A DNA stretch of 64,000 nt from Nitrosopumilaceae archaeon (GTDB lineage: Archaea; Thermoproteota; Nitrososphaeria; Nitrososphaerales; Nitrosopumilaceae), in assembly GCA_965200155.1 (NCBI GenBank), contig CBDATR010000034.1, positions 64,001 to 128,000 on the forward strand, in the 5' to 3' direction. Below, piece by piece: positions 1 to 64,000 of the stretch. Within the stretch, counting starts at the first letter, position 1; every line of letters begins with the position of its first letter. The position numbers and the translations under genes were made by a program. The notes beneath the pieces are model-generated. The model saw only the letters and a program-made list of their open reading frames with translations, did no database searches and was not told the origin of the DNA.

Positions 1-91
1 GTACTCTTGTCTGTGTGATACTACCTGTCGTTGCTCCTCGGAGGTGTGCCGGGATCATGTGTCCTCAATGTCCTAGACATACCACACGGCC

Positions 92-952
92 GTGACCATA
101 CAAAAGGTGGACGCGCATCTAGTCAAGGGCTTTATTCCCTCCCGTATCATACACTCCCGGAAAGGCCAGAACGGCAAGGTTGTGATAGTGGGGGGGAGCC
201 GTATATATCACGGTGCTCCGGTGTTGGCGGCCTTGGCGGCATTGCGATCCGGTACCGACTTGGCATATGTTGCCGTCCCAAAAATGAATGCCACATCCAC
301 CAGGGCACTCTCGCCTGATGTTATAGTCATACCCACACAGGATCAAAAGATGACCCGGGGCGCGGCGCTGAAACTGGCCGGTACTCTGCCCCTGGGCCTT
401 GATTCCGGAGTGATAGGGGTGGGACTTGATTCCACCGATGGCCTGAACATTTTGGTAGAAAAGATGGTAAATATGGATATACGTCTGGTCCTGGACGCGG
501 GAGCCCTGAAGGCTGGAATCCCGGATATAATACAGAACAAGAACTGCATACTTACTCCCCATGGGGGCGAGTTTCGGCGCATATTTGGAACGGCGCCGCC
601 GCAGGATGAGACCGAGCGCGCCCGTGTGGTATCAAGCAAGGCCAGAGAGTATGGAACCGTAATACTGCTGAAAGGTCATGCCGATATAATATCTGACGGG
701 GACCGTACGTACCAGAATGCTGGTGTGGCACCGGCCATGTCTGTGGGTGGCACCGGCGATGTCTTGGCCGGGCTTGCCGCTGGCATGCTGGCCAGGAACA
801 GGAACGCACTGGAGGCTGCCATATGCGCCTCGTACATAAACAAGCAGGCTGGCGTATACTTGCAGGGCAGGATGGGCTGCCACATGATTGCCTCGGACTT
901 ACTTGATGTGATACCGCGTATAATGATGCCCCTGGAGGTAATCGCCCCATGA
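92..952 (+). CDS. nnrD: ADP/ATP-dependent NAD(P)H-hydrate dehydratase (YjeF C-terminal)
   Basis: HSRKGQNGKVVIVGGS, LVLDAGAL, ILTPHGGEF, GGTGDVLAG motifs. Confidence 0.9.
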   Translation: MTIQKVDAHLVKGFIPSRIIHSRKGQNGKVVIVGGSRIYHGAPVLAALAALRSGTDLAYVAVPKMNATSTRALSPDVIVIPTQDQKMTRGAALKLAGTLPLGLDSGVIGVGLDSTDGLNILVEKMVNMDIRLVLDAGALKAGIPDIIQNKNCILTPHGGEFRRIFGTAPPQDETERARVVSSKAREYGTVILLKGHADIISDGDRTYQNAGVAPAMSVGGTGDVLAGLAAGMLARNRNALEAAICASYINKQAGVYLQGRMGCHMIASDLLDVIPRIMMPLEVIAP

Positions 953-2229
953 AGGTGGATACGCAGGGAATGATACGGGATCTGCAGAGGTTGATAAGGC
1001 AGCCCAGTGTCTCGGCCACCGGGCATGGCATAGAGGAGTGCGCGGGTATAGTCTAGGACATGCTGGAGGGGAGCGGTATACAGACTCGGATACTGCGTAT
1101 ACCGGGTCACGCTCCGGTAGTATGTGGTCATGTCATCTCGAAAGCAAGGAACAGCCGTACCCTTCTATTCTATGACGTACAGCCTGCCGAGCTGGATTTG
1201 TGGACTCATCCGCCCTTTGAAGGTGTGGTGGAAAATAATAGAGTGTATGGCCGGGGTGCCACCGACGACAAGGGTGATCTGGTGTCCCGCATAGAGGCGG
1301 TGCGCCGTATGGCAGAGAGCGGTGATATTCCATGCAACGTAAAATTCTTTATCGAGGGTGAGGAGGAGAACGGCAGTGCTGGTGTCCCAAAATATCTGGA
1401 GCAGTACCGGGACTTGTTATCATGTGATGCCGTTGTGTGAGAGTTTGGATACGTGGATGACTCAGACAGGTCCATCATAGGACTGGGCACCAAGGGCCTC
1501 ATGTACGCGGAACTTACAGCCAGGGGATCTGGACGGGACTTGCACTCGGGTATGGCACCAATAATACAGAACCCCGCCTGGCGCCTGGTGGGCGCCCTGT
1601 CCGTACTGGCGGGTAATGACGGGCGCATACTTGTACCACACTGGTATGATGATGCTCTGCCACTAAATGATGCAGAGAAGGGTATTCTTGATGCCATGCC
1701 TTATGACGACTCTGGCATGAAACGCAGTCTGGGCGTGGAGCGATTCGTTAAGGGCCAGGACTTGATACAGGCCAAGAGGGATCTAGCGGGTATCTGGTCT
1801 GGCTATACTGGAGAGGGCGCCAAGACTATTCTGCCAGCGTGGGCCTCGGCCAAGCTGGATATGCGACTAATTCCCGGCATGATTCCCCACATACAGAGGC
1901 GCCGCCTGCGGGATCATCTGAGTGCGTGCGGGTATGATGATATAGAAGTTACAGTGTTGCACACCGAACCCGGTGCCAGGACAAGTCCAGATGATCCCTT
2001 TGTGGGGGTGGTCCGGGGAGCGGTGAATGATGTGTATGGCAGTCACGTACTGAGTATAATATACCCGGAGACCGGTCCTGTCTGGTATTTCTTCAAGGAA
2101 CTGGGGGCCCCTTTTGTGCTGGTCGGCGGCACTCACATACATTCCAATATACACTCGCTGGATGAATACGCGCATAGATCTGCTGTAGAATACGTCAGAA
2201 ACAATGATGAAAATAATGCAAAGATTTAG
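949..2229 (+). pseudogene. M20/M25/M40 family metallopeptidase, inactivated
   Basis: One frame from ATG 949 (RQPSVSA, YDVQP, GRGATDDKG, EGEEENGS, DLHSG) with in-frame stops TAG 1054-1056 and TGA 1438-1440; the His expected before YDVQP is missing. Confidence 0.85.
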
Positions 2230-2648
2230 TGAATGAATCGTGGCAGTTTCTTTATCACGTGAGCCAGTGATATGCGTCCTGGACCTAGCACCATGATCAC
2301 CAACGCCGCTGCCAGTAGTACGACATCAAACTCTGTTGCAGGGCCGTCACCGGCAAATACCTGTGCCCCCTTTACCAGGAATATTGCGCCCAGCATGTAT
2401 ACGGCCAAAAGTGCCGATGATATGCGAGTAAGTACGCCTATTAGCAACAGTATACCGGGGACCAGCTCCCCCAGGGCTACTGGTATGTGCATAGCGCTGG
2501 GTATGCCCCAATTCTCTAATGCGAAGGCAAAGCCCGGATTTATCAGCTTGCCATATCCGTGTACTATAAACACAACTCCCACTGCGGCACTGAGGCCCAT
2601 CATTACAATGTCCTGAAGTATACCGCCGTGTATCTTGGCTGTAGCCAT
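2226..2648 (-). CDS. DoxX family membrane protein
   Basis: FIVHGYGKL, LLIGVLTR, GPGRISL motifs; hydrophobic segments. Confidence 0.85.
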   Translation of the reverse strand: MATAKIHGGILQDIVMMGLSAAVGVVFIVHGYGKLINPGFAFALENWGIPSAMHIPVALGELVPGILLLIGVLTRISSALLAVYMLGAIFLVKGAQVFAGDGPATEFDVVLLAAALVIMVLGPGRISLAHVIKKLPRFIH

Positions 2649-2749
2649 TGAGTGATTTTTTATTGTGCGTATTTAACCCTGTGCCATGTATTGTACGGAG
2701 ATCATGCACTCCTATCTGTTGGTATCGCCATGCAGGGCTACCAGCGTAT

Positions 2750-3068
2750 CGTCCGCTCGTTGCAATACTGTAGTCTTAGGACTGGGGAACTATTTCAATT
2801 TGCCATTTGGTTTGCGGTCTTGTCGATGATATTTCTAATATACTAAAGAGCTGGCACCAAATGCAGATTCCCTCTGCTGTGTTCTATGTTGCCGCCGCGT
2901 CCACACACTTGTTACACTTGGCTATCCTCATCTGAACTATGTTATCACACGTTCCAGTCTACAATCCGTGCCTGGGCATTCGCTTGAACGAGAACACGGT
3001 TCTATTATGATATCATCTGTCCATCGTCTGTTGTGTCCTTTTACCACCTTCCAATTGCCTGTTTTTTG
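2750..3068 (-). mobile_element. IS5 (IS903-like) transposase 3' remnant
   Basis: 2960-3068 aligns by eye with the IS5 remnant at 37950-38055. Confidence 0.55.
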
Positions 3069-3169
3069 GTATGAGTTCACCTGTGTCTAAATTTACGCAC
3101 AACTGATGGAACAGGTTGTTCTAGTTAATGTGATTTGTGCACAAGATTCCGGAAGACGTGAACTCATAC
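3069..3169. mobile_element. MITE-1 (IS66-derived), long variant A
   Basis: GTATGAGTTCAC...GTGAACTCATAC TIR; no TSD. Confidence 0.9.
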
Positions 3170-3235
3170 CAACAAATAGTAACAGTGACACTCATCACCG
3201 GAACAGTCAGATCCATCTCATCTCCTGAAGCGCAT

Positions 3236-3470
3236 CTACACTTCACCTGTTAGTGTTGTCTGACCGGTCCACATTGTATTGGATATCATGTCCACTTCAA
3301 ATTGTTTTGGTAATTGTTTAATGATTCTGTCTGATTCTATTCCAACATAGACCAGTCGCTCTATTATGGAGCGAATTTGTTCTCCAGTGAATACCCTGAA
3401 GGGGTACCGGTCTATGCCACTTTTTGACTTCTTTGGAATGAATGTTAGCCATTCTTCCATTCACAGTTGA
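3236..3470 (-). pseudogene. Fragment of a second Type ISP C-terminal subunit
   Basis: IIERLVYVGIESDRIIKQLPKQFE matches IIERLVYVGIASDRIIDQLPEQFE in 15466-16134. Confidence 0.75.
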
Positions 3471-3489
3471 AGTCAAATATCTTCCCGTT

Positions 3490-3655
3490 GGGGGTATCTG
3501 GCGTTGTCGATAAAAATTATCAAATTTATTAGAATATTTCCTGATATTAATGCCTGAATCTAATTGCTGTCAACATACGGTTGTGTGATAGAAATGCACA
3601 AACTATTTCACATCAGTGCGATTTTTCTATCTAACTTGATTGAATTATACAAACT
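3490..3655 (-). mobile_element. IS5 (IS903-like) 5' end remnant
   Basis: Similar to 38925-39080. Confidence 0.5.
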
Positions 3656-3664
3656 TCTATTGTA

Positions 3665-3672
3665 TTTATATA
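3665..3672 (+). promoter_or_regulatory. TATA box for tbp
   Basis: TTTATATA about 25 bp upstream of TTG 3697 (leaderless arrangement). Confidence 0.6.
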
Positions 3673-3696
3673 ACCCATATAAAAAACTCCACCATA

Positions 3697-4257
3697 TTGC
3701 CTCAAACCAAGCCAATTGTTAGTGTGGAGAATGTTGTCGCCTCGGCTTCGGTGGAGCAAAAGATGGATCTCAACGAGATAACCAGAAAGTTCACCAACGT
3801 GGAGTATCATCCGGATCAGTTTCCCGGACTGGTGTTTCGGTTAGCCACTCCCAAGACTGCCACCCTGATATTTACGTCCGGCAAGATGGTATGCACCGGT
3901 TCCAAGTCCGAGGCCATGGCCCGCCATGCGGTCAAGACAGTGGTGGACAGGTTGCGCTCAGGCGGTGTGGAAGTGAGACAGGATGCCATAGTGGAGATAC
4001 AGAATATAGTGGCATCCATAAACCTGGGCGGCAGGATACACCTAGAACAGGCGGCCCGAACCCTGCCCCGCAGCATGTACGAGCCGGAGCAGTTTCCGGG
4101 ACTCATACACCGCATGCTGGATCCCAAGACCGTGATACTGCTGTTCTCCTCGGGCAAGCTGGTATGTACGGGCGCCAAGAAAGAACCTGATGTTTATAGA
4201 TCCGTGAATAATCTTCACTCCATGCTCGAAGAGAAGGATCTCATGATATACAGCTGA
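3697..4257 (+). CDS. tbp: TATA-box binding protein
   Basis: ENVVAS, YHPDQFPGL, LIFTSGKMVCTG two-repeat architecture; likely TTG start. Confidence 0.97.
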   Translation: MPQTKPIVSVENVVASASVEQKMDLNEITRKFTNVEYHPDQFPGLVFRLATPKTATLIFTSGKMVCTGSKSEAMARHAVKTVVDRLRSGGVEVRQDAIVEIQNIVASINLGGRIHLEQAARTLPRSMYEPEQFPGLIHRMLDPKTVILLFSSGKLVCTGAKKEPDVYRSVNNLHSMLEEKDLMIYS

Positions 4258-4264
4258 GCATATC

Positions 4265-5368
4265 ATGGAACTAGGCGAGCTCTTTGCATTCGAGGACGAT
4301 ACCAGTCCACTAATGATGCTGATATGGATACTTCCAATCATACTGTTCGTATTCTACGGCCAGAGGATACAGCTTATGGTCTCATCATCGGAGATAAAAA
4401 AGAAGATACGCCAGCTAGACCAGTACGGGAACGAGTCAATGAAGAAGACACTATTACACGTGAAGAGCATTCCCGGAGTCAGTGGTGATTATGAAAACAA
4501 GCTTGGCATCATGGCGGACTATTTCACCATACCGCCCATGGACATGGATCCCGCGGGAGTGGTAACCAAGGTACGGCACGTGATACGTACCAGGGAGAAT
4601 CATACCAGGCGGCAGCTGGAGTCGGTACTTCGGGACTCAGATGCCCTGCAGGTTTCCAGGGTGCAGACACTCCTTGAGGTTACCGCGTCACTGCGCATGA
4701 TACACCGTATAGTCAATCACATGTATCTTACCGCCAAGAAGCAGAACAACTATCCACTAATACTGCCCTTGCAGATGATGTTGCCTACGGTAATGGAGGA
4801 AGCCGAGGCCATGCGCGGCGCCCTGGAACCCTTTGGCAGGGGTCAGCCAGTAGGTGACGGGGTGGGGCCTGCGGTGGTGGGACTCTTGATGCGCGGCCTG
4901 AAAAAAGAGGATATAGCATACCAGACTGTGATGGCTCGTACGACTGTGCGGGGGAGAGACGTACTATTGGTGAAGGCGCAGGGACCGGCCCCTGTTGTGG
5001 GAAGGCCGGATGAGGCGGTACAACATATACTGCAGGACTCTGCAATGGACGCGATAATAATGGTGGATGCGGCCCTGAGACTGGAGGGCGAGGCGTCCGG
5101 AACTGTATCTGTGGGGTTTGGCGCGGCCATTGGCGGTAGCGGGGCGGAGCGTTTCCGGATTGAGGAGTTGGCCACGCAGAAGGGTGTGCCGGTATTTTGC
5201 GTAGTGGTGAAACAGTCGGTGAAAGAGTCGGTTACTCTCATGACTGATACAATACACAAGCGAGTCAGTGATGCCCACGGCGCCCTGCTGGATATGATAC
5301 AGGATGCTCCCGGAGAGGGCAGTATTATGGTTATAGGTGTGGGAAATACCGGGGGCATTGGGCAATGA
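4265..5368 (+). CDS. DUF1512 family protein
   Basis: PMDMDPAG, PVGDGVGP, VDAALRLEGE, GVGNT motifs. Confidence 0.8.
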   Translation: MELGELFAFEDDTSPLMMLIWILPIILFVFYGQRIQLMVSSSEIKKKIRQLDQYGNESMKKTLLHVKSIPGVSGDYENKLGIMADYFTIPPMDMDPAGVVTKVRHVIRTRENHTRRQLESVLRDSDALQVSRVQTLLEVTASLRMIHRIVNHMYLTAKKQNNYPLILPLQMMLPTVMEEAEAMRGALEPFGRGQPVGDGVGPAVVGLLMRGLKKEDIAYQTVMARTTVRGRDVLLVKAQGPAPVVGRPDEAVQHILQDSAMDAIIMVDAALRLEGEASGTVSVGFGAAIGGSGAERFRIEELATQKGVPVFCVVVKQSVKESVTLMTDTIHKRVSDAHGALLDMIQDAPGEGSIMVIGVGNTGGIGQ

Positions 5369-5540
5369 TGTTTCGCAAAAAGGAGCTGCCCTCCGTACCT
5401 TATACCGAATCCGTATGTGATGGGTGCGGGGACAGGCAGAGAAGACCATTTCGGGAAGGAGACTATGTGTATGACTCGTTTCCCTGTCCTAGGTGTGAGA
5501 AGGCATGCGTGGTTACGGGAATATATGGCGAAAAGCAGGA

Positions 5541-6446
5541 CTAGAGCGTGGTTATGGTAGGCCCGTCCGGTCCAGGAATGAACGTGTGCTCGGCTTGGGC
5601 TACCACCTTGCCGCTACCCTCGACCAAGACAGGGTATGCCTTTACGGCCCTCTTGCGGATTAGGAAATTTAGGGTCTCGGCCGCGGAACTGCCAAACTCT
5701 CCGGTCAGCCACCGCACGGCAAAGGGAAGCATGTTAAAGTTGTTCCAGATATAGTCCAGCATGGTATCCGCGCGGGCGTCTTTTGTACGCCGTCTGCTAC
5801 TTAGGGAGAATATGTTTTTTATAGTACCATTCCGGACTACGCCATTGCCGTTCTTGTACGTGCAGAATGGCTCACATGCGTACGCGGAACCCTGCGCCAG
5901 GGAGAATCCACCGAAAGTCCACATGTTGGGTATGGTCTTGCCTGCATGTATGGTGTACTGATCCAGCGAGTGCCCGCTGAGATTAGCTATGGGGCGAAAA
6001 CCGGCATCCTTTATGACATGCTCGATGGCCCTGCCTATGTTGCTGGCCTTGGTGCCTGCCCTGCACATACTCATTGCCTTGCGCAGGGCGGACTCAGCTG
6101 CCTCTACTAGTGCATCATGGCTCTCATTATATGATACGGTCACCGCGGTATCCGCGATGTGGCCGTTTATGTGGGCTCCCAGATCTATCTTGACTATGTC
6201 GCCGGGCTGGATAATTGTGTCGTCCTGGGGTTCGGCAGTATAGTGGGCGGCTACCTCGTTTATGCTGGTGTTTACTGGAAAGGCGCATTGCGCCCCCCGT
6301 GACTTGATCTCGCCCTCTGTCCATTCGCATATGTCATATACACTCTTGCCGACCCAGTCTCTGTTGCGTACCATCTCCCGTACCTCACCGGCAATCTTGC
6401 CTGCACGTACATACTCCTCTAGCATGGGGTGAATACGTCGCGCCAT
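5541..6446 (-). CDS. map: Type II methionine aminopeptidase
   Basis: AFPVNTSINEVAAHYT, KIDLGAH, NLSGH, ACEPF, AQAEHT. Confidence 0.95.
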   Translation of the reverse strand: MARRIHPMLEEYVRAGKIAGEVREMVRNRDWVGKSVYDICEWTEGEIKSRGAQCAFPVNTSINEVAAHYTAEPQDDTIIQPGDIVKIDLGAHINGHIADTAVTVSYNESHDALVEAAESALRKAMSMCRAGTKASNIGRAIEHVIKDAGFRPIANLSGHSLDQYTIHAGKTIPNMWTFGGFSLAQGSAYACEPFCTYKNGNGVVRNGTIKNIFSLSSRRRTKDARADTMLDYIWNNFNMLPFAVRWLTGEFGSSAAETLNFLIRKRAVKAYPVLVEGSGKVVAQAEHTFIPGPDGPTITTL

Positions 6447-6463
6447 AAAATAACTGTATGGCG

Positions 6464-7423
6464 TTATATGCGCAAGGAGTCTATCAATGGTGATACATCA
6501 ACGCTTGGCGTCTCACCTGCGGATACGTGCTGTTTGTAGGGCGGATTCTCAATGTAGCTTGGCGTCTGGGATACAACCCTTTCGGAGAATGTGGATATGA
6601 GCTCGTTATCGTAGAATACGCCTATGGGTATCTTGTTGCCCCAGTCAAGAGATCTGATGAGGGCCTGGGATAGCTTTTCGTCCAGCTCGCTGTCATCATT
6701 ATAATGGACTACGGGATCATATCCGGTGTCCTCCAGCTTGTATATACGGGAGTGGCGGCTGGCGGCATCCTTCATGTCCATGCCCGCGTACCAGTCTCTT
6801 GTGTTTATGTCATTATACGTGGGACAGGGTTGCAAGACATCCAGGAATGCGGTACCCTGGTGTCTTATTGCCTTTGTTATCATGCTTTTGAGGTGCCGAA
6901 TGTCATAGGAGTATGCTCTGGCTACAAAGGTGTAACCGGAGGTTATGGCCAGTCCTATGGGGTTTACGTTGTAGTTTGTATTGGGGTTGGGTAGGGATTT
7001 TGGTTTCTCCCACAGTCTAAGTGTGGGCGATGCTTGGCCCTTGGTCAGGCCGTATACGCCGTTGTTAAATATTATATATGTCATGTCAATGTCCCGGCGG
7101 CCTGCGGCCACAAAGTGCCCTGCCCCTATGCCCAAACCGTCGCCGTCACCGCCCACCGCGATTACGGTAAGATCCGGATTCGCCACCTTGGCCCCCTGCG
7201 CAAATGTCATGACGCGCCCGTGCAGCGTGTGTATGCCATTTGTGTTGATATAGTGGGATGTCTTGCCGGAACAGCCCACTCCGGAGAATATGGCAGTCTG
7301 ATCCCGCTCTATCCCCATGTCTGCCAGCGCCATCTGAATGGCATTTACGATACCAAAGTCGCCACAACCGGGACACCAGTCGTTGTGAACATCTGTCTTG
7401 TAGTCTGCTACCTTAAGCGCCAT
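6464..7423 (-). CDS. 2-oxoacid:ferredoxin oxidoreductase beta subunit
   Basis: WCPGCGDF, GGDGD, NNGVYGLTKGQ, LQPCPTYN. Confidence 0.95.
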   Translation of the reverse strand: MALKVADYKTDVHNDWCPGCGDFGIVNAIQMALADMGIERDQTAIFSGVGCSGKTSHYINTNGIHTLHGRVMTFAQGAKVANPDLTVIAVGGDGDGLGIGAGHFVAAGRRDIDMTYIIFNNGVYGLTKGQASPTLRLWEKPKSLPNPNTNYNVNPIGLAITSGYTFVARAYSYDIRHLKSMITKAIRHQGTAFLDVLQPCPTYNDINTRDWYAGMDMKDAASRHSRIYKLEDTGYDPVVHYNDDSELDEKLSQALIRSLDWGNKIPIGVFYDNELISTFSERVVSQTPSYIENPPYKQHVSAGETPSVDVSPLIDSLRI

Positions 7424-9320
7424 GTGTTAACACCACTCTATGGGAGGCACCCCCTTTTATTATGTTCAGCAAGGCATCACGTATCTCTATGCATGTCATG
7501 GCTCTTCCCGTGTACTTTAGTATGTAGTGATCTATCTTTGCGCCGGTGTTCTGCTGTAGCAGTTTGCCCAACTGCCCTGTCTGGTTGGACTCTATGTCTA
7601 TTATGACCTGGACATCTTTTAGAAGAGTGGATACGTGCTCTGAGGGGAAGGGATGTAACATCTTAATCTGCACAAAGCCCACCTCTACGCCGTCATCTCT
7701 TAGCAGGGATAATGCGTCTAGAATGGCGCCCTTTGTGGAGCCCCATGATATGATGGTGTATTTTCCAGTGGCATGGGTTATGGCAAGCTCTTTTGGCGGT
7801 GTCCTTTGCAGTACCAAGTCCAGCCTCTCATATCGCTTGTCCATCATCCTGAGACGTACTACCGGGTCCTCCGTTATATGGCCGGTCTCGTCTGATTCAT
7901 CTCCTGTGTTCCAGAATATGCCGTTCTTTAGCCCCAAGTATGAACGGGGGGATATACCGTCACCGCCCAGGCGAAATCGCTTGTATCCTTCCTCGCCCTT
8001 CTCCAGTAATTTGCCCCTGTCTATGGTTATCTGTGAGGGGTCAAACACCGGACAGGTGGTAGTAGTACTGGAGAGAAGCTTGTCCATCATGTGGATTACG
8101 GGGATTTGGTATATGTCCGAGTAGTTGAAACACAGGGCAGTATCATAAAAGGACTCCTCTATGTCTCCTGAAGCGTATACGATGCGGGGGAATTCCCCAT
8201 GACCGGCATATATGGCGAATAGTAGATCATCCTGGCCGTGGCGGGTGGGCAAGCCGGTAGAGGGGCCGCTTCTCTGGTATAGTGTTATGACTACGGGTAC
8301 CTCGTTTATGCCAGCCCAGCCTATGGCTTCGGCCATGAGCGAGAAACCGGGACCGGACGTGGATGTGGATGAGCGGGTGCCTGTAAGCGCGGAGCCAATC
8401 ATCATTCCTATGGCTGATATCTCATCCTCTGTTTGCACTACCATTACGGAGAAGTTCTTGCCGTCCTTTGTTTGTAACGTACTGTTGGCCTCTATGTATG
8501 TACTTTCATCAGAAGCTGGGGTAATGGGATAATATGACTGGAATCTGCAACCGGCCACTATCTTGCCTATGGCGGTACCCTGGTGACCGTGTACAAGGGC
8601 ATTACCTGCTCTCTTGTCTATGGGGGACAGGGTACCGTGTGCTCCTGTGCCCAGTTCCTTGACGGCCCTGTCATAGGTGTATGCTGCCGCTTCTGCGTTG
8701 ATTTTGGCTATGGATTCCTTGCCCGCGAATACCTCCCGGACGGAATCTACCAATATGTCCCGGGGCATGTCCACTAATCCCGCTGATAGCGATACGCTGA
8801 GTACATTGTACATGCGTTTGAGCATTTTCAGTCGGGGGTTTTGTTGTATCTCGGCCAAATCCGAGAGTATCTCCTTGAATGATACAGGATACAGTACCAC
8901 GCCGTTCTTGGTGGCCACATCAAGGGCTCCCCGCACGGTGGGTGGCATCTTGTGATAATGCAGGTCTGCATGAATGCGTTCCCTACAGTTGGCATCCAGT
9001 GTATGCACATCCGTGGCCTCTATGTCTACTGTGTCACGATCATAAATGATGGCCCCGCCTGAAATCACCTCTGTATAGTGCCGAAATATGGTCTCCGCGT
9101 CATACGCTGCCATGACATTGATTTGTCCGGTATTGGAGCGCACTATATTATCGGAGACCCGCACCTCAAAGTAGCTGTGCTCGCCCTTTATGTTGGAGTG
9201 AAATTCCCGTTTACCAAATACCTGGTAACCCGCGATGGCTGCTACCTTGGTAAATATCACCGATGCGGTCTCCACCCCACTTCCCTGCGGTCCACCTACC
9301 TGCCATGTGAAATCGATCAC
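7413..9320 (-). CDS. 2-oxoacid:ferredoxin oxidoreductase alpha(-gamma) subunit
   Basis: GGPQGSG, YYPITPA, QTEDEI, TSGPGF, QRSGPSTG. Confidence 0.95.
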   Translation of the reverse strand: MIDFTWQVGGPQGSGVETASVIFTKVAAIAGYQVFGKREFHSNIKGEHSYFEVRVSDNIVRSNTGQINVMAAYDAETIFRHYTEVISGGAIIYDRDTVDIEATDVHTLDANCRERIHADLHYHKMPPTVRGALDVATKNGVVLYPVSFKEILSDLAEIQQNPRLKMLKRMYNVLSVSLSAGLVDMPRDILVDSVREVFAGKESIAKINAEAAAYTYDRAVKELGTGAHGTLSPIDKRAGNALVHGHQGTAIGKIVAGCRFQSYYPITPASDESTYIEANSTLQTKDGKNFSVMVVQTEDEISAIGMMIGSALTGTRSSTSTSGPGFSLMAEAIGWAGINEVPVVITLYQRSGPSTGLPTRHGQDDLLFAIYAGHGEFPRIVYASGDIEESFYDTALCFNYSDIYQIPVIHMMDKLLSSTTTTCPVFDPSQITIDRGKLLEKGEEGYKRFRLGGDGISPRSYLGLKNGIFWNTGDESDETGHITEDPVVRLRMMDKRYERLDLVLQRTPPKELAITHATGKYTIISWGSTKGAILDALSLLRDDGVEVGFVQIKMLHPFPSEHVSTLLKDVQVIIDIESNQTGQLGKLLQQNTGAKIDHYILKYTGRAMTCIEIRDALLNIIKGGASHRVVLTHGA

Positions 9321-9323
9321 TAT

Positions 9324-9461
9324 CTAATCGCCTCCGATCGAGGAGTCAGACAAGGCACACTCGCACTTGTCACGCTCGCCGCAATAGGGACATACGCACT
9401 GACATACCTCCAGTGGGTGTCCGCATTCTACACAAATGAGGAAACTCTCCTCGTCCTCCAT
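9324..9461 (-). CDS. Small Cys-rich protein (45 aa), below the ORF-track cutoff
   Basis: MEDEESFLICVECGHPLEVCQCVCPYCGERDKCECALSDSSIGGD; 8 Cys; stop 3 bp before the OFOR alpha start. Confidence 0.75.
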   Translation of the reverse strand: MEDEESFLICVECGHPLEVCQCVCPYCGERDKCECALSDSSIGGD

Positions 9462-9503
9462 GAAAGTGTTGGCATGGCACATCATTTAAAACGTTGTATT
9501 GTG

Positions 9504-9695
9504 AGAGTTTGTTGTATAACTGAATTTTGATCTAATTCAGGTTCCCGTGCCGCGATCCAGTGCTCCTGTGTTTGCCACTTTCACCCTCTCGTTGTACTCG
9601 GCTATCTTGTATGCTATCCCATTTTCACGATTGTATAGCGCCCACCACAAGTCTTTGCCGGGTATAGGACCGTACTTTTATAGAACCACTACTAG
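9504..9695 (-). mobile_element. IS5 (IS903-like) 3' end remnant
   Basis: End GAGTTTGTTGTATAACT matches the end at 37839. Confidence 0.55.
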
Positions 9696-9796
9696 GTGTG
9701 AGTTCACCTGTGTCTAAATTTACGCATAACTGATGGAACAGGTTGTTCTAGTTAATGTGATTTGTGCATAAGATTCCGGAAGACGTGAACTCATAC
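9696..9796. mobile_element. MITE-1 variant A
   Basis: TIR; no TSD. Confidence 0.9.
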
Positions 9797-9811
9797 GAGT
9801 AGAATCGCCAG

Positions 9812-10411
9812 ATGATGGATGACATGATTCGGACCATCATTATACCGTTGAAAAATAATAGGGAGTTCTCCCGGCGCGCCAAGATATTTGGTCACACATC
9901 CGATTACGTGTATAACAGGGCGGTATCCGAGATCAGTCTTGGTAGCTACTACATACCCGGAACCACTCTTGAATTGAAGCATGATCCGGCCAAGATCAAG
10001 AATAGGAACGAGTCCGCCAAGTTACCATATGGTCTAAAGAAGGGTGATTATACTTGAATTGTATGAGTTCACCTGTGTCTAAATTTACGCATAACTGATG
10101 GAACAGGTTGTTCTAGTTAATGTGATTTGTGCATATGATTCTGGAAGACGTGAACTCATACCTTGAATTAGCTACCACGTTCTAGAACGGTTATCAAGGG
10201 ACGTTTTACCCGTCCAACAAGAATGGCTTGCTCCCGGAATTGACAAAGTGGCACCCTGATCTGGAGTGGGCGCGCGAGTTATCAGCTAACTATGACCGGG
10301 GTGTCATACCACAGGCGTCTATCGCGTGCAGGCGGGCGTACGAGGATCATTCTAATTACATACCACACCGGCGTGACTATAATAGAATAATACTGTCTTG
10401 TGTGAGTCCGC
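9812..10411 (+). pseudogene. tnpB: TnpB (IS605/IS607) N-terminal remnant
   Basis: YVYNRAV helix and ELTKW..W..E segments, disrupted by insertions. Confidence 0.5.
10061..10161. mobile_element. MITE-1 variant A
   Basis: TIR; TSD CTTGAATT. Confidence 0.95.
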
Positions 10412-11114
10412 TCAATAGTACGAAAAGTAAGTCCGCTCAGGATCCGGTGTACAGTAGCTGACTATTTCATTGCACAAGCCATATGGTAAAGAGAATAACA
10501 GAGGAATCAAGACAAAAGAGGCGTTGCCACAACCAACATAGCTCAAGACCTGAAACAAGACACGTACGAAGATTGTGAACCAGAGAACGGGGACGACTCG
10601 AGTAAAGATGGCAGGCCCATGATACCAATCACCGCCATCCAGATACGAATGGTGACTGAAGCATAAAGCAAGGATCCCGCCGGAGTAGTACATATTGCAA
10701 AGAGGCTTAGACATGATATATATCGCGCAGTATATCGCATAATGAAAAAGAACGGTACAGCAGGATCATCACCTGCAAAGTCAGAGTGAGTACGATATGA
10801 GCGTAAATATTCCAATGCAATGTGGCACTGGCATGCCATGAAAGATGAGCGCTTCAGGGGACTGAATCTCATAGATGATGCATCCAGGTGTATAGTCGGA
10901 GCGGCACTATTTGAGCATGCAACATGAGAACGCCGCCCTATTACTGAGACGTATGAGTTCACCTGTGTCTAAATGGAACGGGTCATTCTATAACTGATCG
11001 CGACAGTTAAAGAGTAACCGGTTCTTTTGTGCACAAGATTGGAACCGGTTCCAAGACGTGAACTCATACAGCTGTACACCGGATCCTAAGCGGACTTACT
11101 TTTCGTACTATTGA
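10412..11114 (+). mobile_element. Element with ~43-bp TIR (TCAATAGTACGAAAAGTAAGTCCGC...) carrying an IS481-like integrase remnant
   Basis: Inverted repeats 10412-10454 and 11072-11114 (1 mismatch); internal VRYERKYSNAMWH, IDDASRCI. Confidence 0.75.
10951..11069. mobile_element. MITE-1 variant B with three palindromic replacements
   Basis: TIR; inserts at 10975-10989, 11011-11025, 11041-11052. Confidence 0.9.
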
Positions 11115-11150
11115 AGAGTCGCTCAGCCAATACAATATACTAATACTTGG

Positions 11151-14100
11151 GTGGGAATCATCCCAGGAATAGTGGAAACTTTTGATCAAGCATTAGCAAG
11201 GCTACGTGCGGAGACCGATGATGAAAAGGATATCAGCCGCAAGGGCAGTAAAGTTAGCAAGACTGAACGCGGTGTCCGATTTGAGAAACTAATGCTACAC
11301 TACTTCAAGAATGACAGCATATACAAGAATGAGTTCAAGGAAGTAAAACTATTCCATGACTGGTATCGTGAACCGGACATTGGAATTGATCTGGTTGCCA
11401 GAGACAAGGATGACAAGTTAGTTGGCATTCAGTGCAAGTGCTGGAATGATGATTCCAGTATCCACGAGAATCAGATCTCAAACATGTTTGTCGTAAAGGA
11501 GAGCAAAAAGATGGACAGACTCATTCTTGTATTCACAGGGGCGCACGTAAGCAGGAATATTGTAAAACCGTTCGAAGAATCCGGTTACCCAATACTCATG
11601 AAGGCTGATCTCCGCCAGAGTGGGATTGACTGGAGTGGAATAGAGAGAGTAGTGAAACCAAAGACATTACAAGATCACCAGAAGGAAGCAGTTCAAAGAG
11701 TAGTCACCGGACTACAGGGTGCAGATCGTGGTCAGCTCATCATGGCATGTGGAACTGGCAAGACCATAACATCACTCCATATCGCAGAAACCATTCCAGG
11801 GAAAGATGGTCTTGTTCTATACTTGGTACCGTCAATATCACTGATACCGCAGGCGATGAGAGAGTGGGCAGATAACCGTTCCATAGAACATCAGTACATG
11901 GCAGTGTGCTCTGACAAGTCGTCCGGTACAGATGAGGCAGGTTCCATCACTGAGTGTCCCATACAACCATCCACAGATGTGGAAACGATAAAGGAGCAAC
12001 TACATTCTATGGAGAACCGAAAAGGTATGCATGTCATATTTTCCACGTATAATTCAGTGGAGCGTGTGGGAAAAGCCATACGGGACAGAAATGATATATT
12101 TGATCTAATTCTATTCGATGAGGCCCACCGCACCACTGGCGCCGAGAAAATCAAGGAATCCTATTACTTGACTGCACACAAGAATAGCGAGGTTCCAGCC
12201 AAGAAGCGACTCTACATGACTGCCACCCCACGTGTATATACAGGAAAGGGTAGAAAGGATGCCACGGATCAAGGACTGGAAGTATACTCCATGGATAATG
12301 AGAAATATGGCGATGTACTATATGACTTACCATTCTCAAAAGCGGTCGATATTGGACTACTCACACCTTTCAAAATAATACTACCAGAGGTTGATGAGAC
12401 TGATGCGTATGGTGAAATCATCAAGGCTGCAAGGGAACATGGTGATGATCTCAAGGATTACGAGGATATGGACATAGACTACATGTCAAAAGTGAACAGT
12501 ATCTGTAAGGCGATCACATATGATGGTGATAGTAATGAATTCCGGCCCTTACAACGGGTGATGGTATTCTTCAACACCATAAAAGCGTCAAAGTTGTTCT
12601 CCAATCATGGCAGGAACATGGACAAGGCAAAGAAACAACTCAAGCTTGATAAAATCACAAAGGAAACATTAAGCTTTGATAATTTAAGCGAGAGACTACT
12701 AAAGACTGATCCCGATCTGGACGGTTACAAGACTGTAACGAGGCATGTTGATGGCTCTACCAACTCACTGGACAGGGGAGCGCGGATAGACTGGTTACGA
12801 AATAGTGATAGTGATCCAAAGGAGATTCGTATACTCAGTAATGCCAGGTGCTTGCAGGAGGGCGTGGACGTTCCAGCCTTGGATGCTGTTGTATTCATGG
12901 AGCCCAAGAACTCACCCATCGACATAATACAAAGTATTGGTAGAGTAATGCGAAAATCAGAGGGAAAGAAAACAGGTTACGTTATAGTCCCCATCCCAGT
13001 CTTGAAGGGTGATGATCCACATCATGTGTTGAAAAGGAACACACGGTACGAGCAGATAAGCAAGATATTACGTGCGATCACAGCACATGATGATGGACTG
13101 CAAAAGCTACTGAATCAGTATATACTGTCCAAGTCAGGAAAGAGTGGTAAACATGAGCCACCGGATCCGTCAGAAATACCACCAAGACTGAATGACTGGA
13201 TTATTCGTACACTAGGGGCAGGACTCAGTGACAAGTTGTTAAAGGATGTACAGAATGTCATACTGAGTCTTGGCGATGCCAGTTACCACGCCAACATGGG
13301 CAAGCGACTAGGGGAGCAAGCCGTAATAATAGAGACCAAACTGAAACAGCGAATCAAAATTGAGCCGGAAACTGCGCCCATCATTGAACAATTACACGAG
13401 AACCTGAAACATATAGTCGGATTCACGTTGACATATGAGCAGACCATTCGTGCATTATCACAGCACGCTGTAATGTCCAGAGTATTCAATGTAATGTTCC
13501 CCAAGAATGCTAACCCGGTGGCATCAGCATTCGATAATACCATGCAACGATTAAACATACAGGGACAACTAGAACAGTTCGAGGCATTCTATACTGGTAT
13601 ACAGGCGGACATTGAACTATTCAAGGAGCCGGATGCCAAGCAGGATTTCCTGCGCGCCATATATGACGCATTCTTCATTGGCTCGGATAAAAAGTCCGCG
13701 GACAAACATGGAATCGTACACACACCAGTTGAAATCGTTAACTTCATACTGGAATCAGTTAGACATGTACTAGAATCGGAGTTCGGAAAGACATTCAATG
13801 ATAGAGCAGTAAAGGTGCTGGACCCGTTCACCGGTACCGGGATATTCCTTGCCCAGTTAATAGAGCGAGGAATGATCAGTGATGATGCACTACCTGACAA
13901 GTACCAGAATGATATTTACGCGAATGAAATAATGTTGCCGGCATTCTATGTTGCCATGTCCAATATTGAGGCATCATATCAGAAAATGATGGGTGAATAC
14001 ACACCATTTGGCGGGATATCATACCTGGATACATTCACACAGCACCCCTCATACAGGCTGGATGCCGAACAGCGTAAGGAGCAGATCAAGATTACAGATG

Positions 14101-15344
14101 ATTCCCTGGAGGAAGCCATGACTAGGGTGAAACGGCAGAACATGGATTACGTCAATGTCATAGTGGGGAATCCGCCATATAGTGGCGGTCAGAAGACGGC
14201 CAATGAGGATAACAAGAATGTCTCGCATCCGTATCTGGGAGATAGTGTGTCAAAGACATACATCAAAAACGCGCCCAAAGGGAACACTAGAGGGTTATAC
14301 AACTCCTACATCAAGGCCCTCCGCTGGGTATCAGAAAGAATAGGTGATTCCGGAGTTATCGGTTTAATCACACCATCCGCATATATCACTGGGAATAGTG
14401 AAGCTGGTATACGCGCCTGTCTTGGAATGGAGTTCACGGATGTCTACTGTTTCAATTTACGAGGTGATGTAAAGGGTAAACAGGATTGGAGACGAGAGGG
14501 CGGCAAGATATTTGGGAGTGGCTCAACTGTGGGCACCGCTATAACCATACTAGTCAAGAACCCGGCCAAACAATCTTGCACCATCCACTACCACGACATT
14601 GGTGATTATCTGGACAGAGATAAGAAACTAGAAAAGATAAAAGAATACGGCTCCATCGCCGGAATACAAGACTGGCAAATTATAACACCAGACCGTTATC
14701 ATGACTGGTTGGAACAGCGTGGTGATACCAGTGAACGATGGGATTCCATGACTTCAATGGGAAGTAAAGAGGGAAAACGTGGTAAGACCAATGATGTAAT
14801 GTTTGAGATGTATTCCCGGGGGATCGTTTCATCCAGAGATCCATGGGCATATAACTCACACATTGAAAAATTGGGAAATAATATGAAGCGACACATCAAC
14901 TATTGTAATAAACAGGACTTGGATAATTTTTTGGTTGATCCAAAACAGGCGAAAAAGAATAGCTCCATGATAGAACGTATGAAAAAGTTGGGCAGAAAGG
15001 TGGACTTTGATAAGAATAAAATACGTACAGCATTGTATAGACCATTTTTCAAGCAGTACCTATACTCTGATCCAATATTCATTGAGGCTGATTACCACAT
15101 CCCATCATTCTACCCACACCCCGACTCAAAGAATCATTCTATTATGGTGCCGGACAAGATCAAGGACGAGTTCTCTACGTTCATCACGGATATCACGCCT
15201 GACCTTCACATCCACGAGGCATCCCAATGCTTTCCCATGAGAGTCAAGAAACAAAAGGACAAGAATAGACATGTGGTAGGTAGCCAGTCAGCCAGTCAGC
15301 CAGTCAGCCAGTCAGCCAGTCAGCCATCGAGAACCTGGCGATAA
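11151..15344 (+). CDS. Type ISP restriction-modification enzyme (Mrr-like nuclease, SF2 ATPase, N6-MTase, partial TRD)
   Basis: DIGIDLVA..QCK, MACGTGKT, DEAH, QSIGRVMR, LDPFTGTG, GNPPY; LlaGI/LlaBIII domain order. Confidence 0.92.
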   Translation: MGIIPGIVETFDQALARLRAETDDEKDISRKGSKVSKTERGVRFEKLMLHYFKNDSIYKNEFKEVKLFHDWYREPDIGIDLVARDKDDKLVGIQCKCWNDDSSIHENQISNMFVVKESKKMDRLILVFTGAHVSRNIVKPFEESGYPILMKADLRQSGIDWSGIERVVKPKTLQDHQKEAVQRVVTGLQGADRGQLIMACGTGKTITSLHIAETIPGKDGLVLYLVPSISLIPQAMREWADNRSIEHQYMAVCSDKSSGTDEAGSITECPIQPSTDVETIKEQLHSMENRKGMHVIFSTYNSVERVGKAIRDRNDIFDLILFDEAHRTTGAEKIKESYYLTAHKNSEVPAKKRLYMTATPRVYTGKGRKDATDQGLEVYSMDNEKYGDVLYDLPFSKAVDIGLLTPFKIILPEVDETDAYGEIIKAAREHGDDLKDYEDMDIDYMSKVNSICKAITYDGDSNEFRPLQRVMVFFNTIKASKLFSNHGRNMDKAKKQLKLDKITKETLSFDNLSERLLKTDPDLDGYKTVTRHVDGSTNSLDRGARIDWLRNSDSDPKEIRILSNARCLQEGVDVPALDAVVFMEPKNSPIDIIQSIGRVMRKSEGKKTGYVIVPIPVLKGDDPHHVLKRNTRYEQISKILRAITAHDDGLQKLLNQYILSKSGKSGKHEPPDPSEIPPRLNDWIIRTLGAGLSDKLLKDVQNVILSLGDASYHANMGKRLGEQAVIIETKLKQRIKIEPETAPIIEQLHENLKHIVGFTLTYEQTIRALSQHAVMSRVFNVMFPKNANPVASAFDNTMQRLNIQGQLEQFEAFYTGIQADIELFKEPDAKQDFLRAIYDAFFIGSDKKSADKHGIVHTPVEIVNFILESVRHVLESEFGKTFNDRAVKVLDPFTGTGIFLAQLIERGMISDDALPDKYQNDIYANEIMLPAFYVAMSNIEASYQKMMGEYTPFGGISYLDTFTQHPSYRLDAEQRKEQIKITDDSLEEAMTRVKRQNMDYVNVIVGNPPYSGGQKTANEDNKNVSHPYLGDSVSKTYIKNAPKGNTRGLYNSYIKALRWVSERIGDSGVIGLITPSAYITGNSEAGIRACLGMEFTDVYCFNLRGDVKGKQDWRREGGKIFGSGSTVGTAITILVKNPAKQSCTIHYHDIGDYLDRDKKLEKIKEYGSIAGIQDWQIITPDRYHDWLEQRGDTSERWDSMTSMGSKEGKRGKTNDVMFEMYSRGIVSSRDPWAYNSHIEKLGNNMKRHINYCNKQDLDNFLVDPKQAKKNSSMIERMKKLGRKVDFDKNKIRTALYRPFFKQYLYSDPIFIEADYHIPSFYPHPDSKNHSIMVPDKIKDEFSTFITDITPDLHIHEASQCFPMRVKKQKDKNRHVVGSQSASQPVSQSASQPSRTWR
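15282..15326 (+). repeat. Tandem repeat (AGCCAGTC)5 + AGCCA
   Basis: 45-bp perfect tract inside the 3' end of the ISP gene. Confidence 0.97.
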
Positions 15345-15469
15345 TAGTTCCCTACAAGATCAAGGGCGAATTCTCAGTATTCATAACCAATGCACCACCG
15401 GATCTACAAGTGATAACCAACGGGCAGGTATTCCCCATGTTCACACAGTCACCGGAGGTGACGAGATGA
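15332..15469 (+). other. Second, currently out-of-frame TRD cassette
   Basis: NLAIIVPYKIKGEFSVFITNAPPDLQVITNGQVFPM, 20/36 identical to 15132-15239; ends in TGA overlapping ATG 15466. Confidence 0.85.
15454..15461 (+). promoter_or_regulatory. Shine-Dalgarno site for the ISP C-terminal subunit
   Basis: GGAGGTGA just upstream of ATG 15466. Confidence 0.7.
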
Positions 15470-16134
15470 AGGACAACATCACTGACTACTCCCTGGAACT
15501 ATACCAGAAACGATATAATGATGACTCCATAACTAAAGAGGACATCTTCTACTATACCTATGGCATCCTACATCATAATGGTTATCGTTCCAAGTATCAA
15601 GTATTCCTAGTTAGAGGATTGCCGAATATTCCTATGGCGCCCGATTTCCACTCATTCATGAAAGCAGGTAGACAGCTAGCTGACTTGCATCTCAATTATG
15701 AGACCGGCCCCCGTTACAACCTGGGCGAGCCGCTGGTTCCAATACCTGACGCTCCCGAAAAAATAGCCTTTGGTAAGAAACCTAATGACGGTCCCGGACC
15801 AAAGGGAATAGTTGATCAATCCAAACTACTACTGGATAACGTGTTAGTATACGATAACATACCAACAATCCATTACTCAGTCAATGGTAGAACGCCTGTA
15901 GGATGGTTCGTTGACAGATACAAGTATCGTTCCAATGCAGAGAGTGGCATCACGAATTATCCACTAGAGGGTGTGAATGGTGACATGGTACGCGCCATAA
16001 TAGAGCGGTTGGTCTATGTGGGAATAGCGTCAGACAGGATCATAGACCAACTACCAGAACAGTTCGAAATGGAATCATCATTGCAACCAGAACCAACCGG
16101 CCTGGATAAGTACTACAAGGCGCCTATTCCCTAG
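15466..16134 (+). CDS. Type ISP C-terminal specificity-domain subunit (separate ORF)
   Basis: DNITD, ITKEDIFYYTYGILH, GRQLADLHLNYE, YSVNGRTPVGW. Confidence 0.88.
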   Translation: MKDNITDYSLELYQKRYNDDSITKEDIFYYTYGILHHNGYRSKYQVFLVRGLPNIPMAPDFHSFMKAGRQLADLHLNYETGPRYNLGEPLVPIPDAPEKIAFGKKPNDGPGPKGIVDQSKLLLDNVLVYDNIPTIHYSVNGRTPVGWFVDRYKYRSNAESGITNYPLEGVNGDMVRAIIERLVYVGIASDRIIDQLPEQFEMESSLQPEPTGLDKYYKAPIP

Positions 16135-16364
16135 AATATTTGTCTAGCGTATATGGGGCGCTGTTAAGAAGTCAGTACATAGAGAATAGTGTTAACATGA
16201 GTTGGAATGATCAGTCTTTTGAAGCGTTCCGTATTATAGTAAGGCACTTGAAAATTTAACTCACTAGGTAACCGGCATAAGGAGTCGCGGCATTCTGGAT
16301 AGTCATAAGGAGCAGTGACAGTGGGGCGGGGCGTCATAAGGAGCATGGCGGATATGTGATCAAT

Positions 16365-16456
16365 GTGTGAGTTCACCTGTGTCTAAATTTACGCATAACT
16401 GATCGCGACAGTTAATGTGATTTGTGCATAAGATTCCGGAAGACGTGAACTCATAC
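16365..16456. mobile_element. MITE-1 variant B
   Basis: TIR; TSD TGATCAAT. Confidence 0.95.
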
Positions 16457-16547
16457 TGATCAATAGTAAGCCCAGGGGCGTATGACATATGGATATCATC
16501 ATAAGAGCAGGTAGTACTAATATAGCATATAATATCAGATATGTAGT

Positions 16548-16787
16548 ATGGGCAGGCAGAAGTTACCGTTCAGGCGGTCAAATGAGTATAAGGAGTGTAT
16601 TGCACTGAGATGTACTAAGTGGCAAAGACAGCGACTGGATGACATGCGCCAGATATGTAACATGTCCATAAGCGAATATCTCAGGTTTCTTATAGAGTCA
16701 ATAGAAGTGCAGGTAACTAAGGAGGTTAAAGAACCGCCCAAAAAGGAATCAAGACCACGCATGACAAGGAATGGCCATTTTATCTAA
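16548..16787 (+). CDS. Putative ribbon-helix-helix DNA-binding protein
   Basis: IALRC..QRQRLD...MSISEYLRFLI pattern; AT-rich upstream. Confidence 0.5.
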   Translation: MGRQKLPFRRSNEYKECIALRCTKWQRQRLDDMRQICNMSISEYLRFLIESIEVQVTKEVKEPPKKESRPRMTRNGHFI

Positions 16788-17291
16788 GATGTATAACAAA
16801 ATTGGTTCAATGGGAAGGATCTAGGTAATAGTAAGCACAAATTGCAAATTGGTATAAGCAGTAAAGAGGGGAATATACTAGGTGTATGTATGGATCGCGC
16901 TGGAAAAAAATTTCAACTCAGAAATCTATGTGCATAAGTTCATGTTAATCATTAGTTTATTTTGTGCATAAGTCCTTGCCCACAGGGTCAATTTGAATCA
17001 CATAGCTGTAATATTCGCGTTAAGCCGTCCAAGTTTGTATATAGAATTTTTCAGAAAATAAACCGATATGGTCTTTAACAGGTCAATAGTAGGTAGTATA
17101 ATGAAACAAGTTAGTCTGTGCTGCACGACATATGATACCCATTCCATGCTCGTGGCGCTGGCAAATAGTAGACCGTATGCGCAGAATCACTTCTCCCACC
17201 CTGCACGTCTAAACCAAGTTGTTAGATACGAGCAATTGACCTAATATCATGGGTTTTCCCACACAGACTCGTGTGAAACAGAAAAGTTAAG

Positions 17292-17383
17292 GTATGAGTT
17301 CACGTCTTCCGGAATCTTGTGCACAAATCACATTAACTGTCGCGATCAGTTGTGCGTAAATTTAGACACAGGTGAACTCATAC
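17292..17383. mobile_element. MITE-1 variant B
   Basis: TIR; TSD AAGTTAAG. Confidence 0.95.
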
Positions 17384-17412
17384 AAGTTAAGACCTAATTT
17401 TGTAGTACCAGG

Positions 17413-18296
17413 TATGCTAAAAGCAGAAGAACTCACCAAGGAGCAGTTAGTCACAGAGTACTACCGGCTACGCACCGAGTCTGAGGCCGAAGTAACAAAC
17501 CTGCGTGGCAAAAATGACAGCCTGCACGCCAAACTTGAAGCTCAAACAAAGAATGCCCTCGTTTCAAATCTCGATGACATCATAGAACGCAAGGATCAGC
17601 TTCATTTCCTGACCGGATGCACCCCGGAAGAGTTCAAATGGATACTAACCAGATTCACAGAATACGTAGAGTCCCTGGAAGGCGATGATGCACGGCGATT
17701 CTTAGAACTTACAAATGAACGCGGGCACGTGAACAAATTTCCGGTCAGGCATGTACTCTTAGTTACACTGATACGCCTGCGCTGCAATACAAAGCAGGAG
17801 CTGCTGGCATCTATACTCAAGATAAACCAGTCAAACATATGCCGTTACATCCAGTTTACAAAGCAGGGACTGATCAAGATACTCCCAACGGCCGATACCG
17901 TTGCAAAAGCAATATCACAAATCAAGTCAACACCCGACTTTAAGGAAATTGTTCCCGGTCGAGCCGGAGTGGAGATAAAGACTGACGGGACACATGTACG
18001 CGTACAGCATCCTGAAAAAAATCAGGAGGCAATGTACACTGGTAAACAAAAAACCCACCCATACAACGTACAGATAACATCAAACAAGACTGATAATTCA
18101 CATCAGTGGAGTATATGAGGGAAAAAGACACGTATGAGTTCACCTATGTCTAAATTTATGCACAACTGATCGCGACAGTTAATGTGATTTATGCACAAGA
18201 TTCCGGAAGACGTGAACTCATACAAAGACACGATTATGGTATATTCAAGAATGATATTCCCCTCGGTGGCAAATGGGGCAAGTCCCTAAAAGAATC
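17413..18296 (+). pseudogene. IS5-family (ISL2/DDE_Tnp_4) transposase, frameshifted and interrupted
   Basis: HTH region, TDGTHVRVQ, YTGKQKTH..NVQI; interrupted by MITE-1 and IS66. Confidence 0.8.
18132..18223. mobile_element. MITE-1 variant B
   Basis: TIR; TSD AAAGACAC. Confidence 0.95.
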
Positions 18297-19991
18297 GTAT
18301 GAGTTCACGTGTTTTGATCACATAATAATATAGAATACATCCCAGTTTTTTTAATTATAACTGCATTCTGGCAGCAACCTCGTTCATTACAGAAAGGCCT
18401 TGAGCCCTCCATGTCTGAACACATGATACAAATGTAGACATGCGGCGCATTGCCCTTTCGCCACCCTTTATCTGACCACTAATCTTGCGGAATACCACTG
18501 CGTATCGCAAAGCCTGCTCCGCTGGATTGTTGGTGGGCTCTACACTGTCATATTCTAAGAATACGAACATGCCTGGTATGGCCTTATTCAATCCTTTTAC
18601 CTTCTTTTGTAGTTCAGTATCATCAACATCACAGTACTGATGCAGAATGGATTCTGCTCCTGTCTCAAATGAGTGTCGTAATTGCGCGGACGGCCCGCAG
18701 TGATTCAGGGATTCCCGTGCGCTCCGGAACAATCCTTTCAGGTCGTTGTCAAGTTTGATCCGGGCGTCCTGAGCACCGGGATCGATATAGAATCCTGCAT
18801 GTAATGCCTGGGTATCGCGCAATAAATGCGCCCAACACAACTGGTGCTTCCCACCGTCATCAAACCGGCGGTACACAACGTACCTGTCCGTTACTATCGC
18901 TCCCTGGTAACCGTTCAGGTATTTGTTCACTACATTTGAACTCCTACTTTTGTCATATATGGACATCATCCACTCTTCGGCTCGCATCCCCCATACCCAG
19001 CCACGCCTACCCGCCAGTGATATACCAGTTTCGTCCACATGAATGCTGGGTGATTTTATTATATTTTCATGAATTGTTTCCATAAATGATTCACATGCAT
19101 CGGCGGCCCTGGCAATTATGTTGTTTACCGCACCCACAGATATATTCAGGCCGAAGAGATCCTTCGAAATTACAGGTATGCGTTTTATTGGAATCTTTTC
19201 TGCGCGTAATGCAGTGATGGCACCGCATAATTGAACCCCAAAACTACCACTCTTTGGGACGCCCGCTGCTGGGGCCAGTTGTTTTTTGCCGCACTTGCAT
19301 GCAGCCATTTCTATCACATGAAGGGTCTCCTCTATTTTGGCTGGTATTAATTCCGTTATGTGTCGTTGTTTCCAACCAATTTTTGTCATCATATTGCCGC
19401 ACTCACATATTGGTGTGTACTCAAAGGTGTGATGCACTACTCTGCCGGGGTTGTGGGAACGGGAAACCCCCTTGTGTCCCTTTTGAGCGCCAGCCTTTTT
19501 GGCTGATTTCGTACTGGCTTCTGTCTGTTGCTTATTATCTCCCTGTTTTCGCTTCTGCTCCTCCTGTTTTCGCTTCTTGTACTGGAGGGATTGAAGGGAT
19601 GGTGGCGAGTGAGCATTCTCATAATATTTAAGTCGCGTTGTGAGTACCGCAATTTTCCTGTCTTTTTCTTCTAATTTCTCATTCAATTCACTTACATAAT
19701 TCCTAATAATTTGGAAATCTTGTGTGAGATTTCGTATTTCTTTTGTGGTGTGTGACACATATGCTTCCAATACTCTCACACGTTCCTTGTAATGTGCAAG
19801 ATCTTTCTTGTAATCCTCAATATCTTTCTTGATAGACGCAAGGGTATCCTGAAGAAGTTTATTTTCCAGTTCCAATTCCTTATAGGACCGGCGTCTTCTC
19901 ATTAGATTCTTATTGCAAATTTGGTATTTAAGTAAAATATTGCCATACCAATCTATATCTTAGTGAATGATCAAAACACGTGAACTCATAC
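18297..19991 (-). mobile_element. IS66-family element (single-ORF, ISBst12-like), apparently intact
   Basis: 24-bp perfect TIR GTATGAGTTCACGTGTTTTGATCA around the transposase. Confidence 0.92.
18355..19902 (-). CDS. IS66 transposase
   Basis: Coiled coil, Zn finger, IHVDETG, TDRY, QLCWAHLLR, PTNNPAEQALR. Confidence 0.93.
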   Translation of the reverse strand: MRRRRSYKELELENKLLQDTLASIKKDIEDYKKDLAHYKERVRVLEAYVSHTTKEIRNLTQDFQIIRNYVSELNEKLEEKDRKIAVLTTRLKYYENAHSPPSLQSLQYKKRKQEEQKRKQGDNKQQTEASTKSAKKAGAQKGHKGVSRSHNPGRVVHHTFEYTPICECGNMMTKIGWKQRHITELIPAKIEETLHVIEMAACKCGKKQLAPAAGVPKSGSFGVQLCGAITALRAEKIPIKRIPVISKDLFGLNISVGAVNNIIARAADACESFMETIHENIIKSPSIHVDETGISLAGRRGWVWGMRAEEWMMSIYDKSRSSNVVNKYLNGYQGAIVTDRYVVYRRFDDGGKHQLCWAHLLRDTQALHAGFYIDPGAQDARIKLDNDLKGLFRSARESLNHCGPSAQLRHSFETGAESILHQYCDVDDTELQKKVKGLNKAIPGMFVFLEYDSVEPTNNPAEQALRYAVVFRKISGQIKGGERAMRRMSTFVSCVQTWRAQGLSVMNEVAARMQL

Positions 19992-20281
19992 ACAAAAAGT
20001 GGTTGGAAACAACGACGCATAACAGAATTAATACCAGCAAGAATAGAGGAGACCCTTCATGTGATAGAGATGGCTGCATGCAAGTGCGGCAAAAAACAAC
20101 TAGCCCCAGCAGCGGGCGTCCCAAAGAGTGGTGATTTTGGGGTTCAATTATGCGGTGCCATCACTGCATTGCGTGCGGAAAAGATTCCAATAAAACGCAT
20201 ACCTGTAATTTCGAGGGATCTCTTCGGCCTGAATATATCGGTGGGTGCGGTAAACAACATAATTGCCAGGGCCGCCGATGC

Positions 20282-20373
20282 GTATGAGTTCACGTCTGCC
20301 GGAATCTTATGCGCAAATCACATTAACTGTCGCGATCAGTTATGCGTAAATTTAGACACAGATGAACTCATAC
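20282..20373. mobile_element. MITE-1 variant B (left arm of composite)
   Basis: TIR; left flank GCCGATGC. Confidence 0.9.
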
Positions 20374-20575
20374 AAATATTGTCATACCAATCTATATCTT
20401 AGTGAATGAACAAAACACGTGAACTCATACCCCGATCACGCCCGGATCAAAGCCGTTCGCTCAAATTGAGGCCGGCGCCATTCTGCAGAAGGGATTGAAT
20501 CATTCATGGACGTGTTCCGGGGACGATTCTCGGCCAGATAAAGTCCACACCGGCCCTTTCTGTAGTAGAATGCAT

Positions 20576-20667
20576 GTATGAGTTCACCTGCGTCTAAATT
20601 TACGCATAACTGATCGCGACAGTTAATGTGATTTGTGCATAAGATTCCGGAAGACGTGAACTCATAC
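20576..20667. mobile_element. MITE-1 variant B (right arm of composite)
   Basis: TIR; right flank GCCGATGC. Confidence 0.9.
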
Positions 20668-21557
20668 GCCGATGCATGTGAATCATTTATGGAAACAATT
20701 CATGAAAATATAATAAAATCACCCAGCATTCATGTGGACGAAACTGGTATATCACTGGCGGGTAGGCGTGGTTGGGTATGGGGGATGCGGGCCGAAGAGT
20801 GGATGATATACAAAAGTAGGAGTTCAAATGTAGTGAACAAATACCTTAACGGTTACCAGGGAGCGATAGTAACGGACAGGTACGTTGTGTATCGCCGGTT
20901 TGATGACGGTGGGAAGCACCATCTGGGCGCATTTATTGCGCGATACCAGTATTTACATGCAGGATTCTATATTGATCCCGGTGCTCAGGACGCCCGGATC
21001 AAACTTGACAACGATTTGATCCGGAGCGCACGTGAATCGCTGCGGGCCGTCCGCGCAATTACGACACTCATTTGAGACAGGAGCAGATGCATCAGTACTG
21101 TGATGTTGATGATACTGAACTACAAAAGAAGGTAAAAGGATTGAATAAGGCCATACCATGTATGTTCGTATTCTTAGAATATGACTGTGTAGAGCCCACC
21201 AACAATCCAGCGGAGCAGTGGAACCGGTTCTGATACGCAGTGGTATTCCGCAAGATTAGTGGCCAGATAAAGGGTGGTGAAAGGGCCATGCGCAGAATGT
21301 CCACATGCGTTCAGACATGGAGGGCTCAGGGCCTTTCTGTAATGAACGAGGTTGTTGCCAGAATGCAGTTATAATTAAAAAACTGGGATGCATTCTATCT
21401 TATTATGTGATCAAAACACGTGAACTCATACACAAATTATTCCAATAAAAATTATTCAAATTCTACCCGCATTTATGTACTACAGATGGTCATCACGTAG
21501 TGATAACAGTCCTGCTGTGTAATTTGTGCACGAGATTGGCGAATATATCCTATCACA

Positions 21558-21702
21558 CTATTGTGGTCGCCGCATACTGGACGAATAGATAATGTTGTGG
21601 CAATCCCTACATATTCCCACCAAGTTTGTGGCATACAAGACGGGAATTATTGTGTGACAAGTGTATGATTTGTTGTCCGGAGACTTGCGGCAGTCGCTAT
21701 AA
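21558..21702. mobile_element. MITE-3-like element, degenerate
   Basis: Imperfect TIR related to CTATAGCGGCCACCATAAG. Confidence 0.45.
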
Positions 21703-21709
21703 TAGGGGT

Positions 21710-23032
21710 GTGGTTCAATATGATATTGTGGAGTATGATGTAGTCATTGTGGGCGGGGGCATACTGGGTGTATCTGTATCATACTATATGGGGTGCTTAA
21801 ACCCCGGTGCCCATATCGCGGTAATAGAGCGCGAGACCGGGGTGGCGCGTCATACCAGCGGCCGGAACACGGGCAAGGTACATGCACCATATCTGTATGA
21901 TCCCCACAAAAAGAGACTGTTTGCGCGCTCGGCACTGATTGGATACGACATGTGGAGGGAGTATGCAGCAGAGCACGATCTCCCCTTTAAGAGGGATGGC
22001 GTACTGGAGGTGGCCACCGAGTCTGGCCATAACAAGGTTCTTGACAAGTACTATAGATGGGGTAATCGTAACGGTTTGGACGAATCCGATATGGTTATGC
22101 TGGACTCCCGGCAGGTGTCAAACATGGAGCCTGAGGTGCGCTGCCACGGCGCCCTGCTGTGCAAGCGGGATGCTGCAGTAAATTATCGCGTAATGACCGA
22201 ATCACTAAAGCGCGAATCACAAAATGCCGGAGTCACTTTTTTGCTGGGCCAGAATGCCACTCATGTCAACTCTGTATCAGGTCATATACATGTGAGGGTA
22301 AACGGTGCAAAGACTGTCCGGGCCAAGTTCCTGATAAATACCGCAGGCGGCCAGGCCGTTGACGTGGCCCATCGGATGGGCGTGGCCAAAGAGTATACGG
22401 ATGTGCATTTTCGCGGTGAATACTGGCGTGCACCCCCGGAGTATTACTCTCTAACGAATACTAGCATATACTCGGTCCCCCGGTATGGTGATTATCCCTT
22501 TCTGGATCCCCACTGGATACGCCGGGTGGATGATACCTGTGAGGTAGGTCCCAACGCGGTTCCGGTATTCAGTCCATACGGGTATGGTGCAGCAGAGAAT
22601 GCGCGGCAACTACTCCCCAAGCTTCTAGAGATGCTCTCCTCCGGGGCCCGAATGACGCTGCTTGATGCCCGCTTCCAGTCCATGGCCATATCGGAGGTAA
22701 ACTCTGCAGTATCAAAGCATGCCATGATATCCCGGGTGCGCCGCTTTCTGCCGCGACTCCGGCCTGAACGGTTCAGGTACCGGGGAACCGCGGGAATACG
22801 CTCATCACTAATAGACAGGAGGGGGTCTTTTGTACCGGATGTTATAATACGGGAAGGCGCAGACTCCCTTCACATACTAAATTACAACTCGCCTGGCGCT
22901 ACCGGTGCCCTTCCCTTTGCCGCGCACATAGCGCACATGATTCATTCCAAGGGATTATACCGGAATAAGCTGGATGATGCCCAGTGCGGTATATGGCGGT
23001 TCGCTCATGTGATAGATTCTCTGAATATCTAG
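21710..23032 (+). CDS. FAD-dependent oxidoreductase, L-2-hydroxyglutarate oxidase (LhgO)-like; start approximate
   Basis: IVGGGILG, HTSGRNTG, FRGEY, GPNA, AGIRS, SPGATGA. Confidence 0.85.
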   Translation: MVQYDIVEYDVVIVGGGILGVSVSYYMGCLNPGAHIAVIERETGVARHTSGRNTGKVHAPYLYDPHKKRLFARSALIGYDMWREYAAEHDLPFKRDGVLEVATESGHNKVLDKYYRWGNRNGLDESDMVMLDSRQVSNMEPEVRCHGALLCKRDAAVNYRVMTESLKRESQNAGVTFLLGQNATHVNSVSGHIHVRVNGAKTVRAKFLINTAGGQAVDVAHRMGVAKEYTDVHFRGEYWRAPPEYYSLTNTSIYSVPRYGDYPFLDPHWIRRVDDTCEVGPNAVPVFSPYGYGAAENARQLLPKLLEMLSSGARMTLLDARFQSMAISEVNSAVSKHAMISRVRRFLPRLRPERFRYRGTAGIRSSLIDRRGSFVPDVIIREGADSLHILNYNSPGATGALPFAAHIAHMIHSKGLYRNKLDDAQCGIWRFAHVIDSLNI

Positions 23033-23706
23033 GAGAGTTTTTGTTGTCCTCCCTCAGCCTCCTTGTACTGCCTGTTGTCCAGCATATGCCTGATTTGGGT
23101 GGCCTTGGCGCGGCCCAGGACCTTAGCCAGATCCGCCGAGGTAGCTCCCAGTGCTGCCATGGGCGTCTCAAAGCGTTGCAGAAGCTTATTGCCCAATACG
23201 GTACCAACTCCTGGTAGACTGCATAATATTGTGAGCTGCTGTCTCTCTGTGTCCTGGTACTTGCGTATCTTTTTGAGTAATGGGCCTGGGTGAGAGCGCT
23301 TCCGGACTGCCATGGATATCAGCAGTTTGGCTGTATGCGCCGCGTTGGGGGTGGGTATTACGGGTATGCCATACTCCAGTACTATGCGGCTTAGGGCACC
23401 ATAGAATACCAGCGGATTCTCGGTTATGTTTGATAACTCGTTGGTATTTCCCTCCAGTGCCAGAACTGGATGATCAAAGTGCTCTTTCAGTCGCGCACAC
23501 TGATCAAACAGCCTGCCATCAAATACGGACGCAACAAAGTCCGATATACTCTTGCGCTCTACGATGGTCTCGCTGGCAACTATGTAATCGCCCACGGGTA
23601 GCACCTCTATCTCTAGTGTCAGTCCTACCTGTTTTAGAAGATTTGGTATACCACATTTTCGTTCCCGCTCATCGGCCACTATGCGCAGGTTTTGAAGGTC
23701 CATCAT
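23029..23706 (-). CDS. ERCC4/XPF-family endonuclease
   Basis: ADERE, GDY, VERKS and HhH (LPGVG) motifs. Confidence 0.9.
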   Translation of the reverse strand: MMDLQNLRIVADERERKCGIPNLLKQVGLTLEIEVLPVGDYIVASETIVERKSISDFVASVFDGRLFDQCARLKEHFDHPVLALEGNTNELSNITENPLVFYGALSRIVLEYGIPVIPTPNAAHTAKLLISMAVRKRSHPGPLLKKIRKYQDTERQQLTILCSLPGVGTVLGNKLLQRFETPMAALGATSADLAKVLGRAKATQIRHMLDNRQYKEAEGGQQKLS

Positions 23707-24065
23707 ACGGGATTTGCGGCGCCGCCCCTGAGAGCCTCGTTTATCTTGGCTTCCTGCTCCTTGAGGGTGGTGGCAAGCTTGTCTTTCTGCTTGTCCATTA
23801 TGGTAATGCGGGTCTTGGCTAGCTGTATTACCTCGTCCAGATCATCGGTGATTGCCTTGCGGTCACCCCGTACCAGTATGGGACCGGTCTGCCTGTACAC
23901 TGTGTCCTCATCTGATGCCTTTTGCAACTCGTCAATGGCCCTTTCTGCATCGACTCTTTCCATTTCTATCTGCTGTATCTGTGACATGATGTTGTTCAGG
24001 TTGCCCTGGGTCTGCCTGTACGTATTGATTTGCTCCTCCAGCCATGGTGGTATTTTGGCGCTCAC
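23703..24065 (-). CDS. pfdB: Prefoldin beta subunit
   Basis: Coiled coils with VYRQTGPILV; exosome superoperon context. Confidence 0.9.
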   Translation of the reverse strand: MSAKIPPWLEEQINTYRQTQGNLNNIMSQIQQIEMERVDAERAIDELQKASDEDTVYRQTGPILVRGDRKAITDDLDEVIQLAKTRITIMDKQKDKLATTLKEQEAKINEALRGGAANPV

Positions 24066-24115
24066 TATACTGATTGATTGACTTCGTGATTATAACCCTA
24101 TCGACAGCTATTGCT

Positions 24116-24258
24116 GTAACCGTTTAGGCCACGTTAAAGATCATATATCTGGATGGTAAATTCATGGGTATGTGTGAGGTATCATGATTGAAAAAGCAAG
24201 AACAGATATGTTGGCGGTGTATTTTGAACAGTTACCCAAGAGTGACCTAAACGGTTAC
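24116..24258. mobile_element. MITE-2 (GTAACCGTTTAGG TIR), subfamily a
   Basis: TIR; interior similar to reverse complement of 47466-47599. Confidence 0.8.
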
Positions 24259-24305
24259 TACTCCCTCCTCTTAGCTTAAATTGAATGAGCGAGAATCATA
24301 ACACG

Positions 24306-24745
24306 ATGACACAAGAAAGAGCCACAATCCAAGTCTCCGGAAAGGTTCAGGGGGTGGGACTCCGCAATAGTGTTAAAAATGTGGCGAAAGAAATTGGGCT
24401 GAAAGGTAGTGTGAAGAACCTTGAGAGGACGAATCCGTATTAATCATATGCGAGGGTGAAAGACAGTACATAGAGTCACTCATTGCTGCCATCAACAAAT
24501 TGGAAGAACCTGTACAAATAGATGATATGCAAGTGAAATATACTGCTGCCACTGGAGAATTCACCATATTCAAGATAATCTTGGGAGACATGCAATTAGA
24601 AATGCTCAACGCATTGAATACCAGCGTTTCTCGGCTAAATACGCTAATTGACTACGTAAAGCATCACTCAAAGCAGTTCGACACACTCATAGACATCTTT
24701 GCTCAAAAAGATCGGGGTCGACTCCAAGATCAACCACAGGTTTAA
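24306..24745 (+). pseudogene. Acylphosphatase-domain protein with C-terminal extension, frameshifted
   Basis: SGKVQGVGLR..GLKGSVKNL; frameshift near 24425 into the frame of 24500-24745. Confidence 0.75.
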
Positions 24746-24753
24746 TCATACTG

Positions 24754-24946
24754 GTAATCGTTTAGGTCACCCAAGTATTTTTCCTAATGCGCCACCAAGG
24801 TAGGGACTAAATCCTGTTATCCCACTGCGCGACATTTACAATCACAGCATACGTTAGGGCTAGCGGGGTTTATCACCTACCGCTTAGGGCTTGTTGTTAC
24901 CGAATTTTGTGTCATGAAAGCAATTAGGAGAGACCTAAACGGTTAT
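24754..24946. mobile_element. MITE-2 subfamily b
   Basis: TIR; interior similar to 36434-36648. Confidence 0.8.
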
Positions 24947-24955
24947 CCTATTGCT

Positions 24956-25231
24956 GTAACCGTTTAGATCACTCTTCCATATGTGCTGCCATGTGGGGGG
25001 ATTAACTCCTGTTATTTCACTACACTACAAGGTAGCACAGTGTAGGTATGAGTTCACCTGTGTCTAAATTTACGCATAACTGATGGAACAGGTTGTTCTA
25101 GTTAATGTGATTTGTGCATAAGATTCCGGAAGACGTGAACTCATACCAGTGTAGGGCCGGCGGGGGATCATTTCATACTAGATTTTGTACCATAAAAATA
25201 CACCTCAATTCGGAGCAGCCTAAACGGTTAC
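24956..25231. mobile_element. MITE-2 subfamily b with nested MITE-1
   Basis: TIR; interior similar to 47610-47770. Confidence 0.8.
25046..25146. mobile_element. MITE-1 variant A
   Basis: TIR; TSD CAGTGTAG. Confidence 0.95.
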
Positions 25232-25590
25232 GGCGTCACTTCGTCAATGCCAGTGTCGCGTGATAACGGAGTGAGATTGGTGCTGTTCTGCTAGCGTCTA
25301 TCATAAATCTCTAAGTCACACATTTATCTCACACAATCTATTCTTGCATGCCACAGACTTGTGGAATATGTTATGGGGGGTTGTATAGCTGGTACAATGG
25401 CGAATACGCAATCAGAATACGGGAATGCTATTTGCCGGAGTGTTCTAAACGGCTATACTACTGCTGGCTTTACAGGGGGCGACGATCAATCATGACATCT
25501 TACACGATCAAATTTTAGGGGAGAGACGATGCGTATTATGGGTACCGTCAATTTTACCACGAGCCAGACATTGTCTCGGTTACTGGTATC

Positions 25591-25842
25591 TTATGTCCGT
25601 GTATCAGTCGATGTCATGGCAGCATCGGCAGCCTTGGCTAGGCGTAGTATACTGTTTATGCCCGCGCGCAGATGGGCTAGGCGCGCAGCGGAGACTGTTA
25701 CTGTTATTGCTTGATCATTACATGACATGCTTGCAGTATCCGGGCCGGTATAGTACTCGTTGTCTATGCGTATGGCGTCATAGAGGGCGCGGGTCCGGTC
25801 TCCCGAGCGCATGTTTATGGTAACACTAAATCTTGATGTCAT
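25591..25842 (-). CDS. pcc1: KEOPS complex subunit Pcc1
   Basis: HLRAGINSILRL motif; downstream of rpl37ae. Confidence 0.8.
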   Translation of the reverse strand: MTSRFSVTINMRSGDRTRALYDAIRIDNEYYTGPDTASMSCNDQAITVTVSAARLAHLRAGINSILRLAKAADAAMTSTDTRT

Positions 25843-26035
25843 AGGCAGTGCCGGTAACCTTGTAGGCACACTTTTTGCAGGTCCATATTCCTACCGCTAC
25901 ACGCCCAAAGCTGGGAGAACCGCATTTGGGGCAGAGACGCCGGGCCTTGAGTACACGGTGAACCTTACTGTACTGCTTTCTTATTTTGATACCGTATCTT
26001 GCACCAAGGCCTTTCAGGGGCTTTTGCTTCTTCAT
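25826..26035 (-). CDS. rpl37ae: 50S ribosomal protein L37Ae
   Basis: GARYG, CPKC..GIWTCKKC. Confidence 0.95.
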   Translation of the reverse strand: MKKQKPLKGLGARYGIKIRKQYSKVHRVLKARRLCPKCGSPSFGRVAVGIWTCKKCAYKVTGTAYDIKI

Positions 26036-26838
26036 TTTGTGGTCGCCTCTAGGATATCACGTATGGTCTGGGATACCTTTAGGGCCGTCTCGCCACAGTA
26101 TAGTAATTCGTCTAGGGTAAAGCCGTTCTTGCCCCCCTTTTGCAGGGCGCAGATATTCTGATCAGAATCGGTAGTTATGGTTATGCGCGCGTCCATACAG
26201 TTCCACTCGTCCAGATTCGGGTCTACCACTATGTGTTCGCCTATCTTGGCCATGGTGGTGGATACCGGTATGGTGGTTGTAGGTACTGCTTGCGTCCCTT
26301 CCAGTCGCGTAAGGCCATTTTCACCAAACTCCCATTGTGGCATCTGTGCCGAGAGTATGGCAGTAGTTGCCGCATAGGAGCATGCATCAAATAAGTTTCC
26401 ATCGTGGTCCACTACCACATTGTCAGCAAAGACGCCTACCACTGACTCATTCCTCTTTATCACCAGCTGTGACAAGTCTACCATGTGACTCTCCCGTATT
26501 CCCCTGTCTACTACCCGGGCCAGTTCTATAACTCTCTCGTTGGGTGGCCCGGTCTCTACGGTGGGGTGTGATATGGGAAGCATCTCTGCGGTACAAATGA
26601 GTATGCCCTTGTCTCCTACATCGGAGAATGGCCTGTCCGATTGTACCTTTACCCCGCAGATCACCTCGGATTTGCCCAGCCGAACCCGTGCCGAACCGTT
26701 TGCTTTTGGTATTACGCCTGTCTCTATGTTGAGGGGGCGGTATTCGTCCATGGTCCTACCGTCTATTCTCTTGTCTTCCTGTAACAAGTTCAGTATGCGA
26801 CGGCGCTTGAGTTCGTCCATGGTCGAAAAGACAGTCAT
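26032..26838 (-). CDS. rrp42: Exosome complex component Rrp42
   Basis: RIDGR, ELARVVDRGIRES, DGNLFDA; ATGA overlap with rrp41. Confidence 0.95.
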   Translation of the reverse strand: MTVFSTMDELKRRRILNLLQEDKRIDGRTMDEYRPLNIETGVIPKANGSARVRLGKSEVICGVKVQSDRPFSDVGDKGILICTAEMLPISHPTVETGPPNERVIELARVVDRGIRESHMVDLSQLVIKRNESVVGVFADNVVVDHDGNLFDACSYAATTAILSAQMPQWEFGENGLTRLEGTQAVPTTTIPVSTTMAKIGEHIVVDPNLDEWNCMDARITITTDSDQNICALQKGGKNGFTLDELLYCGETALKVSQTIRDILEATTK

Positions 26839-27569
26839 TGTGAATCCTCTGAGAAGTATCTCTCCATAAGCGCCTGCTTTTGCAGTTCGTAGACAACTTT
26901 GCAGCCCTCTATGCCGGTCTGTATGCATTTCTTGTACTCGTCTAGGGACATTACGCCATCCAGCTGTAATAGTGTTACTTTGTTGAGGTTGGGCATATAT
27001 GCCACGGGCATATCAGCCTGTCCCGCTTGGTCTTCCTCGTTGTTTATGTCTAATACTATGGTATCTGCTACCTTTCCTGCTGCGCACGCGGATACCATGT
27101 CCCGCATGGGTATGCCTGCGTCGGCTAGCGCCACGGCCGCGGCATCCAGTGCGGCACAACGACTCCCTCCATCTGCCTGCAGTATCTCTATGTATACATC
27201 CACTGCCGTTCTGGGGAATCTCTCCAACATTACTGCTGCTTCCAGGGCCTCCTTTATGACCTTGGATATCTCTATCTCCCTCCTGCTGGGTGCTGGGTTC
27301 TTGCGCTCGGTCACCGAGAATGATGCCATGTGATAGCGACAGCGCAGTATGCCGGTGTCAGCGTCGGACATGTGCTTTGGATGGACATCCCGGGGTCCAT
27401 AAACACCTGCCACTATCTTGTTGTCACCAAACTCTATGGACGCGGATCCGTCCGCATTATTCAGTACGCCTGCCTTTATCACTATTCGGCGAGGTTCGTC
27501 TATCTTGCGGCCGTCACAACGTATTCCGTTCTCGTCCAGCAGTATCATGTCTGTGTCTCGGCCACCCAT
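26835..27569 (-). CDS. rrp41: Exosome exonuclease Rrp41
   Basis: RNase PH motifs RCDGR, ADGGSR, DMPVA. Confidence 0.96.
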   Translation of the reverse strand: MGGRDTDMILLDENGIRCDGRKIDEPRRIVIKAGVLNNADGSASIEFGDNKIVAGVYGPRDVHPKHMSDADTGILRCRYHMASFSVTERKNPAPSRREIEISKVIKEALEAAVMLERFPRTAVDVYIEILQADGGSRCAALDAAAVALADAGIPMRDMVSACAAGKVADTIVLDINNEEDQAGQADMPVAYMPNLNKVTLLQLDGVMSLDEYKKCIQTGIEGCKVVYELQKQALMERYFSEDSQ

Positions 27570-28246
27570 TAGCTTCGTCCCTCCAGCATCAAGCGAACCT
27601 TCTCTGTGAGGTTTGGGGTATGAGCCATATTATCTACCATTTGGATGGCTTTTTTAGCCTTTAATAACCCCTCTGGATCGTCACAACTCGCCACTATCCA
27701 GCCGTTTTGGCCTACCGTAATTAGGGAGTCTGTTATGGTCTCAATCATCTGTATCATGGTGCCGCGCTTTCCTATCAGACGCGGTATCTTGCTTGGCGCT
27801 ATCTCTATCAGCTCCCCTGACTCTATTCTGCCAAGATCCCTGTCAGTTATGGTAAGTAGTGGATCCCTGCTACGATCCGAGTTGGCCACACGCGCGGCCA
27901 CCATATCACCTCGCCTTAGGCGGGTAGCAAGCTCATCGGAGCGGGCCGAGAAGTCGCGACCAAATACGTCTGTGGCGGGCAGGAACCCAACATAACACGA
28001 GTTGATGTCCAGCTCCCATGACAGTGACGTATGGCTGATTACCTTGCCTACAACCAAATCATCTATGCGCGGCATGTATTTGCCGTTGAGGGGTATGACC
28101 CTGACCGATTGATCGTTAATCTCTGAGATACCTACAGTAGTGGCCACCACCAAGCGACCATCCATGATTGTATTCTCCTCCGCTCTGTATGTACCACTGA
28201 CTATTACGTCGCCCGGTATCACATACTTTCGCTTACTGTCATTCAT
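27569..28246 (-). CDS. rrp4: Exosome RNA-binding protein Rrp4
   Basis: S1 and KH domains (PRLIGKRG, GQNGWI). Confidence 0.95.
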   Translation of the reverse strand: MNDSKRKYVIPGDVIVSGTYRAEENTIMDGRLVVATTVGISEINDQSVRVIPLNGKYMPRIDDLVVGKVISHTSLSWELDINSCYVGFLPATDVFGRDFSARSDELATRLRRGDMVAARVANSDRSRDPLLTITDRDLGRIESGELIEIAPSKIPRLIGKRGTMIQMIETITDSLITVGQNGWIVASCDDPEGLLKAKKAIQMVDNMAHTPNLTEKVRLMLEGRS

Positions 28247-28932
28247 TGGACTGCCTCCACGGTGGCGGTCCCACGGGTAATCTGATTCAATCTCTCTATC
28301 ACTGTCTGTCTTGCAGCTGCTGATATTTCTAGTATTGCTTTGAGGGATCCGTTTGCCTGCCAGTCCGCGGCGCTCAATTCTCCCAGGGACTTGAGTGCCG
28401 AGTATGACTGGGCAGCAAACTGGGCCGGTATCATTACTGCCAGGGCGGTACTTTCAGTCTTCATTGGTATTATGGCGCGTACCTTGTCAACAATGTCTGG
28501 TATTTGATCCTGCGCTGATTTTTGAGGATCAATGGTGACGCGCGCATCCCGGATGGCCTGCTCTATGCGCAATGGCGGGTGGGGAAGGTGTGTGCGCGGG
28601 TCCACGTAAGTCTTTGATATGCGCTCTATTATCTGAAGGCGCTTGGCCTCTGTCATCTTGCGACGCTGTGCCGTGGTGAGATTCAGAATACCCTTCTTGA
28701 GTATTGCATCGGCCGCGATCACCGCATCGGTAGTCCCGAAGGCATTTTGAAGACTCTCAGAGGAGGCCCGGGTTCCCTGCCCCGAGTCAGTATACACATC
28801 CTCGGAGACTAGAATGGATGAGATGGCTATCTTCTTGCCGGTGCGATATGCTAGTGCCGGATCCGGTTTTACCAATATCTCAAACTTTGTATCACCATGA
28901 GCGTATCGTGCCACGGTATAATCTACCATCAT
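28243..28932 (-). CDS. Ribosome maturation factor SBDS/SDO1
   Basis: FEILVKPD, DPRTHLPHPPLRIE. Confidence 0.93.
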   Translation of the reverse strand: MMVDYTVARYAHGDTKFEILVKPDPALAYRTGKKIAISSILVSEDVYTDSGQGTRASSESLQNAFGTTDAVIAADAILKKGILNLTTAQRRKMTEAKRLQIIERISKTYVDPRTHLPHPPLRIEQAIRDARVTIDPQKSAQDQIPDIVDKVRAIIPMKTESTALAVMIPAQFAAQSYSALKSLGELSAADWQANGSLKAILEISAAARQTVIERLNQITRGTATVEAVQ

Positions 28933-29057
28933 GGTGCTCTTATGCGCCCGGTATTTATCTATAAGGACACATCATGACTTCTGCCTTATGCTCTAGAATG
29001 GTATTGCTACAAGGAGTTATGTAACATGCTATGATGTGGGTAACTACGATTACCTTG

Positions 29058-29288
29058 TTATTTTTGGCTGATCTTGAACATTTCTACAGTTAGTAGATCA
29101 ATGGCCTTCTTGAGATGCCCAAACTCGTTGATGCTGTGGCTCTGACCCTGTACTAGGTGCCGGAGTATGGCAATGATGCCCTTCTGAAACTCGTCCTTGG
29201 CGTATATCTCCAGCGCGTTAAGCTTGGCGTGCAGTATCTCTAAATCCTGTCGCATCTTTTCTGGTGTTTCATGTTTTCCCAATTGCAT
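29058..29288 (-). CDS. Hypothetical helical protein
   Basis: 76-aa ORF with protein-like composition. Confidence 0.6.
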   Translation of the reverse strand: MQLGKHETPEKMRQDLEILHAKLNALEIYAKDEFQKGIIAILRHLVQGQSHSINEFGHLKKAIDLLTVEMFKISQK

Positions 29289-29362
29289 CTGGTATACTGT
29301 GATGTACCATTATGACTGTATCGATGGGGGATTTACTTGCTGTCTGCATGCTCAGCGCAGTC

Positions 29363-29463
29363 GTATGAGTTCACCTGTGTCTAAATTTACGCATAACTGA
29401 TGGAACAGGTTGTTCTAGTTAATGTGATTTGTGCATAAGATTCCGGAAGGCGTGAACTCATAC
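29363..29463. mobile_element. MITE-1 variant A
   Basis: TIR; TSD GCGCAGTC/GCACAGTC. Confidence 0.92.
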
Positions 29464-29593
29464 GCACAGTCTGCTATCCTGCATCCATGTCCATTAGGTT
29501 GTGGGTATCTCCGGAGATTCCGGCAACCCATATGTGACCCCGGCGCCACTTTACATCACTAGATTTTTATGTATGCCATAAAGTTGTTTCCTG

Positions 29594-30187
29594 TTGTATT
29601 CAGTGGAGATACTGTCAAGCGAGGATAGCAGAATCAGCGTCAGGCTGGTGGGCTTTCCCATACAATATGCCAACGCACTGAGGCGCATATGCCTCAACGG
29701 GATATCAACATATGCCATACATGCCGTGGATGTAGTGGAAAATACATCGGTTCTGGCCGATGAGGGACTGGCACACAGACTGGCCCTGATTCCACTGATT
29801 ACGCCCCGTGACGAAATACACACTCCTGATAACCGTGTCATGCTCATACTGGATTCGGGCAACGCCTTGGAGACCACTACCGTTACCACTGGCAGCCTAT
29901 CCTCCGAGGACTCTGTAATAAAACCTGTATCTGATGATATACCCATAGTGGAGCTGGCTCCGGGACAAAAGGTAATTGCCGAGTGCTATGCCATACTGGG
30001 CCGGGGATCTGAGCACGCCAAGTGGAACACTTCCAATATAGCGACTCTTACAGGAACCGAGGAAGAGGGTCTTGTTCTTACTGTCGAATCCGCCGGTTCC
30101 ATGACACCCAAGGATATTCTGTTAGCGGGTATGGATGAACTGACGCATAGGCTGGAGCAGTTCCAGGAAACTATATCCTCTCGCTAG
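29594..30187 (+). CDS. rpo3: DNA-directed RNA polymerase subunit Rpo3 (D)
   Basis: YANALRR, ENTSVLADEGLAHRLALIPL, GSEHAKW. Confidence 0.95.
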   Translation: MYSVEILSSEDSRISVRLVGFPIQYANALRRICLNGISTYAIHAVDVVENTSVLADEGLAHRLALIPLITPRDEIHTPDNRVMLILDSGNALETTTVTTGSLSSEDSVIKPVSDDIPIVELAPGQKVIAECYAILGRGSEHAKWNTSNIATLTGTEEEGLVLTVESAGSMTPKDILLAGMDELTHRLEQFQETISSR

Positions 30188-30268
30188 ATACTGTACATAC
30201 AAGCCGTGCCAAAGAACTGTACGTTTTATCAATTACAATAAATCAGTAGCCTGACTACCAATCACTGC

Positions 30269-30362
30269 TTATGGCGGCCACCATAAGTGTCTGGGTAACA
30301 AATCCTACATTTGACACAGACAATCCCCGTCTTGCATGTCAGAGTTATGGCGTTCGCTATAG
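30269..30362. mobile_element. MITE-3-like element
   Basis: Imperfect TIR TATGGCGGCCACCATAA / TTATGGCGTTCGCTATA. Confidence 0.55.
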
Positions 30363-30662
30363 CCGTATCAAAGGCAGTCTGAGTAGTACATCATTCCTTC
30401 AATCAAATGTATGAATCGTACTGATCGTGGTTATCGTAGTCGTTTGGAATGCACAAAAACCATTCACCATCATATGGGACAAGTTCCGGCACGATCATGC
30501 TGTGGCCATACAGGAAGATTAGTCCGTCTCAAATACATTGAATCCATGTCAATGGCTACCCGGAACAGGAAAGACTATGTTGTCTGGGTATGTGGTGCGA
30601 CTTTAACGATTATCACATCATATTACTAACCGTTAATATTGGAGTGTATAGGGTGAATCCCG

Positions 30663-31007
30663 TTGAACGAGCAGAGGGTACGTATGGCGCGCCAACTCAG
30701 AAAGGCCTCCACATCACAAAAGGCGCCTATATGGAAGCGATTGTCAAGCGAGGCTCTAAAGCCATCCATTGCCAGGCGTACCATTAACATAAACAAGCTT
30801 GCAAAGCTTACAAAGAATGGCGACACGGTGGCTTTTGCCGGTAAGGTTTTGGGTACCGGAAGTATATCCCACAGCATAACTCTATTCTCCTTTGGCATCT
30901 CACAGTCGGCCGCATCAAAGATAACTCAGGCTGGCGGACGTATCGTGAGTCATGATACCATTCTGTCCGAGAGACCCGCGGGGTCAGGGGTGCTATTACT
31001 TGGCTGA
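30663..31007 (+). CDS. rpl18e: 50S ribosomal protein L18e
   Basis: APIWK, NINKL, GKVLGTG. Confidence 0.93.
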   Translation: MNEQRVRMARQLRKASTSQKAPIWKRLSSEALKPSIARRTININKLAKLTKNGDTVAFAGKVLGTGSISHSITLFSFGISQSAASKITQAGGRIVSHDTILSERPAGSGVLLLG

Positions 31008-31011
31008 GGAC

Positions 31012-31443
31012 ATGCTACACATTGTGGTGGATTCTACGGATCACGTGGCCGGTCGGTTGGCATCATATACAGCCAAGATGCTACTGAAAGGTAATCGTGT
31101 CACACTGGTGAACTGTGAAAGAATAATGGTCAGCGGATCCCGTAGTAACATAATAGGTGAGCATCGGAAATTTCTTGAAGTCGCTAGTATACTCAACCCG
31201 AAACACGGCCCATTCCACCCCCGCCGACCGGATACCATAATGGAGAGGATGGTCCGGGGCATGCTTCCGCGAAAGAAGCCGTCCGGCCGCGCCGCCCACA
31301 AACGGCTTCGTACGTATATCGGCGTACCAAAAGAGGTAAAGTCTCTCAAAAAGATACAGGTTGAAAACGCGCGCATAAGGCGGGCAGCCTACACGTATAC
31401 TACCATGGCCGACATTGGCAGGACCATAGGGTGGACAGAATGA
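31012..31443 (+). CDS. rpl13: 50S ribosomal protein L13
   Basis: GRLAS, GPFHPRRPD, VRGMLP. Confidence 0.95.
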   Translation: MLHIVVDSTDHVAGRLASYTAKMLLKGNRVTLVNCERIMVSGSRSNIIGEHRKFLEVASILNPKHGPFHPRRPDTIMERMVRGMLPRKKPSGRAAHKRLRTYIGVPKEVKSLKKIQVENARIRRAAYTYTTMADIGRTIGWTE

Positions 31444-31883
31444 CCAAAACCGAGATATACTTTGCCACCCGCAAGACCGCCAGCGCCTTTGTTCACATAA
31501 AGCGGGGAAGCGGTAGCATTCGCGTAAACAACATTCCGGTAGAAATGATTCCCATAGAGATAGCCAGGGAGACCATACTGGCCCCCGTCGAGGTAGCGGG
31601 CGAGATACGGAACAAGGTGGATATTTCTGTCCGCGTCAGGGGAGGCGGCTACATGGGCCAGGCAGGTGCGGCAGCCATTGCCATATCCAGAGCCTTGGTA
31701 GGCTGGACAAAGTCCCGCAAGGAACCCCGGGATCACCCACTACAAAAACCCGTTCGTGACGACTTGCGGAAACTCATAACCGAGTATGACAAGTACCTGA
31801 TAAGCGGCGATGCCCGGCGCAAGGAGCCCAAAAAGTTTGGCGGCCCCGGTGCACGCAGGCGAAAACAGAAATCATACCGATGA
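31440..31883 (+). CDS. rps9: 30S ribosomal protein S9
   Basis: GGGYMGQA, EPKKFGGPGARRRKQKSYR. Confidence 0.97.
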   Translation: MTKTEIYFATRKTASAFVHIKRGSGSIRVNNIPVEMIPIEIARETILAPVEVAGEIRNKVDISVRVRGGGYMGQAGAAAIAISRALVGWTKSRKEPRDHPLQKPVRDDLRKLITEYDKYLISGDARRKEPKKFGGPGARRRKQKSYR

Positions 31884-32629
31884 GGGCGGTCATAATGGCC
31901 GGTGGCCAGGGTACGAGAGCGCGTCCATTTACAAATCATTTTCCCAAGGCCATGATGCCAATTCTGGGCCGCCCCATGATAGAATACATTATTGACCATC
32001 TGGAGCGATGTGACATCATATCTGATATCATAATAATCTGTGATCTGTCTGGACTGGGTGGACAGATAGAGCACCACTATTCTGGCTACACTGGCAAAAA
32101 AATAACATTCATCCAGGACTCGGGTCAGGGGACCGGCGGAGACTTGCTGCACGCTCCACTCCAGAACGAGTCAGAGTTCCTTTTGTGGTTCTGCGACAAC
32201 CTGTGCAGCCTGGACATTGTTGCAATGCTGGAGCGGTATCGTGACAAGCATTCGCTGGCATGCATCGCTACCCGTAAACATCGCCAGGAGGAGACCGGCT
32301 TCGCAGATGTCTCTGACGGAATAATAACCAGTTTCCGGGAAAAGCCAATCCTGGAGTTACCATTCCATGAGTGCCTGGGCATGTACATCCTTAATGGCTC
32401 CCTCCTAGACATGATAAGGCAAAAGGGGGGTCCTGTTAATCTCTCATATGATATCTTGCAAAACCTGCCCCTGGGTAGCATATCCGCTCATGACATTGGT
32501 GATTCCCGCTGGATTGACGCCGAGTCGCCCGCCATTATAGAACGGAATCAAAAGTACGTCTCTCACATTATACGTTCCATGAGCGATCATTCCTCTCATA
32601 GTTCTCAATCACAGACTCGTACTTCATAG
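31880..32629 (+). CDS. Sugar-phosphate nucleotidyltransferase family protein
   Basis: AVIMAGGQGTRARPFT..PK, GTGG, FREKP. Confidence 0.88.
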   Translation: MRAVIMAGGQGTRARPFTNHFPKAMMPILGRPMIEYIIDHLERCDIISDIIIICDLSGLGGQIEHHYSGYTGKKITFIQDSGQGTGGDLLHAPLQNESEFLLWFCDNLCSLDIVAMLERYRDKHSLACIATRKHRQEETGFADVSDGIITSFREKPILELPFHECLGMYILNGSLLDMIRQKGGPVNLSYDILQNLPLGSISAHDIGDSRWIDAESPAIIERNQKYVSHIIRSMSDHSSHSSQSQTRTS

Positions 32630-33128
32630 TCTGGGCAATCTCGTCTAGCCCTTCCAGTAGAATGGTGCGTTTGTACGGATCAATCCGGAATGGTATCGTT
32701 CTAGCAGGTAATGTTATCACCTGTTTCTCCAGATTCACCGTAACGGGGCCCCTCTCGTCCATCATATCGTTGGTATCGTCAAGTCGTATAGGCAAGACGC
32801 CATTCTTGATACAATTGCTGTAAAATATCTCCGCAAAGGATGTGGAGATTATCACATCGAAGCCGTAATCTTTTAGAGCCCAGACTGCGTGCTCCCGGGA
32901 CGAGCCGCACCCAAAGTTGTCCCCGGCCACCAGTATGCGCGAGCCACGGTACCGGGAGTCATTCAGTACAAAGGCAGTACTTTTCATCCTGTCATAGAAC
33001 AGGTATCGGCCAAATCCGCTGCGTGTAACCAGTTTCAGGAACTGCTTTGGTATTATTTGATCCGTGTCTATGTTGGGCTCCGGCAGGGGCGTCACAATTG
33101 ATTGCACAGTCCGGAATGGTTCCATCAT
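32568..33128 (-). CDS. leuD: 3-isopropylmalate dehydratase small subunit
   Basis: [24 protein letters not shown]. Confidence 0.93.
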
Positions 33129-34552
33129 AATTCCCGTATGTCCACAAAGCGTCCGTGTATTGCTGCGGCCGCAGCCATTGCCGGACTCACTAGGTGAGTA
33201 CGGCCGCCTGTTCCCTGCCTGCCCTCAAAGTTGCGATTGGACGTACTGGCGCACCGCTGTCCGGGCTCTAGTATGTCCGGGTTCATACCCAGACACATGC
33301 TGCATCCGGAGTTGCGCCATTCAAAGCCCGCCTTTGTAAATATATCGTCCAGCCCAAGCTTCTCGGCCTCGTGCTTTACCATCTGCGAGCCCGGCACCAC
33401 CATGGCCCTGACGTTTTGCGCCACGCGATTCCCCTGAATTATACCGGCGGCCTCCTGCAAGTCCTCTAATCTTGCATTAGTGCAGGAGCCAATGAATACC
33501 CTGTCTATCATTATATCGGTTACATGGGTCCCCGGTTCCAGGTCCATATACTGCAATGCCCTTGTGGCGCCTTTCTCCGCGTTCAGGTTATCCTTCCCGT
33601 ACTCTTCCGGGTGCGGGATGGTCTCGGTTACATCACAGGTCATGGCCGGGTTGGTCCCCCATGATACCTGGGGCGCCACCATGCCCACATCTATCGTGTA
33701 TGACCTGGCAAAGTGGGCCATTCTGTCACTGTATAACGTATCCTTCCAATGCTCCACCATTTCATCATAGTTATTCGGGGTAAACTGCCTGTCCCTCAGG
33801 TAATCATAGGTGGTATCATCGGGCGCCACCATTCCCGCCCGGGCTCCACCCTCTATGGACATGTTGCATATGGTCATTCTCTGCTCCATGGTCATGTTAC
33901 TCACTGCCTCCCCCATGTACTGGAATACGAATCCGGTACCGCCCGCCGTTCCGATGCTGCGTATGAGGTATAGTATGAGGTCCTTGGCAGTTATCCCCTT
34001 CTTTAGTACGCCATCCATGATAATGCTGTATGATTCAGGCTTCTCCAGCCACAGTGTCTGGGTTGCCAGGACATGCTCTACCTCGCTGGTGCCTATTCCT
34101 AGTGCATATGCGCCAAAGGCCCCGTGGGTGGATGTATGAGAGTCACCGCAGGCTATTGTAGTGCCGGGGAGAGTTATTCCCATCTGCGGTCCTATAACGT
34201 GGACTATGCCCTGATTCGGGCTGTCCATGCCAAACAGTTTGATGCCGTATTCCTGGCAGTTCCGCTCCAGTGCGTGTATCTGGGTTGCCGATGTCCTGTC
34301 TATTATGGGCAGGCCCCGCTTCTCTGTCGGTATGTTATGGTCTACCGTAGCAAAGGTCAGGTCGGGTCTGCGCACAGACCTGCCCACCAGCCTTAATCCG
34401 TCAAATGCCTGCGGTGATGTCACCTCGTGTACCATGTGCCTGTCTACATATATGAGGGACTGGTTGTCACGGGTTGTTATAACGTGAGAATCCCATATCT
34501 TTTCAAAGAGCGTTCTGTCCATTTCACTCGGGCTTGTATTTGAATATACCAC
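33125..34552 (-). CDS. leuC: 3-isopropylmalate dehydratase large subunit
   Basis: [29 protein letters not shown]. Confidence 0.95.
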
Positions 34553-35015
34553 CAGCCCTTATTATGTCTAGTATTATACCGGGGAACGGTTTTGTGTCAT
34601 ATGTCTTGTTTGTAGTGTGATTGGTGACCGTATTTGTCTCAATGTCCAGGTCTATGGTATCGCCGTCCGATATGCCGTTATACGCGTCATTGTCTATCTC
34701 AACCGGTAACAGAAAGGCACCATCAACACAGTTGCGGTAGAATATTCTGGCAAAGGAGGGTGCCAGTACCGCCTTGATGCCCGACTGCGATAAGGCAATG
34801 GGGGCGTGCTCCCGGGACGAGCCGCACCCGAAATTCCTTCCCGCCAGTATGTATGTTCCATTTTTTGCATGAAATTTATCATCCAGTCCCTCCATGGCGT
34901 GAGTCGCCAGCTCGTTGTAATCGTGTATCTTTAGGTACTGGCCGGGTATTATGACATCCGTATCTATATTGTCCCTGTCATACTTTATGACTTTGCCACT
35001 CATATCATATGTCAC
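34524..35015 (-). CDS. Homoaconitase/IPMI-family small subunit
   Basis: [19 protein letters not shown]. Confidence 0.9.
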
Positions 35016-36273
35016 CGGGGTTAGTTATGCGGCCCGTTATGGCGGAGGCCGCGGCCACTGCCGGGGATGCCAGATAGGTGCGGGAACCTGCATGTCCCAT
35101 GCGGCCGGGAAAGTTACGATTAGTGGTACTTATGCAGACCTCGCCGTCTGCCAGTACTCCCATGTGGGCACCACAGCAGGCGCCGCATGTGGGCGGCCCT
35201 ACGGTGGCTCCCGCGTCTATCATTATGTCTACCAGCCCGCCCTTTATTGCTCGCCGGTATATGGATATTGTAGCGGGCAGTACCTCTGTTCTTATCCTGA
35301 CACTCCTGCCCTTGAGTATGCGGGCTGCCGCCTCCAGATCCTCGTACTTTGCACCGGTACAGGAGCCAATGTATGCCTTGTCCAGTTCTTCGGATGGAGC
35401 CTCGGAGACGGGGACCACATTATCAGGCGAGTATGGCTTGGCCACTACCGGTACCAGGGTTTCCGCATCATACTCTCTGGTATCATGATATGATGCGGTA
35501 TTATTCCGTTCCATGGTTTTCACGTTGTGGGCACCCCGTCCCTCCAGGTATGATACAGTTTTTTCATCCGCGGGCATTATCCCGTTCTTGGCTCCTGCCT
35601 CCGTAGTCATGTTGCATATGGTGAGTCTGTCCTCTACGGACATGCTCCTTATGGTGCTCCCGTCAAACTCCATGGCCCTGTATGCGGCGCCCTCAGTTCC
35701 CATGTCGCCAATTATACTAAGTATGACATCTTTGGCCATGACATCACGGGGCAGGGTCCCGTCAATCTTTATGTGAATGGTCTCCGGAATGCGGAACCAA
35801 ATGCGTCCCTTTAGCAGTACGTATGCCATGTCCGTGTGTCCCAAGCCACAGGCAAAGGCGCCCAGGGCACCCGTGGTATTTGTATGAGAGTCGCCGCCGA
35901 CGTATACCTCTCCTGGTAATACAAGGGCCTCCTCATGAGAGAGCGAGTGGCATATACCATACTGGCCCATGCCATACTTGAAGTGCCTTTCTATACCGTG
36001 GGACTTGGTGAATTTGGACAGTTTTATGATATTCTGCGCCGATATCTTCTCCGCGGAGGGCACAAAGTGGTCCTCGGCAACCCATACCTTGGTGGGGTCC
36101 CACAGCCTGTCTGTGGGTATGCCCTGTTTTCTCAGCTTCTCAAAGACCTTCATGACTCCCGGTCCTGACACGTCATGAATCATTGCCTTGTCCACGTTCG
36201 CGAATACCACGTCTCCCGGTGATACCCTGTCCTTTCCGGATGCGCGTGCAAGTATCTTCTCGGTAAGGTTCAT
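35005..36273 (-). CDS. Homoaconitase/IPMI-family large subunit (archaeal type)
   Basis: DSHT, GSCTG, CGAC, STTNRNFPGRMG. Confidence 0.92.
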   Translation of the reverse strand: MNLTEKILARASGKDRVSPGDVVFANVDKAMIHDVSGPGVMKVFEKLRKQGIPTDRLWDPTKVWVAEDHFVPSAEKISAQNIIKLSKFTKSHGIERHFKYGMGQYGICHSLSHEEALVLPGEVYVGGDSHTNTTGALGAFACGLGHTDMAYVLLKGRIWFRIPETIHIKIDGTLPRDVMAKDVILSIIGDMGTEGAAYRAMEFDGSTIRSMSVEDRLTICNMTTEAGAKNGIMPADEKTVSYLEGRGAHNVKTMERNNTASYHDTREYDAETLVPVVAKPYSPDNVVPVSEAPSEELDKAYIGSCTGAKYEDLEAAARILKGRSVRIRTEVLPATISIYRRAIKGGLVDIMIDAGATVGPPTCGACCGAHMGVLADGEVCISTTNRNFPGRMGHAGSRTYLASPAVAAASAITGRITNPGDI

Positions 36274-36322
36274 GGTACTGGAATAAATCCGCGGGATTTT
36301 AAAACTTTGGCAGGATATGTTG

Positions 36323-36648
36323 GTAATCGTTTGTATGAGTTCACGTCTTCCGGAATCTTATGCACAAATCACATTAACTAGAACAACCTGTTCCATCAGT
36401 TATGCGTAAATTTAGACACAGGTGAACTCATACAATCGTTTAGGTCGCTCAAGTAATTTTCTGTATATGCTACCAAGGCAGAGACCAAATCCTGTAATTC
36501 ATTTCGTTCGTGACATTTGCATAACAAGGTATCCCAGCATTAGGCTTGCAGGAACCATTCCCTACCGTTTTAGGATATGGTTTGCTTATGCTTACCGGAT
36601 TTTGTGCCATGAAAACGCGTCTCAATTCGGCGCAACCTAAACGGTTAC
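36323..36648. mobile_element. MITE-2 subfamily b with MITE-1 inserted in its left TIR
   Basis: GTAATCGTTT[MITE-1]AATCGTTTAGGTC...CCTAAACGGTTAC. Confidence 0.8.
36333..36433. mobile_element. MITE-1 variant A
   Basis: TIR; TSD AATCGTTT. Confidence 0.95.
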
Positions 36649-36666
36649 CCACAAGGGGTGCTCATG

Positions 36667-36764
36667 GTAACAGTTTAGGTCACTCATGCAGGGAATACCA
36701 TGGTGGAAAACGCAAGATTTGTGGTGTCCTCAAACGGTTGCTCGAGGGCGCCTTAAACGGTTAT
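36667..36764. mobile_element. Short MITE-2
   Basis: GTAACAGTTTAGGTCAC...TAAACGGTTAT. Confidence 0.6.
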
Positions 36765-36970
36765 GGGGACGATTTTTATGCATGTGCCGGGAGATAGTAA
36801 TGGTGTGGAAAAAAGTATAGATGATATGTTCGATGAAATGATACTGGGGGACTGAAGATGAAAGAAATAGTTTCCACTTTTACACAAAAAGATGAAGAGT
36901 TTGACGTGAATGGTATAGGCTTGGGTACCAATTCGTGAATTACCAAACTTATCCGGGATAGAAAAGGAGA

Positions 36971-37227
36971 TTGATAAAGAAGCGGCAAAGGGCAGTCCTG
37001 TTTACAAAGTTAGACGAAAATATGTCGCAAAATTATCCAAAATCACAGGACGAAACACAATACTGTTCCGGATGGTTGCAGAAACCAAGCATACCGATCA
37101 AACAGCTCGTGTCAATTAACGACGATGAAAATGGGTTCATGACAACAGTAAATGGTCTCAATACTTCCAAAGGGCTTGACTTGATACTTCATACACCGGG
37201 AGGAGATGTGGGAGCAACAGAATCAAT
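36971..37227 (+). pseudogene. ClpP-class/SDH family protease remnant truncated by MITE
   Basis: [18 protein letters not shown]. Confidence 0.7.
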
Positions 37228-37309
37228 GTATGAGTTCATGCCTTCGCCAATCAGTGCCTGAATCTCTGCGATCCGCCGTGCATAAATTTAGACGGAGATG
37301 AACTCATAC
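37228..37309. mobile_element. Diverged MITE-1 relative
   Basis: GTATGAGTTCAT...ATGAACTCATAC, 82 bp. Confidence 0.75.
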
Positions 37310-37760
37310 CAATGAACCGTTCCATGCGCGAGAACCGGGTAGGCGAGTTCCGCCGGAAAGTAGTACAAAAGTGCGAGGCACTGGGGATTGAATTGATATT
37401 TGTGCCAGCGAAATACACGAGGGGGCGGTTTACCCGCCCAACGGTATGAGTTCACCTGTGTCTAAATTTACGCATAACTGATCGCGACCGTTAATGTGAT
37501 TTGTGCATAAGATTCCGGAAGACGTGAACTCATACGCCCAACGAGCCAGACCTGTCATGCGTGCGGGCACCATTCCAAGGATTCTAGATTAACCAGGGAC
37601 ACTTTCAATATGTAACCAGTAATTTCACGCCGATATCAACGCGGCGTTTAGTAACCGGTTTCCCTGTGTGGGGCGGCAGAGCGTGTCGTCCGGGAGGCGG
37701 GGAACAGTTCCCCGCCCAACCGGAGGCGTCAGGGCGGGAATAATGGTGACAAGCCAAAGC
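37310..37760 (+). pseudogene. tnpB: TnpB C-terminal remnant
   Basis: VPAKYTSQTCHACG (after removing inserts), HADINAA. Confidence 0.8.
37444..37535. mobile_element. MITE-1 variant B
   Basis: TIR; TSD GCCCAACG. Confidence 0.95.
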
Positions 37761-37838
37761 CATGTACTGTCCGGGAACGAGATGCCATGTTCTCAAAGAC
37801 TTATGGTGACCACTGTATGCCAACTTCCACACAATAGG

Positions 37839-39083
37839 AGTTTGTTGCATAACTGACTTTGACAGAATACAGGTTCCCCATGTCGTAATCTACGTTACTG
37901 CCGCGTCCGCCCACTCGTTGCACTCGTATGTTATCCCATTTCCGCGCCATTAATCCGTGCCCGAATAATCGTTTGAACGGGAACCGGCTCTGATTATCTC
38001 GATTATCCATCGCCTGTTGTACCCTTTTGCCGCCTTCCAGTACTGCTTGTTTTCGGCCTTTTCCTCATCAGAAAGGCGGAAAATGGGCGATTCCGGGCTT
38101 CCTCCAAGACTGCAAGTCCCCATGAGTCGCCTTTCCTTTGGTGGAATTTAGCTGAAGTGGAATGGTTGTCCGGATTCGATTATCACTGCACAATTTCATG
38201 TTATCCCTGGACGCGTATGCGCCATCTGCAAGCAACTCGAGGTTGCATGCGCGCTTCTCATCATTATTCAGTAAGAGGGACACACCGTTAGTCAGCGCCT
38301 TTCCGGGTTGTGGCTTATCTGTTGGTCCTGCCAGGGATGGCAACTGTTGCAATGGGTCCGGAACTTTCCAATTCCAGGGTGATCAAGTATAGGTGTGTTA
38401 TTACAGCGGGCCATAATGTTGCAATGGGTCCGGAACTTTCCAATTCCAGGGTGTGCTCCCTGTCCAGTTGTGGCTCTTCTGCATACGAGTCCAGTACTGC
38501 ATTGTTTAACATGCGCGTATCCCCAACCCACTCGCCGGTAACCGTAAATGCATATGCTCTCCCAGTCCGCGAGCATTGATGAATCCGCGCCTCTTTTTCC
38601 ATTTGGTTCTAATCCACTCGCCACGATTCAAGGCCGGTCGAGTTAACAATCATGGTTCTAGTTAGCTTTTTGTCTGTGCCGACAATCATACCATTCCCCT
38701 TCTATGTCAAGATCTTTTCCGCGTCTGTAGTGGAGTAGTGCGGGGTTTGGTGTCCTTCCAGTAGTCCTGCAAGGAATCCGGATACCTGCCTGTATCTCAT
38801 ACCTAATGCCGTTCTCAGTGTCATGTAACATGTCCACGACATACCGGTAGGGAGCACCCTCCTTTATGGTTGGCCTTTTCAATCCCATACATGATCAAAG
38901 CCAAATAGCCTTCCGCTGGACGTACTTGCATTGTCGGTGAATACCATCAAGTTTGTTTAAAATATCTCAGATATTAATGCTTGGATCCAAGTTAGTAATC
39001 ACTATGACAGAATAAACGAAAATACTCAAACCGTTTCTCACATACATTTTTGATCTAACTTGTTTGGAGTTATACAACAAAGT
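37839..39083 (-). mobile_element. IS5 (IS903-group) element, decayed
   Basis: IS903-like ends GAGTTTGTTGCATAACT / AGTTATACAACAAAG; fragments VTGEWVGD, ADGAYASRDN, FKRLFG. Confidence 0.75.
38345..38453. CRISPR. Repeat-insert-repeat unit (37-35-37 bp), CRISPR-like
   Basis: Perfect 37-bp repeats 38345-38381 and 38417-38453; minus strand ends CCCATTGCAAC(A) with internal hairpin; no cas genes in window. Confidence 0.45.
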
Positions 39084-39122
39084 ACACAATAGTTAATATT
39101 TACATGCACTAGAGCGAATAGC

Positions 39123-39311
39123 ATGGACGTATTGATGGGCTTGGTAATTGTAACCATAATACTGGCGGGAGGCTGGGTTGGATACCATTCATGGCAGCAT
39201 TCCATGGAGGAAGGTTATGACTCCGGTGAGGCGCACGCAATAGGGCCGGAACAGCAGCTTGTACTATATGACGGGTCACATACTGGTATTGTAATTGCCT
39301 CTAACCGATAG
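39123..39311 (+). CDS. Small hypothetical membrane protein
   Basis: N-terminal TM helix; TATA-like element upstream. Confidence 0.5.
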   Translation: MDVLMGLVIVTIILAGGWVGYHSWQHSMEEGYDSGEAHAIGPEQQLVLYDGSHTGIVIASNR

Positions 39312-39501
39312 GGAGATAATACTGGTGCACATATCAAACGCGCTAACCGTATATGCTATAGGCCGCGCGGAGAATCGCATACCGGTCCATACCACACCGC
39401 ACCAGTTTGTCTATGATTCCATTCCGGAGAAATTCCGGCCCAATCTTGGTGCGGACTTGATAGACGAGATATTTGCAGCTATCCAAACGGTTCATAAATA
39501 G
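39295..39501 (+). CDS. Small hypothetical protein
   Basis: 68-aa ORF co-oriented with and directly before purP. Confidence 0.6.
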   Translation: MPLTDREIILVHISNALTVYAIGRAENRIPVHTTPHQFVYDSIPEKFRPNLGADLIDEIFAAIQTVHK

Positions 39502-39523
39502 CGCCCAAATGCAATATTTTGGT

Positions 39524-40540
39524 ATGGTTGCCATCTCTACGCTGGGTTCGCATTGCGCCCTGCAGGTGCTCAAGGGTGCCAAGGACGAGGGCCTAGATAC
39601 CATACTGGTCTGCGAGAAGCGCCGCCTCTCCCTGTATGGCCGTTTCCCGTTCATTGACAAGATAATTCCCGTTGACTCCTTTGCGGAGATAATGACCGAC
39701 TCGTACATGACTGCCTTGCAGGACTCCGTACTGATACCCCATGGCACGCTGGTGGCCCAGATGGAGCCGGATACTATCGAGTCCATTTCTGTACCGGTAT
39801 TTGGTAACAAGTACATACTCCGGTGGGAGTCGGATCGCGCACTGAAAGAGAGAATGATGATCCAGGCGCGCCTGCCCGTACCAAACGCCGTGGCATCACC
39901 GGATGACATAGCATCACAGGTAATAGTAAAGCGACAGGGCGCTGCTGGTGGCAAGGGGTATTTCATGGCATCCTCCCCGCAGCAGTTCCGGGACCGGCGC
40001 GACTCGTTGGTGGCCAGCGGAGTAATATCTGATGACGAGCAGTTATACATACAGGAGTATATAGCTGGCGTACTGGCATACTTGCAGTTCTTTTATTCCC
40101 CTCTCAGGGGCGAGGTGGAATTTTACGGATGCGACCAGCGTCACGAGTCCGATATTGAGGGTCTTGCCAGGATACCATCATCCAGCCAGAACCGGGACTG
40201 GGTACCCTCATTCAATGTCATAGGGAATAGTCCACTCTTCCTAAGGGAGTCCCTTCTTGATGAGGCCTACAAGATGGCTGATCGTTTCGTAAAAGCTGCC
40301 AAAGATCTTGCCCCGCCGGGTATGAACGGCCCCTTCTGCATAGAGGGCGTCTATGACGGGGATGGCAGGTTTTCATCATTCGAGTTTTCCGCCCGTATAG
40401 TGGCAGGTACCAGCATCCACATGGATGGCTCCCCGTACTATACGATGCTCTTTGGCCAGCCACTGAGTATGGGAAGGCGCATAGCCCGGGAGATAAAAAA
40501 CGCCAATGACCGTGGCCAGCTAGATATGGTGACCACCTGA
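39524..40540 (+). CDS. purP: PurP-family formate-dependent AICAR formyltransferase (ATP-grasp)
   Basis: TLGSHCALQVLKGAKDEG, IPHG, RESLL, FEFSARIVAGT. Confidence 0.92.
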   Translation: MVAISTLGSHCALQVLKGAKDEGLDTILVCEKRRLSLYGRFPFIDKIIPVDSFAEIMTDSYMTALQDSVLIPHGTLVAQMEPDTIESISVPVFGNKYILRWESDRALKERMMIQARLPVPNAVASPDDIASQVIVKRQGAAGGKGYFMASSPQQFRDRRDSLVASGVISDDEQLYIQEYIAGVLAYLQFFYSPLRGEVEFYGCDQRHESDIEGLARIPSSSQNRDWVPSFNVIGNSPLFLRESLLDEAYKMADRFVKAAKDLAPPGMNGPFCIEGVYDGDGRFSSFEFSARIVAGTSIHMDGSPYYTMLFGQPLSMGRRIAREIKNANDRGQLDMVTT

Positions 40541-41335
40541 GGCAGTCTGCTTATCTATACCGCGCTGCGACTTTACTACGTATAGGTCACGAAGTTTCGT
40601 ACTAATGAAATCTATCACAAGTACCAGAACCAGCACCACAAGCATAAAGAATGCTGCCTTGCCATACTCAAAGAACCTGATATGCGTAATTATGTAGAAT
40701 CCAATCCCCCCTGCCCCCACGATTCCCAGTATACTGGACTGCCTGACGTTATAGTCGAACATGTACAACAGGTGGCCTAAAAGGTGGGACGCGGACTCGG
40801 GTATTACCACGTGCCTTATCATCTGCAGTTTCGACAGTCCGATGGAACCTGCTGCATCCATTGGTTCCACATCTATGGACTCTATTGACTCATACTGCAT
40901 CTTTGCCACAAAGCCTACCGTATACATGATTATTGCAAGTATCCCAGCAAAGGGGCTGGGGCCCACCATTATGACGAATAGCAGCGCCCACAGTATGGCG
41001 GGAAACATTCGGAGGGCGGCCAGCAACATGCGCATGGGGGCGTACACCCACTTGCCCATAACGTTGCGGGATGCCAAGAGACCCATGGGCAGTGCTATGC
41101 CATATCCCACCACGGTTCCTACAAATGCCATCTGTACGGTCTCCAGCATGGACCACAGTGCGCGCTCCAGCATTCTTTGGTCTACTTCCTGTAGCTCTTC
41201 TACTATCTCGTCCATGACCAATGCCAAATTGGGCAGGCCTTCCACAAACTCCTGGGGACTGGCCTCCATGTTCCATGATATGGCAATTACTGCTGCGACT
41301 ATGACTGCTATGGTGATGTTAGTCTTGGGGGTCAT
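40520..41335 (-). CDS. phnE: Phosphonate ABC transporter permease
   Basis: FDYNVRQSSILGIVGAGGIG. Confidence 0.92.
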   Translation of the reverse strand: MTPKTNITIAVIVAAVIAISWNMEASPQEFVEGLPNLALVMDEIVEELQEVDQRMLERALWSMLETVQMAFVGTVVGYGIALPMGLLASRNVMGKWVYAPMRMLLAALRMFPAILWALLFVIMVGPSPFAGILAIIMYTVGFVAKMQYESIESIDVEPMDAAGSIGLSKLQMIRHVVIPESASHLLGHLLYMFDYNVRQSSILGIVGAGGIGFYIITHIRFFEYGKAAFFMLVVLVLVLVIDFISTKLRDLYVVKSQRGIDKQTASGGHHI

Positions 41336-42101
41336 TGTACATTTCCATTATCTCTTGAGTGGTACAGTTGCCTGTATGAAATGATGTTATTCTCCTGTCA
41401 CACAATCCAAGCTCCATAACCTTCTTGCCATGCTGTATGAGCGCAACATGGTCCGCAAACTCCAGAGCCAGATCCACGTTATGGTGTATCATGACGGCTG
41501 TAAGCTCGCTCCCCTTCTGGATCTCCGCTACTAGACTCATCACTTCCCGGGCGGTCTTGTCGTCCAGTTCAGAAAGCATCTCGTCGGCGAGCAGAATAGT
41601 CGGCCTCTGCATGAATGCCCTGGCAATAGCGACCCTTCTCTTCTCGCCGCCACTGAGCATGTACACCTTGCGATACTCCTTGCCTGACAATCCAACCTGC
41701 TCCAGTATCTCCAGTGCGCGTTCAGTCTCCTCTGCCGGATAGCGCTTGATAAGCGAGTCTAACTTTTTCATGCGGGGCAGCGCCCCTATCATTACGTTAT
41801 CAAAGACGGTGGAATTGCGCACCAAGCCCAGGTGTTGTGGTATGTATCCTATGTGGGACATCACCGATCTAAACCTGCGACTGCCCTGGTCCGGAGTGTG
41901 ACCGTCCACCGCTATACTGCCCTTGTACGGCATCATGAGTCCGTTCATAAGCTTGAGGAGGGTGGATTTGCCGGATCCTGAAGTACCCACTATGGCATAG
42001 TTGGAATTTTTCTTTATATCCATATTTATCTCCTGCAGTATTATGCTTTTCTTGTTGTAAGATGCCCAGACATCATTCATGCGAATTATGCTATCCGGCA
42101 T
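41319..42101 (-). CDS. phnC: Phosphonate ABC transporter ATPase
   Basis: GTSGSGKST, LSGGE, LLADE. Confidence 0.9.
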   Translation of the reverse strand: MPDSIIRMNDVWASYNKKSIILQEINMDIKKNSNYAIVGTSGSGKSTLLKLMNGLMMPYKGSIAVDGHTPDQGSRRFRSVMSHIGYIPQHLGLVRNSTVFDNVMIGALPRMKKLDSLIKRYPAEETERALEILEQVGLSGKEYRKVYMLSGGEKRRVAIARAFMQRPTILLADEMLSELDDKTAREVMSLVAEIQKGSELTAVMIHHNVDLALEFADHVALIQHGKKVMELGLCDRRITSFHTGNCTTQEIMEMYNDPQD

Positions 42102-42320
42102 ATCTTGGGACTAGAGTGGCTAAATATATAACAAATGTTTCATGGAGAATTAAATTTTCTGAGATATGCCTGTCATAATGTTGCGTAATTAATTTGCGCA
42201 ATGTTCGCGCAATGTATTACAACTATTCATATAGTAATTGGAAAGACGTGAACTCTATTTGTATTCCACAATTGTAGAATTATATTTTATAATTATGTTA
42301 ACGAGGCACAAAAAAAAACA

Positions 42321-43382
42321 CTATCTAAAGTCCTTTTTGTCCAGGATAAGTTGATCAAGACCGATCAAGTTGTCAATGTATTCACCAAAGTTGCCAATGT
42401 GCAGTGATGTAGTTGTGGGCAATAGTGCCTGTGCACCATAGAGGTCACGAAGTATCTGGTTGTAATCATCATTGTTGAGACCTATCATGGCATCTACAAG
42501 GGCCTGGCGCGTACCACTACTCATCTCGTCACTTACAACAAATACGTGCGATGGAACAGGGCCCAGAACTGCCGCTTTCCGCACCATTCCCTGCTCTTCT
42601 GGTTCCAGATACAGTTGGGGTGCGATGTCTGAACCAAAGGCCACATCCACATTCCCTGCTATCAAAAGTGCCAATGCCTGCGAATAGCCACCAGCAAAGG
42701 TATGCTGCTCAAAAGCATCATTTACTGCCTCGTTCAATGCTATAACGTCATCACCATTTATGGTTACATGACCCTCGCTTACCAGTGTACCAAAGGGTCT
42801 AACAAATCCCGATGATCCAGTCTGGCTGGTGAAAGCCACTTTCTTGCCCAGCGTATCCTCGATGGAATTGATATCCGTGTTGTCGGCTCTTACCCAGACT
42901 GTTGCATCATAACTGATACTGCCATCCCTCTTGACCTCTGCCATGACCACATCGGCTCCTGTTCTGGTATGTGCAATCCATCCGGGTCCTGTATCCATGA
43001 ATGCCGCATCAACGTGCCCGAATCGTAATCCCTCTATAATGGTTTCATAGTTGCTTGGTATGATTACGTCCACCTCTACACCCAGATCCGCCTCCAGGTA
43101 TTCCTGAAGCGCGGCAGCTCCTGCCGCTAGATCATCGGCCTTCTCTACGGGTATGAACCCGATGGTTATTGCGTCCGCATCTACTAGCGGATACTGGATT
43201 ATGTTGGCATTTACAAGATACTCTATGGCTCCGGTGAATTCCTCGTCCGTAGCACTGCCACTTGCCCACTCTCCGGCGATAACCCTTATCCAGTCCGGTA
43301 TTGCGGCTTCAGCGGATTGCATGGCTAGCGGTGCACCCATGAGCGTAATTGCTGCAATTATTGCTAATGTTACTTTAATCAT
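42321..43382 (-). CDS. phnD: Phosphonate/phosphite ABC substrate-binding protein
   Basis: Signal peptide, IPDWIR..W thaumarchaeal N-domain, PhnD-like SQTGSSG. Confidence 0.88.
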   Translation of the reverse strand: MIKVTLAIIAAITLMGAPLAMQSAEAAIPDWIRVIAGEWASGSATDEEFTGAIEYLVNANIIQYPLVDADAITIGFIPVEKADDLAAGAAALQEYLEADLGVEVDVIIPSNYETIIEGLRFGHVDAAFMDTGPGWIAHTRTGADVVMAEVKRDGSISYDATVWVRADNTDINSIEDTLGKKVAFTSQTGSSGFVRPFGTLVSEGHVTINGDDVIALNEAVNDAFEQHTFAGGYSQALALLIAGNVDVAFGSDIAPQLYLEPEEQGMVRKAAVLGPVPSHVFVVSDEMSSGTRQALVDAMIGLNNDDYNQILRDLYGAQALLPTTTSLHIGNFGEYIDNLIGLDQLILDKKDFR

Positions 43383-43470
43383 TAAACACCGCCTGAATAT
43401 AATTTGTATATTAACATAACCACAATTTTAAATTGATAAAATGCAATTAAGTAATAAAAGCAAAAAATAT

Positions 43471-43562
43471 GTATGAGTTCACGTCTTCCGGAATTTTATG
43501 CACAAATCACATTAACTGTCGCGATCAGTTATGCGTAAATTTAGACATAGGTGAACTCACAC
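43471..43562. mobile_element. MITE-1 variant B
   Basis: TIR; TSD AAAAATAT. Confidence 0.95.
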
Positions 43563-43745
43563 AAAAATATTACTTTGTGATGAGCAATTAATTTTTGGAC
43601 ACGTTATACCAAAAATACTGGATATTGTACAAATAGGCTTGTAAAATAACCAAGTTAAATGATCATGCACAAAATCTACACATATGGGTTTGCCTACAAA
43701 TGAGTAACAGCTTAGGTTATACGTGGATAGCCGTTTAAAATACAT

Positions 43746-43846
43746 GTATGAGTTCACCTGTGTCTAAATTTACGCATAACTGATGGAACAGGTTGTTCTA
43801 GTTAATGTGATTTGTGCATAAGATTCCGGAAGACGTGAACTCATAC
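43746..43846. mobile_element. MITE-1 variant A
   Basis: TIR; TSD AAATACAT/AAATGCAT. Confidence 0.92.
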
Positions 43847-43915
43847 AAATGCATCACTAGCATACAATTATTGTCCTTTCTATCATAATACCTCATGTAT
43901 GGATGTCTACGCGAC

Positions 43916-44332
43916 CTATAGCGGCCACCATAAGTCTTTGGGCGACTAATTTGATCAAAATATCACAATTATCACAGGCTTATTTGCGCGCCCCCAGGGG
44001 GTGGTTAATTTGGCATGTTAATATGGTATTATGTACAGCTAAATATGGTACTTTGAAGCAAGATAAAAGTTAAAAACTTGGATCTTATATACTAGTATAA
44101 TGGATCGCGCCCAACAATTACACCAAATTCAGGCAAGCTAGGGATCCGGGCAAATTGCGCGCCGACTGGGTATGCTGATATTATGTATGAGTTCACCTGT
44201 GTCTAAATTTAAGCACAACTGATGGAACAGGTTGTTCTAGTTAATGTGATTTGTGCACAAGATTCCGGAAGACGTGAACTCATACGATATTATTGCTGAA
44301 TATGCAGCTTAATTTTGCGGAAGCCGCCATAA
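43916..44332. mobile_element. MITE-3-like element with nested MITE-1
   Basis: CTATAGCGGCCACCATAAG left end; degenerate right end. Confidence 0.45.
44185..44285. mobile_element. MITE-1 variant A
   Basis: TIR; TSD GATATTAT. Confidence 0.95.
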
Positions 44333-44339
44333 AGTATCA

Positions 44340-44610
44340 GTGTGATACGCACTGTCATAACGTGGTATAACCGGTTACGGCAGGGTGGTAATGATACAGC
44401 GGGAATCAGAGACTGACAAGCCCAGATCAGCTCGCCCCACGAAAATAAAGCGAGAACAGCTGGAGAGGGCCCGTTTATGGGCGCAAAGCCACGTATTCAT
44501 CACCAGGATTACCTCGAAGAGATATCCGGAATAAGACTGAGCGCAAATCAGGCTCAAGCGTTACGCCAAAAAGTGTGGTTGCTCCAACAAAAAGTCATCG
44601 CTCATCAAGG
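44340..44610 (+). pseudogene. IS630-like transposase HTH remnant
   Basis: WYNRLRQG, RSARPTKI, LEEISGIRLS fragments. Confidence 0.45.
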
Positions 44611-44711
44611 GTATGAGTTCACGTCTTCCGGAATCTTGTGCACAAATCACATTAACTAGAACAACCTGTTCCATCAGTTGTGCGTAAATTTAGACACAGG
44701 TGAACTCATAC
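44611..44711. mobile_element. MITE-1 variant A
   Basis: TIR; no TSD. Confidence 0.9.
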
Positions 44712-44839
44712 AAATGCCCTGTGATGTGCAGATTTTAAGCAAGGCAAGCATTGTGTGCATTCGCGCCTTCCCCGGTCTTGTACACAAATCATTTTGACAT
44801 GGGCGAAATCATACGGACAAATAATCGCCGTACATGCGG

Positions 44840-47413
44840 TTATTGCAGTGCCGCCTGTGCCGCGGCTACCGTAGCTATTGGTATTCGATGAGGTGATGCG
44901 CTAACATAATTCAGGTCCAGTCCGTGGCAGAAGCGTACCGAGTCCGGGTCCCCGCCATGCTCGCCGCATATTCCTATCTCCATATCCGGCCTCACCGTTC
45001 TACCGCTGGATGTGCCCATCTTCATTAACTGGCCCACCCCGGATATATCTAGGGTCTGGAAGGGGTTTCGTTCCAGTATGTGTTTTTCCATGTATTCGGG
45101 AAGGAACTTACCTTCCGCATCCTCTCTGCTGAAAGAGTATGTGGCTTGCGTCAAATCATTGGTACCAAAACTAAAGAACTCGGCGGTTCCTGCCAGCTCA
45201 TTCGCGGTGAGGGCTCCTCGCACTACCTCTATCATGGTTCCAAAGTTCACGGTAATGGTGTCATACTGCGACTTTACAGAGTCGTATATGGCCTTGATAT
45301 GGTCCAGCTCCTGTATGCTGCCTACCTGAGGTATCATTATCTGGGGTATGGCCTTTATGCCCCGCCCCTTGAGGATGGATGCCGCCTCGAATACTGCACG
45401 AATCTGGGTTTCATAAATTTGTGGATATGTTATTCCCACCCTGACGCCCCGGTGGCCCATCATGGGGTTTACCTCTGCTAACTCCTTGGCCCTGGTGGCA
45501 ACGGGATCATCATACGGCGGCTGGGGCTCCGGCAGGAATTCGTGTAGTGGCGGATCAAGTAGCCGTATGGTAACGGGGTATCCTTCCATGGCTTCCAGTA
45601 TCTGTACAAAGTCGTCCCGCTGAAGCTTCTGTAGTGATGCCAGAATGGTTTGGCGCTCGTTATCATTTCTGGCCATTATCATATCAACAAACAGACCTAT
45701 GCGGTCCTCCGCGTTGAACATGCGCTCGGTACGGCACAACCCTATGCCTTCGGCGCCATACTGGCGGGCCAGTTTTGCAGCCTGGGGGGTGTCCGCGTTG
45801 GCGCGTATTCCGAGCCTCTTGGATCCTCTGGCCCACTGCAACACGGTCTGAAAGTCGCTGGTTATCTCCGGCTGAATGGTGGGCACAACGCCCTGGAATA
45901 TGTTACCGGTGGCCCCGTCTATGGTTATGTATTCGCCCTCTTTTATGGTGAGGCTTCCGTTGGTGAACTGTTGCGCCTTGTAATCAATGTGAATGCTGGT
46001 GCACCCCACTATGCAGGGTAATCCCTGTCCCCTGGCCACTACCGCAGCATGGGATGTCTTGCCCCCCCGGCTGGTAAGTATGCCCACTGATGCAAAGAAT
46101 GCAGGTACATCCTCCGGCTTGGTCTCCTCCCGTACCAGAATTATATTCTTGCCCTCCTCGCCGTATGCCAGGGCCCGCTTAACGTCAAATACGGCAATTC
46201 CGGATGCGGCTCCGGGTGAGGCTGCTATTCCCTGAGCCAAAAGTGTGTGCTTTTTGGAGGCTTCTGTATTTATGCTGGGATGTAATAGTTGCTCCAGCTG
46301 CGCGGGATGCAGTCGGCGGATTGCCTGATCCCTGTCTATGAGTCCCTCCTTGACCATCTCCACTGATGTTCGTATCATGGACGCCGCGTTCATCTTGGCA
46401 TTGCGTGTCTGGAGCAGGTAGAACTTGCCCCGCTCCAGGGTGAACTCTATATCCTGTGGTTCCTTGTAGTGCTTCTCCAGTATGTCACAGACATTACTCA
46501 GCTGGGTATATGCGGAGGGCAGCTCCTGCTCCATGTTGGATATGGGCTTTGGTGTCCGGGTACCGGCCACTACATCCTCGCCCTGCGCGTTTACAAGATA
46601 GTCGCCAAATATCTGGTTGGATCCATCTCCGGGATTTCTGGTGAATACCACACCGGTGGCCGAGTCATTTCCCATATTTCCAAATACCATGGATACAACA
46701 TTGACGCCCGTACCATCGGCTATGTCCGGGGTTATGTTGTTCTTTTCCCGGTACACTATGGCACGCTCACCCATCCAGCTGTCAAAGACTGACTTTATGG
46801 CCAGCTCCAGCTGGGTATCCGGATCATCGGGAAAGTCCTGGCCTGTGTGTTTTTTGCACACTTCCTTGTACTGCTCTATTATGATATGCAGGGATGCCTC
46901 GTTCAGGTCCCCGTCCAGTGTGACGCCCTGGCGCCTCTTTTGCCCGTCCAGTATCTCATCGAACAGAGTATCGTCTACGCCAAAGACCACCTTGCCGAAG
47001 AGCTGCACGAATCTGCGATACGAGTCCAGGGCAAAGCGCATGTTGCCGCTCTGCGAGGCCAATCCCTGTACGGTATAATCATTTAAGCCCAGATTCAGTA
47101 TTGTATCCATCATGCCGGGCATTGATATGGCGGCGCCGGATCTTACAGAAACCAGTAACGGATTTGTATCAGACTTCCATTCCTTGCCGGTCTTTTGAGC
47201 TATGCGGGTTATCATCTCCAGTACTGAATCCATAATTTGTGGTGGCAGGACGCGACCATTATTGTAATATTCCTTGCATACGGTGGTGGTTATGACAAAA
47301 CCCGGAGGAACAGGCAGGTTCAGGGATGTCATCTCACAAAGCCCGGCACCCTTGCCGCCAAGTATCTTGCGGCTTACACCGTGACCCTCGTCATAAAAAT
47401 AGACCGGCTTCAT
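44840..47413 (-). CDS. ppdK: Pyruvate phosphate dikinase
   Basis: LGGKGA, SVRSGA, TSHAAVVARG, GIGLCRTE, FGTNDL. Confidence 0.97.
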   Translation of the reverse strand: MKPVYFYDEGHGVSRKILGGKGAGLCEMTSLNLPVPPGFVITTTVCKEYYNNGRVLPPQIMDSVLEMITRIAQKTGKEWKSDTNPLLVSVRSGAAISMPGMMDTILNLGLNDYTVQGLASQSGNMRFALDSYRRFVQLFGKVVFGVDDTLFDEILDGQKRRQGVTLDGDLNEASLHIIIEQYKEVCKKHTGQDFPDDPDTQLELAIKSVFDSWMGERAIVYREKNNITPDIADGTGVNVVSMVFGNMGNDSATGVVFTRNPGDGSNQIFGDYLVNAQGEDVVAGTRTPKPISNMEQELPSAYTQLSNVCDILEKHYKEPQDIEFTLERGKFYLLQTRNAKMNAASMIRTSVEMVKEGLIDRDQAIRRLHPAQLEQLLHPSINTEASKKHTLLAQGIAASPGAASGIAVFDVKRALAYGEEGKNIILVREETKPEDVPAFFASVGILTSRGGKTSHAAVVARGQGLPCIVGCTSIHIDYKAQQFTNGSLTIKEGEYITIDGATGNIFQGVVPTIQPEITSDFQTVLQWARGSKRLGIRANADTPQAAKLARQYGAEGIGLCRTERMFNAEDRIGLFVDMIMARNDNERQTILASLQKLQRDDFVQILEAMEGYPVTIRLLDPPLHEFLPEPQPPYDDPVATRAKELAEVNPMMGHRGVRVGITYPQIYETQIRAVFEAASILKGRGIKAIPQIMIPQVGSIQELDHIKAIYDSVKSQYDTITVNFGTMIEVVRGALTANELAGTAEFFSFGTNDLTQATYSFSREDAEGKFLPEYMEKHILERNPFQTLDISGVGQLMKMGTSSGRTVRPDMEIGICGEHGGDPDSVRFCHGLDLNYVSASPHRIPIATVAAAQAALQ

Positions 47414-47465
47414 CAGGAATAGGTCTTTTCATGAGGCTATTTTAAAGCATTGCAACTATCATGGG

Positions 47466-47599
47466 GTAACCGCTCAGGTCACCCCTGGACAACCGCCTAA
47501 AATACACCGCGGGTATGCCCATTCTTTTTCATAATGTCTCAAATATGCCTATGATTTTACCGTCTGGATGTTTATGGTTAACGCGACCTAAACGGTTAC
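47466..47599. mobile_element. MITE-2 subfamily a
   Basis: TIR; reverse complement similar to 24116-24258. Confidence 0.8.
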
Positions 47600-47609
47600 C
47601 ATTCATGAG

Positions 47610-47880
47610 GTAACCGCCCGGCTCACTCTTCCATATATGGCATAGACTGAATCCTGCTATTCTACTAGTATGACAAGGCAGCGCCGGACACGTCAGGACT
47701 GGCGGGAGGTAATTCCATACCGGATTTTGTACCCTGAAAACACGCCACAATTCGGGGCGACCTAAACGGTTGTATGAGTTCACGTCTTCCGGAATCTTAT
47801 GCACAAAAGAACCGGTTCTTTAACTGTCGCGATCAGTTATGCGTAAATTTAGACACAGGTGAAATCATACAAACGGTTAC
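47610..47880. mobile_element. MITE-2 subfamily b with MITE-1 in its right TIR
   Basis: TIR; interior similar to 24956-25231. Confidence 0.8.
47772..47870. mobile_element. MITE-1 variant B with AGAACCGGTTCT replacement
   Basis: TIR; TSD AAACGGTT. Confidence 0.95.
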
Positions 47881-47921
47881 ACTGACAACGGTTTTTAATG
47901 TAGTATGAAAGTAGTGGAATC

Positions 47922-48572
47922 GTGCGTGTGGGCATTATTGTCTTTCCGGGCAGCAACTGCGACAGGGACGTACACAGGGCTCTGGAGAGAGAGGGTGCGG
48001 ACGCCCATTATATCTGGCACGAGGATACCATACCTGATACGGATGCCTTAGTACTGCCCGGCGGGTTCTCTTACGGGGACCGCCTGCGCGCGGGAATTAT
48101 AGCATCCCGGAGTCCTGCAATAAAGTCAGTTAAAGATATGGCTCATAACGGAATGCCCGTACTGGGTATATGCAACGGATTCCAGATACTCACAGAAGCT
48201 GACTTGCTCCCGGGCGCCTTGATACATAATGACAAGACCGGCTTTATGTGCCAATGGACTGATATCATATATGACGGTATGAGAACACCCTTCACGAAAT
48301 ACGTGGAGCCGGGCGGTATCGTGCACATACCTGTAGCCAACGGGCAGGGGCGCTACTATGCTGATCATGCTACCATTCATGACATGGAACAAAGGGGCCA
48401 GATAATATTCCGGTACACCAGCGGCCTGAACGGCTCTATTCATGATATAGCGGGAGTCTGCAACCATGCCGGTAATATTCTGGGCATGATGCCCCATCCG
48501 GAACGAGCCGCGGAGATACACCAAAATGATGCTGCCGCGTCCATATTCAAATCCCTGGTGAATTCAAAATGA
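47922..48572 (+). CDS. purQ: FGAM synthase subunit PurQ
   Basis: FPGSNCD, GICNGFQ, MMPHPER. Confidence 0.96.
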   Translation: MRVGIIVFPGSNCDRDVHRALEREGADAHYIWHEDTIPDTDALVLPGGFSYGDRLRAGIIASRSPAIKSVKDMAHNGMPVLGICNGFQILTEADLLPGALIHNDKTGFMCQWTDIIYDGMRTPFTKYVEPGGIVHIPVANGQGRYYADHATIHDMEQRGQIIFRYTSGLNGSIHDIAGVCNHAGNILGMMPHPERAAEIHQNDAAASIFKSLVNSK

Positions 48573-50692
48573 CACTATTTCCATCTGAGATGTCATACCT
48601 GATAGAGTCACTGGAGCGAAAGCCCACCAAGACGGAGCTGGCAATGGTCTCTGCGCAGTGGTCGGAGCATTGCTCATACAAGTCGTCCCGCATTTATATT
48701 AAACAACTGTACCGGAAAAGTGCATCTTCCCAGGGCGGCCTGGACTCTGGGGTTCTTGACATAGGGGACGGATATGTGGTGACTGCCCACATAGAGAGTC
48801 ACAACCACCCTTCCGCGGTTGAACCTTATGGCGGCGCGGCCACGGGGGTTGGGGGCGTACTGCGGGACATAATATCCGCGGGCACAAGACCCATAGCCGT
48901 ACTGGACGGGTTGCGCTTTGGTGACATATCTGTCGACAGGCACTCTGCATGGAGACTCAAGGAGGCCGTGCGAGGCATATCGGACTATGGCAACTGCATG
49001 GGCATACCCACCGTATCCGGGGAGACCGGCTTTGACTCATGCTACACCGACTATGCGCTTGTGGATGTGGGCGCCATAGGTCTAGGCAAAAAAGATACCA
49101 TTATCCGGAACCGGGCATCCCCCGGCGACAATATATTATTGATTGGGGGGTTGACCGGCCATGATGGCGTCGGCGGCGCCCAGTTCGCGTCCGACTCTTT
49201 GGATTCACATGACAGGGACGCGGTCCAGATACCGGATCCCTTTATAGAAAAGATTACGATGGAGGCAATATTCGAGGCACTCCCCCACATCCACGCCATA
49301 AAGGATTTGGGCGGCGGGGGATTGGCCTGTGCCATATCCGAAACTGCACACTCACATAATGTAGGCATGATGATAAACGCGGATTCCGTACATACACGGG
49401 AGTCCATGGAGACTCATGACATTATGGTATCCGAGTCGCAGGAGAGGATGCTAGTCATAACTGATGATGCAGGTATGGGGGCCGTCAATAAAGCATGTTC
49501 CAAGTTCCGTGTTATGTGCTCGCTCATTGGCACCGTTAACGATTCCGGAGTGATTACCGTTCATGACCGTAATGGTATCCGGGCCAACATGCCTGCATCC
49601 CTGTTGGCTATAGCACCAGTCCTGAAATGGCCTGCATCCGACATTCCCATAACACATGAAAGCCACAATGACATGGGACCACTGAATGATTACACCGATG
49701 TAATATATGAGATGCTTGCCGGCATGCACTGCTCCAGCAGGCATTCCATATATCGGCAATATGACTACGAGGTAGGTGTCCGTACCATGATAGGACCGGG
49801 CCAGGATGCATCATTACTACGAATGGATAACGACATGTATCTGGCGGTATCGATGAGTGGAAACCCCGGCCATTGTTACTCCAATCCATACAAGGGTGCC
49901 ATGGGGTGCTTTGAGGAGGGATACCGGAATGTCACCTGTGTGGGTGCCACGCCCGTGGCCATGCTGGATCATTTACAGTTTGGGAGTCCGGAGGATCCCA
50001 AAATATTCCGCACATTCACAGACAGTGTATCCGGACTGGCCGCATACGGAAAAGGAACAGACATACCCTGCATAGGCGGCAAGGTCAGCTTGTACAACGA
50101 GACTGCTCACGGCCCCATCAAGCCGACACCGGTCATTATGGTACTGGGTATGTCAAAATCAATACCGGCCATATGGGAACCCAAAGAGGGCGACTCATTA
50201 GTAATGATAGGCAGCACCAAACCGGAGCTGGGCGGCTCCATATATTACAGCATGAATAATTACGCTGGTGGTACCTGTCCTGCAGTTGATATAACTGAAT
50301 CAATAAAGAATGGCGATACGGCAAGGCACATGATACACGACTCTGTGGCATCACGTATTCATGACTGCTCCGGCGGGGGGTTGGCAGTAGCGCTTGCCCG
50401 TTTATGCATGGGTGGTGATATAGGCTGTAGCGTGAATCTGGGCGACATGTTACAGGAGTCGTGCCTTACAAATCACATGCTATTCTCGGAGAGTCATTGC
50501 AGGTACCTGGCCGTAATACCGGAGAAACATTCCACACCAGATGTACTGGGGCGATACGGCTTACAAGTCTTGGGCCATTTCGGCGGTGACTCTATAGTAT
50601 TTCATTCAAATGGAATAATAGCAAATGTCATGGTTGATAAGGTGAAGAATATGTGGCATGAATCATTGGAGTGCATGATGCACAATGGTTAG
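48569..50692 (+). CDS. purL: FGAM synthase subunit PurL
   Basis: WSEHCSYKSS, ESHNHPS, SESQERM. Confidence 0.96.
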   Translation: MTLFPSEMSYLIESLERKPTKTELAMVSAQWSEHCSYKSSRIYIKQLYRKSASSQGGLDSGVLDIGDGYVVTAHIESHNHPSAVEPYGGAATGVGGVLRDIISAGTRPIAVLDGLRFGDISVDRHSAWRLKEAVRGISDYGNCMGIPTVSGETGFDSCYTDYALVDVGAIGLGKKDTIIRNRASPGDNILLIGGLTGHDGVGGAQFASDSLDSHDRDAVQIPDPFIEKITMEAIFEALPHIHAIKDLGGGGLACAISETAHSHNVGMMINADSVHTRESMETHDIMVSESQERMLVITDDAGMGAVNKACSKFRVMCSLIGTVNDSGVITVHDRNGIRANMPASLLAIAPVLKWPASDIPITHESHNDMGPLNDYTDVIYEMLAGMHCSSRHSIYRQYDYEVGVRTMIGPGQDASLLRMDNDMYLAVSMSGNPGHCYSNPYKGAMGCFEEGYRNVTCVGATPVAMLDHLQFGSPEDPKIFRTFTDSVSGLAAYGKGTDIPCIGGKVSLYNETAHGPIKPTPVIMVLGMSKSIPAIWEPKEGDSLVMIGSTKPELGGSIYYSMNNYAGGTCPAVDITESIKNGDTARHMIHDSVASRIHDCSGGGLAVALARLCMGGDIGCSVNLGDMLQESCLTNHMLFSESHCRYLAVIPEKHSTPDVLGRYGLQVLGHFGGDSIVFHSNGIIANVMVDKVKNMWHESLECMMHNG

Positions 50693-52085
50693 GGAGAATT
50701 GTGGAGTCGTTGGGGTATTCAGTGATGATAATGCCAATGTCATACCATTAGTTATAGATGCCCTCCGCGCCATGCAGCATCGGGGTCAGGAGGCATGGGG
50801 GCTAGCCATACCCAATCGCGAGCCGCTAAGACGCATGGGACTGGTCTCTGATTCTGCCTCGGACTTTCAGGATATGGCCCGCGATTACCAGTCATCCTGC
50901 GCCATCGGCCATGTAAGATATTCCACAATAGGCAGGAGCAACCTGGAGAACGCGCAACCACTGAGAGTACAAGACCTGTGTGTCGCGCATAATGGTACCA
51001 TTACCGATGTGCACCAGATGAAGAATCTGGTGGGCGGGTGCACCTTTAGTCCCCAGACCACTAGCGATACGCTCATGGGCGCCAAACGCCTTGTGGATTT
51101 AATGGGTGGTGGTGGCAGTATGAGTAAGGCATTACAGATACTAAAGGGCGAGATGATGGGCTCCTACTGTTTCACGTTCATAGCCGATGACGGCTCCGTT
51201 TATGCGGCACGTGATTCTAGGGGCTTTCGGCCCATGGTTCTTGGGTATAGGAATAATGATAGAGTGCATATTGTGGCCTCAGAATCCGCGGCCTTGGGTT
51301 CCATAAGGGCCGATCTGGTGAGAGATGTGCGTCCCGGCGAGCTATTACAAATAAGTAAAAACGGCCTCAAGAGCGAGATGTTCTCAGAGGGTGAGCGCCA
51401 CGCGCACTGCTCCTTTGAGTTTACGTATTTTGCGCATCCGGCTAGCCGCATGGAGGGGGCCAACATATACCTGACGCGCAAAAGAATAGGCAGGAGATTG
51501 GCGCGCAAGTTTCCCATATATGACGCGGATTTGGTAATCCCGGTCCCGGACTCTGCCAGGCCCGCGGCCCTAGGTTATGCTCAGGAGCTCTCCATACCAT
51601 TTGATGAGGGACTGCTAAAAGATAGATACAGCAAGAAGGGCCCCTTGCGCAGTTTCATTGAGCCGCAACAGAGGGACCGCATGGAGATAAACCGCTGGAT
51701 AATACCAATCCAGGAGATTGTAAATAACCGTCATGTAGTAGTCATAGATGATAGTCTGGTCCGGGGCACAAGCTCTCGCGCTATAATAAAGGCCCTGCGG
51801 GACGCGGGCGCCCGCAAGATAAGCATGTTAATCACGTATCCACCAGTCCGATTCCCGTGCTACGCGGGTATTGACTTTCCGTCCCGGGAGGAATTGGCAA
51901 CGTACTCTGATAAGGATTTGAGCGAGACCGAGACTATCGAGATGGTGCGAAAAGATATCGGCGCGGACTTTTTGGGACATAATGACTCAGAGAATCTTGC
52001 GCGCGCAGTAGGGATACCCCATGACTCCATGTGCTTTACCTGTTATACGGGCGATTACAGCACGCTGGGAATAAAGCCACAGTAG
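50685..52085 (+). CDS. purF: Amidophosphoribosyltransferase
   Basis: ENCGV, QHRGQE, DDSLVRGT. Confidence 0.96.
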   Translation: MVRENCGVVGVFSDDNANVIPLVIDALRAMQHRGQEAWGLAIPNREPLRRMGLVSDSASDFQDMARDYQSSCAIGHVRYSTIGRSNLENAQPLRVQDLCVAHNGTITDVHQMKNLVGGCTFSPQTTSDTLMGAKRLVDLMGGGGSMSKALQILKGEMMGSYCFTFIADDGSVYAARDSRGFRPMVLGYRNNDRVHIVASESAALGSIRADLVRDVRPGELLQISKNGLKSEMFSEGERHAHCSFEFTYFAHPASRMEGANIYLTRKRIGRRLARKFPIYDADLVIPVPDSARPAALGYAQELSIPFDEGLLKDRYSKKGPLRSFIEPQQRDRMEINRWIIPIQEIVNNRHVVVIDDSLVRGTSSRAIIKALRDAGARKISMLITYPPVRFPCYAGIDFPSREELATYSDKDLSETETIEMVRKDIGADFLGHNDSENLARAVGIPHDSMCFTCYTGDYSTLGIKPQ

Positions 52086-52150
52086 CCGGTTCACGACACC
52101 CTTGTGGCGTAGATCGTGTTTATCGGCGTCTTGCACGAATGATTATGATT

Positions 52151-52224
52151 CTATGGCAACTAAGTCTCTGAATATACATACAGTTTCCGTCTTGTGTGCA
52201 ACAGACTTGTGTGACCTGCTATAC
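52151..52224. mobile_element. Degenerate MITE-3-like element
   Basis: Interior resembles 30269-30362 (CCGTCTTG..CAGA.TT.TG). Confidence 0.4.
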
Positions 52225-52253
52225 CCGCATTCTGCCGCGGAGAGGCACGCGGG

Positions 52254-52364
52254 ATTGAGGGAAGCATGAAAAATTATGCCCTGGTATGGGACCCACCACG
52301 GGAGTGACCACCGCAGCGGCCGTGCCTATTGAGGGAAGCATGAAAAATTATGCCCTGGTATGGG
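52254..52364. repeat. Repeat-insert-repeat unit (37-37-37 bp)
   Basis: ATTGAGGGAAGCATGAAAAATTATGCCCTGGTATGGG at 52254-52290 and 52328-52364. Confidence 0.9.
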
Positions 52365-52449
52365 TGACTCCCGGTGACTTGTGCCGCCTTTTTGGGAGGC
52401 TCCTGTTTAACGCGACACATTTATCTTAATAACGCGTAATTGTCAGTCT

Positions 52450-52989
52450 GTGAGGCGCAAGGAGAGAGAACAAATCAGGGTTGGCGACCTTGTCATAAAC
52501 ATAAGAAGGACCAGCAGGCGAAAAACTATGGCGATTCATGTTGAAAGGGAGGGTGTGGAAGTGCGGACACCATTATCCACACCTAACACAACGATTAGAA
52601 AAATTGTTATCAACGACAGAGAGTGGATTAACAAAAGGCTCAAGGTGTTTGAAGATATGGTGATTCCCACCGTAAAGGCCAAGCCGGTGTCATTATTGGT
52701 TACAAGAGTCCATGAATTGGCCAAAGTGATGGGCGTGAATCCCGCCAAGGTTACCATAAGAGTGATGAAGACGCGCTGGGGTAGTGCAGGTAAAAATGGT
52801 AATATCACGTTAAACGAGAAACTGACACTGGCCCCTGATCCGGTAATAGACTCTGTCATAATTCACGAGCTGTGCCACTTGGTACACCATAATCACTCCC
52901 CGGCATTTTGGGAACTGGTAAAAGGATATGACAAAAACCTTGCAACTAGCAAAGAATGGCTTCGAAAGAACGGACTGTGGCTTGCATAA
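52450..52989 (+). CDS. YgjP/SprT-like (M48) metal-dependent hydrolase
   Basis: MKTRWGS, IIHELCHLVHHNHSPAFW. Confidence 0.88.
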   Translation: MRRKEREQIRVGDLVINIRRTSRRKTMAIHVEREGVEVRTPLSTPNTTIRKIVINDREWINKRLKVFEDMVIPTVKAKPVSLLVTRVHELAKVMGVNPAKVTIRVMKTRWGSAGKNGNITLNEKLTLAPDPVIDSVIIHELCHLVHHNHSPAFWELVKGYDKNLATSKEWLRKNGLWLA

Positions 52990-53060
52990 GTTTCATCCGT
53001 GTATGTTGGTGTGCACACAAGCTGGCACACCCTGATTTTTAGATATGCTTTCATGGCCGT

Positions 53061-53907
53061 GTAACCGTTTAGGTCACACGACACCTTAACCATATGTTCT
53101 GATTAATCCAATACATGTCATATGGAAGACCCAGAGGTTGAGATTCTGGGGGACAAGCTAGCCATGGCTGAATACAAAAGAAACATCAAGATCAATGAAG
53201 AAAAAGATGTGACTATCCGCAGATTATATGAGAAGGATCTCGAATCAGTCAATGCCAATATGCGTAAAGAATTGGAATTGCGGGAGTGTTTAGCTCGACT
53301 AATGGAAGAATACAACCGTAAGCATAACTGTTGAAAGGCTGCCGGATGATATATCCGGAAATCAAAATACTGCGGGACAATCTGACCAAGGCCATAGGCG
53401 TGAATGGTAAACTGATAAGAATAATTCGTGGGAAAGAAATTATCATCGAGATACAGTCAGACGAAATTACAAGGTTAGAGACAACGTTGAAGATACTCCT
53501 TGCAGCAAGGGATAAAGTTAATAAGGAAGAATCTCCGGTATTATGAAAACTCGCATACCCCTTCATCCTAGAACTCCATTCCACCGAAGTCAAAAAGGGC
53601 TGCACAAAGAAGGGCTAATGCCGCAAAAAATACCGGCAAATGTGGCCGGAAGAATGGACACTGGAAAATCCCACAGCAGAAAGCCGGACACAATAGTGCT
53701 CAAGACACCTGACAAGTACCCAAAATCTGGAAAAGACCGGCAACACAACAACAGACATACCCGCCATTCCGAAAGCGGAGGTTACCGCACACATGACGAA
53801 TAAGTGTCGGTGCCGGGAATGCAATACCATTATCGATACGGTGCATGATCCCGACGTAATCCAGGGCACGCAATTTGGACGCAACTTACTGACCATCATA
53901 ACCGACT
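53061..53907 (+). mobile_element. Second IS66 lineage: left end plus decayed transposase N-terminus
   Basis: GTAACCGTTTAGGTCAC end; coiled coil, YENSHTPSS, CRCREC, GTQFGRNL. Confidence 0.7.
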
Positions 53908-54256
53908 CATCAATAGTACGAAAAGTAAGTCCACTTAGGATCCAGCGTACAGTAGCTCAGATTGCACAAGCCAGATGGTAAAGAGAATAACAGAGGAATC
54001 AAGACAAAAGAGGCGTTGCCACAACCAACATCTCAAGACCTGAAACAAGACACGTACGAAGATTGTGAACCAGAGAACGGGAACGACTTAAGATGGGCAT
54101 GCCTATGATACCAATCACCGCCACCCAGATACGAATGGTAACTGAAGCACACAGCAAGGATCCCGCCGGAGTAGTACGTATTGCAAAGAGGCTTAGACAT
54201 GATACATATCGCGCAGTATGTCGCATAATGAAAAAGAACGGTACGGCAGCCTCATC
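53908..54256 (+). mobile_element. Left part of the 43-bp-TIR/IS481-like element
   Basis: Homologous to 10412-10770. Confidence 0.7.
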
Positions 54257-54357
54257 GTATGAGTTCACGTCTTCCGGAATCTTATGCACAAATCACATTA
54301 ACTAGAACAACCTGTTCCATCAGTTATGCGTAAATTTAGACACAGGTGAACTCACAC
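54257..54357. mobile_element. MITE-1 variant A
   Basis: TIR; no TSD. Confidence 0.9.
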
Positions 54358-54871
54358 TGTTTTTCTTCTAATTTCTCTTCCAATTCATTTACATAATTTC
54401 TAATAATTTGGAAATCTTGTATGTGATTTCGTATTTCTTCTATGGTGCGTGTGACATATGTGCTTCCAATACTCTCAGACGTTCCTTGTAATGTGCAAGA
54501 TCTTTCTTGGTAGACGCAAGGGTATCCTGAAGAAGCTTATTTTTCGTATGAGTTCACGTCTTCCGGAATCTTATACACAAATCACATTAACTAGAACAAC
54601 CTGTTCCATCAGTTATGCGTAAATTTAGACACAGGTGAACTCATACAACAATCCAGCGTAGCAGGCTCTGCGATACGCAGTGGTATTCCGCAAGATTAGT
54701 GGCCAGATAAAGGGTGGTGAAAGGGCCATGCGCCGCATGTCCACATGTGTTCAGAGATGGCGGGCTCAGGGCCTTTCTGTAATGAGCGAGGTTGCTACCA
54801 GAATGCAATTATAATTAAAAAACTGGGATGCATTCTATCTTATTATGTGATCAAAACACGTGAACTCATAC
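54358..54871. mobile_element. Scrambled IS66 fragments with 3' end TIR
   Basis: 54358-54545 matches 19660-19865; 54647-54871 matches 21200-21431. Confidence 0.8.
54546..54646. mobile_element. MITE-1 variant A
   Basis: TIR; no TSD. Confidence 0.9.
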
Positions 54872-54881
54872 CAGAATAGAG

Positions 54882-54973
54882 GTATGAGTTCACCTGTGTC
54901 TAAATTTACGCATAACTGATCGCGACAGTTAATGTGATTTGTGCACAAGATTCCGGAAGACGTGAACTCATAC
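54882..54973. mobile_element. MITE-1 variant B
   Basis: TIR; right flank is an inverted copy of ~17170-17291. Confidence 0.9.
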
Positions 54974-55099
54974 CTTAACTTTTCTGTTTCACACGAGTCT
55001 GTGTGGGAAAACCCATGATATTAGGTCAATTGCTCGTATCTAACAACTTGGTTTAGACGTGCAGGGTGGGAGAAGTGATTCTGCGCATACGGTCTAATA

Positions 55100-55723
55100 T
55101 CGCAAATCAAGTCAACACCCGACTTTAAGGAAATTGTTCCAGGCCGAGCCGGAGGGGAGATAAAGACTGACGGGACACATGTACGCGTACAACGTCCTGA
55201 AAAAAATCAGGAGGCAATGTACTCTGGTAAACAAAAAACCCACACGTATAACGTACAGATAACATCAAACAAGAAAAGACTGATAATTCACGTCAGTGGA
55301 GTATATGAGGGAAAAAGACACGATTATGGTATATTCAAGAATGATATTCCCCTTGGAGGCAAATGGGGCAAGTCCCTAAAAGAATCAACCACGCTGCCAT
55401 CTGAGAAGATAACAGTAATAGCAGATGCAGGATACCAGGGTATGAAAGACTTCCTACCCGGCGCAAAGGTCATAATTCCATACAGGGGTAGGGAATCACT
55501 CACTAAAACTGAAAGGAAATACAACCAATATGTATCAAAAAGGCGCATATTAATCGAGAATGTAATTCGAATGCTAAAGGTATATCGTAGATTAAGTCAG
55601 GTATATGATGGTAGTCGTGAGGAATTCCGGGAAGATCTACTCGTAGTATCCGGGTTGCATAATTTACACATTATGCACAAGCATACCAGGTACAAGAAAT
55701 TTTTGAAAAATATCTGTCCATAA
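55100..55723 (+). pseudogene. IS5 (ISL2/DDE_Tnp_4) transposase C-terminal half
   Basis: DGT, HD, ADAGYQG, RILIENV; 5' part near-identical to 17910-18296. Confidence 0.8.
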
Positions 55724-55787
55724 TTTCCGTGTTATTATAATTCGAATATTACTCATCAGAAAATCCACTAAATTAATGGGTTTTGTG

Positions 55788-55955
55788 GTAACCATTTAGC
55801 TCACTCATGATATACGTCATCAAGATCCGGTCACCCCACTACACGACATTTGTAATCACGGCATACGTTAGTGCTGACAGGTGCCATTAACATTGTTCAT
55901 GCTTGCCTGATTGTGTGCCATAAAATACACCCCAGTTTGAAGCAACATGGGCTAT
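55788..55955. mobile_element. Degenerate MITE-2
   Basis: GTAACCATTTAGCTCAC end; interior similar to 24754-24946. Confidence 0.55.
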
Positions 55956-55979
55956 TCCTGTCAATCATGCGCATAAGGT

Positions 55980-56364
55980 CTATTGCTTTTGCAACGGTAT
56001 CGGCCGTTGGGAGTATCTTGATCAGTCCCTGCTTTGTAAACTGGATGTAACGACATATGTTTGACTGGTTTATCTTGAGTATTGCAGCAAGAAGCTCTTG
56101 CTTTGTATTGCAGCGCAGGCGTATCAGTGTAACTAATGGTACATGCCTGACCGGAAATTTGTTCACGTGCCCGCGATCATTTGTAAGTTCTAAGAATCGC
56201 CGTGCATCATCGCCTTCCAGGGACTCTACGTATTCTGTGAATCTGATTAGTATCCATTTGAACTCTTCCGGGGTGCATCCGGTCAGGGAATGAAGCTGAT
56301 CCTTGCGTTCTATGATATCATCAAGATTTGAAACGAGGGCATTCTTTGTTTGAGCTTCAAGTTT
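55980..56364 (-). pseudogene. IS5 (ISL2) transposase N-terminal fragment, inverted
   Basis: Near-identical to 17531-17913. Confidence 0.8.
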
Positions 56365-56465
56365 GTATGAGTTCACGTCTTCCGGAATCTTATGCACAAA
56401 TCACATTAACTAGAACAACCTGTTCCATCAGTTATGCGTAAATTTAGACACAGGTGAACTCATAC
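56365..56465. mobile_element. MITE-1 variant A
   Basis: TIR; no TSD. Confidence 0.9.
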
Positions 56466-57019
56466 CCTGACAAGTACCCAAAATCTGGAAAAGACCGGCA
56501 ACACAACAACAGACATACCCGCCATTCCGAAAGCGGAGGTTACCGCACATATGACGAATAAGTGTCGGTGCCGGGAATGCAATACCATTATCGATACGGT
56601 GCATGATCCCGACGTAATCCAGGGCACACAATTTGGACGCAACTTACTGACCATCATAACCGACTCATCAATAGTACGAAAAGTAAGTCCACTTAGGATC
56701 CAGCGTACAGTAGCTCAGATTGCACAAGCCAGATGGTAAAGAGAATAACAGAGGAATCAAGACAAAAGAGGCGTTGCCACAACCAACATCTCAAGACCTG
56801 AAACAAGACACGTACGAAGATTGTGAACCAGAGAACGGGAACGACTTGAGTAAAGATGGGCATGCCTATGATACCAATCACCGCCACCCAGATACGAATG
56901 GTAACTGAAGCACACAGCAAGGATCCCGCCGGAGTAGTACGTATTGCAAAGAGGCTTAGACATGATACATATCGCGCAGTATATCGCATAATGAAAAAGA
57001 ACGGTACGGCAGCCTCATC
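56466..57019 (+). repeat. Duplicate of 53708-54256
   Basis: Near-identical ~550-bp segment bracketed by MITE-1 copies. Confidence 0.88.
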
Positions 57020-57111
57020 GTATGAGTTCACGTCTTCCGGAATCTTATGCACAAATCACATTAACTGTCGCGATCAGTTATGCGTAAATTTAGACACAGG
57101 TGAACTCATAC
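57020..57111. mobile_element. MITE-1 variant B
   Basis: TIR; no TSD. Confidence 0.9.
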
Positions 57112-57243
57112 TATTTTTCAGCTCCAATTCCTTATAGGACCGGCGTCTTCTCATTAGATTCTTATTGTAAATTTGGTATTTAAGCAAAATATTGTCATAC
57201 CAATCTATATCTTAGTGAATGATCAAAACACGTGAACTCATAC
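57112..57243 (-). mobile_element. IS66 5' end fragment
   Basis: Matches 19860-19991 including TIR. Confidence 0.85.
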
Positions 57244-57402
57244 GAATCATGAACTAGATTCACAAGGTGTGTGTAATTGGTAAATTCATGAACCCGTAAT
57301 AATTCGCAGGTTCCCGATTACGCGCCCCATTACCATTGAGGCACATTTCGCCGCATACCAGTTATGACTAGGTATGTCACTATCCGGTAATAGTCTTCCA
57401 GT

Positions 57403-58191
57403 TCATTTGTAGCGGCCCTGCCATGCATACTTTTGCCCTATTCTGCCCTCGGATAATCGACTCTTTATCATCTCTACGTATCGTGATTGCAGCTCGCACG
57501 TCATGTATGTTAATCCCATACTCTTTGCCTGAATGACCTCCGAGCCGCTCCCCCCGAATAATATGAAAATGGTATCGCCGGGAATGGTGCACGAGCGCAT
57601 TAACAGCCCGGATAAACTTTCAGGTATCTGGCATGGGTGTATGGTTTTAGTCCTGGATACGTTCTTGATTAAATTCATGTTAATCCAGGAATAGGGCATT
57701 CTGCCCATGTGGCCGTCTTTTATACGCTGTTGTATTCGGCTATCTGTTGGATTCTGGTACGGCTGCGCCACCTGTTCCTTGTAGAATTTATTGTTCCTTG
57801 ATTTTGTAACATGTAATATGGAGCGGTGAGCCGTGGTGAATCTTCGCGGAGAATGCCCTACATTGGTATTATACACCCATACATAGTCATGTACTGAGTG
57901 GGCATTATCATCCAAGTACTTGACGCGCAAGTGGGCATTCTGCTTTGGGTAGTTAATGAAGAATAAGTTTCCGTCAGGTTTCAGAATACGTAAGCACTCC
58001 TTGGCTAAACTCACATACCATTCTATGTAATCCTGAAATGATGTTGTGAATGATTCCCCGTCATACTTTATACCTACATTATAGTCAGGGTCTCCGTATA
58101 TCATGTCTAGAGAATTATCTGGCATGTCATTCATTACCCCAAATACATTCTCGTTAAGTACGGCATTCCTGTATTTTTCCGGTAACACCAT
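57403..58191 (-). CDS. Orphan N4-C/N6-A DNA methyltransferase (beta class)
   Basis: DPDY catalytic-motif variant, HPCQIP, FGGSG. Confidence 0.85.
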   Translation of the reverse strand: MVLPEKYRNAVLNENVFGVMNDMPDNSLDMIYGDPDYNVGIKYDGESFTTSFQDYIEWYVSLAKECLRILKPDGNLFFINYPKQNAHLRVKYLDDNAHSVHDYVWVYNTNVGHSPRRFTTAHRSILHVTKSRNNKFYKEQVAQPYQNPTDSRIQQRIKDGHMGRMPYSWINMNLIKNVSRTKTIHPCQIPESLSGLLMRSCTIPGDTIFILFGGSGSEVIQAKSMGLTYMTCELQSRYVEMIKSRLSEGRIGQKYAWQGRYK

Positions 58192-58250
58192 TTACGGATG
58201 TGTATAATGATTTGTTATTTATGTACGCGTCATTCAAATCCTGACTGTTT

Positions 58251-59338
58251 CATACCGAAATTATGTCGCTTAGTCATCCGTATCCCTCTCCATCCATTTT
58301 GGGTCGTTCTATCTTGATGCGCGCCTACTATGAAATGCCCTGAGCGAGGTCTCCAGATTATACATGTAAAGAGCAAAGTGAAGCCGTATCTCATTGTAGT
58401 ACTCTACATAATCTGACAAGCTTTCATAATGGAATATCTCATCCTCGATGCTCCGGTGAAATCGCTCCAGCTTACCATTGGTCTGGGGCTGGGCTGGGAC
58501 GGCTATTGATGAGCTCAATACCCCGATTGAGCAGCTCTTTTTCGAATATTGCAGGCCTCCATTTCTTCTTTGGAGCCTTGCTACACACTCCAACGAGGCA
58601 TGATCCATTATCCGACCTGTATATTTTGGTGGCATCTTTCGAAATGAACATCCCGCTACACACTCCAACGAGGCATGATCCATTATCCGACAGTATAGCT
58701 GCCGGGGTTCAGAACTGCTCTATCGCCTTGCGTAATACCGTAATGGCGTTTTCTGACGTGGCCTCCCGGAACAGTTGAGCGGCAACTATGCGGCGCGAGG
58801 AGTCATCTATGCGATTCAGGCCCTCAAACCGCGGTTCTTTCATGACATACCGGTCAACATGCCACAGGGCATTGGAATACTTTCTTTCATATCGCACCCA
58901 CTTGCGTTTTTTAGATTTTGCGGGGGATGCGGTCACCAGATTGTTATTTTTCATGATACAATATATGCGCCGGTACTGATCTTTCCTCTGAGCCTGACAG
59001 CTGTACGCAATACACCAACAGGCTCCTTTTTGTGAGTATCCAGAACCTGTCGTATTTCTTGAAGTGTGATCTCCATACTGGGACGGCTGGCGCGTCCGGG
59101 AACCGGATACTTGCCGGTCCTGTGGAATTCGGTCTGAATGTGCCTTTGCAAGACACCCACTTCCCGGATATGTTCGAGGTGCTCTTTCCCTTACTGATGA
59201 CGTATCGGAGAACTTTTTCATCTCAGGTACTTGACCATGTTTTTCTTTGATTTGTAGAATCTCTGTTAGCCGTTTTTGGACTTTGCTAAACACTCATTCA
59301 TTAGCGCTTTAATCTTAGTGCGACCTAATTTTGATACA
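58251..59338 (-). mobile_element. IS481-like element, decayed
   Basis: Imperfect TIR (TGTATCAAAATTAGGTCGC); RYERKYSNALWHVD, SDNGS, PQTNGKLERF. Confidence 0.8.
58580..58691. repeat. Repeat-insert-repeat unit (37-38-37 bp) inside the IS481 transposase
   Basis: GCTACACACTCCAACGAGGCATGATCCATTATCCGAC at 58580-58616 and 58655-58691. Confidence 0.9.
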
Positions 59339-59356
59339 CTTGATGTGTGAGTAATG

Positions 59357-60694
59357 CTATACAGGTACGCCCTTGTACTGGTATCGAAGTATCTTGTGGA
59401 ACAGGTTATGGGATGCGCCTATGGCAGTCATACTGGCAAGAACCCCCACAAAATTGCGTATTACCATTTCAGGATTTAGCTCCGCAGAGATTATGGGCTC
59501 CTCAAAGACTGTATGAAAATTATCAACCAGCCAGAATGTCAGGGTCACCCAGGACAGTATTCCAGCAATCATATAGCCCAGCCTAGTCCTGTTATGTACC
59601 ATGAGAGTGGCAAACACTATCACTCCATACCATATGATGGAGACCGGAAGCCACGGCACTCCGTATACATCTGGCCTGTCGTCTAGCCAGTAATACGTGG
59701 TTCCACATATTCCCAGTATGAACAAGGATATCATGAGAATCCTCTGATTCAGCCGGAACCCGGTTCTCTCGTTACGGGGCAGCGATTCATAGGGGGGCAG
59801 GTGATCAGTCTCCTTTACTACAATATCGATAGACTGGGTGATGGTCTTTAACTGCAATGGCATGATGTGATTAATGGAGTCATCGGACACAACCGTATCG
59901 TGCACCAAGCTATCAATCAGCGGCCTTGCCAGTGATGCCTTTACCGGCGTTATCAAGTCAACCCACAATGACGACAGGCGTGTACTCATGAATGGTATAC
60001 GCAGAATAATCAGCCTGCGGTTCAGGTATGCCGAGTAAGTCCTCATTAATTGCTCATATGTGACAATGTCGGGGCCGCCAATCTCGAATATCCGCCCCAC
60101 AGTCTCGCTCTTTTTGAGGCATCCTGCCAAATACTCCACCACATCGTCTATTGCAATGGGTTGTGCGTATGAGCCCACCCACGAGGGACAGATCATCACT
60201 CGCAGTCTCTCCACCAGGTAGCGCAACATGTTAAAGGAGCCCCCTTGCGCGCCGATAATTATGGAGGCGCGCAGCTCAGTTACGGGTATACTCCCGGATG
60301 CAAGAATCTCTCCCACACTCTTTCTACTCTTCATGTGAGGGGACAGTGACGTCTCATTCTCGTCGGTTAGCCCGCCAAGGTAGATGATTCTCCTGACATT
60401 TGATGCCTCTGCTGCCTCCAGAAAATTCCTGGCCTGCTGCTTCTCCCTTTCGGCAAAGTTATTCCATTCCCTCTTGCTTCCTTCCATGGAGTGTAACAAG
60501 TAGTATGCCACATCTATGCCCTTCATGGCGCGTTTCAGCGAATCCACATCAAAGGCGTCGGCTTGCATATATTCCACGTTACTATCATTCATATCCTGGC
60601 GGCTCATGCCCCGTACCTGATAATTTAGCAAGGCAAGTTTTCTTACCAGCCGGGATCCCACGAATCCCGTACAGCCGGATACCAGTATTGTCAT
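59357..60694 (-). CDS. NAD(P)-binding epimerase/SDR (YbjT-like) with C-terminal TM region
   Basis: VSGCTGFVG, YYLLHSM, LRASIIIG, QPIAIDD. Confidence 0.85.
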   Translation of the reverse strand: MTILVSGCTGFVGSRLVRKLALLNYQVRGMSRQDMNDSNVEYMQADAFDVDSLKRAMKGIDVAYYLLHSMEGSKREWNNFAEREKQQARNFLEAAEASNVRRIIYLGGLTDENETSLSPHMKSRKSVGEILASGSIPVTELRASIIIGAQGGSFNMLRYLVERLRVMICPSWVGSYAQPIAIDDVVEYLAGCLKKSETVGRIFEIGGPDIVTYEQLMRTYSAYLNRRLIILRIPFMSTRLSSLWVDLITPVKASLARPLIDSLVHDTVVSDDSINHIMPLQLKTITQSIDIVVKETDHLPPYESLPRNERTGFRLNQRILMISLFILGICGTTYYWLDDRPDVYGVPWLPVSIIWYGVIVFATLMVHNRTRLGYMIAGILSWVTLTFWLVDNFHTVFEEPIISAELNPEMVIRNFVGVLASMTAIGASHNLFHKILRYQYKGVPV

Positions 60695-61089
60695 TGTATG
60701 AGCCCCCTAATGGTTACAAGACGTGAATTCATTGGCGCCTCCCTGTTGTACCAATATTACCATTAATACATACGAGAAATATTAGTTTGTTTAATGATTC
60801 CCGGAACCATTTAATTACGTCTGCAAGATTCTGCCACAAAGCAATAACATTGCGCCAGATTGGCATGAATCATACGTTGGATATAATCAGGCCATGAACT
60901 GCTCGTATGGCTGCCTGCATTATGTCCTGTTCTCTCATGTGATAATGATTCCCAGACTTGAAAAGTGACAGGGAGCCGTATCCGCGTTATGAGAGAATCA
61001 TTCATGTGTAGCGGGGACAATTCATTCTTAACGACGATGCAGGCGAACTTATCCAATGAGTTTTATATTATTTCTAGATATCATCACGA

Positions 61090-61542
61090 ATGATTGTGTG
61101 TCCGAACTGCGGTAGCCGGGACACACTACCAGATGCCGGTGCAAGCCAAAATACCAGAGCATGCCTAAAGTGCAACGCCAGATTTCATGATGAGAACAAC
61201 TACTCCGGACCGGAAAGTGGGAGTTACAATACGCAAGGCAGGAGACCGAGAGGGTATAACCACAAAAGTGAGAGAGCCACGCTGGTTCTGGCAGTGGTGC
61301 TGGGATTATTTGGACTGAGTGGCATAGGTCACATCTATCTTGGCAAGCTTCAAAGAGGATTGTGCATACTGGTTGGGTCCTTCTTACTAGCGGTGGTTGG
61401 CGTGGCCACCATTCCATTGTTTGTAGGGATTGTACTGCTAATCGTGGCCTTTATCATATTCATATGGCACATATTCAACGCAAGAAATCTGTGCAGGCAG
61501 TACAATGATCAACTTGCCAGAACCGGGGCGCCACCATGGTAG
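61090..61542 (+). CDS. Zn-ribbon plus TM2-like membrane protein
   Basis: CPNC..CLKC; LGLFGLSGIGHIYLG. Confidence 0.75.
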   Translation: MIVCPNCGSRDTLPDAGASQNTRACLKCNARFHDENNYSGPESGSYNTQGRRPRGYNHKSERATLVLAVVLGLFGLSGIGHIYLGKLQRGLCILVGSFLLAVVGVATIPLFVGIVLLIVAFIIFIWHIFNARNLCRQYNDQLARTGAPPW

Positions 61543-62383
61543 TGTCATATGGTACCAGAATTAAAGGTCCCTCGCATAATGGTCGATAACGGGGTCCACC
61601 AAGATTCATGTCATTTACAATCCAGTGACAGGCGCCGCGCCATCATCTGGGCGGTCATGGAGTATGAATCACAAGTCCCGGTCATAAAAGGCCAACTTGA
61701 CAGGCGCCAGATTGTCATCTTGTATGATCTAAGCGACTACCGACAAATTTACCTATATACATTTATACCACAATATCTTAATAATATAGAATGGCAACAG
61801 CGCGATACTCGGGAGCATTTAACATGACTATAAAAGAATACAACATAATGAACAAGCTTGTGGACGAAAAGAAGATCCGGTCACGCAACGCGTTTCATCT
61901 TGAAATGATACGCCGGCACGGTCCGGCCATACTGGAAGGAAAGGAGCCACCGGTTCTGTAATCATTTTTTATTTCTCTCAAGATAATTACCACGGGGACA
62001 CAGTTTCCTGCTTACATGTACTGGTTTGTGGCAGAATCCATGACATGGCTATGTTTCCGGGAGCGACCATATTTTCCGCTCATTCACCACTGCCCTACAA
62101 AAAACACGATCCCCCAAGGGATACCATTTGGCCAATATGTATACAAACACAAAAGCGGGAGGTACAATCCTGTTCATGTTTACTATAAATTGTATCGGAG
62201 CGGCAGTGATTCAAGTATGGCGTGAATTCGTGTCATGTGTCTGAAATGCCAGGTGAGTGTCACGCGCAAGTCACTCCCGGGTCATTCAAGAATGGCGTTA
62301 TTATACAAGGTGGAGAATGCCGTCATATTTTCAAGGTGTAATACTGTTGCTCTTAAATAATAATTCTTTGATATGACTCTGGT

Positions 62384-64000
62384 TTGCTCTGGTGGATTGT
62401 CTTTGTGGCGGTACTGGCTGTACCTATGGCCTATGCCCAGGTAGTGGAGACCGCCCAGTATACGCCGGACGAGGGACTGGTTACCATAAATACCAGTTAT
62501 GATATTGATCAATTCAACGTATACATCAACTACATATCAATCCAGGACGGGAATCAACGGATAGACATTGTCGGGAGAGATCTTGTCAGCGTGTCGGAGC
62601 GCGGCCTTGTACTGGACCTGGATGACGATACCTTGGACATACTACTATCCATGGACCGGCCCACACTACACCTGGAGCCGGGGGCTTTTAACTCCAATCG
62701 CGGACCCAGCGTGGCTCAGGAGATAGTCCTGGCCAGCACCATACGATTGGGCGTGATTCCGCCTGATGATGCAACCGCTGCCGTCTTTGGGCTCTCGGCG
62801 AGTCACTTTAACGACATGCTGGTTCAGCAGGGCGCCCCCTGGCACCTTGATATCATATATGGTGACAACTCTGATACCGTTGAGTCCTTGCGATTACTCC
62901 AGCAGGAGGGAGCTATTGCCGTTATAGGAGACAGTTCCATATTGGATGCCAAGATAATAGTGGGCGGCGACACCATAGTATTGGCATGCTGCACGCAGGA
63001 TGTGGACGGTACACTATTGCCCGCATACTCTAGTATGCACTCGCTGGCACCTGATGACACCCACAGCCTATCGGCCACGCTAAATACCATGGTTCACCAA
63101 GGCATAACATTCATCATACCAGTATACCCGGACACCGTGCAGGGCAGGCTGGCATATGATTACGTGACAAATAACTCCCAGGTTAGTGTGGATACGGGAA
63201 TACGATACTCATCGACAATACTGCCTGAACACATTGTGCTTCACATGTCTGATATAGTACGAAATAACATCGATGCGTCCATCGGAATATTGCTCATGGA
63301 TGTATCTGACTCTACAGGCATACTGGCCGCGGCCGCGGCCGAACCTCATCTTGGTGCTGCGCGCTGGTATGGACTGGGAAATAATACTGACATACTGGAC
63401 AACGAGAATGCTGCATACATGGCCAATGTAGGCCACTACACCATACCAGTACACAGTGTCACCAGGGGGGCACTTAGCGCTACAATAGACGCTATATTAC
63501 ACGAGGAGTTCCCCCATGTGCCACACCATGCGTATAATGCATATGATGCCATACAGGTACTAGGATACGCCATAGCCGGAGTTGAGCAGTCCCCGTATCC
63601 CGGTTATCCAGCATCTGGCGAGGTATTGTCCCGCACGGAACTGGAACCAGCTACTCTATCCCGGAACCTCCGGTATGTGACACAGGAGTATGGTGGCGTC
63701 TCCGGATACCTGGGCATGGACGAGGCCGGAGCGCTGATGGCGCCCACACTGGACATGATGGAAGTACGGGGTCCCTGGTGGGTACGATCCGCCGTATATG
63801 GAATGCCAGCCATGGAATTTGTGGGCTGGTCCATGCTGGGCGACACTACAACACACGGGAATCTGTACAGCCCGCGACAGGGTACAGTCACAGATACCAT
63901 AAACATAGGATTGCTAGTGCAGGATGGCGACGTATCGCGTATGAGAACAATATCGCACATGGGAATCGCCAGTGTCATGCCAGAATTAGCGGATGTGGTA
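62384..64000 (+). CDS. Secreted periplasmic-binding-protein type 1 (ABC substrate-binding-like), runs off window end
   Basis: TTG start with signal peptide MLWWIVFVAVLAVPMAYAQ; TTAAATAA 25 bp upstream; AYNAYDAI, YGGVSG motifs; absent from ORF track, consistent with no stop in window. Confidence 0.7.
   Translation, partial: MLWWIVFVAVLAVPMAYAQVVETAQYTPDEGLVTINTSYDIDQFNVYINYISIQDGNQRIDIVGRDLVSVSERGLVLDLDDDTLDILLSMDRPTLHLEPGAFNSNRGPSVAQEIVLASTIRLGVIPPDDATAAVFGLSASHFNDMLVQQGAPWHLDIIYGDNSDTVESLRLLQQEGAIAVIGDSSILDAKIIVGGDTIVLACCTQDVDGTLLPAYSSMHSLAPDDTHSLSATLNTMVHQGITFIIPVYPDTVQGRLAYDYVTNNSQVSVDTGIRYSSTILPEHIVLHMSDIVRNNIDASIGILLMDVSDSTGILAAAAAEPHLGAARWYGLGNNTDILDNENAAYMANVGHYTIPVHSVTRGALSATIDAILHEEFPHVPHHAYNAYDAIQVLGYAIAGVEQSPYPGYPASGEVLSRTELEPATLSRNLRYVTQEYGGVSGYLGMDEAGALMAPTLDMMEVRGPWWVRSAVYGMPAMEFVGWSMLGDTTTHGNLYSPRQGTVTDTINIGLLVQDGDVSRMRTISHMGIASVMPELADVV

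Follow-up and report, generated by a model that had tools for sequence, protein, structure and literature searches.

Introduction

How does nearly the same short palindrome come to stand at several positions in unrelated mobile elements of one archaeon, each time in place of a few unrelated bases? The question is raised by a stretch of 64,000 nucleotides (the window) from the 2.38 Mb genome of a sponge-dwelling archaeon. A first, sequence-only reading had claimed that a fixed palindrome repeatedly overwrites 4–7 bp of the window, and had offered the footprint of an element or a templated process as its cause. Here, the palindromic replacements, called stamps in the following, were compared among repeat copies across the assembly. 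The genome is 87.6% complete, which bears on every absence of a gene or element reported below.

Results and Discussion

All sites of the first reading were found at their coordinates in the window sequence (Table 1), and its pairs of ancestral and derived states hold on genome-wide comparison of copies, some corrections apart. At least six distinct sites had been claimed and at least seven were found, in each of which 4–7 bp are replaced by 10–15 bp. The description as replacement with small target loss, without target duplication and in several unrelated hosts is correct. At every site with a known ancestral state, 4–7 target bases are gone and no duplication is present, as read at the sites B, C, A, D and E of the miniature element MITE-1 and at the IS66 site. 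MITE-1, with a length of 92 nt, alone holds five of the at least seven positions, and in a nested case stamps were found within stamps. Such clustered replacements, which introduce or lengthen an inverted repeat and leave no duplication, are a feature of template-switch mutation.

Table 1. Stamps, their host elements and unstamped counterparts in the window.
Feature	Position	Strand	Context and change
MITE-1 form A, 12 copies in span	3108..56426	.	AGAACAACCTGTTCC replaces GTCGCG, centre of AACTGTCGCGATCAGTT; stamp starts 3108, 9735, 10100, 25085, 29402, 36380, 43785, 44224, 44658, 54304, 54593, 56412
MITE-1 form F, heavily stamped lineage, 119 nt	10951..11069	-	Within truncated IS, ~80 nt upstream of Type ISP restriction gene
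Stamp D, GGAACGGGTCATTCT on + strand	10975..10989	.	GCGTAA to AGAATGACCCGTTCC in MITE orientation; 15 genomic copies
Stamp B with later step F, AGAGTAACCGGTTCT	11011..11025	.	TCACA to AGAACCGGTTCT to AGAACCGGTTACTCT (+3 nt)
Stamp E, GGAACCGGTTCC	11041..11052	.	Replaces CCGG, centre of native TTCCGGAA; 8 genomic copies
Ancestral GCTTTGC, IS66 site	18507..18513	-	Intact 515-aa IS66-family transposase gene, 18355-19902
Stamp TGGAACCGGTTCT in IS66-type transposase frame	21219..21231	+	GCTTTGC replaced
Unstamped hairpin, loop TTTA	37421..37439	+	Second, partial TnpB-IS fragment; same hairpin as at 37701
GGAACAGTTCC at tip of G+C-rich hairpin	37701..37711	+	3' non-coding part of TnpB-only IS, fragment 37539-37817
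MITE-1 form B, 99 nt	47772..47870	+	AGAACCGGTTCT at 47808-47819 in place of TCACA
Unstamped GCTCTGC, IS66 fragment	54665..54671	+	Same IS66 site; this class comprises 4 copies

The corrections concern single sites and the scope of the events. For the stamp at 11011 the replacement stands and the single step does not, as TCACA was first replaced by AGAACCGGTTCT and three nucleotides were added later. At 37701 the stamped form is present (in the window, as a point variant of GGAACCGTTCC); the proposed direction of change is not supported, with the stamped form being the majority in about 24 of 27 copies, as read by eye from the alignment. The comparison site at 54665 had been quoted as GCTTTGC and actually reads GCTCTGC. 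The window is also not the place of the events: the stamps are inherited markers of repeat subfamilies that occur throughout the genome.

Instead of a fixed palindrome, a family of palindromes was observed in which the arms are conserved and the centres vary. The stamps have a length of 10–15 nt, a core GAAC..GTTC and arms of the type RGAAC/GTTCY or GTAAC/GTTAC; the outer base of an arm is A or G, varying independently between the two arms, and the centre can be CG, C, GCC, AACCT or TGACCC. The statement that the targets share no consensus proved too strong. In four of the seven sites the target was the centre of a clear palindrome that existed before the replacement: TTCCGGAA, AACTGTCGCGATCAGTT, which was hit twice, or GGGCGG-TTTA-CCGCCC. 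Site B, a fifth case, likewise lies at the centre of a palindrome, though a weak one with arms of 3 bp.

Enrichment of the motif, as predicted in the first reading, was confirmed by a count over the whole assembly. GAACCGGTTC occurs 113 times, compared to 1.3, 3.0 and 6.1 expected occurrences under Markov models of first, third and fifth order, and 110 of the 113 copies carry the R..Y flanks. None of 400 further genomes from the phylum has more than 10 copies. The window itself contains three matches to RGAACCGGTTCY (0.01 expected), a number that none of 100 shuffled sequences reached. Six repeat contexts hold 109 of the 113 copies, if the copy at C42:2240 is taken as a B variant of MITE-1; the hosts include MITE-1 and its IS66-type partner, together with another IS, a second MITE and a Type ISP restriction gene present in multiple copies. 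Two of the remaining four copies (u2 and u4) lie in transposon-derived DNA, and the two clearly unique-sequence sites, u1 and u3, lie in coding frames at chance level. Stamps also occur in a diverged copy of an IS and in a fragment resembling MITE-1.

Since stamp-bearing contigs were obtained from sequencing runs of three studies, the stamps are not an assembly artefact, and the replacements are thereby supported by independent data. Contigs of four runs cover the triple-stamped MITE; one of 230 nt from run X5 spans positions 10879-11108 with 0 differences, and the intermediate, which lacks 3 nt at 11013, was additionally found in runs X6 and X3. Together with the inheritance of the stamps within subfamilies, these data led us to reject a sequencing or assembly artefact and to discount a resemblance to a commercial paired-end linker.

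MITE-1 is present in roughly 560 copies, 422 of the base form and 139 stamped, and no private stamp was found in the 422 base copies. In one lineage, which gained five successive changes, the stamps accumulated serially: forms with B and D were followed by those with E, F, G and H, in a lineage of 14 copies without point changes elsewhere. Steps F and G altered the two arms of one palindrome in succession. In form H, the CGGT centre of an older stamp is replaced by GTAACCGGTTAC, which together with the next two letters forms a 14-nt block identical to the other stamp of this element, which lies about 30 nt downstream.

At the IS66 site, 35 + 3 copies are stamped and 30 intact (68 in total). 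Replacement of GCTTTGC by TGGAACCGGTTCT at 21219 turns AEQ-ALR into AEQ-WNRF-stop, and the transposase frame ends inside its PF03050 match.

Apart from the window copy, the unstamped TnpB-IS hairpin has two more copies elsewhere in the genome. The 3' region of the TnpB-IS natively holds AGTAACCGGTT, which is also present in stamps of the GTAAC type; a link to TnpB through this shared sequence was noticed after the fact and is suggestive at best. Similar palindromes are fixed in other insertion sequences, with AGAACGCCGTTCT in at least 23 copies of IS#3 and GGAACCGGCTCT in the fam5 IS. Among 86 copies of IS#3 no stamp polymorphism was found, which shows that not all repeats are subject to the process. 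In Type ISP homologues from four other genomes the loop at the stamp site varies in length, and the polarity at this gene is for that reason not readable; the palindromes of Type ISP and fam5 may be native sequence.

Taken together, the origin events were few, about 8–12, almost all of them in mobile DNA of one lineage. Transposition then amplified the stamp-bearing subfamilies of MITE-1 and IS66, and short-tract gene conversion moved stamps between copies. Every stamp was found on all four flanking haplotypes. Fourteen of 66 MITE pairs with the same flanks (6 groups) differ in stamp state, and one discordant pair is otherwise identical, a rare variant included. The stamped IS66 copies do not form one clade: the tree of 35 copies needs at least seven changes, at least four of which are forced by well-supported branches.

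Enzymes that could write such sequences were sought in the 87.6%-complete genome. The reverse transcriptase suggested in the first reading gave a single match at a locus broken by a stop, with no intact copy; Prim-Pol, also suggested, gave 0 matches, as did the Y1 (HUH) transposase (PF01797) and serine resolvase. Cas1 was rejected as a candidate, as the Cas4-Cas1 fusion adjoins a large CRISPR array with a repeat unrelated to the stamp. A role of restriction sites is not supported either: TCCGGA is destroyed by stamp E, TCGCGA by C/A and AAATTT by D, yet ACCGGT and TCCGGA are not avoided genome-wide, and among ACCGGT, TCCGGA and GCCGGC only the last is avoided (0.28).

Origin of the stamps

Neither of the two mechanisms proposed in the first reading, element footprint or templated process, is demonstrated; the templated idea gains support from stamp H, which copies its neighbour. 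We tentatively favour template switching from hairpin to hairpin while DNA is replicated or repaired, with later amplification, at a confidence somewhat short of even; the origin of the founder palindrome lies outside its reach. A nascent strand would switch template between hairpins in the course of replication or break repair: synthesis would stall at one small palindrome, copy the tip of another nearby and return. The predicted product has lost few target bases, carries no duplication and contains a longer palindrome, which would itself be a better target, so that stamps would accumulate in one lineage. PMC8794818 and PMC7954356 describe hairpins created by template switching over short distances.

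A templated process is directly supported by one event, the 14-nt copy in H, and H is the only event that is demonstrably templated. For stamps A and D, both of 15 nt, no template of at least 11 nt was found anywhere in the assembly, and the inner 11-mers of D have no other copy in the genome. Stamp E, with its G..C ends, is an exact copy of no other stamp, and the MITEs in which stamps C and A arose carry no other stamp. For the stamps in IS66, the TnpB-IS and the other IS, templates would have to come from a neighbouring MITE or act in trans. With arms conserved around centres that vary, the stamps resemble a joint of two identical ends more than a copied sequence.

If copying from hairpin to hairpin seeds one palindrome widely, it would be a simple, enzyme-free route for protein-binding palindromes and RNA hairpins to arise and multiply. 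It would also add a so far unlisted route by which transposon subfamilies become diverse and transposase genes inactive. A dedicated activity behind the stamps would instead represent a new mechanism of DNA writing. In either case this genome is unusual in that hundreds of copies allow ancestral and derived states to be read directly. The portions of the literature covered by our search report no stamps of such kind in archaea.

A bolder version, which we regard as rather unlikely, treats the stamp as a hairpin-tip parasite, a self-propagating unit of 10–14 bp written into the tips of other hairpins by a lineage-specific process, enzymatic or replication-coupled. Each stamp would make a better target and could thus spread through mobile elements, knocking some of them out, for example by the stop in the IS66 frame. 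If so, the unit would be smaller than any mobile DNA described so far, or it would represent a new way for a genome to mark its transposons.

In an alternative that we regard as unlikely, an element with RGAAC.. and ..GTTCY ends would insert with target loss and then lose its interior or excise, leaving the stamps as its footprint or as fused termini. The constant arms and variable centres would be the retained outer ends and a variable joint, and the independent A or G at the outer base of each arm also fits; the lack of a flanking duplication and the loss of target bases speak against it. No element with such termini interrupts any MITE-1 copy, for which all internal breakpoints were read, and flank-pair analysis found none at the IS66 and other sites. 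Longer elements with matching termini, for which the first reading had proposed a search, were sought in two inverted-terminus scans that returned pairs at chance level only; the single repeated candidate, of 1102 nt on contigs C19, C30 and C37, turned out to be one phage-like locus and was rejected. Apart from chance pairs, the breakpoint, flank-pair and terminus analyses yielded known ISs only. All resident termini that were read, those of three kinds of element inserted in MITE-1, of the TnpB IS, of the fam5 IS and of MITE-1/IS66, differ from the stamp arms. Footprints would further leave the copying of its neighbour by H unaccounted for.

Selection appears quite unlikely as an explanation. 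Palindromes like GAACCGGTTC would be putative binding sites for host or transposon proteins, and elements gaining one would be kept and amplified, resulting in convergence. All MITE-1 length variants with five or more copies are indeed stamped forms, the fixed palindromes of IS#3 and fam5 are similar, and the IS66 product truncated inside its PF03050 match could serve as a regulator. Selection does not supply the mutations, however: a random 12-nt insertion would almost never have this sequence. The base form of MITE-1 moreover outnumbers the stamped subfamilies, 422 to 139, and no binding protein was identified.

Repair by end addition is to be considered very unlikely. A break at a hairpin tip would receive the same templated tail (..RGAACCGG) at both 3' ends, and pairing of CCGG followed by fill-in would give the palindrome. 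By reasoning, this single step yields palindromy, constant arms, a variable centre and target loss without duplication; against it, the only reverse transcriptase locus is stop-broken, Prim-Pol and a candidate template RNA were not found, and the centres of A and D are incompatible with CCGG pairing.

That one or two chance palindromes were multiplied by transposition, the remainder being coincidence, is highly improbable and already hard to hold: the confinement of 109 of 113 exact copies to six repeat contexts, the chance-level sites u1 and u3 in coding frames and the possibly native Type ISP and fam5 sites would fit, but the same type of replacement at no fewer than seven positions, five of them in one 92-nt element, the nesting of stamps and the additional cases in the diverged IS copy and the MITE-1-like fragment do not.

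Comparison with known systems

The cyanobacterial HIP1 palindrome is spread genome-wide and thought to arise by substitutions. Like HIP1, the stamps are one short palindrome strongly over-represented in one lineage; unlike HIP1, they lie in repeats (109 of 113), originate by replacement insertions and are not enriched in unique coding DNA. From a MITE or very small transposon they differ in the lack of duplications, of singletons in the 422 base MITE-1 copies and of unique-DNA copies above chance. With REP/REPIN-RAYT systems they share the multiplication of short palindromes within one genome. No Y1 (HUH) transposase was found, however, and the stamps, being 10–15 nt long, lie inside mobile elements and frames and not in intergenic DNA. 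The excision footprints of cut-and-paste transposons are similar in being short palindromic residues in which constant outer bases enclose a joint that varies, whereas the stamps have no flanking target duplication, show target loss and have no parent element that could be found.

Closest to the favoured template switching between hairpins are the template-switch (quasi-palindrome) mutations. Known cases are the reverse complement of adjacent DNA and therefore give a different hairpin at each site, in contrast to the nearly identical palindrome at unrelated sites and to stamps A and D, which are donorless in the assembly. Common to both are the short replacement in one step, without duplication and with a longer inverted repeat as its product, the successive correction of arms, as in F and G, and the copying of a donor about 30 nt away, as in H.

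Results

All sites listed in the sequence-only reading for the stamp, a palindrome of 10–15 nt with GAAC..GTTC-type arms set in place of 4–7 bp inside repeats, were present in the window. The motif is enriched: the window has three occurrences of RGAACCGGTTCY, with 0.01 expected (none of 100 shuffles reached 3), and the genome (2.38 Mb, 51 contigs, 87.6% complete) has 113 of GAACCGGTTC, for which first-, third- and fifth-order Markov models predicted 1.3, 3.0 and 6.1. GAACCGGTTC ranks second by frequency among the 10-letter palindromes of the genome, and 110 of the 113 copies have R..Y flanks. Among 40 relatives the 12-mer palindrome was found in 0–2 copies per genome, and MITE-1, the 92-nt MITE partnered with an IS66-type element, in 0 of the 40 relatives searched. 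The 10-mer palindrome did not exceed 10 copies in any of 400 other genomes searched in the phylum, and the sole genome with 10 also contained 10 of the control word.

The window is C34:64001–128000 of this repeat-dense genome, and the stretch was found in public runs labelled sponge metagenomes. Four runs, belonging to three studies, yielded contigs across the triple-stamped MITE, so the stamps are neither assembly nor library artefacts. In run X5 a single 230-nt contig corresponds to 10879–11108 with 0 differences; runs X6 and X3 also contain a form 3 nt shorter at 11013, the predicted intermediate.

Repeat families and other features, their locations (C, contigs of genome G000), copy numbers and occurrences of GAACCGGTTC
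Feature	Location	Copies genome-wide	Copies of GAACCGGTTC
MITE-1	triple-stamped copy, window 10951–11069	~560–580	site B, 48, + 1 variant (C42:2240); site E, 8
IS66-type element		~68	38 (transposase frame)
IS#3 (~950-nt IS)	reference G000:C5:41827–42773	86	
TnpB-only IS (1545 nt)	window 37310–37817; complete copy G000:C10:38746–40290	~26	
fam5 IS	window 37838–39084	~28	3
Type ISP restriction genes	window 11151–16134; also C9, C10, C22, C24, C42, C43	12	6 (gene loop)
MITE-2 (~250 nt)	G000:C5:38775–39060 + 4 other places		5
Other sites u1–u4			4
39-nt coding repeat, 13 tandem copies	G000:C10:386956–387440		
CRISPR array	L003 (G000:C9:60000–79999), from about 11009		

Of the sites outside the repeat contexts, u1 and u3 look like chance occurrences within ordinary reading frames. 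The fragment around u2 finishes in a terminus of MITE-1 type and contains, ~35 nt from the site, another palindrome, GTAACCGGTTAT. At u4, about 6 nt of a diverged fam5 IS copy were replaced by about 13 nt.

In MITE-1 orientation, TCACA was replaced by AGAACCGGTTCT (event B), TCGCG by GTAACCGGTTCT (C), GTCGCG by AGAACAACCTGTTCC (A), GCGTAA by AGAATGACCCGTTCC (D), CCGG by GGAACCGGTTCC (E) and CGGT inside E by GTAACCGGTTAC (H); F adds ACT to the right arm of B, and G turns G into TAGT in its left arm. Replacement without target duplication, as claimed beforehand, was found throughout: no event shows a duplication, and 4–7 bases were lost each time. At the IS66 site GCTTTGC was replaced by TGGAACCGGTTCT (35 copies, 3 further ones with GT for GG, 30 intact). 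The stamp is clearly derived here, because the intact site encodes AEQALRYAVVFRK within the PF03050 match (residues 230–479 of 515) and the stamped frame reads AEQWNRF-stop. At the Type ISP site, part of a loop whose length varies, the stamp may be either ancestral or derived, and so may that of the TnpB-only IS, where most of 27 copies have a GGAACCGTTC-like sequence at the hairpin loop TTTA. The 86 copies of IS#3 contain a fixed AGAACGCCGTTCT and show no stamp polymorphism.

Several further properties of these elements were recorded. A hairpin-like small insertion in IS#3, CGAAAGGC, is polymorphic (15/82 copies), and a 21-nt palindrome, GGACTCTTATTTAAGAGTCCA, flanked by a ~9-nt direct repeat, occurs in 2 copies. 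The TnpB-only IS has inverted ends of ~24 bp with TA at either flank; two copies adjoin a MITE-1 end, so that the guide of each would extend into MITE sequence. The fam5 IS has ends GAGTTTGTTGCATAACT, an 8-bp target duplication (CACAATAG in the window copy) and short open frames only. MITE-2, with inverted ends of ~24 nt and long internal inverted repeats, has GGGAACCGGTTCT near its centre and is stamped in 5/5 copies. The ~12 Type ISP genes of this 2.4 Mb genome combine Mrr nuclease, helicase, methylase and specificity domain; they are 69–92% alike and partly mosaic, and in the window copy the gene is split, between 15344 and 15466. GCCGGC is strongly under-represented genome-wide (150 vs 539 expected, ratio 0.28), which hints at a restriction system with this site. 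The tandem coding repeats each contain GCAGAACCGGTTGT and are unrelated to the stamps.

Over 561 MITE-1 copies, the unstamped base form was counted 422 times, A 68, B 37, C 19, B+D 4 and D and B+D+E once each; forms with +F, +G and +H occurred in 5, 2 and 2 copies. No private stamp was found in the 422 base copies; the stamps are therefore subfamily marks and not continual hits on resident copies. Their origins were few, and their multiplication is ordinary. Each stamp is found with all four combinations of A and G at two flanking sites, and these haplotypes are represented roughly as in the base form. These sites, MITE-1 positions 28 and 61, lie within an internal direct repeat and co-vary (AA 198, GG 123, GA 39 and AG 27 in base copies, stamped subfamilies alike), which may be due to recombination or to selection favouring matched pairs.

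When 35 IS66 copies are placed on a tree, the stamp must have changed at least 7 times, and branches with good support require at least 4 of these changes. Private variants are still common to ~19 of 29 stamped copies. Among MITE pairs sharing both flanks, stamp state differs in 14 of 66 (6 groups), and one such pair is identical except for stamp A, a rare variant 23 nt away included. Short-tract gene conversion is the simplest reading of this movement between copies; recurrent identical stamping may be responsible instead.

Discussion

Many stamps lie at pre-existing palindromes: TTCCGGAA has site E at its centre and AACTGTCGCGATCAGTT has sites C and A, B is the centre of the weak palindrome AAT-CAC-ATT, H the centre of an earlier stamp and the TnpB-IS stamp a hairpin loop; the status of D and the IS66 site is less clear. 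Five successive changes took place in one 14-copy MITE-1 lineage without point substitution elsewhere, and steps F and G remodelled the arms of one palindrome in turn. Existing stamps give rise to further stamps. In form H a 14-nt block is identical in both stamps, so that H copies the neighbouring palindrome, ~30 nt off. Template switching between hairpins, which would write the stamp at a new site, is the best explanation of the origin step, but no more than one event proves it. The inner 11-mers of A and D have no other occurrence in the assembly, and E has no exact match to any other stamp.

The stamp may alternatively be the product of an end-addition process, or be kept by selection for a putative binding site. 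It may also be the footprint of an unseen element. The longer element with RGAAC ends that had been envisaged was not found interrupting MITE-1 or IS66 copies, inverted-terminus scans of the genome stayed at chance level, and the resident IS ends that were read differ from the stamp arms. Among candidate enzymes, neither a resolvase nor a Prim-Pol was found in the search of this 87.6% complete genome, nor was a Y1 or serine transposase; one reverse-transcriptase locus is present, but broken. The single Cas4-Cas1 fusion (549 aa) was dismissed, its CRISPR repeat being unrelated to the stamp; the array that it adjoins has 123 or more 36-nt repeats, with a period of ~73 nt.

Among the listings and abstract openings returned by literature searches, none describes stamps of this kind from archaea. 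The stamp pattern is real, restricted to this lineage and unusual.
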